A stretch of DNA of 64,000 nucleotides from Stegostoma tigrinum (GCF_030684315.1 NC_081362.1:8488589-8552588), one strand, 5' to 3'. Shown: positions 1 through 64,000, counted from the stretch's first letter. The notes: generated by a model not told the origin, from the letters alone. Program-made: numbers and translations.

Positions 1-134
1 TCACTGTACTGACAACCGAGACTGAACAGGTAAGGCTGTATCTAGTTGGATTTGATTTATCCCATGCCTGATACACAGTACAAACTTGAGTAATTACCCC
101 TTTGTCAAGTAAAATGCCAGTGATATAGCACGAG

Positions 135-620
135 TAGAACAGCACTGTTACAGGGGGGCAGCATACACTGACAGCACTGTTACAGGGGGGCAGCGTACAC
201 TGACAGCACTGTTACGGGGGGGCAGCGTACACTGAGAGCACTGTTACGGGGGGCAGCGTACACTGAGAGCACTGTTACAGGGGGGCAGCGTGCACTGACA
301 GCACTGTTACAGGAGCAGTGTAGACTGCCAGGACTGTTACAGGAGCAGTGCAGACTGACAGCACTGTTACAGGAGCAGTGCAGACTGACAGCACTGTTAC
401 AGGAGCAGTGCAGACTGACAGCACTGTTACAGGAGCAGTGCAGACTGCCAGGACTGTTACAGGAGCAGTGTACACTGCCAGGACTGTTACAGGAGCAGTG
501 TACACTGCCAGTACTGTTACAGGAGCAGTGTACACTGACAGCACTGTTACAGGAGCAGTGTACACTAACAGCACTATTACAGGAGCAGTGTCCACTGACA
601 GCACTGTTACAGGAGCAGTA
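135..620. repeat. Minisatellite of about 16 units: 30-bp unit cagcactgttacaggagcagtgtacactga, with 31-32-bp G-run variants at the 5' end
   Basis: Tandem units are directly visible. The unit contains the 12-bp palindrome cagtgtacactg. The ORFs at 275-604 and 348-632 arise from the 30-bp periodicity. Confidence 0.95.
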
Positions 621-727
621 CGCCTAAGGTGAAGACATACATGCCATAAGGAATTCTTGCATTCAGTATTGCTCAGCTACTGCTACGTTTTATGATAATC
701 TATTTGGAATAAAAACCAATTGCTTAC

Positions 728-794
728 CAAACAACAACTGTATGCCTGGATTAATGTGTCCTAGTTTGCCGAATGAGTCATCGGTTGTTTTCTT
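728..794 (-). other. Candidate 67-nt internal exon of an unidentified minus-strand gene (KKTTDDSFGKLGHINPGIQLLF)
   Basis: Strong acceptor (cctttttctcttaatcattattctcttgcag) and donor (TTG|gtaagc) in unique DNA. Only one frame is open. Peptide not recognised. Confidence 0.35.
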
Positions 795-1249
795 CTGCAA
801 GAGAATAATGATTAAGAGAAAAAGGTTTTGTGACAATCTCCTGTGCAAGGCGGTTTCTTTAATAAACAAAGCACATACGTAATGTCAAATCTTGCATCTA
901 GCAATAGAATACTGCATCAGCAAGTTTAATTGCAAAACTCTTCCCAAGCACGGTATGGTTCTCAAGCAATGAGATATATTTATTTTAATTGAACAGTTAT
1001 TAGAAGTGACTTAAAAAGTTATTGATGCAGGGCACTGTGGAATGCCTTGAGGATGTGTAAGATGCTGTATAAATTCAAGATTGTTTTAAGGCTTCCTTTA
1101 CACTACCCACTGACTCCAATATTATTGTTCAATCTGCTCAGGCATCACAGATTAAAGCTGAATTAGACCAAGACAACATTAATCACTCAGTAGATGGGAA
1201 AGGCCAGCTACACATGGTCAGGATTCGCAATCAATTCATAAGACGTGTG

Positions 1250-1575
1250 ATGTTCATTCCTCTTTCACACGTTGTGTGTATCGCTAGAAATTGTTGCCTG
1301 TCTCATTGGCACTTCAACCGAATGGCTCGCTTGGACATTACAGAGGGTCTTTAACAGGCAATCACATCGCTACGGGTTGGACCAGGTAAGGAGGACAGCT
1401 TTTATTCACGAAAGGTTAGGCAGATGAGGTTTTACAATTGGAAACCGGATTTCAATTCGGAATTTATTTTACCGAATTTCATCGGGCATCATGGCATGAC
1501 TTGAACTCATGTCCTCCCAAAGCATTAGGGTGGGGTTACTAAGCCCAGTCACATTACCACTACACCACCCTCTGC
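1250..1575 (-). mobile_element. Degenerate tRNA-derived SINE (family with core ccttacctggtctggcctacatgtgactccagac)
   Basis: Matches other copies at ~12570-12820, 17620-17970, 43110-43280, 51085-51570, 51690-51990, 53215-53410 and 57060-57330. Confidence 0.65.
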
Positions 1576-1795
1576 CCTGTTTGATGGGCTAAACTCAGAT
1601 TGGAAAACTAACTACTGAAAAATCAGTCCAAAAGCTTTGCTCTAAATTTTCACAACTGGAGTCACTTAACATGTCATCTTTGTGAGCTTTCTACATGAAG
1701 GCAGTTCTGAATCACAGAACTGAAATCTCCACCATGGGGAGAACAAGAAACTCTGAATCTACACCAAGGGTTCTATTCTCCGGGAATTGAACCCT

Positions 1796-2295
1796 ATACA
1801 TAGAACATTACAGCACAGTACAGGCCCTTCGGCCCTCGATGTTGTGCCGACCTGTCATACCGATCTCAAGCCCATCTAACCTACACTATTCCATGTACGT
1901 CCATATGCTTATCCAATGACGACTTAAATGTACCCAAAGTTGGCAAATCTACTACCGTTGCAGGCAAAGCGTTCCATTCCCTTAAAGAAACTACCTCTGA
2001 CATCTGTTCTATATCTTTCACCCCTCAATTTAATGCTATGCCCCTTCGTGCTCGCCGTCACCATCCTAGGAAAAAGGCTCTCCCTATCCACTCTATCTAA
2101 CCCTCTGATTATCTTATATGTCTCAATTAAGTCACCTCTCAGCCTTCTTCTCGCTAACGAAAACAGCCTCAAGTCCCTCAGCCTTTTCTCGTAAGACCTT
2201 CCCTCCATACCAGGCAACATCCTAGCAAATCTCCTCTGCACCCTTTCCAAAGCTTCCACATCCTTCTTATAATGCAGTGACCAGAACTGTATGCA
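1796..2295 (-). mobile_element. Young 5'-truncated CR1/HER1 LINE 3' end
   Basis: ORF 1924-2259 (LERVQRRFARMLPGMEG...LFSLARRRLRGDLIETYKII) is the CR1 ORF2 C-terminus, followed by a typical 3' tail. Confidence 0.92.
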
Positions 2296-2514
2296 TGAAC
2301 AGTTATTAGAAGTGACTTAAAAAGTTATTGATGCAGGGCACTGTCCACACCAACCAAGGACTCTGAGTTGCTAATAGCAATGAACACTTTTTCATGTCTG
2401 CTGTAGTCCAGGCCAATGGGTAGTGATGGTGGAGCTGTAATTTCTCTCCAGAACGTGGCTAATCAGGACTCTATCCTGCTCCTTGCACCCGTCATTAGTG
2501 CATCAGAAGGATTT

Positions 2515-2835
2515 CATAGAATCCCTACAGTGTGGAAACAGGCCTTTCAGCCCAACAAGCCCACACCGACCGTCAGAGCATCCCACCCAGACCAATCCCC
2601 CTATAACCCACCTAATCTACACATCCCTGAACACTACGCACAATTTAGCATGGCCAATCCATCTAACCTGCACAGCGATGGAGTGTGGGGGAAACTGGAG
2701 CACCCTGAGGAAAGCCACATAGACACGGGGAGAACATGCAAACTCCACACAGACAGTCACCCGAGGGTGGAATCAAACCCAGGTCCCTTGTGCTGCGAAG
2801 TTGCAGTGCTAACCGCTGAGCCACTGTACCACCCC
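2515..2835 (-). mobile_element. HE1 (V-SINE) element
   Basis: tRNA-like head gtggctcagcggttagcact, V-domain gtgtggagtttgcatgttctccccgtgtct and CR1-like tail. Confidence 0.9.
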
Positions 2836-3679
2836 TACAATACTGACAACCAGGAATCCAACCCAGGTCAAATGCTTGGGAAGTAGCTATGCTCACTACT
2901 ACACCACTATTTATGAATTGATAACCTGCTTGGGCAAGCTATGAATACCATCTTTCACTTAACACAGAACATTTGAAAATTAAATAATGGAATGAACAAG
3001 TTGAATCATACTCAAAAGAGTCAATCCAGTTGGCATCAGCCAACTTCTGAAATTCTGTACCAGTCTGCCCCTACGGTTGGTGCTTCTACTTGTGACTTGG
3101 GATAATGAGAAACCTGTAACTTCTACACTCTGAAAAAACTGTGATCACTTGTTGATGTAATAAAAACAAAACAAACAACTTAACCCAACGAGAGGGTTTG
3201 TGTGTTATTCTGAAATCCTCGCTGTTGAGATATATCAGGACAGTCTGCAATCCAGTAAAACAACCTAGGGGGCAGTGTTTAGCCTACGAACATAGATTCT
3301 GCTTAACTGTGTTCCTTTGGAACTTTCTGCGTTAGAATTTTCTGCGAGGGTTGCTTGGAGTTGTGTTTCTGATGATCTTAAACAAACTATCATTCTTTCT
3401 CTGCTCAAGTGAAGCGTTTACTTCTAATTGAAACAAAAAATTCGAACTTTCTTTGTTACAAAGGCTTCCTTTCTGATTTCCCAGCTTCCCGCAGGCCCTA
3501 GCCCTGTTTGTAGCAATCATTAACCAGACTAGAATGCAGGGATTCTCCAAGATTAACACACTTTGCATAACCAGTTATGATTGAACCTCTTTTCACACAA
3601 TACACTGTGCCCAAGAGCAGATACTTAGTTCATTGTCAGCTGCTGCTACATCCTCAGCCACACCCCCTACCACAAAGCA

Positions 3680-4600
3680 GGCCATCTCGGACTGAGATGA
3701 GGAAAAATTTCTTCACCTAGGGAGTGGTAAGCCTGTGGCATTCTCTTCCACGGAAAGAGATTGAGGCCAAAACACTGAATGCTTTCAAGAAGGCGTTGGG
3801 TACAGCTTTAAGGGCCAAAAGGATCAAAGAGTATGGGGAGAAAGCCAAGAACTTGATGCTTGGAGATCCACTTGACATGGTTCCAGACTGAAACCAACAT
3901 CAAGAAAGGGGAAATCTACACCATATGAGATCTTTGGACGACAGTAATTTTCTTTGAAATCAGTGGCAAATGGTAACACTTAGCCACTGACTGCAAAATC
4001 CAGGATGATGCAAAAATATTAACAAAGTGACCAAGGAGGCGTTTTGGGGAAGAATGGACGAGGTTAACATCTGAAGGAAATTTTGTAAAACTCTAGATGA
4101 ACTTTATTAGCAGTATTACAACTATACCTGTTGCCAGGGTTGGAGGGTTCGATCGAAAGTGGGAGGCTGAACAGACTGGTGCTCTTTTCCCTGGGGCATT
4201 GGAGACTAAGGGGTGACCTTATACAGATTTATAAAATCATGAGGGACATGGATAGGGTAAATAGACAAGGGTCATTTTCCCCCGGAAGTGGGGGAGTCCA
4301 GAACTAGAGGACATGGGTTTAAGGTTAGAGGGGAACGATTTCAAAAGGACCTACGGGATAACGTTTTCATGCAGAGAGTGGTGTGTGTGCAGAATAAGCT
4401 GCCAGAGGAAGTGGTGGAGGCTGGTACAATTACATCATTTAAAAGGCATCTGGTTGGGTACATGAATTGGAAGGTTTTAGAGAAATATGGGCCAAACACT
4501 GGCAAATGGGACTAGATTAATTTAGGATATCTGGTTAGCTTAAATGAGTTGGACCAAAGGGTCTGTTTCCATGCTGTACAGATCTCTGACTCTATATGGT
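3680..4600 (+). mobile_element. Two CR1 LINE 3' fragments (~3680-3880 and ~4125-4597)
   Basis: GESRTRGHGFKVRGERF...FMQRVV CR1 C-terminal motif and 3' tail. Confidence 0.85.
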
Positions 4601-4752
4601 CTCTATCTTCAGAAGCCATTAATGTTTCATTGATAATGGCATTATGAACTATTTTTCAGTGAATTTGATGTGTAACATTCATGAGAAAAGCACAGCAGAG
4701 TTAAGATGGCACCACTTGATTGCGGACATCTTCAAGAGTCACGCTGTAAGTT

Positions 4753-5066
4753 ATAGAATCACAGAATCGCTACAGTTTGGAAACAGGCCACTCAGCCCAA
4801 CATGTCCATACCGACCCTCTGGACAGCATCTACCCAGACCCACCCCCTACCCTGTGACCCTGAATTTCCCATGGCTAATCGATCTAGCCAACACAGCCCT
4901 GGACACTCTGGGCAATTTAACATGGCCAATCCACCCTAACCTGCACATCTTTGGAATGTGGGAGTAAACCGGAGCAGCCGGAGGAAACCTACGCAGACAC
5001 GGGGAGATTGCCTATGTGGACTTTGCACAGTCGCTTGAGGCTGGAATCGAACCCAGTTTCCTGGCG
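4753..5066 (-). mobile_element. HE1 SINE
   Basis: Similar to the other HE1 copies. Confidence 0.85.
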
Positions 5067-5899
5067 AGTTCTGCGGTATCTCTGAGTAATTCCGCAGCAA
5101 TTGTTACTGATAACATTTCTCATCGACCACATGCAAGGCTTGCTTTAGGTGTAAATGACCACAGCCCTTCCCTCTCTCAAGTCTGAGTTATTGCTAACTG
5201 CAATGCCCCCACTTTGACAGAGAATTTGTTCATGCTTGCTTAAAACGTAATTGCTCTCCCCATCTCCTTAGAGTCCTCGCTTCCCATTCCACCTACTGCA
5301 CTAAAACATCAACCTATAACCACATTGACTCCAAAGCTATAGCAACTGATTTCTAATGCACTTTTTAAATTTGGAACAAATTCCTCCACTTTTGGAGTAT
5401 CCACCAGCAATGCTTTTAATTGAACAAGTAATTAGCAACTGCCAGCACAATCCTAATTCCGGCCGAACTCTCCGATGGCCTCAAACAAAGAAATCAATCA
5501 GCATGGAAGGGCCATGGCCACTGGAACTGCTGTGTAAAGTGCAGGATTCAGAGAGCACAGCAAGGAAAAGCTTCATCACAGCCTCCTCTAATGCCTGCGA
5601 ATGGACTGCAGCCTCACACACAGGGCTATTAAATAGATGAACTATGATGCCTGTCACTTTGGTCAGAGAGAGAGAGCGGTGACACAGTGGGGCTGGTAAT
5701 GCAGTTTCTTTTGCGGGGGTCTCAGTTATCCCTTGATTCATACCCACTGTACGTCTCCACTGGGTATTCCTTTAACACATTGGTATTCGGTTCTTGGAAC
5801 AGTTGAAGGGGTTAATCGCTCCAAGGAAAATGGAAGGGCCAGTCAATGGACGCTTGGAATAATTCTAATGTTGAGCCGCATTTGACTAGATTTTGTAGA

Positions 5900-7970
5900 A
5901 TTATTGTTATAGGGGACTCTCCTGTCAGGGGCACAGACAGGAGATTCTGTGGCAGTGTGAGTGTAAATTTAGGATGGTTTGTTGCCTTCCTGCTGCTAGG
6001 ATTAAAGACGTATCTGAACGTTTCATGCATATTGTTAAAAGTAAGATTGAGAAGCCATAAATCGGTGGACACATTGGTCAGAATGACATATTAACAGACT
6101 GAATTTAAGAGGTTAGGTAGAAGTTTAAAAAAACCTTACAAGTAGTAATTTCTGGTTTACTCCCAATGCCAAACTCAAACGAGGCAAGGAACTAAAGGTG
6201 AAAGGAGATAAATCAATGGTTGAGGAGCTGGGAGTATTGTTCAGGGATTCAGGTAGTTGGACAGTTGGAGTGTCTTTAAAGATAGAGTCGCAGGTACAAC
6301 AGGCATGTAAGGCGGAAAATGGAATTTTATCCGCCATTGCTAGAGGGATTGAGTTTGAAAGCAAGGAGGTTATGTTACAGCTGTGTAGAGTGCTGGTGAG
6401 GCAACACCTACAGTACTATGGACAGTTTTGGTCTCCTTACTTGAGATAGGATGTACTGGCACTGGAGGGGGTGAAGAGGACGTTCACCAGGTTGATTCCA
6501 GGGTTGAGATGGTTGGCTTACATGGAGAGGCTGAATAGACTGGGATTATATTCATTAGAATTTAGAAGAGTGAGGGGGAATCTCATAGAAACATACAAAA
6601 ACATGAAGAGAATAGATAAGATAGAAGCAGGGAGGTTGTTCCCACCGGTGGGTGAGACTAGAACTAGGGGGATAGCATCAAAATAAAGGGGAGCAGATTT
6701 AGGACCGAGTTGAGGAGGAACTTCTTCACCCAAAGTGTTGCGAATCTGTGGAATTCCCTGCCCAGTGAAGCTGTTGTGGCTTCCTCATTGGATGTTTTTA
6801 AAGCTAAGATAGACAACTTTTGAATAGTAAAGGAAGCAATGGTTATTGTGAGAGGGTTTGGGTAAGTGGAGCTGAGGCAATGAGAAGATCAGCCATGATC
6901 AGATTGAATGGTGGAGCTGGCTCGAAGGGCCCAATAGCCAACTCCTGCTCCTGGTTCTTGTGTCCTCGTTCTATTAAGGGAGACTTCACACTGATGGAGA
7001 AGGTGAATGGAGGAATTCTAAGCAGCAGTGTAAATGGAAGAATTGATGCGGTAGGTTCTGAATGTGAGAGAACACGTCAATTAGAAAGGATAGACAAGAG
7101 AGAGTCGGAGTGCGTCGTAACCCTGAAGAACTAAACTGCATTTATTTCAATGCAAAGGGTCTTACAGATAAGGTTGACGAACTCAGGGCATGTTTAAGAA
7201 CATGAGACTGGGACGTTATACTTGTTATAGAAACTTGGCTGAGAGATGGACAAGACTGTCAGTTCAATGTCCCAGTTTTGGACCTGAAACGTCGACTTTC
7301 CTGCTCATCTGATGTTGCCTGACTGGACAGTTAAAGAGGCATTTAGTACGCTTGCCTTCACTGCTCAGTCCTTTGAGTATAGGAGTTGGGATATTATGTT
7401 GAGGCTGTAAAGGACATTGATGGGGCCTCTTCTGAACTACTGTGTCCAGTTCTGGTCACCCAGTTATAAGAAGGTTATTACCAGGCTGGAGAAGGTTCAG
7501 AAGAGATTTACGAGGATATTGCCAGGTATGGAAGGTGTGAGTTATAATGAAAGGCTGGAGAGGCCAGGACTTTTTTCTCTGGAGCATAGGAGGTTGACAG
7601 GTGACCTGATAGAAGCTTATAAAATAATGAAAGTTACAGATAGTGTTGATGGTAGTTGTCTTTTCTCTCAGAAGGGGAGTTTCAAGACTTGGGTGGAATA
7701 GTTTTCAGGTGAGAAGAGAGAGATTTTAAAAAGCCGAAGGGAAAATTTTCCTACACAGAGGGTGGTTCATGTGCGGAATGAACTTCCTGAGGAAGTGATG
7801 GATGTGGGTATAGTTACAACATTTAAAAGACATTTGGATGGATACATGAATGGGATAGGCTTTGAGGGATATGTGCCAGGAGCAGGCAGGTGGGACTAGT
7901 TTAGTTTGGGGTTATGTTCGGCATGGACCAAACGGTCTGTTTCTGTCCTGCATGACTCCATGACTCTATA
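5900..7970 (+). mobile_element. Composite CR1 LINE: ORF1 esterase remnant (~5900-6230), nested CR1 3' end (~6270-6965), APE endonuclease N-terminus (~7130-7275), ORF2 C-terminus and tail (~7330-7970)
   Basis: IIVIGDSPVRGTDRRFCG is the SGNH-esterase motif of CR1 ORF1. LNCIYFNAKGLTDKVDEL...VIETWL is the APE start. YCVQFWSP...LEKVQKRFTR is the ORF2 C-terminus. Confidence 0.85.
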
Positions 7971-8014
7971 ATTGAAGGCCAATGAGCAGATCTCTCGTTA
8001 TGAGGCAAGGCATC

Positions 8015-8258
8015 TCATACAGTCACACAGCACAGAAACAGATCAGTACGATTCATACATGCCAACCAGGTATCCTGAACTGAACCAGTCCCATGTGCCT
8101 TCATTTGGCTCATATTCCTCTAAACCTTTCCTATTCATGTATCCATCTAATATCTTTTATATGTTAGAATTGTACCAGCTTCTACAACATCCTCTGGCAG
8201 CTTGTTTCAGACATGCGCCACCCTCAGTGTGAAAAAGTTGCCCCTCAGGTCCCTTTTG
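8015..8258 (-). mobile_element. CR1 3' fragment
   Basis: CR1 tail and terminal ORF2 similarity. Confidence 0.8.
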
Positions 8259-10571
8259 TTGGGCATGTCTGTCTGGCATTACATGCATTGCTCGTCATCT
8301 GTTGGGGAGCTCACAAAGAAGGGGAGAACTGGGGCAAGGCACAGAATTTAGGGTATTAGCACTCAGTCAAGTGTGTCTTGATGTTCAAGGGGATGAAAGG
8401 GGTAGTAGAATGGGCAGGTCCACACGTCCTTATTGAATGGCAGAGCAGGCCCGAGGGCAAGAGTGGCCCACTCCTCCTTCAAATCTGTAGGTTCTTACAA
8501 GTTTGCTGCTGGAACCTTAGAAAGCTTTCCCTGGAGGGGAAGCAAACAGTCAGAGTGGAGTGGAGTCCACAGAAACTGCTGCTCTAATTTTCATTGCTCA
8601 GGGGACCACCTGCTCCCACAGCTCAAATATGCCAAGCTCTCAGCCACCTGGAGGATCATCAAATCCCTGTCCTCCAGAAGGCACCCACTGTAGCCATATT
8701 AGGCCTTTATGTGTCAAGGCAGTGTCAGAAATGAAGTGTACATTAAGGGAAGAGCTGCACATATACAATAATACATTGAGTTAAGGGATTCTAATGGTAG
8801 CAAAACTCCGAATTAAGCAGCAAAACACATTGTTCCAACAAGAGATTCTGAGCAGTTCCATCTACACATCTGTAGCACCAACAGCAGAAATAGGAAAGAA
8901 CTTCAAAGGCATTGATTTAAGAAATTCACAAGCAGAAATGTAGCCAAGAAAATATTCATCTGAGCGCAAAGCCATTCCTTTTATGAAGAAACAGAATGAG
9001 GAAATAAGAACAACGAATAAAGAACCTTAATTGCCCTTCCAAAGTATTATGCAACTACATAGCTAAGTGCCAGAATGGATCTTTGCAGGAAATATCAGGA
9101 CCATTATCCAAAGCAATGCAAAACGCAAATTATGTCCCTGACTATTCACAAACCATCATTCAACTCACTGCTGAAGAATATTAGTGGATTATGGATGGGG
9201 TATTAGAGCAAGAAAGTCCTGAGAAGACACAGCAACACCCAACTATTCTGAGTGGTGGAGGAGGTAACTAACATCAAGCAATCCTTGCTGTAGAGACAGG
9301 AGCGGCCTTTTCTACAACTAGTGTAACCTAGTTTTTGGAAGAATGCAGGTTTTATTTTTATACCAATGTGAACCCAAGGACAACGCATCCAGTTTACCAC
9401 TGCTTATCCACTTTGAAAACTGATGCCCTGATATCACGAGAGACTAGAATGAAGGAGTGCGTCTATTCACATCACATTAATCTCACGGTCGCAGGATATG
9501 GATAGGTCCCATTGTCTTAGGAGCAGGAGACCTTCATCTTTTCAGCAAGAGCACCTTTCACTCAGCGATCACGCGCAGGGATGGATGTGAAGGCAGCCTT
9601 CAGGTAGCGGGCATGATTTCTGTAACATTGCATGCCACGTCAGGTGAGGGGTGGTGGTGATCTGTCCTTTAGAACATGAGCCTGGATCTCTGCATTACCC
9701 ATCATGTCTGTGCCATCATCTGTTCCTCCCTCCTCCACCCCCAACCTCTCCAGTGTAGGTTCATGTAATAAACCAAGCAAACGCATGGAATCAATGATGC
9801 TCTGTTTCATTGGAAAGCTAACTATTTCAAGGCAGACAAGAAGCCTAGATCTGTGTTGTCACTTCCCAGCATTTAAGAGCATAGAGCAGCTACATAGTTT
9901 GGCGTTGTTGGCTTCAAGAGGGAAGAATCAGACTGGATACAAAGCCAAGCATTAGAATGACTGCATCTTTTTACATGTTTCTGTACTTTAGGTTCAGGAC
10001 TGAAAGGGGACAATGACTGGTTAAAAAGCACAGGATTTTTGAAGGCATTGTTGCACTTTACAAAAAGCAAGTTACTCATTCCAAGTGTTGTTCACACAGC
10101 TGCTCCTTCAAACATTGGGAAAATTGCAGAGACAATTTGGACCCAAACGGCCATGTGTGAATGGAGATTCGATCAGTGACATGTAGCTGATTGATAACCA
10201 GCCACTAATCCACAGACCAATGCCAAAGGCCGTCTGCCTGCCAACATCTATGTGATTGGCTTCCAGATCACTGGACAGCTAGGAGGTCCGAATGTTTGAG
10301 TCAGCAGCTATCATAGCTCAGAGGGGACAGAGCTTTTTCTTGCTGGAGTAAACGTCTGAAGGTGGCCAGTTTATGTCCCCTCAACAGTCTTTGTAAGTTG
10401 TGACTTTAACAAAGCAGAGACCTTTATGAGTCTGAACCAGTCACCCTGTGTCTCATGCAAACAGGTGAAAGTATCTGGAGAAGGAGGATTGAGAAGCAGT
10501 GTTCTGATCAGCAAAATGATCATCTTGGCAAACCCAGTGGACAGGGACCACTGAACTGCCTTCCCAGTCTT

Positions 10572-11290
10572 TCATAGAACATAGAACAATACAGCACAGC
10601 AACAGGCCCTTTGGCCCACGATGTTGTGCCAAACATGACACCAAATGAAACTAGCTGCTTCTGCCTGCCCCGGTCCATATCTCTCCATTCCTTGCATATT
10701 CATGCGCTTATCTAAAACTTCCTTAAACACTGCTATCATATCTGCCTCTACCACCACCCAGCAGTTTGTTCCAGACTCCTACCACTCACTGTGTAAAAAT
10801 CTTGCCCCTCGCAACTCCTTTGAACTTTCCCCTTCTCACCTGAAATGCATGCCCCCGATTTTTAAACATTTCAACTCTGGGACAAAGATTGTGAACACCA
10901 ACCGTATCCATACATTTCACAATTTTATACATTTCTATCAAGTCTCCGCTCAGCCTCTGCTGCTCCGGAGAAAACAATCCAAGTTTTTCTAGCCTCTCCT
11001 AATAGCTCATACCCTCTAATCAAGGCAGCATCTTGGTAAACCTCTTCTGCACCCTCTCCAAAGCCTCCACATCCTTCCTGAAATGTGGCATCCAGAATTG
11101 AACATAATACTCTAAGTGCGGCCTAGCCAAAGCTTATAAAGCTGCAATCTGACATCCTGACTCTTGTACTCAATTCTCTGACCAAAAAAGGCAAGCACTG
11201 CCATATGCCTTCTTTACCATCCTGTCTAAATGCGTGGCCACTCTCAGGGAGCTCCGGGCTTGAACCCCAAGATCCTTCTGTACATCAATT
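10572..11290 (-). mobile_element. CR1 LINE 3' portion
   Basis: FSPEQQRLSGDLIEMYKIV...NRGHAF motif and a (ttcta)-type tail. Confidence 0.88.
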
Positions 11291-12569
11291 TCTGTCCAAC
11301 CACAGCACCCCACATTTTATTTTGCATGTGTGTGTGGGTTTACAGGAAGGGTTTAATAATTGGGTTACAGTTGCAACTAAGTTGTAAGCTAACAGCTCAT
11401 AATTCTTTATCCAAATTTAGAATCTACTTATGTGTAAGAAATAGCTAATCTTATCATGTACGTAGTTTGTGTCAGTCTGGGTCTAATTCGGGGAATTCTG
11501 CATACTTGCTAGAATCTTTAAAAGTTTCCTGATGACTCTAGGAAAATCAAGGCTTGAATTCCAAATAGCTTACTATCCCAGTGAAGTGTCACAGTATCCA
11601 CAAGGGTCCAACAGTTTTAAATTCAAATTTGTCCCACAAGTCTAAACAGCACCTGATTTATTTCAGTAGCATGCAACAGAGAACTGTTCAATAACGAAAC
11701 AAACAGGTTTAATTGGTCTTTAAAAACCTGATGCAAGTAATGAGCAATTATTCGCAATTTATTTTAGTGTCACTTGCCACCAGTGATGTTCCATTTCTGT
11801 TGGTATTTTCAATCCCAATTTTCACTGTTTTCTGTTGGACTCAGTAAATAATACAGATGGCACCGAGTCAAAAAAAAGGCATCAGAAAATCAAATTCCCA
11901 GGTGAACTGCATTTGAAAGGTGGAGAGTACATGCAGGTAACTGATGAAAAAACAACACAAGTAACTAGGATAAGTACTTACTGAAGGAAAATTCTCTCTC
12001 TCTCTCTTTCTCGTGCTCAAATCTGCAAATGTTTTCATGAATTCTGCATGCAAATACTTCATAATGGGACCTGGACCAAAATGCATACATGATCACCAGT
12101 CCAGAATATTAACCAGATGTCCCCACGTTTTCCTGGATAATAAAGTGAAGTGGAGAATGATTCTTGAGCCCAAAGTTGTCTTGCTGATCTCTTCTACATT
12201 GGCCTCCTGTCAAACACAAATCTCAGTGGCTACAAGAAGCACTAAACAAAGCAGCAAAAGACAATGGTTATTTGGTGTAGGATGTGGAGCAGATCTTTGT
12301 CTCAAGTGCCTTTTCAGACACACTCACAAGATAAGACACCTGAGACATAGGTGAAAATATAACAAGATGAGCATTAGTTTGATGCCTGTGATGAAAGGAT
12401 AGACACAGATGGCTTGGGAAAGCTCTGAGAAGGTTAAGTGGAGACTTGAGAATGCTCATCATTATGAAATAGGTGCAGAAGACAAATAGTGTGAACTCAT
12501 TTCACAGCCAGTGAATTGATAATCAGAAGCTATAAGCTTAAGGTCACCACCAGGAGAAACTTAGAAGTT

Positions 12570-13860
12570 TTTAAAATTATCCATTCAGGGAATGCAGGCA
12601 TCGCTGGCCAAGCAGCATTTATTGTCCATCCCTAATTGCCCAGAGGGTAGTTAAGATTCAACCACATTGCTGTGGATCTGGAGTCACAAGAAAGCCAGAC
12701 CAGGTGAGGATGGCAGGTTTCCTTCCCTAAAGGGCATCAGTGACCCTGATGGGGTTGTTTTTGCAACTACTGGTAGCGGGCACATGGCGACCCTTAGGCT
12801 GGCTTTAATTGAATTCAAATTCATAGAGTCATGCAGCACTGAAACAGACCCTTCAGTCCAAGGAGATCACACTGAACATGTTCCCAACCTAAAGCAGTCC
12901 CACTTGCTTGCATTCGACCCATATCCCTATTCATGAAGTTATCCAAATGTGTTTTAAATATTGTAACTGTACATGTATCCACCACCACCTCTGTCAGTTC
13001 ATTCCAAATACAAACGACTTTCTGTGTAAACAAGTTACCCTTCATGTCTTTTTTGAATCCTTCTCGTCTCCCTTAAAAAAAAAGAGTCCCCTAGTTTTGA
13101 ACGCCCCACCCTAGGGAAAAGACACTTGCTATTCACCTTATCTATGCCTTCAAAATTTTATAAACCTCAAGAAGGTCACCCCTCAACCTCCTCTGCTCCA
13201 GGGAAAAAAGTCCCAGCTTGCCTTTATAATTCAAAGCCTCCATTCCTGGCAAAAATCTGGTCAATCTTTTTTGAACCTTCTCCAAATTAATAGTACCATT
13301 CCTTTAGCAGGGTGACCAGAAGTGTACACAGTCTTCCAGTAAGAGGCTGCTCCAATGGCCTGCACAACCTCACCATCACCCAAGGTGCAATCCAAACCCA
13401 AGTTCCCAAAATATTTTCCTCAGGTAGTCAAGTGATACTCCCACTTATCCGCCAGCATCTCCTTACAACTTAAGGAACAACTAAAATTTGAAAGGCACCA
13501 GTTCAGTTATGGAAGAAGACTGAGTATGTACAAAATTCTGAGGTTATTATGGAACGGTGTTTCTTTTTGTGGGGAAGACCGGAACTGAGGGACAAAGTTT
13601 AAGAATTTCCCATTTAGTATGGATATGAGAATTCCTCTCCTCAGAGAGCTGGCATTCTCTTCTCCAGACACGAGTGGAGGCAAGATCATGGAATTTACTC
13701 AAGGCTGAGTTAGATAGACTTTCAACAGGCGAGGGACTTGAATGTGATGGTGAGGCAGGCAGGAAAGTGAGATCAAGACCACAACAGGATCAGGCCTTAT
13801 CTCACTGAATGGTGCAGCAGGCATAAGGGAGTTAACAGCTGACTCCAATTCCCATGTCCC
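12570..13860. mobile_element. SINE (~12570-12820, -), CR1 3' part (~12821-13375, -), old CR1 tail (~13540-13860, +)
   Basis: Similar to other copies in the window; KGNLFTQKVVCIWNEL motif. Confidence 0.8.
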
Positions 13861-14641
13861 CAGTGTTTCTACCACAGACAAGTAAAAGTAATAAAGGCAC
13901 CAGGAAGTGAGCAGGACAATGATGCTGGAGCACCTAACCATATTCTGAATCCAGCTGAGGATTAAAGACAGTGGGCTCAAAGTGTCCCCTTCTGCACTTA
14001 AATTTCTCTGTGATTCCGCCAAAATAATAAAACCAATCAGCACACAGAAGCTTCAAAATTACCTAAAGACTGAGAAATGGATTGAACTCCATTTCTACAA
14101 CTACAACTCGGCCCTAAAGTACAGGAGATACTCTGCTCAGATGGATAAATGTGGTTTCTGCAAATCTATGGCTCAAGAGGGAGCAGCACCGAGGAAACTC
14201 CAGCCATGGACTGAGGAGAGAAAGATCCCACTAGTCCCATGCTCTTGAAGAAGTAATCACCTCCCATGGTGACAGTGGAATTCCCACCTGACTTACTTTC
14301 CAAACAGCATTTGACTGAGATCTGTGTGAGAACATATGAGGGCAAGCTTGACCTAACCCGCCCATCGGAAAAGTGAAGGGATGGGGCCAATTGTCTTTTC
14401 TGTGCAGGTTATTATAAACTGTCATTGTTCAACGTAATAACAATGGGCATTCAGGGCAAGATCGGTAAAATGGATTAGACTGGAGATAATGAACAAAAAT
14501 TAGTTATCAAAGGAATTATATGAGGGTGACATTCTCAGCGATCACAGTGTTAAAGGACAGAGGTTGAAGATTGGTTAGACAGAGACCGGGCATATACTTT
14601 TCTAGTCTGAGCTTTATTTTAATTTAGATGCTGCAAAACAG

Positions 14642-14823
14642 NNNNNNNNNNNNNNNNNNNNNNNNNNNNNNNNNNNNNNNNNNNNNNNNNNNNNNNNNNN
14701 NNNNNNNNNNNNNNNNNNNNNNNNNNNNNNNNNNNNNNNNNNNNNNNNNNNNNNNNNNNNNNNNNNNNNNNNNNNNNNNNNNNNNNNNNNNNNNNNNNNN
14801 NNNNNNNNNNNNNNNNNNNNNNN
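14642..14823. other. Assembly gap (182 N) abutting a CA/CG purine-pyrimidine microsatellite (14824-14911)
   Basis: Directly visible. Confidence 0.99.
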
Positions 14824-14939
14824 ATGCACGCGGACGCACACACACACACACGCATGCACATGTGCACATACATGTGCGCGGACGCACACACACACAGGCG
14901 CGCACACACGCTTGCCAAATAAACTGGTACCATCAAAGG

Positions 14940-15298
14940 ATCATACAGTACAGAAGAGATTTTTGGGCCCATCAGATCTGCACCGACAAAACACTGCTTT
15001 AAACGTACACTAGTCCCACTGTGCAGCACTTGATTCACAGCTTCGAATGTTATTGCATTTCATGTGCTCATCCAAGTATTTTTTGAAGGTTGTGAGGTTT
15101 CTTGCCCTTGCTATCCTCCAAGGCAGTGCATTCCAGATTCCCATCACCCTCTGGGTACAAGAAATTTTCCTGAAATCACTTTTAAACTCCCTGCACTTCA
15201 CCTTAACATTATATCCCTTTATTAGTGACCCTTCAACTAAAGGAACCAGCTGCATCCTATCCAGCCTGTCCATGCCCCTCACAATCTTATACACAGTT
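14940..15298 (-). mobile_element. CR1 3' fragment
   Basis: ORF 15010-15294 (YKIVRGMDRLD...TQRVMGIWNALP). Confidence 0.85.
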
Positions 15299-15312
15299 AT
15301 TCCTTTTTTTGG

Positions 15313-15441
15313 AGAGAGTAAGAACTGTTGATTGTGGAGTCAGAGAAAACACAGTGTGGAGCTGGAGGAACACAGTAGGCCAGGCAGCATCAGAGAAGCA
15401 GGAAAGCTGGTGTTTCGGGGCGGGACCCTCATTCTGAAGAA
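15313..15441 (-). mobile_element. Penelope terminal-repeat derivative (family B) with degenerate hammerhead
   Basis: gtgtggagctggaggaacacagtaggccaggcagcatcagagaagcaggaaagctggtgtttcgggg is homologous to the 3' end of the element at 27.9-29.2 kb. Confidence 0.8.
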
Positions 15442-15442
15442 G

Positions 15443-16560
15443 TATTGTCCATTCCTAGTTGCCCTTGAGGCGGTGGTAGTGAGCTGCCTTCTTGAACCAC
15501 TGCAGTCCACCTGCTGTGGGTTGACCCCCAATATCCTTAGGGAGGGCATTCCAGGATTTTGACCCAGCAACACTGAAGGAACAGCAATATATTTCCAAGT
15601 CAGGATGGTGAGCGGCTTGGAGGGGAATTTGCAGGTGGTTGTGTTCCTATGTATCTGCTGCCCCTGTCCTTCAAGATGGAAGTGGTCATGGGCTTGGCAG
15701 GCGCTGTCTCAGGATCATGGGTGAATTTCTGCAGCAAAGTGTGCTGCTACTGAGCGTTGGTGGTGGAGGGAGTGGATGTTTGTGGGTGTGGTGCCAAACA
15801 AGTGGGCTGCTTTGGCCTGGATGGTATCAAGCTCCTTGAGTATTTTTGGAGCTGCACCCATCCCAGCAAATGGGGAGTCTTCCATCCTGACTTGTGCCTT
15901 GTAGATGGTGGGACATGCTTTGAGGAGTCAGGAGGTGGGTTACTCGCCACAGTACCTCTGGCTTCTGACCAGCTTTTGTAGTCACTGTGTTTCTGTGGTG
16001 AGTCCAGTTGAGTTTCTGGTCAAGGGCAACACCCAGGGCGTTGAAAGTGAAGGATACTTTGATATTGCCGCCATTGAATGTCAAAGTGCGGTGATTTGAT
16101 TGTGCCTTATTCGTAATGGCCACAGCCTGGCATTTGAGTGGCACACGTTACTTGCTACTCACTGGCCGAAGCCCGGATATTGTCCAGATGTTGTCAGACA
16201 GATGGACTGCTTCAGCATCTGAGGAGTCGCGGACGGTGCTGAACATTGCGCAATCATTGGTAAACATCCCCACTTCTGATCTTACGATAGTGGGACAGTC
16301 ATTGACGAAGTGACTGAAGATAATTGGGCCTAGGACACTACCCTGAGGAACTCCTGCAGAGATGTCCTGGAGCTGAGATGACTGACCTCCAACATCTACA
16401 ACCATCTTCCTGTGTGTCCGGTATGACTCCATGCAGTGGAGAGTTTGCCCCTGATACCCACGGATTCCCATTTTGCTAGGGTCCTTGATGCTGCAATCAG
16501 TTGAAGGCAGCTTTGGTGTTAAGGTCCATCGCTCAGACTTCATGTTCATTCTGTTTGGTC
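15443..16560 (-). mobile_element. Second CR1-clade LINE family, RT C-terminal half and 3' end
   Basis: AGVPQGSVLGPIIFSHFVND...VGMFTNDC RT motifs. Other fragments lie at ~31600-31985, 45640-46195, 53060-53730 and 55520-55660. Confidence 0.85.
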
Positions 16561-16989
16561 TCAGGCATTCCTGCCAAACCCTGGATGATAACACAGAGTA
16601 GGAATCATATATATATCCAATTTATAAGACTTTGATTCGGGAGTGTTGGCCTGTACTCAAAGTAGTGGCTGAGTTTGCGGCAGCAGCTCAGAGTCTAAAT
16701 TAGAGCTTGGCAAAATATGGAGCTGTCCTTCTAGTGCCATTGATGCCATGCTGGAAAGACTGAGATCACTTCTGCATCAAATAAACCCATACATCAAACT
16801 CTTTTGATCATTATTTCCAAATAAATGAGTCACCGCTTTATTTAAATATTCTTAGGATAATTTGCTCGAGCCAAGTTCATCACATTTGAAGCTCTGTGAG
16901 TGAGAGGCTTTTCTTTCCAGTTTTGAGATTTGTTTTCCTTGCTGGCAATTTTAGGATATTTCCCTCTTTTTTTTTCTTTTTCCAACAAA

Positions 16990-17530
16990 CTTCAATTCAT
17001 ATCATGTCTTTTGCAACATCGGGTTGTCTTAAGGATTTTATAGCAAATTCAGTACTTTTTAAGTGTACTCTATGATGCCCTGCAGGAAACATAGCAATTT
17101 GTACACAGCAAGCTCCCACAAACAGTAATGTGATGACTAAATAAGCTGTTTCTAGTGATGTGATAATGGGAACCGCAGATGCTGGAGAATCCGAGATAAC
17201 AAAGTGTGGAGCTGGATGAACACAGCAGGCCTAGACCCAAAACGTCAGCTTTTGTGCTCCTGAGATGCTGCTTGGCCTGCTCCACACTTTGTTATCTCTG
17301 TTTTTAGTGATGTTGCTCAAAGGATAAAGCACTCAGGATGCTGTTGTTTCCTTTCTTTCAAAGTGTTAGGCATAACTTTTATATTCACCAGGGAGTGGAG
17401 ACAGGGCTTCAGTTTAATGCCTCATCTGAAGACAATCCCTCCCACAGAGCAGCACTCCCTCAGTCCAGACATTTGTGTTTCAGGACTTCCACTTTTCTGA
17501 ATCTGGCCATAGTGCCAGCTACTGAATTTA
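16990..17530 (-). mobile_element. Deu-domain SINE (SacSINE1/AmnSINE1-like), interrupted by a Penelope-derived insert
   Basis: The reverse complement contains ctgagggagtgctgc...gatgaggcattaaac and tgtttgtgggagcttgctgtg, typical of the Deu domain. Further copies lie at ~23590-23790 and ~47570-48030. Confidence 0.7.
17162..17297. mobile_element. Palindromic Penelope-derived mini-element (family A), 16-bp TSD
   Basis: TSD ctgttt(c/t)tagtgatgt at 17146-17161 and 17298-17313; inverted arms. Confidence 0.9.
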
Positions 17531-19378
17531 GGCCAACATCACAGGCACAATCATATTGAAAGGCAATGAGGAGATAGATCAGAAATCCAACTGTAACTGA
17601 AACATTCAGGAGGCAGACGATAGTGTGGTGGTAATCCTACTGGACCAGTAATTCATAGGTCTCAGCTCGAGCTCCAGGGTCCTGGGTTTAAGTCCAACTC
17701 CAGCAACTAGTCGAATTTAAATTCCACAAACTAAAAAGAAACTTTAATATAAAGCATCATAAATATCCAAATTCTTTTTTATTGCTCGAAGCCCTCCTGG
17801 TTCACTCTTGCCTTTCGCGGAGATGAAGCCCTGTTGTCCTGAGAAGTCTGATTTGGACGTGACTCCAGGCTCACAGAGTATGGTCAACTCTCTAGTGATC
17901 TCTGAAATGGCCTGGCGAGTCACATTGGTCGCAGGGAATTGGGCAACAAATGCCAGTTGGCATCCACATCCCACAAAACAGGGAGAAAAAAAAAGAAAAG
18001 GGAGCAGAAGCTGATTAAGGTGGAAGACATGAAAAGCAAGGCTTGCACTATGAATTTCGAAGAGCGCCCAGGGGTTTCCACTAAAGAACCTTGTGGCAAT
18101 GCCCAAGTTACGCCACAGGAGATGGCTCTGTGGGTGTGACAGTCGGTGTGGTGGGAGATGAAAGATGATGCAGCAGGGAGCGAATGAAGCAGCAAATATA
18201 GATTATTCCACCCTGACATGACCCTCGATCTCAGTACACTTTGAGGCCAGATTGAAGTTCTTGGCTGATGCAGGTCAGTTTAGGATCTGCGTTAGTCACA
18301 AGAACGTCGTCCTCCAGTAGGCGTCTAAGTGTCTGAGGTAGTACTGCTGCTGACCATTACGGTGAGCACCTCACCCGTTGTTCTCTTCAGGCTAGCCATG
18401 GAGATCAAAAACAATAGCAGCTCTCACATGTAGCAGAGAGATGAACAGTGTATACTGTCCCACTGAACAGCGACGCCTATTCAGCACTGAAGAAAGCACT
18501 GATGGCAGCCAATCTCAAGCCGATGGTGCGTGTCGGGAAGTGGGTCTTGCAGGTGGAAAGGGTTTAATTTCCAAAAACCCTTTGAAAGTTTAGGTAGGTT
18601 GAGGATATCAATGATAAATTACAGCTGGAATGCCTGCCCTCATCCAGCAATGATACTTAACAATCAGCAATGAGTGGTCTTGATGGGAGTCACAGTTAAT
18701 TTGGAACATATTGAAAGCCATATACCTTTCGGCCATCGATCTCAATGGTTTTCAACCAGTGTGCCTCAGCACACTGCTGTGTTGTGAGAGTTGCCCAAGC
18801 ATGCCTTGAACTGTTGTCCAAAAACACGGAAACTCTGTTTCCTGAGAAATGACTCATAGCCAAATTAAACCAGAACTCATGAAAATCAGCCATCAAATTC
18901 AAAGTGAGGTATTGGTCTCTCGATTCTGAAATGTGGGAACAATTGCAAAGGGGCCACGGGTAAAATTGAGATCCCTGTGGTAGTTTAAATAGGTGAGCAA
19001 ACAATAGCTTTTGTGCTCTTTTGGTGGAAATGAGATGAAATGGGGAGACCTCATCGATGGAGCAAGATCTGCAGTGGCACTCTCATCAACTCGTCACTGG
19101 ATCAGAAGCCTCTGTGCACACAGTAGAGACAGGTTTCCCTCAAACCCATTCAACTACAATTGACTCTGCATTTTGCCCTGATCCACTGAATTACAATGAT
19201 GTTCAATGCAGTGTGTGGAACATATTTGGGTCCATTAGCAGTTAGAAATAGTTGAGTTGAGTTGAGAGGAGCAGATTGTGAAAATGTGCTGTTATGACAC
19301 GTGAAGCATTCACGCATTTGATTCTTCTTAAGCTCGTCATGTGCACTCGGTTGCAAACCCAAGGCTGTAACCACAGTA

Positions 19379-19602
19379 TCAGAGATAATGGGAACTGCAG
19401 ATGCTGGAGAATTCCAAGATAATAAAATGTGAGGCTGGATGAACACAGCAGGCCAAGCAGCATCTCAGGAGCACAAAAGCTGACGTTTCGGGCCTAGACG
19501 CTTCATCAAAGATGAAGGGTCTAGGCCCGAAACGTCAGCTTTTGTGCTCCTGAGATGCTGCTTGGCCTGCTGTGTTCATCCAGCCTCACATTTTATTATC
19601 TT
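19379..19602. mobile_element. Palindromic Penelope-derived mini-element (family A) with two head-to-head hammerhead motifs, perfect 15-bp TSD
   Basis: Arms 19415-19507 and 19511-19603 (93 bp, 1 mismatch, aaa spacer). TSD gctgtaaccacagta at 19364-19378 and 19603-19617. Confidence 0.95.
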
Positions 19603-20635
19603 GCTGTAACCACAGTAATATGCTGAGAAAAGTTGATGTGCCATGGAACTGTCTGTCTCATTGAAGTGTGCCACGTTATTGATCCACCTCTTAAATGGCA
19701 GTCTTAACACTGAAGCTTCCTTAAGGTTTACCATCACGGTCCAAATCCATGCCCAGGTTGTGCAATTATTGTGCTCAGCACTGACACATTGTACAATGTC
19801 AAGTCACTCTCGGAGCACTATACTGGAAGGACCAAAAGAAAAGCAATTTTCCTCACGGCAACAACACCACTGCCACAGTCAAACAGAATGCTTTGCTGCA
19901 CCCTGTCTCCTGTCTCAATTTATCCTTCCTTTGCATTGCGTTTGTCAGATCTCTCTTCACCACCAACTTTCAGGGAAGGAATTTTAAAAACAAAATTAGA
20001 ATGGCTTAAATCTTGACTTGAACCCACTGAAGACTGCCCGTATTTGCAAGTTCCAACTACTGTAGGTAGGAAGGGTTGACTTTCAGAAGTCTTGGCTACT
20101 TAGTCTAGCACCAAAGAAGAAAAGGCCAAGTTTATTACATCAAAGCTAAGCAACTTGGAGCTTTGGAACAGAAGGTGGAACAAACAAAGGCAGAGTGTTA
20201 AATAATAAAACATAGTACGAGTCATCACCATAAAACAACATAAATGTAAAGCTCATGGTGACAAAATACAACAGAAAGAAAAATGGAACTTTTAGATAGA
20301 TATAACATCTAACAGAAGATAAAATCTATGGGGATCATACTTACAGAAAAGATTTGACAGGACAAAAGGAAAATCTGGCAAGATTGGAACTTGGCATTCC
20401 CACTTAACGTAACAGCCGGCTTCCTAATTTTTTTTTGTTCGCTTTGCAACTGACTAAATTGGCAGGCTGAAAACTGGCTGGGAAAGCCACTAGCTTCAGG
20501 TTTGTGGTCAGGAGCTAATGAGGAGGCTCACCAACAATTTGAATGAGGTGGGAGCCAAAGTCTGGGGTTTGTTGATTTGTGGATACAGAGGGAGACTTTG
20601 CATGAAAGGGCAAGAAATCAGAGCTAGAACAGGGA

Positions 20636-20785
20636 TAATGGGAACCGCAGATGTTGGAGAATCCGAGATAACAAAGTGTGGAGCTGGATGAACACAGCAG
20701 GCCAAGCAACATCTTAGGAGCACAAAAGCTCCTAAGTGCTCCTAAGATGCTGCTTGGCCTGCTGTGTTCATCCAGCTCCACACTT
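20636..20785. mobile_element. Palindromic Penelope-derived mini-element (family A) lacking the ribozyme centre, perfect 15-bp TSD
   Basis: TSD gagctagaacaggga at 20621-20635 and 20786-20800. Confidence 0.93.
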
Positions 20786-21774
20786 GAGCTAGAACAGGGA
20801 AAGGTATGGGGGAGGCAGGGTCGAAGTAATTTCTCCTTAACGCTGATAACTCTTCTTCCAGATGTACTCGAGAACTATGTTTTGATTTTTGAAGACCCAC
20901 ACTGGTCTTCGGGGCGCTTTTTCCATTTTTGCTCATTGCTTCTTCAGGAGATGTAGTCACATAGTAATATTCTGTACTTGTGTTGACATATTGGGCATGG
21001 AGGCTTGTGCAGAGGAACAACTGGATGAATTCAACAGTATACTCAATTATCACCAGCGGTCAATTAAACAAAGCCTCAAAACACAAGGAAAGCATTAATT
21101 TCCCCAACTCCCACTGCATTTTAATTGGCACAAGGCAACTGTCAGAAGTTAGAAACACAAGCAATATTTTTTTTAAAAAGTAACTGACACATACAACCAA
21201 ACATAAAAAGTCCTCATGATGGACTGGTTGGGCCGTAGATGAATTGTCATCTGTTTGTTTCTAAGACAGCCACTGCATCTTCAATAGTTCACAATTGAAA
21301 TAGATTGAGCAGTGATAACACGTAAGTACAAATATTGATGAAACTAAATTGCTCAGTATTAAATTATCCACATCAACACTTGAGCATCCACTGCAATTTT
21401 CCCTATACAACAGTTCCTGACCTTCACAGGAGCCTTAAGCTGGAAACTCCATATTTATTTGCAAGGAATTCATTATAATAAAAGAGTTCAAGTTTTCTTG
21501 GTTCCCAGTTAGTTTAGTATTCTTTCCTTGAAAATATTTACAGGAGGTCTCTCCTCTCTGCAGCTTCACTCCCCAGTTGTCCCCGAACTCCTGGGTCTCG
21601 GATAAATCAATCTTCCCTCCTGTCCTCACCCTGCAGCTGACTCTGTGTCCTCCAGCACTGGAAATCGCACAAACTGGCACCACTCGCTTTACGCTGCTCC
21701 AATCCAATCACAGGTTGGTGCTTCCAGGTGTTTGCTGCTTCAATTCCTCAGGACTACTCAAGGAACCTTTAAGG

Positions 21775-22545
21775 AACACAGAGTCCTATAGCATGGAAAC
21801 AGACCCTTCAGTCTAACCAGCCCATGCCGATCATAAGTCCAAACTAACCTAGTCTCACCGGCCTGCTCCTGACCCATAGCCCTTCAAATCTTTCCTATTC
21901 ATGAACTTTTCTAAGTGTTTTTTAAATGTTGTAATTGTGCCCACATTCATCACTTCCTCAAGAAGTTCATTCCACAAGCAAACCACCTCCTGTGTAAAAA
22001 GTTTGCCCTTCATATCTTTTTTAAAACTCTCCCCACTTACCTTAAAAATATGCCCCCTAGTCTTGAAATCCCCATCCTAGGGAAAAGACATCTACCATTT
22101 ACCTCATCAGTATCTGTCATGATTTTATAAATCTTCCTATGGTCCTCTCAACCTCCTACTCTCCAGTGAAAACAGTCTCAGTCTGTCCAGCCTTGCTTTT
22201 ACATTCAAACCTTCCATACCCAGCAGCATCCGGGTACATTTCCTCTGAACCCTCTCCAGCAAATTAATATCCGTCCTCCAACAGCGAAACCAGAATTGGA
22301 TACAGTACTCTAAAAGATGCCTCACCAAAGTCCTGTACAACCTCAACATGACGTCCCAACTCCTCGACTGAAAGGACTGAGCAATGAAGGAAAGTGTGCT
22401 AAATGCCCTTTTAACTCCCCTGTCTGCGTGTGATGCAAACTTCAAAGAATTATGTACTTGAATTTCTAAGCCCCTCTATTCTACAATACTTACCCAAGGC
22501 CCTACCATTAATTGTACTGTCTCTGTTTGTTGTACCAAAATGCAA
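21775..22545 (-). mobile_element. CR1 LINE 3' portion
   Basis: ORF 22137-22445 (MLRLYRTLVRHLLEYCIQFW...LERVQRK). Confidence 0.9.
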
Positions 22546-23796
22546 TCTGTATTCCCAGGTGGGCACAAAAGATAGCACCTTGCACTTCTCCAAGAACAGG
22601 TACGGCAGCTCAGTGGTTAGCGAGGTTGCTGTATGGGGCCTGAGGGGTCATGGTCACGGTTGAATTTTGGGGTTTTTGGCAGCAAAGTTGCCTGCTGCTG
22701 CGGTGTGTTTTGATCCTTGGTGAAGGGGCGGTTTCGGCTGGGAGCAGAGGCGTTGATCCAGAAATCGAGAAGTATTCTTGCTATTCTTGGCCCAGAAGGA
22801 GAACTGTGAAATACATTTGCCTCCCAAAGCAAGTAAACCCCAACCTCCACTCGCTGGCAGGTTTCCCGTACCAGTGGAAAGCAGACCAGCTACTCCTAAA
22901 CTGTAATCAGGTTTCCACATGCACTGCAGCAGCCCAATTTAAACATGTTAATGAGGTATTAGTATTTTGGAAGTACATTAAGCTGGCTAATATATTGACC
23001 CGTGTCATGACAACATTAGTGAATTTCAACACACATCCTAAATAGGGAAGGTAAAACTGGCACAAGCCATTATGAATTTAGTGAAGAGCTCCACAAGTAA
23101 TTACAATGCAGAACTTGGATTCACAAAAGCTACTTCAACGTCAGTGGTCAGCTACAACTGTGTGCAATTGTCACATTCTCCGTCATTATCTGCTGCATAA
23201 CATATGATCAGAACTAACAAGCACTTCCGAGAGAGAGGAGCTGCTAAGCCCAATAAAATCTGCTTCATCCTACTCACTGGCAGTCACGATAACTTCATCA
23301 TGCATTTTCTCCCTGCTAAATGATCTCCACGTGAATTGAAAAGTTGAAACCAGGTCAACAATTTTTGCACACAGGTCAAATGTCTGCAATAAAATGTCAA
23401 GCCTTTCAATCGCTAAGGTCTGTCAGTCTCCCAAAATTAAGCCTTGCCAAGAGATCACATTCCAAACTTATTTTTTTGAACCCATATTGAAGTGACACTG
23501 ACATATGTATTTCAAAGAAGTAACACTATTCTTGAGTAAGTGTTGGACTAATTTTCTGGTTTCCAAATATACTAAGGAATGTTATAAGGAGTCAGCGTGG
23601 GCCTTGTTAATATCAGTCTCTCAGACAGAAGGTTGGCGAGTTAAGTACCACTCAAGAACATAATCTAGCAAATATTTCAGTGCGGTACCACACAGTGATG
23701 CATTGTCAAGGAAGACATCTACTGGATGCTCCACCAAGGTCCAATCTGCAGTGACAGGTGGACCCAAAAAGTAGACCACTGCAATTCTCCAAGAAA

Positions 23797-24092
23797 GGTG
23801 CAGCGGCTCAGTGGTTAGAAGTGCTGGCTCACAGCACCGTGAACTTGGGTTCGAGTCCAGCCTCTGACGACTGTCCGTGTGGAGTTTGAATGTTCTCCCT
23901 GTGACCCTGGCTGTTCCAGTTTCCTCTCACAGTCCAAAGGTGTGCAGGTTAGGTGGATTGGCCATGCCAAATTGGCCTGTCACATCCAGGCAAGTGCAGG
24001 TTAGGTAAATGTCAGGTGAGGGCTGCTGGATCTTGGGGTGCTCTTTGGATGACTGATGGGCTGAATGGCCTATTTAAACAATGTAGGAGTTC
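23797..24092 (+). mobile_element. HE1 SINE
   Basis: gcggctcagtggttag head and V-domain. Confidence 0.85.
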
Positions 24093-24930
24093 TATCGTTT
24101 ATTGATGACTTTTGCTAAAAATTATCCCTTGACCAGCCACGATTGTACTCAACGCTAGAGCAGACTCAATTGGCTAGTCGGCATGGAAGAGTTGGACCAA
24201 AGGGTCTGTTTCTGCACTGTACATCTCAATGTCTCTATTTCTGTCTTAAAAATGTACATCCCCTTATGCTAAAATAATGCCCTCTGGTCCAAGGATATCC
24301 CATGAGGAAGCAAAAAGCCTTTCCATATCTATCCTGTCAATTCCTCTAAAAATCTTGCATGTTTCAATAAAGTTGCCTCTCACTCTTCTATATCCCTTGC
24401 AGCTACTGGGAATCCATGGGCAATTTAAAAAAAACCCTGTCCCAATACAGGCACACTGCTGCCTTGAAAAGATGGTACTCTGCAACATGCTGCTGCGGAC
24501 AGCTTGGTTAGCATGGCTAGTTCTGAAGGGAGGACAGAGTAATAATACATAATACAGGAAATTTGACAGTATCAGAGACAGTGTTAACATGAACGGATGA
24601 TGCCAGGGCTAGCTGTTTTTCTTCACAGAGTATTGATTTCCAATAGAATTGATCGTGGAAAGTCAGTGGACCTGCTGCATTATAACATCAGAATGGCAAG
24701 CCGACGTAAAGCATAATGTAATATGCTACCAATACAAGAGAACTATGTTTTACTTGTTTTGTCATTTTAAGGTCACAGTGTTTGACTCCTGTAAGTAAAA
24801 GCTATTTCACAGCATAATATATCAAGGTAGAAGGGTGTACAGCCTCTCAAACATTTCCATCACTTAATAAGACCATGGCTGATCATTTACCTTTATTCTA
24901 TTTACACTAGATCCCCATTTCTCTTGTAAA

Positions 24931-25095
24931 AACCGAAAGAACTGCAGATGCTGTAAATCAGGAACAAAAACAAAGTTACTGGAAAGTCTGAGCAGGTCAG
25001 GCAGCATCTGTGAAAAAAAAGAAGAGTTAACATTTCAGGTCTGGTGACCCTTCCTTCCTCAGAACTCTTGTTCCAAGAAAAGGTCACCAGACCCG
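24931..25095 (-). mobile_element. Penelope-type terminal-repeat derivative (family C) with a hammerhead motif and short inverted arm
   Basis: The minus strand reads agagtt-CTGAGGA-aggaagggtcaccagacct-GAAA-tgtt-aactct, giving a 6-bp stem I (agagtt/aactct). Related copies lie at ~25654-25748, 29856-30195, 37846-37920, 50105-50195, 53755-53950, 55145-55283 and 63797-63930. Confidence 0.8.
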
Positions 25096-26006
25096 TTTTT
25101 CTTGTTTCCCCTTGTGCCTGAAAAATCTCAATCCTGAGTAAATTTGACCCAAGGCTATAATTAGGCAGAATCGTATCCACGAATTGGCTGAAGGCCCAAA
25201 CTCGGCATTCCTGCCGACCGGCACTCCGATGTGGTAAATTCGTGCCTGGTCCAGGACCCCATGCTGCCTGGGCTGACGTTAAGAGACAAGGGTCATCTAA
25301 ACTCATTTCTCAACCCACCCACCCCCACAGCATCACCAAACAACACCAAACCTTCCCAATAGTACTCCTCCATCCTGGAAGCCCAGGAGAAAGGTGTCCT
25401 AGCAGCAGGCCCTGCCTCTATCAAACCTCTGCAGCTCCAGGTGAAAAGACCTTCCCAGTCCAAGAGATCCTGCAGGCTTTCTCACTCTCATTGGTGCAGG
25501 TTCCCTTTCTGGAAGCTGTCGCCCCCTTCACGTCTAGAATGGAAATGGGAAAATCTCAGCTTGCGGTTGTGTAAGAAAGATTCGGAAGGTGCTTGTCAAC
25601 TTATAGTTTCAGTTTGTTTTTAATACAGAGAGAACAAAACAACTTGAAATGATCTGAGGAAGGGTCACTTGACCTGAAACACTAACTCTTATTTCTCTCC
25701 ACAGATGCTGTTGACCTGCTGAGCTTTTCTAGCAATTTCTGTTTTTGAGCCTGAAATTATTACTTTTTTATTCCAAGATATATCGTTTGGCACTTTGAGA
25801 AGGATGGCTTGTAAAACATGGCATCTGAAGTGTGGTGTATGCTCAGTAAACATTTATAGAGAGAAAAATGGCCATTGAGGTAGTCAGGGGATACTTTATG
25901 GGGACTGCATTTACCATATGAACTGAGGTGCTAAAGAACAATAACATTTTAAAACTGCCAGTGGAATACGAATTGGGGTCACTGTTAACCAGAGTAGTTA
26001 TCTCTT

Positions 26007-26102
26007 TTCTGATGAAGTGTCTAGGCCCAAAATGTCAGCTTTTGTGCATCTAAGACGCTGCTTGGCCTGCTGTGTTCATCCAGCTCCACACTTTGCTATC
26101 TC
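26007..26102 (+). mobile_element. Single-arm family A Penelope derivative, 12-bp TSD
   Basis: ctgatgaagtgtctaggcccaaaatgtcagc; TSD tagtta(t/c)ctctt at 25995-26006 and 26103-26114. Confidence 0.85.
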
Positions 26103-27444
26103 TAGTTACCTCTTGAAGTGTTTTAAACATTATGAACTGGAGAGGAAATTGCTCACTTCATATCTTTGCAAAAAACACATGATGAAACCATAGAAGAATG
26201 TTCACAGATGTGGGGTCATTGACAATGGCATCTTTAAAAAATATTCTGTTGAAATTTTGAGCTAGGCCTTGCTGTTCACCTTGAAAAGGGGCCACCAAAT
26301 GCCAGCGAGAGAGAAGCCAATGATGACTTAATTGATTACCTGGCAGAGAGCTCAAAAATAAATAGAGAGGAGGAGGGTTGCTGAGGAAGGTAGGTGATGA
26401 TGGGTGAGTGCAGGCAGGGAGCAGTGGGAACTGGTCAGTGAAGTGGGAGGAGCAGAAGGGTGGGAGAGAACATGGAAAGGTTGCGTCAGGTCAAGGAGTC
26501 AGGCATGAGTTCATCTTATGATCTTTTCTCAATAAAGTTAGGTTGTCTTTGGAATAGCTCCCATTTTCTGGCTCAGCTCTGGGCCTGGGCCCAGGCTCCA
26601 CCACCGACAACACTGCGGCAGCTACTCTTCACCACACACTCTGTCCCTCTCCAACTGTACTCTCTCTGGAAACTCAGCTGGGGCAAAGAACACCATCTGT
26701 GTTCATTTCTCCACAGGAGGGAGAATATCCCTCCAAAACGTGAACCAGGCTCCTCCAAAGTCATTGTAGAGGCAGGATTCCATGTCGGATATCTGCAGAT
26801 TTATCCGGACTGCCAGTTCTCACCAAGTACAAGCAGCAACAGTCAGGCAACAGAGAATACAAAACCTGAGCATTAGTGGGTCATTCTGTACAATGCCTGG
26901 CACGTGGAAGGCGACAAATATTTGTAGGTTTCGGATCATAATTTGGATTGTTCAACTTTATCCAGAACGGGAATGTTACAAGAACCTTCCAAACCTCCCT
27001 TATAGAACAACAGGCCAGGATTTTCCCATTTTCAGACTGATAAAGAGAGCAAAACGGTTTCCGGAAGGGAATTATTCAAGCTTTTTTTCCCAAAATATAT
27101 CTTCAGAGGGCCAGTGTGGACTCTGGGCTGAATGGCCTGGTTTCAAACTGTAGGTTTTTTTTCCAACATAATTGGTCAGTGAATGAGGATCACATCCAGG
27201 ATTCTGTGACATATCCTAACCCTAAGCCGACCTGTGTAAATGGTCAATTACTGCAGTTCTCCCTTACAGGGCCTCACAAGTACAGTCCATTCCCTCAGAA
27301 ATAAAGCAATAATTTACTTCCACGACCTAGTCTGAGCAAGGTGCTGCTGGTAGGCATTTATCATTTCCATTTCACACTTGTGATACAGATGAGAATGGAA
27401 GGTGACACACAGCACTTACTGTATGGCTTGCTGAATGGCCTGGA

Positions 27445-27815
27445 GGGAATACTGAATGGCCTGGACAGAGGGGATGTTGAGATGCTGTTTCCATTGGTAG
27501 GAGAGACTAGGACCCGAGGGCACTGCCTTAGAGTAAACTGAAGACCTTTTAAAACAGTCATAAAGAGAAACTTCTTCAGTCAGAGAGTGGTGTATCTATG
27601 GAATTCACTACCACAGAGGGCTGTAGAAGCCAGGTCATTGAGTATATTTAAAAAGGAGATAGATAGGTTCTTGATTATCAGGGAGATCGGGCATTATGGG
27701 GAGAAAGCAGAAGAATGGGATTGCGGAAACTATCAGCCGTGATGGAACGGTGGAGTAGACTTGATGGGCTGAATGGCCTAACTTCTGCTCCAATCTCTTA
27801 TGGTCTTATATTCTA
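27445..27815 (+). mobile_element. CR1 3' fragment
   Basis: LFPLVGETRTRGHCLRV motif and tail. Confidence 0.88.
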
Positions 27816-27880
27816 TTCTATGGGTAAAGCAGAAAATCAATACGTTTAACAAGCTGGTTAAGGCATGATGGGCCAAACAA

Positions 27881-29196
27881 ACTGGCCCTCTCTGTCTCCA
27901 TCTCAGGCCACCAGCTAAAAACTGATGTCCACTTCAAGCCCCCTGACTCCCACAGCTACCAGAATGCACCTCCTCCCACCCACCCCCTGCAAAAATTCCA
28001 GCCCCTATTCCCAATTCCTTTGCCTCCGCCACATCTGCTCCCAGGATGGGCATTCCACTCCCGCACATCCCAGATGTCCAAGTTCTTCAAGGACCACAAC
28101 TTTCCCCCCCACAGTGATCGAGAACGCCCTTGACCGTGTCTCCCGCATTTCCCGCAACACATCCCTCACACCCCGCCCCTGCAATAACCGCCCTCAGAGA
28201 AGCCCCCTCATCCTGACATACCATCCCACCAACCTCTGGATACAAAGCATCATCCTCCAACACTTCCGCCATCTACAATCCGACCCCTCCACATTTTCCC
28301 AACCCCACCCTTGTCTGCCTTCCGGAGAGACCACTCTCTCTGTGACTCCCTTGTCTGCTCCACACTCCCCCCCCTCCACCCCAACAAACCCACCACACCC
28401 AGCACCTTCCCCTGCAACCGCAGGAAATGCTACACTTGCCCCCACACCTCCTCCCTCACCCCCAACCCAGGCCCCAAGATGGCTTTCCATATTAAGCAGA
28501 TGTTCACCTGCACATCTGCCAATGTAGTATACTCTACCCACTGTACCCGGTGTGGCTTCCTCTACATTGGGAAAACCAAGCGGAGGCTTGGGGACCACTT
28601 TGCAGAACACCTCTGCTCAGTTTCGCAACAAACAACTGCACTTCCCAGTCACGAACCATTTTAACTCCCCCTCCCATTCCTCAGACGACATGTCCATCAT
28701 GGACTTCCTGCAGTGCCACAATGATGCCACCCGAAGGTTGCAGGAACAGCAACTCATATTCCGCTTGGGAACCCTGCAGCCCAATGGTATCAATGTGGAC
28801 TTCACAAGCTTCAAAATCTCCCCTTCCCCCACCGCATCACAAAACCAGCCCAGCTCGTCCCCGCCTCCCTAACCTGTTCTTCCTCTCACCTATCCCCTCC
28901 TCCCACCTCAAGCCACACCTCCATTTCCCACCTACTAACCTCATCCCGGCTCCTTGACCTGTCCGTCCTCCCCAGACTGACCTATCCCCTTCCTACCTCC
29001 CCACCTATACTCTCCTCTCCACCTATCTTCTTTTCTCTCCATCTTCGGTCCGCCTTCCCCTCTCTCCCTATTTATTCCAGAACCCTCTCCCCATCTCCCT
29101 CTCTGATGAATGGTCTGGGGCCGAAACATCAGCTTTTGTGCTCCTGAGATGCTGCTTGGCCTGCTGTGTTCATCCAGCTCCACATTTTGTTATCTT
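27881..29196 (+). mobile_element. 5'-truncated, frameshifted Penelope-like retroelement (Neptune-type): RT C-terminus, Cys-rich linker, GIY-YIG endonuclease, 3' terminal repeat with hammerhead
   Basis: Across frames: KTDVHFKPPDSHSY, PYSQFLCLRHICSQD, PCNRRKCYTC, FTCTSANVVY..HCTRCGFLYIGKTKRRLGDHFAEH and EQQLIFRLGTLQPNGINVDF. ctgatgaatggtctggggccgaaacatc at 29103-29130. Confidence 0.93.
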
Positions 29197-29882
29197 CCTG
29201 AGCTGTGTCATCTCCTTCTGTGATACTGAAGGTCAGGGTCACAGATTCTCCCTGCCTCCCTCTCTCCTGCCATACATTTGCTTTATGTATAAAATTTTAT
29301 TTCCAAAAGAATGTGACTGGACTTTGGGGCAGTTGGAGATCCCAAACCAAAAGAGAAAATGACAGTGTGCATCAAATTCTATTCCCTGGAGGTGGGAACC
29401 AGGCACCGAGACTATGACTGGATCCCTTGAGTCATTCCCTGAAAGGGACAGCCACTGACTGGAATTTTGACTGGGACACTGTCTCAGTTAGCAAGGTGCT
29501 CTGAAAAGATGGAGAGCAGAACCAGAGCCGATGATTCTTGCTTCAAATCAGCGTTGCTGTGCAGTGAAAGGTAAGTGGCTCTTCAATGAGAAAGAACTTT
29601 TCGAAAAGTTTAATTGAAAGGTACAAAACACAAACAGGCCACCACAAGAGGTTGGAGTGGGACTGAGGAGGTGGCGTAGGGGGGTGCAACAGAGGGTTCT
29701 CCACTGGGAGGCCTTAGACTTCATCTTTACCCAGGGGGGGCAAGAATGATCTGAACAAACACGGATATGACCAGAGAGACTCAACAGGTTCGGCATTGTC
29801 TTTGTAGGCAGATACAGTGTTAACATCTTGATTTGAGTCTACATTCTGATGAAGAGTCAAACCAGGCTCGAAATATTTACAT

Positions 29883-30117
29883 TGTGCAGTTATTTCAAGA
29901 GCCAGAAGGCAGTATCCCATCACCAAGTCACCCTTTATTTACATGCACACAGTACATGGACTCTGACCAGCCAGCTCAGAACCAGTCCCTAGACGGAGGA
30001 GACTCTCTGGATCTCCTGTTTATGTCTGTCAGCCTGGGCTCCCTGATTGGGGCTGTTAACTTTGGCCAATAAGGAATCTCATACTCAGAGATCCACTGGC
30101 CCTCATTCCAATCACTA
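29883..30117 (-). mobile_element. Probable solo LTR inserted into a family C hammerhead-bearing element
   Basis: A 235-bp block splits ctgatgaagagtc..gctcgaaat from tctctccacagatgctgccagacc. On the minus strand it has CCAAT (30046-30050), cataaa (30019-30024) and AATAAA (29934-29939) in LTR order and ends in ...ACA. Confidence 0.55.
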
Positions 30118-30759
30118 GTCATTCTCTCCACAGATGCTGCCAGACCTGCTGAGCTTCTCCAGCCTTCTGCGTGTTTGTTTCAGACTTCCAGCATTTTGCT
30201 ATTTATGGTGGAAACATCAGCAACTCAGACCACCTCCCCAAACAGCTGAGCCCTCCCTCCACTCCTCTGCTCCCGGAAACTGGAGACCAACAGGAGAATC
30301 CCAGTCAGCCTCCATGACTTCACATGCACATGATTAAGGAACCATGTGCCGATACTGGCTGAGGCTACTGGAAAACCGGAACACTGGCCCACGCTGATAT
30401 TTCCAGGCCCTGGCGACAAACATTGACATGACCTCTGCGAAGACGAAAATTTTGTTTTAGACCAACCAAAATAAAAGTACACATGGCAGGACACAAATAG
30501 AAAAAACTGGGACCAAATTCACATAGCCATGACAACAAATTTACCTGTTATCCAGCAACTGGTCATTCTCATGCAACTGGCAAAAATTAAGAAAGGAAAT
30601 TTACCATTTTTAACAGGTTTCTTCAAACCAAAAAATCCACTTGAATTTGGCATGCCTCGTTGCAATGCGTGAATGTTTAGCTGCCCAGTGGTAGTTCTCC
30701 CAGCTGCCACTAATAATGCTGTCCACTGTCCTCTCTCACGGAGGCACCATTACTGGACG

Positions 30760-30938
30760 AACACAGTGCAGAGCTGGACGAACACAACAGGCCAGGCAGC
30801 ATCAGAGGAGCAGGAAAACTGATGTTTCGGGTCAGCTTTCTTGCTTTCCTGTTCCTCTGATGCTGCCTGGCCTGCTATGTTCCTCTAGCTCCACACTGTG
30901 TTATCTCTGACTCCGGTATCGGCAGTTCTTACTATCTC
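30760..30938. mobile_element. Palindromic Penelope-derived mini-element (family B)
   Basis: Inverted arms gccaggcagcatcagagga and tcctctgatgctgcctggc, with tail ggcagttcttactatctc. Confidence 0.88.
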
Positions 30939-31984
30939 ACGACTATAGGGCTGGCTGGTTGTGTTACTATGATGTGTTTCCATATGGATACTTCTGATGC
31001 AACTGGGCAGATTCATGTAAACACTGCCCTCCCTCCTTGCCCTGTGTATGCCAGATAACTGGGAGTTTCCAAACCATGTTTGGATTAGGCCACATAAAAG
31101 TTTCTGTAGTCAATGTTTTATTGTAAAGCAATCGAAAAAAATGGGGTGGGGGGGGAGAATATTAATTTGTTTTAGTTGATTACAGAAGTACTATAAGATC
31201 AGTTCCTACTGCTTGCCATTAATAATACATTGATAAACAAATGTGTAACAAGCCAACTTCGAAATTTTCCACTTCAAACGGTGAGGTTAATATGGTGTGC
31301 CTCTTTGCAACAATTTGAATTTACAACTTCACCTCGCATACAAAAATGCCCAAGGCACCACCTGAGGACGTAGTCATTGCTGTTTATATACTGGTCGTAT
31401 TTGCAGTGTTTTCAATTCAAACCGAGAGGCATCCCTCAATATTCCAACGCATAATCCAACCGTGGACACAAATACTGTGCCAATCTGCATTAACCGCCAT
31501 GCTTTCTGTCACCGGCGTCTGAAGGTTTGCTGTCGGCCTGGTTACTCTGCCAGCCAGCTGCAATGTTTTTATGTCCTTGTGTTTTAATCTTCATTCACCA
31601 AATGTGGATATCGCTGTGAAGGCTATCATTCAACGTCCTTTAAAAAAGTGTTGGGAGCTATTTTCTCAAACTGCTGCCTTATATACTCTCAAAGCACTGC
31701 CTGGGAGGCACTGTCAGGATCTGACCCGGCGCCCTGAAAGAACGGTGATATTCTTCCGCACAACGATGGGGTGTTACTTGGAGGGGAGCTCTCAGGTGGC
31801 GCGATGCCTGCAGCACGTGTCTTTCCAGGGGCCAGACCTTGTAGGTTCGGAAGGTTCAAGGTGGCCATGGCAGGTTGCTGCAACGTGTCTCGCAGACGGT
31901 ACCCAGTGCTGCCACCACGCATCACTGGTGGAGGGAATGAACGTGAAAGGTGGTGGACAGGGAGCTGCCGTGTCCTGGATGGTA

Positions 31985-33950
31985 CATGTGAACGTACGAA
32001 TCAGGAACAGGCATAGGCCAATCAACCTCTGTAGCCTGCTCCATCCATCAATAAGATCAGACTGCTGGTTCAAATCCACATTCCCACCTAACCATGAGAA
32101 ACCTTTCAAACCCTTGTCTGCCAAGAATCGATCTAACTCTGCCTGAAAAATATTCAAGGGCTCTGCTTCCTTTCCAGGAAGAGTTAAAAAACTTGTAATG
32201 TTAAGAGAAAACAATTTTACCACAACTCCAGTTCTACAACCTACCATAAAAGGAAACATTCTCCACACATATAACCTGTCAAGACTTTTAAGTTTCAAAC
32301 AAGGCTCCTTTTATACTTCTAAACTCCAGTGGACACAAGTCTAGCCTGTCCAACCTTTCCTCGTAAGATCTCAGGTATTTGTTTGGTAAACACTCTCTGA
32401 ACTGCCTCCAACATATTAACATCCTTCCCGAATCAGATAACTAATGCTGTGCGCACTACTCCAGATGCGGTCTCACAGGTGCCCTGTGTAAATGAAAGTA
32501 TACCCTCCAAACTTGTTGTACACAAAAGAATTACACCACTCTACTCGATTTTCTAATTACTTGCTGTACCTGTATTTTGCAAGCCATGCACAAGGATCCC
32601 TCTGCATCTCAGAGCTCTGCAATCTTTCACTCTTTGGAAAACATGCTTCTTTTTTATTCTTCCAGTCAAAATAGACAGTTTTGAACTTTCCTGCATTGTT
32701 CGACATTTCTGGCCATCTGTATCTTCTAAGGAGCTCTTTTTGACCTCTTTTTGTGTCAACTCAATTTGTGTCATGAGCAAATTTGGCAGCTACACCTTCC
32801 ATCCCTTTGTTTAAACCATTTGCATTAATTACAAACAGTCCAGGTCCCAGTACCGATCCCTATGGCACACCAAATGGTGATATCCTGCTTTTCTGAAAAA
32901 AATCCACTCACATCTACTCACTGCTTCCTGTCAACCAGCTGATACTCAATCCATGCCAATATGCCACCCCCTTCACCATGATCAATTATTTTCCATCAAA
33001 AACAACTTTGGTATGCCACTTTATCAAACATTTTCTGGAAATTGAGGTAAAGTACATCCAATAGTTCCCCTTAATTCACAATATATGTCACCTCTTCAAA
33101 GAATGCTAACAGATTGGTCAAACATGATTTCCCTTTCACAAAACCATGTTGACTCTGCCTGATTAAATACCCTCTAACATATTCAAAAGCAGCTTCAAGT
33201 ATTTTCCCTATTACAAACAATAAGCTAGCTGGTCTATAGTTTCCTGTCTCCCCCTTTTGAATAACTTCCAATCTAAATAGGACTATCCTAGAATCAAGTG
33301 AGATTTGGAAAATAAATAAATACCGATGCTTCAACTACCTTACTAGCCAATTCTTTAAGACCCTAGAATGCAATCTATCAGGAGCCAGACACTTGGCAGC
33401 ACACATCTCCAATAATTTAATCAGTACCACTTTTCTGGCCAGTGTGATTTTCCTGAGTTCCTCCCTTTCACCAGTTTTCTGTTTATTGAAGCTTCTGGGA
33501 CATCACTTGTATCATCTATAGTGAACAGCTGATGGAAAATAGCTGTTCAATGCTTCTGCAATTTCCTCATTTTCTATAACTACTTCTCCAGTCTTACTTT
33601 CTCAGGGTCCAACAATCAGTTTCTTAAGGCTTTTCTTTAAATATTTGCATAATTTCTGAATAACTGTTTTCATAATTCTGGCTAGCTCTGTCTCAAATAC
33701 TAATTTTTCACTCTTTATAAATTTGTTGCTCATTTTTCATAGTACATAGATTCTGATAAATCTTCCGACCTGCCGTCTATCCGAGTAGAGTCTTAGATTT
33801 TTCTTAACTTTTCATACCATCTTTAACATTACAAATTAACTACAGGTGGTAAGTCTGTCCTTGGAAATTTTCTTACTCCTTAGAAACAAAAAAAAACTGG
33901 TGCAGTAGACCATTCAGCCTTTCAAATCAGCCACGATCTTATTAAATGGC
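31985..33950 (-). mobile_element. Old CR1 LINE covering the RT domain to the 3' end, with internal deletions
   Basis: NYRPASLLFVIGKILE...QSQHGFVKGKSCLTNLLAFFEEVT (ORF 33071-33334). Confidence 0.88.
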
Positions 33951-35658
33951 GAAGCAGACTTAATGGGCTGATTGGCCGACTTCTGCTCTTAAGCTTTATA
34001 GTCTTATTGTTTTATTGACATACCCATTAACTTGATTTGGCAATTCACTTTAGGTCTGTTTTCATGCCCTCATAAAATTTAATTAATTTAACTTTTATTT
34101 TATAAAGTAGCCTTAGACCCATTCTTCTCTCCCCCATGCTGAATGTAACATTCAATCATTTTATCATCACCCAGGAGCCCTCAATCATCAAGTGATTAAT
34201 TAATCATTTTACATTGCACAAATCCTGGTCTATAATAGATTGGCACTGAGCTTCTTAAGAGTTGGCAAACCTGCATTCATATAACACACTCGTGGCCTGT
34301 GTGTTAGACAAGTAAACAGGCTTTATGGGACTGGACTAAAACTCAGAACAAAGAAAAAAATCCTGCTTATATACGAATCCCTGCAATTTGCAAAGTAATT
34401 TACGTACTATAAAATTCCTCCAATTTTCTGCTTCAAAGACAAATACAAATATTATTAAAATAAACATGGGAATCCAATGGCGTAGATTCCAGTGAGGACA
34501 AACATATCTTGCCCTGTACCACTTGGGAATAAGATGTGCAATCAGTTCATGTGCAGATGCTGCTCTGACAAACCTAATGAAAGGTTCTGTTCCCTCACAG
34601 CAGGAATCACAAAACAGAATTCTACAGCCAGGAATAATCAACTGTTATCTTCAAACTATGGACAAAATGGCAAAAATCAAAAACTTCCTTCAAATATTGC
34701 CATTGTAGCAGAAGGTGTAGCTGAGATCTGCTGGATAATGGCAGTGTAAACATCTCTGAGTAATTATCCTTCTATCCAAACTTGGAAGCCCCTAGTATAG
34801 GTCAATATGGAAGGTGTTGCTTATTCATGCAATGATTTCTAGTTCAGCCTGTGAATGAAACCGGGCTCTGCAGCTTAAATTCCGCCCATCGACATGGGAT
34901 CGAGGATTCATCCCATTATCCAGGCTAGGCCTCACTTTTCACGGAATTAGCTGGCCTTCAGACAAAATCATCTATAGATCCAGATCACAGTGAAGAGGTT
35001 GGGGCAGGGGGATTCTGAGAGGTGAAAGTAAACAGCAGCACTGAACAAAATCCTCCCCATAACCAGCAGAACGAGATAGCTGCGGCAAATCTGATTGCCG
35101 CCTCGTGTGTCCAGTGCTAAACCAAACTACGCTGCAAGCTGGTCCAACTGGCCCATTTATCAGAGCCTTAACACCATAGAACCATTGTAAAAACGGGCAC
35201 ATTTTAATCACACATTCCTGTTAACTGTCAGCCTTCTGCCTCTCATCATACTTCACCCATCCGTATTGAATCGCAAGTACATTTAGCAAAAGAGGGCATA
35301 AACAAAAATGGTGAGTCAAATAATTTGCAGCTCATTCTTCATGCAAGTGGCATCTGAGACTCTATGCAAACTGTATTTCTCTCTATTTTTTGATTCACAA
35401 TAGCAAATGTCTTCTCTGGTCCCTTGCACAATTTCAGAACTGAACCTCGCAGATTCCCAGGTTCAAATTACTATAACTAAATTATAAACCACATTTTACG
35501 GTTGTAAAGTCATCACAAATGGCACTACTCCTAGTAACTGTTGTCACTCTGTGAAACTAACAGCAAGAGTAGAAATACAAGGAAAAACAGAAGCAATTCT
35601 CTGCTTCTCCACAGGGTGTGCTACTGACGTTCCCAGAAGGAAAGAACTATCAGAAATC

Positions 35659-35900
35659 AGTGGTTAGCACTGCTGCCTCACAGTGCCAGGGTCTTGAATC
35701 CAATCCCATTCTTGGGCAATTGTTTGTGTGGAGTTTACATGTTCTCCCCATGTCTGTGCAGGGCCCTCTGGTGCTCTGGTTTCCTCCAACAATGTGCAAG
35801 ATGGGTGGATTGACCATGGCAAATGCAGGGTTACAGGAATTGGGTGGGATTGTCTTCTGGAGGGTCAGTGTCAACTTGATGGGCTGAGTGGTCTGCTTTC
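35659..35900 (+). mobile_element. HE1 SINE (partial)
   Basis: agtggttagcactgctgcctcacag head and V-domain. Confidence 0.82.
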
Positions 35901-36574
35901 CTCTTTAAAAAGTTACACTGGGTTAGTGATGCATTATTTGGTTTCTTAACTGTGTCCTATGATATAATTACTTTGGATCAACCCCCCAACCCCAGACCAA
36001 AAAGCCTAATTTCACTATCGATGAATTCCCAAAAAAAATCCCCATTCCTTCAAAATTATTGTCAATTCCTGAAATAACAAAGAAGTTACTTTTTTCCCAA
36101 GTTTATAATATTTTAATGCTCCCTTAATGTGGATGCCCTAATCTTAACCTGTGCCTTATAATTTTGTATCATGCCTATGAGAAAACACTGTCAAAAAGGA
36201 ACAGACCACAAATTTATTTTTTTCGGCTTTAACACTAATGAATATAATAGTATGCACGCTGCGACAGATAAAAATGTCAAACAATGACAGCTTACATTAA
36301 TACACCACCCTGAATGGAATAAAGCATCCAAGATGCTTCCAACAATGATACAAAGCACAGAACGGTGCTGCTTCTTTCGAAAGCCAGGCAGTGTGAAAAC
36401 ACGAGGAAACATAATCCCCAAGTCAACAACTCGCTGGATCTCAATCAGCTACAGTTTTCACAGCCATTTGCTGCAGGATGCAGAGGTGCAGGTCAGCCCT
36501 GTCAGTTACTTATGCATCCAACCACTACTCTCCAGATCTTTGCCTCAAAGGGTGAGCGAGGCAAACTATGATTT

Positions 36575-37050
36575 GGAGTCATAGAGGTTTATAAAATCAT
36601 GAGGAGAGTGGACAGAGTAAATAGACAAGGTCTCTTCCCTGGCGTGGGGATGTCCAAAACTACAGGGCATAGGTTTAAGGTGAGGGGGCTGGGGGGGTTT
36701 AAAAGGGTCCCAAAGGGCAATGTTTTCATGCAGAGTAAATGGAATGAGCTGCAGAGGAAGTGGTGGAGACTGGTACAGTAACAACATTTAAAAGGCATGG
36801 ATACATGAATAGGAAGGGTTTAGAGGGGACATGGGCCAAATGTTGGCAAATGGGACTAGATTAACTTAGTATATCTGGTTGGCACGGACAAATTGGACTG
36901 AAGGGTCTGTTTTCGTGCTGTGCATCTCTATGAACCTAAGTGAAGCCATACGTTTTCCTGCTCCTCCGATGCTGCTTGGCATGCTGTGTTCATCCAGCTC
37001 TACACCTTGTTGTCTCAGATTCTCCAGTATCGGCAGTTCCTACTATCTCC
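36575..37050 (+). mobile_element. CR1 3' end (~36575-36932) followed by a family B Penelope terminal fragment (~36952-37049)
   Basis: GLFPGVGMSKTTGHRFKVRG; ttcctgctcctccgatgctgcttggc...ggcagttcctactatctc. Confidence 0.85.
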
Positions 37051-37477
37051 GCTTGGTAAAAGTGTTAGGTCTGAAGTGATATTGTAAAACAGCAAAGTAA
37101 GAGAAGTGGAATGGTCTGGAGAGGTTGGTCTAGAGTTTGGGACCAATACAATTAAAAGCCATACCCATAAATAGTGCAGCATTAGAAAGATGCAGATATC
37201 TTGGAGATTCAATGGGCTGGGAGAAATCACAGAGGTAAGGAGTGATAAAATCTAGAAGGGATTCTCAAGAAAGGAGGAGAATTTTTGAATCAAGCATTGT
37301 CTGGTTGGGAATCACTCTTGATAAGTGAGCAGAGGTGTGACAGAGGAACAGGACTTGTTGTGAGTTAACACAGTTTTGGATGACCTTTGATTTACAGAGG
37401 ATAGACTGTGGGACACCAGACCGGCGCGTGCTGGAATAATCAAAATCAGAGAAACAAAGGCAGGAATGAGCAGCACA

Positions 37478-37803
37478 TAGAATAGAATCTTCAATGTGTG
37501 GAAATGGGCCAATCGGCCCAACAATTCCACACCGCCCCCTCCAAACAGCATCCCACCAAGACCGATTCCCCTACCCCTGCATTTCCCAGGTCTAAACTAC
37601 CTAACCTAAACATCCCTGACCACTGCTGGGCAATTCAGCACGGCCAACCCACCTAGCCTGCACATCTTTGGACCGTTCGAGGAAACCGACGCATTCGGAG
37701 GAAACCCATGCAGAAATGGGGAGAATGTGCAAACTCCACACAGACAGTTGCTCAAGGGTGGAATCAAACCCTGGTCCCCGGAGCCGTAAGCCACCGTGCT
37801 GCC
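37478..37803 (-). mobile_element. HE1 SINE
   Basis: Full similarity to the 63189-63507 copy. Confidence 0.88.
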
Positions 37804-37994
37804 CACGTGATCTGAGAGAAGACCACAGTTGAGCGATGTTACAATTCTGAGGAAGGGTCACCTATTTTTGTTCTTCACAGATTCTGCCAGACCTGAACTT
37901 TTCCAGCACTTTTGTTGTTGTTGTGAGCAATACTATAGATGTGAAAATAGGAAGTCCTGATGATAGGATGAAAGGACATCATCAGATCTTACGG

Positions 37995-38475
37995 CCATAA
38001 GAAATAGGATGGCAAGAGGCCATTCAGTCCCTCGAGCCTGCTACACCATTCAATGCAGGATTGTGGCCGATCCTATACTCCTCATGTCCACTTTCCTGCC
38101 CTTTCCCCATAACCCTTGATTCCATAACTGCTCAAGAATCTATCTCAGCATTAAGTATACACAAGGACTCCATCCCCAAGAGTCCTCTGTGGCAAGGAGC
38201 TCAAAAGACTCTCAACCCTCAGAGGGAAGGAATTCCTCCTCTTCTTAGTCTTAAATTGCCCATTCCCCCTTCATTCTGGAGACTCTACCCTCTAAATCTA
38301 GACTCTCCCTGAGGGAAAACATCCTCTCAGCATTGACCTTATCAAGTCCTGAAGCATCCCATATGGTTCAATGAGATCACCTCTCATTCTTCTAAACTTC
38401 AGAGAGTAGAGTCCCAACTTGTTCAGCCTTTCCTCACAACACAATCACTCTGTACCAGGCATTATCCTAGTGAAC
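37995..38475 (-). mobile_element. CR1 3' fragment
   Basis: gagatcacctctcattcttctaaac is the reverse complement of the FRRMRGDL coding sequence; tail present. Confidence 0.85.
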
Positions 38476-39577
38476 ATAGGATGGTTCCACTTTGGCGCCA
38501 AAAACATGAGAGAGTTGCAAATAGACGTAATCTCAAAATTGTTGATTGGTGGTGGAGGTTGGGGAATCAAGTTGATAACCAGGAAGCATAACTTGGAGCT
38601 GGTCTGAAATCAATGACTTCAGTCTCCAAAATAATTCATTCTCTGGATAAATGCCAAAAATTATGGTTGGGGACGAGAACAGTCTTGTGCCTTTAAAGCA
38701 GTCAGTGCAATACAGCTGTAATGATTCCTTGCAGCATATCTGAAGGAAAGAAATATCACTCTTTCAAAATAAAATCAGCAAATGTTACAAGGGAGGAGAG
38801 AAAGTAGTTAAACAAAGTGGAAATCTGCCAATCATTTGAGTAAATGATGCAAAGATTCAATAAAGGAGCTCTGGACAACTTGAAATATGAAATAATTAGA
38901 TAATTTGATTGGAAATCTGGCATTTGAGGAAATGTTAAGTTGGCTAATATCCAACGACTCTTCCTTACAAATAGTGAGAAGTAGTGTTCCCTACAGTGTC
39001 AGACTGCAAGTAGCATTATTGGGAATGGAGAATGGTCTGACCAGACCTTCACACAGGAAACAGTGAAGGTATCAGTGAAAGCACATGTCAACAGAGAGTG
39101 CACATGTGGAGTAACTCTGGGTCACCATGGTGTTCCTGCTTTCCCATGGAGTATCATTTGAAGGTGCCAAGGCTACATAATGCCAGGGGCAAGTTTCCTT
39201 TGCCTGCTCGTAGTGGTCTAAATAAGCCGACAACTGGCATCTCCTCACGGCTGATATCTCCCATTTGTACGAAAGCAGAGCAACGTGCATCGATGAGGAG
39301 CGATTATGTTTTATACACAAGCAGTAATGAATTGTACACAAATGAGGGGCATTAGCTTCACTTTTCATTTCCCTATCAACAAGCTGAGATTGAAAAGTGT
39401 GGGTGTTGGGTTAGGAAACATAACGCTTGTGATATTTAAGACTGTAACTAGATGGAAAGATGTAAAGCTTGGATTTTTAGAGCCAAACTTTAGCTGAGCA
39501 AAACTCTCCTTTAAATTGGACAGAATGGTCTCTCAGAGACTGCTAATACCCCAACAACAGACTTTAAAAAATGTCAG

Positions 39578-39928
39578 CTTGGCTCAGCAGTGGCACTTGT
39601 ACCTTAAGTTAAAAAATTTACATCCAAGCATTCCACCCTCAGACAACTGTCCATATCGAGTTTGCACGTTCTCCCTATGTCTGCGTGGGTTTCCTCTGGG
39701 TGCTCCAGTTTCTCTCCCACAGTCCAAAGATGTGCAGGTAAGGGTGCGTTGGCCATGGGGAATTGTCCATGGTGTCCAGAGATGTACAGGTTAGGTGGGT
39801 TAGCTGTAGGAAATGGCTATAAACAGAGTGGGGGGCAGGTCTGGGTGGGATGCTCTTTGGAGAGTAGGTGTGGACTCGATGGGCCAAATGGCCTGCTTCC
39901 ACACTGTAGAGATTCAATGATTCTATGA
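39578..39928 (+). mobile_element. HE1 SINE
   Basis: V-domain and attcaatgattctatga tail. Confidence 0.85.
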
Positions 39929-40899
39929 AGCAGCACTGCAGAACTTGTGTCCACAATCTCAGGATTGTCTCTACAGAGCATTACTGCAGGAAGCTATACT
40001 GTGGGCAAGGTCATCTTTCAGGTAAAGTCCGAATCGGTGGCTGTGTTGGCCTTGTAAGTGAATGCAGGACTTTTCAAGGTACAACATGGAGGAGCAGCAG
40101 CAGAATAGTTCCCTCAATCAATAACAATGAAGATAAATTGCTCATTCAACTCTTTGCGACGTACTGCTTCGCCCCCTGTGCTTACCTGCAAAACAAGCTA
40201 CAGCTCTTCAAAAATAATTCACTGGCAGCTGAAAGATTTTCATTGCACACTCGCAAAGTACAAGGGCTGAAGAGCACAATACAAACTGAAGTCCTTCTTT
40301 CAACCATGCACTGTTATAAAAGATGGCCACAAGAGAAGCCACGTCCTCCAGTCTATGAGTCAATAAGGTCTCCTCTGAAACCAGCCAGCACCATGGCGAA
40401 CTGTGTATGGCAGCTCCCGACCTCCAACTATTCATCTCAGACAGGGAGACCATCCTCACCGAGATGGATACATTGCAGTCTCAGTGCACGCGGTGCGCAG
40501 ACAATTTCTGGTGACTCTTTCATGCAGTTCGAGTCTGATTCTCCAGAACTCCGTTCATTATTCTCAATTACTGCCATCATCAGCGACAAGCAACAGGCAA
40601 CACTGGAATCCAGACCAGACTTTCATGTTTTTCCCTGCCTCTCCACCACCTCTTCCAGCTATTAACCACGAACTCTGTGCCTCCAGTGTGACTTTTGGTT
40701 CTTTAATTTCTCAAAGTGTCCCATGCATTGTTTCACACTGCTGTCATTAGTTAACCATCTCCACTCATCACTGGTACACTTTCTTTTCACGTGTGTGTGT
40801 TTGTGTGTGTGTGCGCATGCGCGCATTGAGAGAAAGATAAAATAATTATAGCTGAAGTTGAAGGGCGTCAGGAAGGTTTGAGTTCCACGGAGAGCCTGG

Positions 40900-41270
40900 G
40901 GCTTTTTTTTCACTGAGGGGTGACCTAATAGAGGTTTATACAATCATGAGGGGTGTAGAATGGCAGGCATCTTTTCCCTACAGTGAAGGATTACAACACT
41001 AGGGAGCATATTTTTAAGGTGAGGGACGAAAGATTTTGCAAAGCCATGAGGTACAATTTTTCTTTTAACACAGAGCGTGATTCATGTGTGGAATGAACTT
41101 CCAGAAGTGGCGGATGCAGCTACAGTTACTACATTTAGAAGACATTTTGATAAGTACATGGATAGAAAAGGTTTGGAGGGATATGTTAGGACTATTTCAG
41201 TTCTGGATTATAGTCAGCATGGACTGGTTGGACAAAAGTCTGTTTCTGCGCTGTATGACTCTACCCATGA
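40900..41270 (+). mobile_element. CR1 3' fragment
   Basis: IHVWNELPEV...TFRRHFDKYM. Confidence 0.85.
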
Positions 41271-41850
41271 CAAACCATCCACATGGACCACTGGAAATAG
41301 CGATCAGAATGGCCACTATGCCAATATAACATTTTAATCTGTTGACATCTCCATTTTAAAGAGTGGCACTATCCCAATAATAAACTGGAATGTGTTGTTC
41401 TAATGTCAAGATGGCAGCCAGATGTCTGTGCGTGTTCAGATGGCTGTGACACATCACACCACTCCAAAAGAGGCTTCTGACCACTCCTCTCACCAATAGC
41501 CACATCTCTAGATGCCCCACTGGCCAGTGCCCTCCACTACCACCTCCTCACCCCACCTTCTCCACCCACCCCCCCCCCCCGCAACTGCACCCCATTCCCA
41601 GCTTGCCGATTGTCGCCTGGCTCATTCCTTCTCTCCGGGAGCGAGGCAATGAGGGAGACATTGGGTGGGGAACCAAAGGCTCTTTCTGAGTGCACCACTG
41701 AGTCAGTGGGGTACCAACGGTGCACCAACTCAGGCACCTCTGAATAACGCCACAGATGTCTTAGTAAATTCTGCTACACCATAATGTGCAGTGATTTCAG
41801 GGAGTCAGAAGTTTAACTCTCTTCTCTGTAGATGATTATATGAGTAGTTC

Positions 41851-42155
41851 ATAGAAAAAAATCCCACAATCCCTACAGTGTTGGAGCAGGTCATTTGGCC
41901 CATTGAGTCCTCACCAACCCTCCAAAGAGCATCATATCCGGAAGCAACCCTCCAGCCCATCCCTGTAACCCTGCATTTCCCATGGCCAATCTACCCAACC
42001 TGTACATCCTTGGACTGTGGGAGGATACTGGATCACCCAGAGGAAACCCACGCAGACATGGGAAGAACACACACAGACAGTCATCCAAGGCTGGAATCAA
42101 ACTTTGGGCCCTGGTGCTGTGAAACACCAGTGCTAACCACTGAGCTACCATGCCA
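41851..42155 (-). mobile_element. HE1 SINE
   Basis: Head, V-domain and tail present. Confidence 0.88.
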
Positions 42156-42198
42156 CTTTGTGGTCACATGGCATTAAAAAAGCTCCAATTCTGTGCAA

Positions 42199-42394
42199 GA
42201 TAACAAAGTGTGGAGCTGGATGAACACAGCAGGCCAAACAGCATCTCAGGAGCACAAAAGCTGACGTTTCGGGCCTAGACCCCTGGACCCGAAAGTCAGC
42301 TTTTGTGCTCCTGAGATGCTGCTTGGCCTGCTGTGTTCATCCAGCTCCACACTTTGTTATCTTGGATTCTCCAGCATCTGCAGTTCCCATTATC
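42199..42394. mobile_element. Palindromic family A mini-element, 14-bp TSD
   Basis: TSD cca(a/g)ttctgtgcaa at 42185-42198 and 42395-42408; near-perfect arms of ~75 bp. Confidence 0.93.
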
Positions 42395-42531
42395 CCAGTT
42401 CTGTGCAAACATGATAACCAAATGATCGAGCAGCAAGTTTGGCAATGAATGCAGCCAGTGTAAATAGCGACTCTGGTTAGCAGGGCATCTGGTACACACT
42501 TGTTAACAAACATGTACTGAATTAGTGCTGG

Positions 42532-42697
42532 GATAACAAGGTGTCGAGCTGGATGAACACAGCTGGATGAAGAAGAGTCCAGACCAGCAACATCAGCTTT
42601 CCTGCTCCTCTGATGCTGTCTGGCCTGCTGTGTACATCCAGCTTTACATCTTGTGATCTCAGATTCTCCAGCATTGGCAGTTCCTACTGTCTCTGGA
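42532..42697. mobile_element. Asymmetric palindromic family B mini-element, 14-bp TSD
   Basis: TSD tgaatt(a/g)gt(g/a)ctgg at 42518-42531 and 42698-42711. Confidence 0.85.
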
Positions 42698-43293
42698 TGA
42701 ATTGGTACTGGTGTCTTCAGCAAACTGCCAAGTTATTTTCCTAGGCCCTTTTTTAAAGACCTTCTATCTTCTCTGCTCCAAAAAGGCTGGAATTTAATCA
42801 AACAATAGATATGTTTCAGGGGAAAAATATTGATTTCCTGTTGCTGACATTTTCCAGGTTTGTTGCAGAAGCTTTTTATTGCCTTTCACTTTGCCCCAAA
42901 TAAGAAGATTCGGTGTTTGAATAAAGTTATTCAAAATGAATTTTCAATTCTTTTAATTGGAAGAGATTATCCATCCTCATTCCCGTGTGGATTACTACTG
43001 CTTTTGAAGCTCTTTTGAAGTAGAATTAATTATAAGTTTGGTGCAGTCAACTGACCACACAATGCAGCCCAAAGGCAAATGATAGAAACAAGAAAAGAAT
43101 CTGCAGTTTTTTTAAAATTCATTCAAGGGATGAGGGCATCACTGGCTAGGCCAACGTTTATCACTCGTCCCTAACTGGCCAGAGGGCAGTTAACCACATT
43201 GTTGTGGGTTTGAAGTCAAATATCTCCTAGGCCAAGAATGGATGGTAGTTTCCTTCCCCAAAGGATATTAATAAACCATCCTCTGCGATACAT

Positions 43294-43463
43294 GCGGCCA
43301 AGCAGCATCTTAAGAGCACAAAAGCTGATGTTTCGGGCCTAGACCCTTCATCAGAAAAGTGGTGTGGGGAGAGGGTTCTGAAATAAATAGGGAGAGAGGG
43401 GGAGGCGGACCGAAGATGGAGAGAGGAGAAGAGAGGTGGAGACAGGAGTATAGGTTCCATTAT
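43294..43463 (-). mobile_element. Penelope 3' UTR and terminal-repeat fragment (family A) with hammerhead, 13-bp TSD
   Basis: Matches 28995-29165. The minus strand reads CTGATGAagggtctaggcccGAAACatc. TSD ctctg(c/t)gatacat at 43281-43293 and 43464-43476. Confidence 0.9.
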
Positions 43464-43519
43464 CTCTGTGATACATCCTCTTGTTCTTACTTTCCACACA
43501 CATACGAACATTATATATG

Positions 43520-43740
43520 GAGAGTTAAAGGAAAGTCACCACTGTCTTACCGTAGAGCTGCTCTCTGGTCAGAGAGAGACAACTGGTGGTGGTTTAACCT
43601 GAGCACTGTCACACCTCAGGCGATGGGAGAAACTGAGAAGGAGAATCTTCATGGTAACATGAGCAGATGCAGGAATTGAACCCACACTGTTGGCCTCACT
43701 AAACATTTCATACCAGCCATCAAAGCGAACCAACCCCCAT
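43520..43740 (-). mobile_element. tRNA-derived SINE-like repeat (family not firmly assigned); second copy at ~59340-59556 (+)
   Basis: Both copies share the core cttctca...cgcctgaggtg..tgac...aggttaaac..caccaccagtt.tctctctct. Confidence 0.6.
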
Positions 43741-43979
43741 TATGTTTATACACATGTACACAGTATAAGCCAACACACTGTCCTTCAGTATTTCTGCATA
43801 AAAAGACACATTGTATTGAAGCTTTTCACCTTGCACTCATCAGGACAATTTGCAAGAATACCAAAGAACATGGGAACATGGTGCATTACACTGGCGCATT
43901 CTCCAATAGCAACACACTTAGGAATAGTCAACCAATCTGCATATTCTTGTCATACTGTTTAGAAATGTTGTTCTCCACT

Positions 43980-44700
43980 TATTTGATTTGATTTGATTTA
44001 TTCTTGTCACATGTACCCAAGTACAGTGAAAAGTCTCGCCCTGTCCGTCTTCTCTCCCACCTATCGGCTCCTCTATCCACCTTCTATCACCACCTACCCT
44101 CTCTCTATTTATTTCAGAGCCCCCTTCCTCCTTCCCCATTTCTGAAGAAGGGTCCAGACCCGAAACGACAACTTTCCTGCTCCTCTGATGCTGTCTGGTC
44201 TGCAGTGCTCATCCAACTCTACACCCTGTTGTATCAGTGAAAAGACTGTGTTGCATGTTATGCACATCATAACATAAAGATCATAGGGTGGTAGACCAGA
44301 GTGAGGAGTATAAAGTTACAGCTGCAAATAAGGAGCGCAAAAAGCAAGATCAGCATTAGATTTGAAATTTGAGAGGTCCATTCAGAAGTCTGATAACAGT
44401 GGGGAAGAAGGAGTTGGTATAGACGCTTAAGCTTTTATATCTTCTGTCCTAATGAAAGAGGTTGGAAGAGATTACAACCGGGGTGGGAGGGATCTTTAAT
44501 GATGTTGGCCGCTATTCCATGGTTTCTCGAACTGGAGATGGAGTTAATGGAAGGAAGGTTGGCTTGCATGGTGCACTGGGCCATGTTCACAACTTTCTGT
44601 AGTTTCTTACAGTCCTGGGCAGAGCAGTTGCCCTAACTAGCTGTAATGCATCTAAGTAGAATGCTTTCTGTGGTGCATCTCTAAATGTTGGTGAGAGTCT
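43980..44700 (-). mobile_element. Rex1/Babar-type LINE 3' end containing a nested Penelope terminal fragment (44037-44234, +, 13-bp TSD)
   Basis: Homologous to 48240-48735, with an (atttg)n tail. TSD cagtgaaaag(t/a)ct at 44024-44036 and 44235-44247. CTGAAGAagggtccagacccGAAACgac at 44142-44169. Confidence 0.8.
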
Positions 44701-45262
44701 TTACTCGAGTATTCTTGCAAATCATCCTGATGAGTGCAAGACAAAAAGCTTTTGCAAAAACTTCTGTACGCAATACTCAAGTCCCGTCTGGCCAAATGAT
44801 ATTTTCCTTCCACAAATCAACACACAATGATTTCATAAACAAAATGAATAAAATCTGATGTGCAATGTTTCAGCATGCTATATTTCTTTGGTGATTTAAC
44901 AATCTGAACTAGAGCACATAATAAGAGTCAGGAGGATTAGTTTCCACATGCAATCAAGTCTGCAAGTTCAGCCAGACATGTTTTCGAAAATATTGTAAAT
45001 AAATCCACAATGACAAATGAATAGCTCAGTTATGAAGTGATGCTACATTCTGCTCAAGCACAGCAGTGGGATGCAACAATCCTGAATGATCAGCTCTGCG
45101 GTGAGGAAGATGAGCCTCTTAATTCGCTGATGTAATTTCCTGGCTTGTTAATAGCATTAGTCACAAAAGAAGACAACTGCAGTGTGTTTCATTGGAAGAC
45201 AGGCATTACTGATGGCTAGAACAGATGTGAAGGTGTGGGTGTTGGATGAGGGTGGACAATGC

Positions 45263-45369
45263 CAGAAGGCACACGACTCCACATTATAGTCCAAAAGGTT
45301 TATTTGAAATCACAAGCTTTCAGAGGTTCACCTGATGAGGGACTATAACCTGGTGTTTTGTGACTTCTG
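45263..45369. mobile_element. Short palindromic element (family F) with split hammerhead remnants
   Basis: 30-bp inverted arms at 45263-45292 and 45340-45369; internal cacaagctttc (reverse complement GAAAGCTTG) and cCTGATGAgg. Confidence 0.6.
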
Positions 45370-48239
45370 AAAATGGCTACAACAGAGACTGGCCTGTAAC
45401 TTACTGAGGCCAAAATAATCTTTACTGACAATTTTGAATTCAACCTACACAACTGTAATTTTAAATGATTCATGTGGAGGAAACTTAATTTTATTTCTTC
45501 AGTCTTGCTGGGTCATACATGAATGAGGGGCATTATTGGCCTCCAAGCTTCTGTCAAGGCTTTGGTTGAACTGGTCACAAGATTGGAGACAGTAGAGATG
45601 ATATGCCCTCCTGCAACAACCTTCCCTCTCTTCATAGATTGTGCCAGCATTTATTGCCCATCCCTTGTTGCCTTTGAGAAGGTGCTGGTGAGCTGCTTTC
45701 TTGAATCACTGCAGTTCATGACCTGTCAGTAGATCTACAATACCCCCAGGTAAGGAATTTCAGGATTTTGACCCAGCGATAATGAAGAAATAGCAATGTA
45801 TTTACAAGTCAGGGTGATAACAGCTTTGAGGGGAAATTGCAGATGATGGTGTTCCCATGTGTCTGCTGGTATTGTCCTAGATGGAAGTGGTCAACGGTTT
45901 GGAAGGTGCTATATAAGGATCTTTGGTTAATTTCTGCAGTGCATTTTGAAAGTGGTACGCACTGTTGTTACTGAGCGTTGGTGATGGAGGAAGTGGTTGT
46001 TTGTGGATAGGGCGCCAACTAAGTGGGTTGCTTTGATCTGGATGGTGTTGAGCTTTGAGTGCACCCATCCAGGCAAGTGCGGAGTATTCCATCACACTCC
46101 TGAGTCGTGCCTCTTGGATGGTGGACAGGCTGTGTCAAGAAGGGAGTTACTCAATGTAGAAATCCTAGCCTTTGAGCTGTTTTTGCAGCCATTTGATGTT
46201 GCAAGTGCTCATCCACGAACTTATTAAAGACTGTGAGATTTTCCTGCCTCAACCATCCTCCAAAGCAGCAGAGTCAAGATTCCCACCAAACTTCTGGTTG
46301 AGAAGAATCTTTCCTCAAAGCCCCTCCAAGCGTCCTGCCTTTCACCTTAAACTGTGGCTCGTTGTTTGTGGCCTCATTCACTTTTTTCTCAAGATTTTTC
46401 AAATTTCAAACGGAGGAGACAGGGGAGATAATGACTTGTCAGATAAACACGTTAGATCAGCAAACAAAAAGCAGCAAACATGCACACACAGCAGCAACAA
46501 AGATGGTACACATTACCGTTCAACTCTGGATTAATGCATCTGTCGCCATTGCCAACGCTTGGCATTAGGAATTTGATTAAAAAAAATTTCTTCCGACTGA
46601 TGCCACAGTTACATCTAGGTCAGAGTTTACTCAGTATCAGGCCGCTGCCGTCTGCAAGGTATCAATGATACACAAGGACAGCAGTTAACACTGATCCCAG
46701 TTGGCACACAGCTGCTGGCTGTGGGATTCACCAGGGTCAATTCAGAGCAACATGGCTTTCAGGAATATCGGCCCAGAGGGGAAGCAAGTCACATTTACTC
46801 TCAAATCTGCTCAGAGGAGCTCCTTCAATTTTAAGGACTAAATCCAATTTGCAACAAAGATGAAATGTTAAAATTACCCTGAGGATAACTGTACCTCTTC
46901 TCGTACAGCTTGCAAAATAAATATAGTGGGGCAGTTCAGTTACTCATGCATTGCCTGTGGTTGATTTGAGAGTGGGGTTAGGCCACTACTGTGCTAGACT
47001 TTGAACTGGAGAAGAAAAATCAATGCCAGAAGCAGCTCGGGGGCATGGAGAAGCCAATTTAATTTGATGTGAAACTCTCAGCTCGGGTCAGGGATAAAAC
47101 AGTGAACAATGCATGATTCACAAAATTCTTTTTTGTGTCCAAAACATGACTGTGTCTCAATCCTGGTTCTGCCATGAGTAACAATTGCCTGAAACTGAAA
47201 CCAACAAACCTTCTGGCTCAGCTAAATGCCAAGCCAGTCATGTTGAAAAGGCACCTGGTCAATGTGTCCATTGATTTTGGGGTTGTTTTATAGGAAGCTT
47301 TGTGCATGAGATCACATCAAAGCAGTTCAGAGAGCTAAAACGCAGAGGTCTGTTCTAGTGCCCATCCTTCCCAGTGTTTGTAAATGATACAGAGTGAGGC
47401 TTGTTTTTCACAATGTTAATCATGACTGATAACACTGAACTATGAAGCAAGGTGAATAACATAAAGCAATTGTTTGAAAAGTGAACACACTGACTTACAT
47501 TTACATTGCACTGTAATCCAAATGGTTGCTGTATTTTAAAGAGCTGGGGTCATAGTTGCTAAGTAAATAAATGCAGACTTTTATTGTGTTTTTTGAAGCC
47601 ATAAGACATCCCAAGAACTTTTACCACTGCTTTGGAAGCATAGCCGCTGTTGTAAGGTTGGAAATAAGGCAACCAATTTGCACACAGCAAGCATTCACAA
47701 GTTTCAATGTTACAATGTACAAGCAAAGTAATAATGTTCAGATAATCTGTTTTTATAATATTGACTGAGGCATAAATATTGTCCTGGACAATGTAGTACC
47801 TTGCTTTAACATCCCATTCTCAGACAGGCTCCTCAGGCAATGTAGCACTCCCTCAGCACTACAGTGAAAGGACATCAACATGGAACACTAAAACCCTCCC
47901 TCCTCTCCACAGATATAACTAGCGCTGCTTAGCACTCAGCATTTCCTGTTCCAATTACTATTGGAGTTGATATTTTGCAGTAGTGCTCAAGTAGGACTTG
48001 AGCTTACAACCGTCTCACTCAGGATTTTATTTTTAAAAAAGCAACCTGATGAAGGCCTGCCTTCAAGATCCTCCTACTGCAGAGATAAGGTCACTGCTGC
48101 TGCAACATGACTGCTCGTTTCTGGCTCAGGAAATCATACGCCCGAACTCACCCACCTGTGATGCCTGGTTTAAGTTGGTTCAATAATGGGGCACAATGAA
48201 GGATTAGAAATTGAAAGCATCTGCTTCCAACTCATTTGC

Positions 48240-48735
48240 TTATTTGATATATTTTCAACACATGTACCGTGATACAGTGAAAAGTACAGTTTTACATGCT
48301 AACCAGACAGATCATACCTTAAATAAGGACATCAGGGTAACAGAGCGGAATGCAAAATTTAGTGTAACTGCTATAGAGAGGTGCAGAGAGAGATCGACTT
48401 CAATTTATGAAAAGTCCATTCATAAAACTGATAACAGTAGGGAAGAAGTTGCTCTTACATCTGTTTGTATGTGTTTTCAAACTTTTGTATCTTTTGCCCG
48501 ATGGAAGAGGACGGAAGAGAATATAACCGGGTGGGTGGGATCTTTGATTATGTTGGTTACTTTCCTGAAGCATTGGGTAGTATAGATGGAATAAATGGGT
48601 GGAAGGCTGATTTGTGAGATGGGCTGGGCTATGTTCACACTTCCCTGCAGTTTCTTGTGGTCTTGGGTATAGCATTTGCCGCACCAAGCTGCAATGCATC
48701 CGGATTGGATGCTTTCTATGGTGCATCTATAAAAA
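48240..48735 (-). mobile_element. Rex1/Babar-type LINE 3' end
   Basis: The minus strand encodes FYRCTIESIQSGCIAAW...IIKDPTHP and LPSGKRYKSLKTHTNRCKSNFFP, typical of the Rex1 ORF C-terminus. Confidence 0.82.
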
Positions 48736-49872
48736 AACTCCTTCCTTGAGGTAGCTTCTCTGTTCTGCCCATCTTTCCAGAGAATTACTGCAAGGCCTCA
48801 GATAAAGTATTCTTGCCAGACAATGAGAAACATATAAAAAACATGGTTTAAGCAAACATTTCCTTCAGTGAGACCACTTTCTCTTCACTTGACTCTTGTG
48901 CCCAAAAATCTATTCAGCAGCATTTAGACTTAGCAAGATTAACTATATTTTGAAGAGATCAAAGCGTGAAGATATCCTGTGTATAAACCCTCTGCCATAA
49001 TAATGCAGAAACAAAATCATTCCAGAGATTTTGTTCCCCTCTTGCTAATGTAAAAGGAGCAGATATTGCATGCTGGAATGATTGCAATAACTAACAGAAG
49101 GAACATGCACTCTCATTTAACACATCCATTTTACAAGCAGCTTTTTGCTCATTTCTTCCACACAATCTTATGCTGTCATATATCCGGGCTCAGACCATTA
49201 ATCACAGAAAACAATGTGCAAGAACACGAAAACTGCCAAACTGAGAATTACTGTGGTATTTTCTGGCAATGAAAAGCATTTGATAACATACAACAAATAA
49301 TGTCTTTTTTGAACTTTGAGAAGAACTCTCTCCTGGTGAATAAATAAGAAGTCACCATCACACTGGACCTGATTTATAAATAATTCAGTGAATTTTGACC
49401 AGCATTAAAGTATAGAGAGCTATTTAACAGATACCATGAAGCAATTCTAAATGAAATCGGTTCAGGAACAGAAATGTGGAATTCAGTGACTATAGAATTA
49501 CCAATGCACTGTTCATACCCATCTATTTCTATCTTTGTACCAGCACACAATTCCACACTGGCCGCAGCTTATATGCTGCCGAGCCTCTCAGTTGTGCCTT
49601 TCTCCCTTCTACCGTTTACCATTCTCTCTCTCCCTCTTAATCGGCTATTTTTCATTCCATGAACTTGAACTCCATGAAAACTGCATTTCTCTTGCAAAAA
49701 TTGCACTCCACTTTCACTTCTGCTCTGGCTCCCAGTTAAGCAGCGTCTCACCATGAAAAACATTCATTCTTGCTTTCAAATCCAATATGGACCCATGTCT
49801 CTCTATCATCTCCTCTATTCCACTGATACCAAGCCTATTGGATATACCTTGTTTTGTGACAACCACCACAAC

Positions 49873-49884
49873 TCCCCCCCCCCC

Positions 49885-49940
<56 letters not shown>
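49873..49940. repeat. Poly-C run followed by (CA)25 microsatellite
   Basis: Directly visible. Confidence 0.97.
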
Positions 49941-49944
<4 letters not shown>

Positions 49945-50264
49945 ACCATGTCTTCACAAATGCTAGGAATTCCCCCAACCTCTCCAACCCTCTCTTTCCT
50001 CTTTCAACTGCTCCTTAAAAAGTACCTCTTACCAAGCTGCAAGTTATCTGCTTTTATATCACCGACCATAACTCAGTTTCAAACATTTGTTCTGTAACTT
50101 TTTGAGGAAAAACGCTTACTCTGCTTTCTCTTCACAGATGCTCCCAGATCTGCTGCACTTTTCCTGCAGCTTCTGTCTTCCAGCATCCACAGTTCTTTCA
50201 GGTTTTCATTTGTTTGATAATGTTTGTCTGATGTCGCCCAAAGATGACATTTTATTGCAGAAAA

Positions 50265-50575
50265 AGTGAATAGCCAAGGTCTTTTTCCCAGTGTAGGGAA
50301 GCCCAAAACTAGAACGCGCAGGTTTAAGGTGAGAGGGGAAAGGGACCGAAGGGACAGCACTTTTCGGCAGGGGGTGGTGCGTGTATGAGATGAGTTGCCA
50401 GAGGAAGTGGTAGAGGCAGATACAATTACAACTTTTAAGAGGCATCTGGGTGGTTACATGAATAGGAAGGATTAAGGGGGACATGGGCCAAATACTGGCA
50501 AATGGGATTAGATAATTTAGGATACCTGGACGAGTGGGACTGAAAGGCCTGTTTCTATGCCGTACAACTATGACC
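50265..50575 (+). mobile_element. CR1 3' fragment
   Basis: Homologous to the 4125-4597 copy. Confidence 0.85.
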
Positions 50576-51217
50576 TTAAAAGGGAATACACAGTGCAAGT
50601 TGTTCTTGTAGGTTTTGAAACGCGAAGTGCAGCGCATAGCTCAGAAATCATCTCACTTTGCTGGTCTCCGGTTATCATCAAAGAGTCAGTGACAGTGTAT
50701 GCAGTTCTACAGTGGCTGCCTAGTAACCAGGATGTCACAGAAAATGTGCCATTTACTTTGAGAAGCTTCCATCAGTCACCCTGCATCCAGCTGGGGTGGA
50801 AAGATGATGTTTTCATCCTGTGGATGCAGATCAGTGCGTTAGATGGCACAGCAAGCCAGATATCAAAAGGACTCTGTGCAGACAGCTGTGGGACATTTTC
50901 TCTCAGAAAGTGACATGGAAGAAGGCTGGTAACAGATTGATTTATACTTACGACCTTCAAGGAGACACTGCAGAGCGAAAGCAGAATTGCAGCACAACAG
51001 CAAAATAATCACTTCATCAACGTACAGTAACCAACCTTCAACTTGTCCAAAAGGTAAAATAGGTCTGAGCAACATTCAAAGAGAATCGTTTCTTTTAATC
51101 ATTGTGGGTATTGCTGGCCCGGCCAGCAGTTATTCTGCAACCCAACTGCCCTGAGTCAGCCACATTGTTGTGGGTCTGGAGTCACATGTGGGCCCGACCA
51201 GGTAAGGACGGCAATTA

Positions 51218-51369
51218 GAGATAATGGGAACTGCAGATGCTGGAGAATCCAGGATAACAAAGTGTAGAGCTGGATGAACACAGCAGGCCAAGCAGCATCT
51301 CAGGAACACAAAAGCTGACGTTTCGGGCCTAGACCCTTCATCAGAAAAGGGAATATCCTTTTTCTGATG
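51218..51369 (-). mobile_element. Family A Penelope derivative with short inverted arm and 14-bp TSD, inserted in a SINE
   Basis: TSD aagga(cg/ta)gcaatta at 51204-51217 and 51370-51383. Confidence 0.9.
51315..51346 (-). ncRNA. Minimal type-I hammerhead ribozyme motif (best-preserved copy)
   Basis: The minus strand reads tt-CUGAUGA-A-GGGU(cuag)GCCC-GAAAC-GUC-ag: intact core, stem II, loopless ACGU stem III and a GUC cleavage triplet. Activity untested. Confidence 0.7.
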
Positions 51370-54300
51370 AAGGATAGCAATTACCTTCCCTAAATGGCAT
51401 TGGTACACGAGATAGTTGTTTCCAACACTGGATTCTGTGATCATTATTAGATCCTTAATTTCAGGTTTTTAAATTAATTGATTTCAAATCTTCCAATGGC
51501 AGGGTATGAAGCCAGGCCCCCAGAACAATATCAGGATCTACTGGTCTAATGATAGCACCACTAGGCCATCAGCTGCCTGTCCCCAGTTACTACAACAGTT
51601 ACACTTCTCAAAGCCTACAACTAAAATGATAAATTTGAGTGTTTTATCTCAAAGTAATGGTGAATGGGTTGCTGACCTGACTTTCCTCATCAGGTCTGTT
51701 GAAATTGTTGAAGACGTCACGGGCAAGAGGTCAGTGTTTGATGTCTGTGTATCACTGCCCTCGATCTGTGCAGCCGGCGAGGGCCATTTCACAAATGGGC
51801 GACATTGCTGTGCGTCTGGAGTCACGTGTAGGCCAGATCAGGTAACGATGGGCAGTTTTCGTCCCTCAAGGGGCATCTGAGAGCCAGATGAGCTTTTACG
51901 ACAACTGACGATTGCAGTGATCGTGACAGTCACTAAGACGAGCTTTCCATTCAAAGCGCATTTACTGAATTTTAAACTGCACTACCTGCCTCCTCCATCT
52001 CTCTCTCTCTCTCCTCCTCCCCCTCTCCCTGTCTCCCTCTCTCTAACCCCCCCCCTCCCACCCCCAACCCCCGCCCCGAGCTGTTACCCAAACAGCTGAT
52101 TAGAAACACTGAGGGTGAGCTACATGACTCACACAGAGTCTTCTGCTTCTTGCAGGGAAAAGGTCTCGCCCTTGTTGGAGCTCTGTAACGCACACTGCAG
52201 GGGCTGCGGGCCACTTCAAGCAGAAGGTAAGGGGCAGGGCAGCGGGGTGGGGGATGGATTTCTGTTCCTCAGGGAGAGAGGTAGTGGTAGTAGTAGGAGG
52301 TAAAGTCACCACCGGCCCACAGGACAAGCTCTCAGTGGCCAACAAACACATCTTCATTGACAGCAACCCACCACCCATTCCTTCCTGCCATTTTCAACTT
52401 TTGAGCCAAAAGGTTGCCCACACCTTCCCCATTTCCCATGCCAATGGTACTATGGCATCGGCAGGATAGTATTTGACAACATCAAATGAGCTTTATTTAT
52501 TTACCATATTATGGGGCTGAGTTTAAGAGTGATTTGGAAGATGTCACTCTGGGCACCCTCCCCATATTATGTGACACAGTTTATGTTGAACACCCCAATT
52601 ATCATTGTACTGTGCAACTGGTGAAGAGGCAGAGGGCTCACTAGACCAACATTTGCTATTGGACAGATGAAGGACATCCAATATTACTGCATTTGGACAT
52701 TTTCTCTCTTCTTCCATTTTGTACGCAAACATCAAATTCACATAAGTAGCTGACTGAATGTCACTGGGTTCAACAACTTGACATGGTAACACACAAAATT
52801 AGCAGCACTGAAACAAATCATTCACCTTACCAGGTCATGATAGGTAGAAGCATCTTCTGACCATCCTCTCACCTTTCTTTATCTCATACCATCAATACAT
52901 TCTTTTATCTTTTTTCTCACTCTCCCTCATGTGTTTATTTAGTTTCCCCTTAAATGTTTTTAGGTTGTTTACCTTGACCGCTTCTTGTAGTAGACTCATC
53001 CTTCATTAAACGAAACAGGCTCACAATTCTGTATTGAGTATTTCACTCCCTAATTCCTCCACTATCTACAAGGCACAAGTCAGGAGTGTGATGGGACACT
53101 TGCCTGGATGGGTGCAGCTCTAATAACTCTCCACCATCCAGGACAAAGCAGCCTACTTCACTGGCACGCCATCCACCATCCTCAATGTTGACTTCCTTCA
53201 CCAGCGACACACAGCGGCCTACTGGCACTATTGATGAACTGTTAATCAAGAGACCCAGATAATGTTCTGGGGGCTTGGGTTCAAATCCCGCCATGGCAAA
53301 TATTCAATATTTATATGGTCTATATGTGACTCCAGACCTACAGTAACGTGGTTGACTTCTGGGCAATAGGTTCTGCCTAGCCAGTGAGACCCTCATCCTG
53401 TAAATGAATAGAAAAAAGTACAAGATGTTCTTCAACAATTCAAGACTCTTTCAGACAGCACCTTCCAAGCCAATGACCAAGACCATTTAGAAGGGCGAGG
53501 GCAGCAGATTCACGGAAACACCACCACCTACAGGTTCCCCTCCAAGCCACTCACCATCCGATTTGGAAATATATCGCCATTTCTTCAGTGTCACTGGGTC
53601 AAAATCCCGGAGACCCCTCTCTCATGGTACTTTGGGTACACCTACACCACTGCAGCAGTTCAGGAAGACAGCTCATCACCACTTTCGCACAAAGACAAAT
53701 GGCAATGATGCCCATATCCTGTGAAATAATATTAAGCACTTCTGCAGAACACAATAAGGGTCACTAGACTCAAAACGCTGACTGTGCTTTCCCTCCATAG
53801 ATGCTGCCAGACCTCAGAGTCATATGACATGGAAACAAACTCTTCAGTCCAACTTGTTCATGCCAACCAGGCATCATAAGCTGAACTAATCCCATCAGCC
53901 TGTGTTTGACTCACATCTCTGCTGAGTTTCTCCAGCAATTTCTGTTCTTGATATCTTCATATTGCTGAATTGCACTGTAATTTGCCAGCTTTGAAATTTA
54001 CTTGCAAAATCTTTCTTAACCAATGCACCTGGAGCTGATAGAAAATGAATTACACTGAGAATCTCTTCGGAGGACTGTAAAGTAAATGGCTTGGAAAATA
54101 AGATTTCTCAGCCCTCTGTGTAACCAAAATCATTTGAAATGTCCAGTACGTTGGGTCTTAAGTGGAATCGTTCGAGCTTAATATACCTTATGACACACAC
54201 ACACAACTGGTGGAAGTACAAATGATTACCGCATACAAAATGTAACAGGTCTGTGGGCGGTCTAACTATTAAGGCAGTAACTGCAATTGGTTTCCACAGG

Positions 54301-54449
54301 TAATGGACATTAGATTGCTAATCCCCAAAGACCCTGCAAGTACACAGGTTCAAATCTCACTGCAGCAACCAGTGAAATTCACGTAAGTGTATATAAAGAT
54401 TTTTATTGAACAAAGTGTATTTTTGAAATTTATAAGAGAGTTTCTTCCT

Positions 54450-54935
54450 GGCTAAGGCACAGTTGGGAAAGACCACTGTCTGAGGTCTTCCAGCTGCAGT
54501 TAAATGGGGATCTCTTCAATTATCAGACCCTTCTGGTGCCTCAAATGCATGCAAACATAGTATGAGATGCGAGATGAGAGATAATGGGAATTGCAGATGC
54601 TGGAGAATCCGAGATAACAAGATGTGGAGCTGGATGAACACAGCAAACCAAGCAGCATCTCAGGAGCACAAAAGCTGATGTTTCGGGCCTAGTCTGATGA
54701 AGGGTCTAGGCCCAAAATGTCAGCTTTTGTGCTCCTAAGATGCTGCTTGGCCTGCTGTGTTCATCCAGCTCCACACTTTGTTATTTTATAGTCTGAGATG
54801 CCTTCGGTTTGCTTGGATAGAGTCAAAGTCCAATGTTTCCTTGATATGCTACTGTACAGAACTGAACTACATTTGTGGCTATATGTATATGTAAAAATTG
54901 ATTCTTGTTTGAATAAAGTTAATTTTGAAATTTAA
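54450..54935 (+). mobile_element. Tx1/L1 LINE extreme 3' end containing a palindromic family A insert (54571-54787, 14-bp TSD)
   Basis: KAQLGKTTV* matches the end of the Tx1 ORF2 at 57.6 kb; AATAAA near 54912. TSD atagt(a/c)tgagatgc at 54557-54570 and 54788-54801. Confidence 0.75.
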
Positions 54936-55679
54936 ACAAAAGAAATTCACAAAAGGTGTTATGTCACCGGACAGGGCCATTTGTCCTTTGTGTCTGTACT
55001 AGCTCTGCAAGTGAGCAGCCTGACTTCGTTCCATACCGCTTCACATTATGTGAAAAAAAATCATCAATGCCCTCGTGAGTGCCTCCACCACACTTCCAGG
55101 CAGCACATTTCAGACTCAAACCACGTGTGTTGGGTGGCAAGGTTTGCTGGAGAAACTCAGTATGTCTGGCAGCATCTGATGAGGAGTCGCCGGACTCAAT
55201 GTTAACTCTGCTTTCTTCCCACAGATGCTGCCAGACCTGCTGAGTTTCTTCAGCAATTTCTGTGTCTGTTTCTGTATTTACAGTTCATTTTTCATTGAAA
55301 TGCTTCTTTTGCAAATCACTTCAGACCTGTGCCCTCTCATTCTTGATCCCTTTCCCAGCAGGAACAACTTCAAGTGAGAACAATTTCTCACTGTCTGCTT
55401 TACTCAGGCCCTTTATGACACTGAACTCAAATTCAATTAATTTAAGTGGAATTGAGAACCAGCATCAGCAACAGTACCATGAAACTTTTAGGGATCGCTC
55501 CAAAAATAGCTTCGGCTCACTCGTCCACTTCAGGAAAGGCAATATACTGTCCTTGTCTGGTATTCTGTGACAGATGCTCTCAAAACCCCTGCAAGACTCC
55601 TTCCGCAGCACCTTCCAAATCCAGCAATGCAGTTGAATCTTCACTGTCCTCTGAAATGCAGACCACTTAATTCTAGGGC

Positions 55680-56310
55680 AGTTTGGGACCAGCAACAAAG
55701 ACCATCTGGCCCATTGAGCCTGTTCCATCGTTCACCAAGATCATGGCTGATCTTTTCGTGGACTCAGCTCCACTTACCCACCCACTCACCCATAACCCTT
55801 TAATTTCTTTACTGTTCAGGAATCAATCTTTGCCTTAAAAACATTCAAAGAGTTAGCCTCAACTCCTTCACTGGGCAGGGAATTCCACAGATTCACACCC
55901 CTCTGGGTGAAGAAATTCCTCCTAAAATCAGTCCTCAATCTGGTCCCCCTTGTTTTGAGGCTGTGTCCCCAGTTCTAGTGTGACCTGCCAGCAGAAACAA
56001 CCTCCCTGCTTGTAGCTTATCCATTCCCTTCATAATTTTATATGTTTCTGTAAGAGCCCCCCTCACTCTTCTAAAGTCCAATGTTTATACTCCCAGTCTA
56101 CTCAATCTCTCCAGGTAGGCAAGCCTTCACTCAGAAATTAATCTAGTGGACCTCTTTTATACATTCTCCAGTGCCAGCACATCCTTTCTCAAGGAAGGAG
56201 ACCGAAACTGTACACAGTACTACAGGTGTGGCCTCACCAACACCCTGTACAGCTGCGGTGTAACCTCCTTATTTTTAAACTCCATCCCTCTACCAATGGA
56301 GGGCTAATAT
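55680..56310 (-). mobile_element. CR1 LINE 3' portion
   Basis: The reverse complement encodes LYRVLVRPHL.YCVQF-like sequence and a CR1 tail. Confidence 0.88.
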
Positions 56311-57399
56311 TTTCGAGTATTATTTTACTCTGCTTCTGAGAATTCTGTGTACCTTTAATACGACAAATCTAACCAGGGCAGAAACAAAAAAGTGCTGTCA
56401 CTTTGAACGCCGCTCAGCTTGCAGTGTACAATTCCTCTCCATCAAGTTGAAAACTTACACGTCAAAATAGACAATGATTATAAAGAGAGAAATAAAGGAA
56501 AAAAAAGCGGGGATAACTATATGAGTTTCGCCTTCAGGCAGCTAAACAGGTAAATTAACAGATCGGAGTTTGTGATAAGAAAATGTATAAAAACAAAGAC
56601 AGCTATTGTTCCATTTGAAAACACAGCCAACTTACTGACACCAGTGATGAGAAGCAGGTATTTACAGCCGTGATTTCTTTGGCAAGTGACATCTTATAGG
56701 AGCACAGCAATTATCTGGAAAGCTGCAAGCTTACTTACCTCCAAAAAGATTAAGTACTCCCACTTATCCAGGCCGATATTCTTGGCATACAAAATATATA
56801 CCTTCGGTAGTTATAATTTAACAAAAATAACAGTTTGGGTAAAATATTTCATAACAGTAGACTCTTTAAAGTCACACTGTTACCATTGTAAGGAGACATT
56901 ATTTTAACAGTGAACTAAAGAACTCTGGGATGCCTCTTCTGTGAAATAGCTCTCATTATTTCTCCCAAGCCACACCTGACAGATGTGGGCCAACCGTGGG
57001 CAAACATGACAACAAGCCAGTGAAACCTGAGCACAGAGCTTCTCAACAGAGAGAACACGGTGTGGGTAATGTTGTCGAGTTAGTGGTCCAGTGGTTCTGC
57101 GTAACGCAGTAGGGAAATGGGTTCGAACCCCGTTCAAATAAACAACAAAGAAGATCTATATTTTAAAGCTGGCCTGAGTTTGGGGGACCATGAACAAAAC
57201 TATCGCCAATTGTCATTAAAATCCTGATTTATTGATGGCCTTTTGAGAAGGAAATCTACTGTCTTTATTGGGTCTGGCCTACACGTGACTCCAGACTGAC
57301 TACAATGTGACTGACATTTATCTGTCCCCTTGTGAAAGAGTCAGTATAACCCCATTGGGCCTTCTTGTGCTGCCACTGATCTATGATTCTCGCTTTTTT

Positions 57400-58460
57400 A
57401 AAATTTCAAGTATGTATTTGATTCATCAAAAATATTTTATCACCTAGTCACAAATGTGTTTGGTTCTTTGGAGTGGCATATCAAGGAAACAAACAAACAA
57501 ACAGAGTTTAACTGTATCCAACAAACAAACCCAATGCATTTCTTGTTTCTGCAAGATACCATTTATGAGCATTTGAGTCACCAGGAGGGACCAATAATTC
57601 AACAAAGCCCCATTTAACCTCGGCAGGAAGAGCTCAGACGGTGGTCCTTCCCCATTACACCTTGGCAGTAGCTGCCCCAAGCTTTAGTGTGTCCCTCAGC
57701 ACGTAGTCCAGGGCCTTGGCATGTGCCAGTCTCCAACACTCTGTCAGGGTCAACTCCGTGCTCTGGAAGACCAACAAGTTTCAGGCAAATCAAAGAGCAT
57801 CTTTCACCGAGTTGACGGTCCTCTAGGCGCAGTCAATGGTTGTCTCTGAATGGCCGAGACAGAGTGGATGTTCAAAAGATGCTTCCATTCATAGGAGAGT
57901 CTAGGAACTGACGGCACAGCCTTAGAGTAAAGGGAAGAGCTTTTAGAATGGAAATAAGGAGAAACTTCTTCAGCCAGAGAGAGGTGAATCTATGGAATTC
58001 ACTGCCATAGAAGGCTGTGGAGGCCGGGTCATTGAGTACATTTAAGACTGAGATAGACAGGCTCTTCATCATCAAGGGGTTCAAGGGTTACAGGGAGAAA
58101 ACAGGAGAATGGGGTTGAGGAACTTATCAGCCATGACTGAATGGCAGAGCAAACTCAATGGACCGAATGGCCTAATTTCTGCTCCTATGTCTTATAATCT
58201 TATGTCTCAGTGCGCATTCCGGGGAACAGACCCTACAGTACAGAGTTTTGCGAAACAGAGCTACTTAGGACGAACCTCAACAAAAACCACTGCATTTTTT
58301 TTTTGGGCTTCTAGAAGGATTTGTGTGACAGTCTCAACATCCACACTCACCTTCCTTCCAACCACAGCCACTTTGAGGGCAGCATTCAGTGGCACAGATT
58401 GACTGGGCATACAAGAAAGATCTCACAAGGAGTGCCCTTCTCACCACCTGCCATGATTCT
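57400..58460 (-). mobile_element. Tx1/L1-clade LINE 3' part (zf-RVT region), interrupted by a CR1 3' end (~57850-58207, +)
   Basis: Minus strand: WQVVRRALLVRSFLYA..CCPQSGCG..ETVTQILLE..MQWFLLRF..QNSVL*GLFPG and VNSVKDAL..NLLVFQ..LAHAKALDYVLRDTLKLG..WGRTTV*. Confidence 0.82.
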
Positions 58461-59738
58461 AGCTACTAAGAGCAAAGTTGGTTGCCTGGGGTTCGTGATC
58501 TTACTATTTGTCCTTTGAGAATACATCATACATTCTTCTCAATGTTCTTTCTTGTCAGTATGTCTGTGACTCAAAATAATACATACAAGGGAAGTGAAAA
58601 TCTGCGTTTCATATTCTCACACACAAACATTACAATCTGTTTTAGTGTATTGTCTTCATCCCACCCATACTGTTAGACTTCATATTTAACCGCTGCAGGA
58701 AATCCTACAATTGAAGACATATCCAACTCCCTTGAGATTATGACAGCGTGGAGAGAAGTCTCAGTCGGGATGCTTTCAGGCGAGTGAGATAAGGCCAGGG
58801 TTCTGGATAGGTGGGTGGGCAGAGAAGATTTTGTAGAGCAGGACGGAGTCAGAGGTCAGAGAGTCTCAAACAGACACTGGCTTAGTGGGAGCCAAGGCAA
58901 AGCCTTCGACTGCACTTGACCGATGAGCCACGGCATAAAGAGCACTTAGCTCATGGGCTCAGACCTTCTCACCTCACTCCAAATTATAAAGTTTCTCCCT
59001 GTGTTCAAGCACTCCCTTCAATCTGTTTCCCCACTTTCCGAATCCTTCCACCCATGGGTACCGTTTTGCCCCCTTAACTCCTCTTGGGGTTGAAAACCTC
59101 CACTCAATGTCCTCTTCACTTTATCTTCTCCATGGAAAATAGTCCCAACTTCTCCCATCCACGTAAACAATGTTCTTTTGCCATTCCCGTTCCAAAAGCA
59201 AAAGTCAGTACAGACTATATCCTCATTTGTTAAATATAAACATGAATACTACCAAATAATCAGCAACAACTTCATTCAACCTTTAGCTTCTGGCATGTTT
59301 TGTTGGCTCATAGTCAGTCAGTGTTTGTGCAGCTGTTGTTCAGGGTTAGGTAGTTCAGTTGGTTGGATGGCATTGCAGGAGTAATGCTAACAGCAAGGAG
59401 TTCCATTCCTGCAATGGCTGATGTCACCATGAAGGTCCTACCTTCTCAACACTGCACCCTCGCCTGAGGTGCTGTGACCGTGAGGTTAAACTCACCACCA
59501 GTTCTCTCTCTCTCTATGACAGCATGGCCTTCGGTCCGGGACTATAGCTACTTTACCCGGTGTACTTAATGCAAGGGCTGACACCCTTTACTTTTACACA
59601 GTAGACATGAAAGGCTTCTCTCTTCCCTGCACCAGCTCCCACTTTAAAATGACCCCACCCACCAAAAAGTATTTGGACACCCAGAAAATGTTCTCATCCC
59701 AGCAACACCTTAAGAAGAACCCAAAAGAGCCTTAAGGA

Positions 59739-60044
59739 GGGCGGCACGGTGGCGAGCACTGCTGCCTCACGGCACCATGGACCTTGGTTCAATTCCCCCC
59801 ACAGGTGACTGTCAGAGTGAAGTTTGCACATTCTCCCTGCGTCTGCGTGGCTCCTGCCGGTGCTCCGGTTTCCTCCCACAGTCCAAAGACGTGCAGGTTA
59901 GCTGGGTTGGCCATGCTAAAGTGTCCAGGGATGGGCAGATTAAGTGGGTTATCGGGGGATGGCTCTGGGTGGAATGTTCTGGGGACTAGTGCGGGCTTGG
60001 TGGGCCAAAGGGCCTGCTTCCACACTGATAGGATTCTATGATTC
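59739..60044 (+). mobile_element. HE1 SINE
   Basis: gggcggcacggtggc head, V-domain and tail. Confidence 0.9.
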
Positions 60045-60759
60045 AAATAAGAAAATCTCACAAATGTTCATACTCTTCCTCCCTCTCATTAATGTCATTG
60101 AACCATCACATTCTTGTAATTGTTTCCTCGACAACACAATTTGCAAGTTCATTACAAGATTTCCATAATGCGGCCATTTGACAGCATGAGGCATACACAT
60201 TTGATATTGCTCAGGAAATATCGGTACTTCTGAAATAAAACAACTGAAAGCATCCCAGTCTTGAAAATGTCAAGTACCAGCGATCCAGTAGACAAGGTGG
60301 ATGGTCTTACAAAACCAAACTCAAGTGTGCATCGACTACAAACTCTGAAACAAAGCTTACCATAAGTTAATTAAGTCACAATGAGACAGCAAATTCAGGG
60401 GATATTGAGAGATGAAACAGTACAATAAAGAAGACAAGTTCACAATCTAAACATCATCTTCAGAACGCACAGCACTCATTTTTCTCATCAGTATCATGCA
60501 AAACATATCGAGAAACCACTTCACACATAAAAATCAAGGCTAGAATTTCTGTGACACTTCTCTTAAATAGGAATGCAAAATATAAATAATTTACCCCAAT
60601 GGCGTTCTGAGCTCTGGATGTGAGTTTCCAGCTGGTACCCTGCAACGCAAACAGAGCTCGTTCCAACACAGTACAGTACAACTTACAAGCTGAATTTGCA
60701 GATCCCAAGGTTCATATTGACAAGCAGGAGAAAACCATTTGCACCTTCCGCTGTGACAG

Positions 60760-62700
60760 GAGGGGTTGCAAAGGAAATTCACCAGGATGTTGCCTGCGAT
60801 GGAGAGCTTAAGTTAGGAGAAGAGGTTGGATAAGCTTGGGTTGTTTTCTTTGTAGCAGAGAAGGCTGAGGGGAGATTTCACACAGATATATAAGATTATG
60901 AGGGGCATGAACAGGATGAATAGAAAATACTGTTCTGCCCTTTAGTCAAAGGGTCTAAACAAGGGGAGATAACTTTAAAATGAAAGGCAGCAGGTTTAGA
61001 GAGGATGCAAGGAAAACCTTCTTCACCCAGAGGATGGCATGGATCTGGAATGTAATCTGGTTAACCTTTGCTCATAGAACAATCTCTCCATACCAAGGAT
61101 ATTCTGAGTAAATCTTCTCTGAACTAGTTGAGCCGGTTAGGCCTGTACTCATTGGGGTTGAGAATAATGAGACCTTATTGAAACACACAAGATTATTAGG
61201 AGGCATTACAGAGTAGATGTGCAGAGGTTTTTACTGGGAGGATAATTCAGGCAGAAAACCTCAAACCTTTAACAAGTGCTTGGATGAGCACTCCAAGTGT
61301 CATAACATTCAGGCTACAGGCCTGATGTGGGAAAGTGGGACTAGTACAGACAGTGGCTTATTTTTGGCAGTAGAGACTTGATGTACTGTATGATTCTATG
61401 ATTTGGAAAATTTGGAAACATTTTGCTCCTTGGAGAATGGTCGCATAATGCAGCTGTTTCATTCTCAGAAGAAGCCCAATAAATGACGCAGTCCTCCAAC
61501 TTTCAGATCCTTGTTTAAACACCAGTCACTGCCTGCCACACTACACAGTGCTGAGATCAAACTAACTTAGTTTCCAGTCCCTGCTACCTATCAGAAACCA
61601 GGCATTCAGGTCAAACCACGGGACACTGAGCCATCTCAAATGCTCCAAATAACCATGCTTCGTGTGTTCAACCTCTGAGTGAGGTGCACCAATTTTGTGT
61701 GACTTTAGTGGCTACTGAGGCCAGGTCTGAGGCTTGTTGCCAAGTGGAATCAGTGCATAGGGACTTGGTCATATGAAAATCACATGCACGAGACCCTAGA
61801 TGATACTTATTAAAACTATACAAGGCGCGAGTAGGACAATGGCTGGAATACTGTGAACAGCTCTGGGACCCTTATCTGGGGGAAGTTAGACTGGCATTGG
61901 AGGCAATCCAGACAAGGCAGATGTTGGGACTGTTATGGGCACAGACCATAAGAAATTGCAACAGGAGTGGGTCATTGTGCCTCGCGAGCCTGCTCTGCCA
62001 TTCAATGTGATCATGGCTGGTCCAACATTCCTCAATCCACTTTCCTGTCCTTTCCCCATAACTTTTGACTCCCCGACTGATCAAGAATCTAACTACCTCA
62101 GCCTTAAATACTCACAAGGACGAGTGGCTAAGAGTTCCAAACACACTCAACCCTCAGAGAGAAGAAATTTCTCGTTATCTTAAATCGGCACCCCTTCGTT
62201 CTGAAACTATGGCATCTGGTCCAAGACTCTCTAAGAGGGGAAACATCCTCTCAGCATTTCCCCTGTCAGACCCCTTAAGAATCTGATATGTTTCAACAAG
62301 ATCACCTCTCATTCTTCTCAACTCCAGTGAGTAGCGGCCCTGCTTGTTGAACCTTTGCTCATGAGACAGCAGCCTCACCATCAACAGCACCCCGACCAGC
62401 AATAGCTTAGTTATTTCAGTTGTACAGGTAGACTGAAGACTGAGAGCATGTCTGACTGTAGTACTTAAAATCATGAGGGGTCTGAACAGACAGGAATGGG
62501 GAGAAAATGTTCTGGCCCATGAATGGATGGAGAACAAGGGGGCGCAGGCAAAGTAATTCAGAGAAGAAGCAAAAATGTCACGAGGAATATCTTTTTCGGC
62601 GCAGCGAGTGGAATGCTCTGCCTGAGCGTATGGTGGAGGCAGGTCCAATTGAGAAGAAACTTGGATGGTTATTTGAAAAGGAACGATGAGCAGTGAGAAA
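60760..62700. mobile_element. Cluster of CR1 fragments in both orientations (~60760-61400 +, ~61800-61925 +, ~61945-62365 -, ~62430-62700 +)
   Basis: Repeated RR(L/M)RGD and YSLE motifs and CR1 tails. Confidence 0.8.
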
Positions 62701-62954
62701 AGGCAGGAGAACAACACTGACCGAGGCACTCATCCAGAGAGACACTGCAAAGATTTGAATCACCTCCCTCTCCATGATAACAGTTCGACAATTCACTACA
62801 TGGCATTATGACAGATGGTTTCAGAGACCAATACACAGAGATCTTTTGTCGTTCTGTGGTGCAGTTATCATTTCTACATCTTCGTAAGGGCAATCCCAGT
62901 TAGTGCAAAGACTAGCAGCAAGTCTCACCGCAGTGACTGCTTTAGCACATAGGG

Positions 62955-64000
62955 TCACTGGGCCAGACAGCATGGAAATGGACCCTTCAGTCCCAACCAA
63001 AATCCCAAATTAACCTGGTCCCACCTGCCTGCGCAAGGTCCACGTCCCTCCAAACCTTTCTGGTTCATGTACATTTTTCAAATGTCTTTTTAACAGCATC
63101 CACCACTTCCTCAGGAAGTTCGTTCCACCCACGAACCACCCTTCGTGTAAATAAAAAGTTTGCCCTTCAAGTCCCTTTCTCCTCTTTAGGGCGGCACGGT
63201 GGCTCAGTGGTTAGCACTGCAGCCTCACAGCACCAGGGACCCGGGTTCAATTCCAGCCTCGGGTGACTGTCTGTGTGGAGTTGACACATTCTCCCTGTGT
63301 CTACGTGGGTTTCCTCCGGGCGCTCCGGTTTCCTCCCACAGTCCAAAGATGTGCAGGCTAGGTGGATCGCCATGCTAAATTGACCATAGAGTTCAGGGGT
63401 GTGTGGGTTATAGGGGGATGGGTCTGGGTGGGATGCTTCAAGGGGCGGTGTGGACTTGTTGGGCCAAAGGGCCTGTTTCGACACTGTAGGGAATCTAATC
63501 TAATCTAGTTAAAAATATGCCTCGCCAACTTGAAATTCCTGACATGCCATTCAGTTATCTATACCACTCATGATTTTATAAATCTTTATAAGGGCACTAC
63601 AAAGAAAAAGTCTTAGTCTATCCAATCATTCCTTATTGCTCAAACCCTTCATTTGCAGCCACATCCCCGTAAATATTTTCTGAACCCTCTTCAGATTAAT
63701 AACATTCTATAGCAGGGTGGCCAGAACTGCACACGGTACTCCAGAAGAGGTCTCACCAATGTCCTGTACAATCTCAGCATCCCAACTCCAGCACTCAAAA
63801 CCGAAAGAACTGCGAATGCTGTAAATCAGGAACAAAAACAGAAGTTGCTAGAAAAGCTCAGCAGGTCTGACAGCGCCTGTGAAGGAAAAAAAAACTCAGG
63901 CATAATTTCGGGTCCGGTGACCCTTCCTCAAGGTCTGAGCAATAAAGGCAAGCATGCTAAATGCCTTCTTATCCACTCTGTCAACATGTCCGATGCACTG
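62955..64000 (-). mobile_element. CR1 3' portion with nested HE1 SINE and family C Penelope derivative (~63797-63930)
   Basis: The reverse complement encodes LRLYRTLVRPLLEYRVQFWP-like sequence; the nested inserts interrupt colinear CR1 sequence. Confidence 0.85.
63189..63507 (+). mobile_element. Young full-length HE1 SINE
   Basis: gggcggcacggtggctcagtggttagcact (A box), gggttcaattcc (B box), V-domain and (aatct)n tail. Confidence 0.95.

Follow-up and report, generated by a model that had tools for sequence, protein, structure and literature searches.

Known Systems

Insertions of Penelope-like elements (PLEs) that carry an endonuclease show a recurrent anatomy: an inverted, 5'-truncated copy of the pLTR, a tail of 30-40 bp on one side only, and a target duplication. 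The tail sits on one of the inverted pLTRs and continues into the ORF (PMC3846280, PMC8557442). According to Craig et al., the tail and inverted-repeat features of the PLE cycle are undefined (PMC8557442). An internal promoter was located in the pLTR of Penelope (PMC2377424). The protein of PAc, a Poseidon element of Anolis, was shown in vitro to cut and extend both strands; given a pLTR-ORF template, it began reverse transcription (RT) at two internal positions, one on either side of the tail (Frangieh et al. 2024, PMC11167929). In the same study, 5'-shortened templates gave shorter products, and the protein was modelled as a dimer.

PLEs also carry minimal hammerheads. In the accessible text of Cervera and de la Pena (2014, PMC4209133), solitary motifs, numbering thousands per genome, are ascribed to truncated PLEs, and opposite-strand pairs 100-700 bp apart are noted; sharks were not found in that text. 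Non-LTR retrozymes were reported in one chondrichthyan (PMC7229834; bioRxiv 10.64898/2026.07.22.740005).

Short Inserts in a Shark Genomic Window

The window analysed here is a stretch of 64,000 nucleotides of Stegostoma tigrinum (GCF_030684315.1 NC_081362.1:8488589-8552588). The initial annotation, made from the sequence, had described more than 20 short inserts, many of them head-to-head palindromes with one arm extended by a tail, and ten readable target duplications of 12-16 bp. All three statements hold. In total, 27 candidate loci were found (Table 1), 23 of which belong to families A, B and C; the 'G' palindrome at 45252-45380 and the remnant at 7279-7321 (outside the annotated range) are additions. 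The 22 short A/B/C loci measure 43-224 bp and sum to 3,143 bp, or 4.9% of the window. A B-like 3' UTR fragment at ~26345-26500, a fourth long one without the terminal unit, was left out of the counts.

Positions are numbered from the predicted hammerhead cut, with +1 as the first base after it (29131 in the long copy). Seven loci in A/B are full head-to-head palindromes and another six contain an inverted piece, which brings inversions to 13/27. The tail spans 33-34 nt, from +67 to about +99. It lies on exactly one arm in 7/7 full palindromes (p=0.008 if the arms are independent) and never on both arms of any insert; the 3' ends of the inserts are fixed at two points, +65/66 and about +99. Palindrome centres may be altered by later deletion, and present junctions need not be original. 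Target duplications of 12-16 bp, counted only with a score of at least 8, flank 11/27 loci, compared with 2.9% in a null of 650 mismatched flank pairs.

Table 1. Features of the window, with target duplications where recorded
Position	Strand	Feature	Target duplication
7279..7321	+	A/B-type remnant, decayed, -15 to +28	none
15309..15441	-	B-type tail arm to about -25, then short sense piece of core; right end abutted by another repeat	none
17162..17297	.	A palindrome centred at stem II; internal deletion in the tail arm (-)	16 bp, 17146-17161/17298-17313
19379..19602	.	A palindrome; tail arm (-) reaches -27, short arm (+) starts at -26	15 bp, 19364-19378/19603-19617
20636..20785	.	A palindrome without core; tail arm (-) from +1	15 bp, 20621-20635/20786-20800
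24928..25091	-	C tail arm, core included, and a short stem II piece in sense orientation	14 bp, 24914-24927/25092-25105
25654..25748	+	C single arm from first core base, no tail	weak (8/9, score 6), not counted
26007..26102	+	A single arm, about -30 to +65, no tail	12 bp, 25995-26006/26103-26114
27881..29196	+	Neptune-type PLE copy, family A, 5'-truncated, frameshifted: end of RT region, CX4CxxC linker, GIY-YIG, pyrimidine-rich 3' UTR, terminal unit stopping at short end (+66), no tail	not found
29103..29130	+	Long copy's minimal type I hammerhead, with the cut predicted after 29130	
29846..29878	+	'F' hammerhead core, 5-bp stem II; single copy, element limits undefined	
30122..30194	+	C arm without core; tail partial	
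30760..30938	.	B palindrome without core; + arm has tail; tail-less arm longer (-11 vs +2)	not found
36954..37049	+	B tail arm from about +4, no core	not found
37845..37922	+	C arm from about -32; hammerhead partly deleted; no tail	
42199..42394	.	A palindrome, centre on stem II; + arm has tail	14 bp, 42185-42198/42395-42408
42532..42697	.	B palindrome; tail-less arm short (+30 to +65); tail arm from -27	14 bp, 42518-42531/42698-42711
43296..43463	-	Long A arm covering -128 to +31, inverted relative to last ~13 nt of tail; twin-priming layout	13 bp, 43281-43293/43464-43476
43819..43861	-	'E' copy 1, decayed, hammerhead-like core	
44037..44234	+	B, one long arm covering about -133 to +65; tail absent	13 bp, 44024-44036/44235-44247
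44709..44755	+	'E' copy 2; likeness to copy 1 starts at same base, ~18 nt before core	
45252..45380	.	Palindrome, further family 'G', single locus; sense arm starts near CTGATGA core, downstream part of core deleted	
50098..50206	+	C arm, tail present, core decayed	weak (11/14, score 5), not counted
51218..51369	-	A tail arm to -37, intact core 51317-51344, hairpin turn, short sense piece	14 bp, 51204-51217/51370-51383
53756..53951	+	C arm from -24, split by ~100-bp unrelated insert (53815-53918)	
54571..54787	.	A palindrome; tail arm (-) reaches -16, tail-less arm (+) starts at -29	14 bp, 54557-54570/54788-54801
55144..55283	.	C partial palindrome; sense arm from core, with compensatory stem II pair	
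63797..63930	-	C tail arm to about -29, within another repeat	

The layout at 43296 matches L1 twin priming. The two pieces of an L1 twin-priming insertion do not overlap, whereas one and the same region is copied in most arms of the inserts. Published truncated and inverted PLE insertions share with the inserts a head-to-head inverted pLTR copy with a shortened 5' end, the one-sided tail and the duplication, together with heavy 5' truncation, a C-terminal GIY-YIG and a CX2-5CxxC linker (Neptune/Nematis) (PMC3846280, PMC8557442). The inserts have this known PLE anatomy but lack the element's body, and they are very probably by-products of a PLE. Three differences stand out: in 20/23 loci the main copy has itself shrunk to its terminal ~65-135 nt, its 5' ends cluster at the hammerhead, and the duplications of 12-16 bp exceed the 8-10 bp of the Adineta examples in the accessible part of PMC3846280.

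The inserts resemble MITEs in being short, with inverted repeats and a duplication, but they have no fixed internal sequence and no fixed duplication length, and their parent is an RT element. A MITE or non-autonomous family defined by one shared structure is not supported in this window, as 13/13 inversion junctions differ and short copies have 5' ends anywhere between -37 and about +8. It is likewise very improbable that the palindrome itself replicates, either as a MITE-looking element or as a ribozyme-driven circular RNA replicon. The high local density and the duplications around palindromes would suit such a replicon; against it, the differing junctions, which satisfy the first half of the refutation test set by the initial annotation (unique centres together with a lack of short transcripts), are joined by duplications that differ in length and sequence, by palindromes that wholly lack the core (20636 and 30760 loci) and by a stem I of 2 bp in A/B. 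Non-LTR retrozymes share with the inserts their short, non-coding nature, a type I hammerhead and kinship to PLE pLTRs (PMC7229834; bioRxiv 10.64898/2026.07.22.740005). However, retrozymes are head-to-tail tandems with mostly canonical ribozymes and circular RNA, whereas the inserts are dispersed, head-to-head or single, and carry minimal ribozymes. The inserts do not fit a retrozyme, or a circular RNA replicon, in this layout, no head-to-tail array having been found in the window.

The Parent Element

Family A arms are ~86-96% identical to the 3' end of the long copy at 27881-29196 and family B arms ~74-89%, which bears out their proposed homology to its terminal repeat. Family C is detectably related to A/B (~74% over 77 nt, tail included) and has the same tail and duplication anatomy. 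About five families had been proposed; A, B and C stand, while E (two decayed copies) and F (one copy) are not established as families in this window, and target duplications were not found at any E (n=2) or F (n=1) copy. No coding sequence was found next to C, E, F or G in the window.

A tblastn search with shark RT/GIY-YIG proteins matched the window at 27868-28848 only, where residues 134-462 of a whale shark protein map. The ORF piece of the window shows 74% identity to this whale shark protein, in which Pfam recognises RVT_1 and GIY-YIG; the ORF pieces by themselves gave no Pfam match, and the RT catalytic core is absent from the window. No full-length copy, with the partial-tandem pLTR-ORF-pLTR arrangement of PLEs, was found in the window, nor a full-length shark PLE protein in the searches. 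In a zebra shark protein the reading frame continues into the same terminal unit as in the window, with 13/14 residues identical. The ORF at 28188-28664 carries the linker CNRRKCYTC ahead of GIY-YIG, which is of the CX2-5CxxC type. Judged from these sequences, the parent of A/B is an EN+ PLE with RT followed by a C-terminal GIY-YIG, and the linker assigns it to Neptune/Nematis; the choice of Neptune over Nematis would follow from vertebrates having only Neptune and Poseidon reported.

PAc and the inserts would have in common a pair of internal RT start sites, lying downstream of the hammerhead and flanking the tail, with both strands cut and extended (PMC11167929). PAc belongs to another clade (Poseidon), whereas the parent here has the Neptune/Nematis linker; its start sites are AC-rich, in contrast to the U-rich ends seen here; and its ORF begins at stem II, where the equivalent ATG frame of family A stops after 13 codons. 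No protein match was found for the tail frames, and families A and C do not keep a common reading frame across the tail.

The Hammerhead

Arms of A/B keep C3, U4, G5, A6, G8, A9, A14, A15.1 and C17 invariant, with departures at G12, 15.2 and 16.2 that are mostly CpG-type. The description of the inserts as hammerhead-bearing was nevertheless overstated: an arm spans the core in 12/23 A/B/C loci, as read from arm limits, and the exact pattern (CUGANGA, GAAA, NUH) is present in 5/23. Across the window this pattern has 11 matches against 3.4 expected, a modest enrichment reached in 1/100 shuffles; the three matches (2 sites) outside these families are probably due to chance. In stem II, 93.1% of cells are paired, G-C is replaced by A-U in 2/13 sequences, and U-G alternates with U-A. 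The whole-structure score was reached by 4/500 shuffles, a figure that is not a probability since the sequences are related.

Helix I has 2 bp in A/B, although several rows carry host or junction bases at those columns; 5 bp are possible in C, seen in one copy (24928..25091) at a junction. As far as the accessible text of PMC4209133 goes, PLE minimal hammerheads share the core, the bulged base before stem II, the G10.1-C11.1 pair, the palindromic 15.2-16.2 and the lack of helix III. Their helix I has 4-5 bp in the Schistosoma families and 2 bp in D. virilis; stem II, compared with the same set, has 4-5 bp here. Rfam covariance models gave no hammerhead match at E<=1, and below threshold only miRNA hairpin matches, mostly on palindromes. 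A minimal type I hammerhead core with stem II is supported at the sequence level, and cleavage is predicted. Of the earlier proposal, a Penelope origin, a minimal hammerhead in the terminal unit and, from the target duplications, insertion by the PLE RT/GIY-YIG are supported.

Where the Copies End

The furthest 5' reach of each A/B/C insertion (n=23, of mixed age) falls in +36 to +11 in none, in +10 to -40 in 20 and beyond in three; 12/23 lie within -37 to -24 (scan-corrected p=0.00125). As 30-nt fragments were recovered in 39/40 and 36/40 implants, missed detection does not account for the empty zone. Thus 20/23 insertions end within or just upstream of the hammerhead, and the terminal unit dominates the copies, as had been claimed. 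The inserts are not random truncations. No published description was found of this end clustering together with a tail on exactly one arm of every full palindrome (7/7).

One alternative is that RT of the same parent stalls or folds back at the hammerhead hairpins or the upstream pyrimidine tract, palindromes arising by self-priming and the tail being trimmed from one side at resolution. Arkhipova et al. take junction palindromes as self-priming (PMC3846280), and Craig et al. credit endonuclease-mediated resolution with the tail (PMC8557442). The RNA of family A folds with the whole hammerhead in one hairpin closing at -28, arms at 17162..17297 and 42199..42394 stop at -20, the edge of stem II, and three loci (15309, 24928, 51218) have a fold-back look, with a short sense piece coming after the tail arm. 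However, this fold is no better than shuffles (z -1.55), and terminal fold-backs of 3-6 bp are available along the entire template, including +20 to +45, where no insertion's furthest end falls. The tail arm is the longer one in 4/7 full palindromes and the tail-less arm in 3/7; simple self-priming from the tail cDNA is therefore insufficient in the latter. The arms at 54571..54787 differ at 8/79 sites, as much as separate insertions (8.0%). On balance, the stalling alternative is unlikely. Arms at 19379..19602 differ at 1/92 sites and have three private variants in common; self-priming is also compatible with these variants and with the three fold-back-like loci. Past -37 reach 0/14 tail arms and 3/14 tail-less arms, a difference short of significance (Fisher p=0.11, from manually entered counts). 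In A/B a pyrimidine-rich tract starts right at -29, and it could stop RT by itself.

A second alternative is a SINE- or MITE-like non-autonomous single-arm unit of ~135 nt, with promoter, hammerhead and both RT start sites. Short copies would be the source of its transcripts, these would be mobilised again in trans, and palindromes would form anew each time. Short copies outnumber long ones 20 to 3 with a sharp upstream limit, and the internal promoter would travel along (PMC2377424). In Adineta, pLTR sequences alone mobilised a host gene in trans (PMC3846280), and non-autonomous PLE derivatives are known in Chlamys elements (PMC8557442) and as retrozymes. The 5' ends are nonetheless scattered over ~45 nt, tandem copies are absent from the window, and no variant separates short from long copies, with only two long A copies compared. 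The variants G16A and C55T occur in long (43296, 27881) and short copies alike, though single changes can recur. This makes such a unit quite improbable, and the independent, MITE-looking class of the initial annotation is not upheld, given also the unique junctions.

Proposed Origin

The preferred reading, held at a probability of about 60%, is that the inserts are one-off insertion products of ordinary Neptune-type PLEs and form no self-propagating class. They are probably produced by two-ended priming. GIY-YIG would make a staggered cut of 12-16 bp, and both 3' ends would prime cDNA, one from the tail-end site and the other from the short-end site 34 nt apart near the RNA 5' end. The two sites form an imperfect repeat, ending TTATCT in A/B and GTTTT in C. 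Both cDNAs would then join head to head, or sometimes one would fold back instead. In favour of this priming stand the in vitro behaviour of the PAc protein, the single-arm tail in 7/7 full palindromes, the longer tail-less arm in 3/7 and the layout at 43296; the different clade and the AC-rich start sites of PAc weigh against it.

Synthesis would be short because the proposed template is the leader of the element's mRNA, with the tail at the pLTR/ORF junction and the transcript start inside the pLTR, just upstream of the hammerhead. RT would run off the 5' end after ~95-135 nt, like strong-stop DNA. This leader run-off has slightly less than an even chance of explaining the cDNA ends. A minority of ends, at +1 to +8, may derive from hammerhead-cleaved RNA; one arm (20636..20785) starts exactly at the predicted cut. 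More speculatively, a dimeric RT-endonuclease might bind the two repeated start signals 34 nt apart, prime from both nicked strands and run off at the hammerhead, while short units keep the promoter and start signals and some seed further copies; this fuller version is rather doubtful.

Significance

The inserts are an annotation trap: they cover ~5% of the window, look like MITEs and give sub-threshold miRNA hairpin matches in Rfam. The first in vitro system for PLEs was reported in 2024. With the fixed, paired 3' ends and clustered 5' ends of the inserts, the origin of PLE tails and inverted repeats can be addressed by counting on any shark assembly. The inserts do not appear to be a new class; their end clustering hints at how the element copies itself. 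If the dimer scheme is true, shark genomes would hold a very large natural record, at base resolution, of the PLE start site, the ribozyme cut and both priming sites.

Insertions and Their Flanks

Candidate loci were collected by self-BLAST of the window and by BLAST searches that used nine natural copies, and were checked against the sequence. There are 27: fifteen of families A and B, including the long copy (a family A fragment of a Penelope-like element, PLE, probably of Neptune type), eight of family C, and the further hammerhead-like candidates E (two loci), F and G (one each). The 22 short A/B/C loci (minis) measure 43–224 bp each and add up to 3,143 bp, or 4.9% of the window. Arms, which are either halves of a palindrome or single copies, deviate from the majority at about 1–8% of sites in family A, and divergence is greater in B and C. 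The initial annotation had also ranked E and F as sequence families. The window does not establish this grouping: E consists of two decayed copies, whose similarity begins at an identical base, and F is a single core in the window.

An automatic search round each locus found target duplications of 12–16 bp with a score of at least 8 at 11 of the 27 loci, a score that 2.9% of mismatched left/right flank pairs reached (n = 650); the weaker candidates at 25655 and 50109 were left out of this count. The duplications support separate insertion events at staggered cuts. A duplication was also looked for at the G palindrome, and none was found. Some minis lie in or near a different short repeat, possibly through target preference or by chance (see table).

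Coordinates of the features discussed (window positions)
Position	Feature	Remark
139-619	30-bp minisatellite	15.7 copies
about 14640-14820	Assembly gap	182 N
19379-19602	Locus 19378	
19468-19550, 20695-20764, 30771-30891, 42228-42333	Palindromes matching Rfam miRNA hairpins	Below gathering thresholds
20636-20785	Locus 20623	
25654-25748	Locus 25655	
25680-25708	Family C, downstream of cut (also other copies)	Pyrimidine run, ACAG, then ATG; resembles a 3′ splice site
25995-26006	Target duplication of locus 26001	Similar to the element's own terminal motif
26007-26102	Locus 26001	
26345-26500 (- strand), possibly on to 26950	Pyrimidine-rich piece like the family B 3′ UTR	Ends shortly before the hammerhead
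27881-29196	Long copy	Predicted cut: +1 = 29131
43109-43264, 51107-51215, 51799-51890	Another short repeat family	One copy contains mini 51107 (51218-51369); mini 43296 is ~30 bp from another
45252-45380	G palindrome (locus 45252)	Further hammerhead-type family; centre deleted; one locus
50098-50206	Locus 50109	
53815-53918	~100-bp repeat	Interrupts a C copy
54557-54585	Short GAGAT repeat at locus 54569	Separates target from tail end; looks like restarted priming
54571-54787	Locus 54569	
63605-63997	Longer interspersed repeat	Contains another C copy

Parent Element

The long copy codes, with frameshifts, for the distal part of a reverse transcriptase (RT), a CX4CxxC linker and a GIY-YIG domain. 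The named proteins closest to it come from whale shark and zebra shark, which suggests a shark host. Its identity to the whale shark protein, which matches Pfam RVT_1 and GIY-YIG, is 74%; a Pfam search with the window's own ORF pieces gave no match. According to PMC8557442, a CX2-5CxxC linker is a motif of Neptune and Nematis that does not occur in Penelope/Poseidon, and the linker predicted from the long copy is this motif. The zebra shark protein continues across the 3′ UTR and enters the terminal unit seen in the long copy, so the unit is common to these sharks. A search with 270 proteins brought to light no convincing PLE coding sequence in the window apart from the long copy, and the sequence upstream of the B-like 3′ UTR piece has no PLE protein match. 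Elsewhere, three annotated ray/snail gene isoforms (with kinase-like, chitinase-domain and XIAP names) contain PLE RT/GIY-YIG sequence, probably through mis-annotation or exon capture.

Paired 3′ Ends and the Single Tail

Positions in the unit are counted from +1, the first base past the NUH triplet at the predicted hammerhead cut; the first core base is at -28 in A/B and at about -30 in C. The 3′ ends are of two kinds, at +65/66 and at about +99 (range +97 to +103). Both lie in or near TTATCT in A/B, ~20 nt past a TCCAGC-like motif, and in or near GTTTT in C. The tail between them therefore resembles the terminal segment, imperfectly repeated. In all seven full A/B palindromes, exactly one arm has the tail (p = 0.008 if arms chose independently); at 43296, the last 13 nt of the tail are inverted against a long arm, and 55144 and 45252 are partial palindromes.

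The tail of known elements is a continuation of the ORF past the pseudo-LTR (pLTR), according to PMC3846280. No full-length shark PLE protein was found with which to test whether the tail here is the start of the ORF. A 43-aa frame spanning the tail gave no protein match at E ≤ 10, and a 27-codon ATG frame, compared with 124 proteins only, gave no meaningful match. Bacterial genome contigs, where shark contamination was conceivable, had 0 matches to the tail motif.

The initial annotation had proposed a separate class of MITE-looking elements. This is not supported, in view of the inversion junctions, which differ in 13 of 13 cases, of the absence of tandem arrays of units in the window and of variants that long and short copies have in common: G16A in long copy 43296 and in 20623, 26001 and 54569, and C55T in the long copy and in 19378 and 54569. 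A non-autonomous unit with a single arm is unlikely. The arms of 19378 have three private variants in common, with a mismatch at 1 of 92 sites; in 54569, the arms mismatch at 8 of 79, the level seen between insertions. Retrozymes have tandem units and MITEs a fixed structure; a retrozyme identity was rejected for want of tandem units, a MITE identity because the copies have no centre in common. By the tested features, the minis are PLE insertions with an inverted pLTR and a tail, and work like those in PMC8557442 and PMC3846280. A 2014 study (PMC4209133) had already described single minimal hammerheads that come from truncated PLEs, some of them as opposite-strand pairs. Ancient human hairpin repeats were rejected as a precedent, since the relevant passages of PMC5753468 have only UCON13 under Penelope and leave palindromes unmentioned.

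Clustered 5′ Ends and a Possible Mechanism

The 5′ ends of the insertions are non-random. The furthest 5′ reach of each of 23 A/B/C insertions, hand-adjusted at junctions, falls in +36 to +11 in no case, in +10 to -40 in 20 and farther out in three (-128, -133 and -1250). The B-like 3′ UTR piece, which is without a terminal unit, was omitted; including it would make a fourth long copy. A three-zone likelihood test gave p of about 1e-8, but with zones picked after viewing the data. In a scan against a constant-hazard model, the fullest 14-nt interval contains 12 of the 23 ends (p = 0.00125). Shorter solo copies would have been detected, since implanted 30-nt fragments were recovered in 39/40 and 36/40 trials.

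A PLE protein is known to cut both strands and to extend them, with RT starting at two internal sites bracketing the tail (PMC11167929); the promoter of Penelope is internal to the pLTR (PMC2377424). On the proposed model for the minis, each nicked strand would prime at one of the two start sites, and the two cDNAs would meet head to head. RT would run off the 5′ end of the mRNA within about 135 nt, because the tail site would be near that end. Long arms number 0/14 among tail arms and 3/14 among tail-less arms (p = 0.11), which is consistent with run-off, if weakly.

The main rival, in which RT stalls or folds back at the hammerhead or pyrimidine tract, is less likely. It agrees with the published self-priming view and with three loci in which the tail arm leads into a short sense segment of the hammerhead region, but three palindromes with a longer tail-less arm do not fit it unless their centres were later deleted, and short fold-backs are possible all along the template. 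That fold-back microhomology specifically produces the 5′ cluster was rejected, as 3–6 bp are available almost everywhere; single junctions, including a 3-bp fold-back at 20623, therefore weigh little.

Hammerhead Motifs

An Rfam search of the window found no hammerhead, as we would expect of motifs without helix III. Nine core positions are invariant in A/B arms, where other changes are mostly of the CpG type and helix I has only 2 bp. Pairing in stem II reaches 93% over A, B, C and F and includes one compensatory change, from G-C to A-U, as well as alternation of U-G with U-A. An arm spans the core in 12 of 23 A/B/C loci, and the pattern is exact in five of 23; the reading as a putative ribozyme thus fits the families but not the majority of copies.

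The A and C units fold no better than shuffled sequences (z = -1.55 and -0.72). The palindromes that score as miRNA hairpins are a likely source of false miRNA calls. The sequence past the cut in family C resembles a 3′ splice site (see table); in D. virilis, Penelope has an intron whose end is its hammerhead (PMC4209133).

Significance

No description of shark minis, of the 5′-end cluster or of PLE twin priming was found in full-text literature covering few subscription journals, and the A/B/C families may well be annotated in Dfam/Repbase already. The observation is real and mostly accounted for by known PLE biology, with no new class. Its remaining interest lies in the one-tail rule and in a 5′ limit that is not random, through which the mechanism of PLEs becomes testable.
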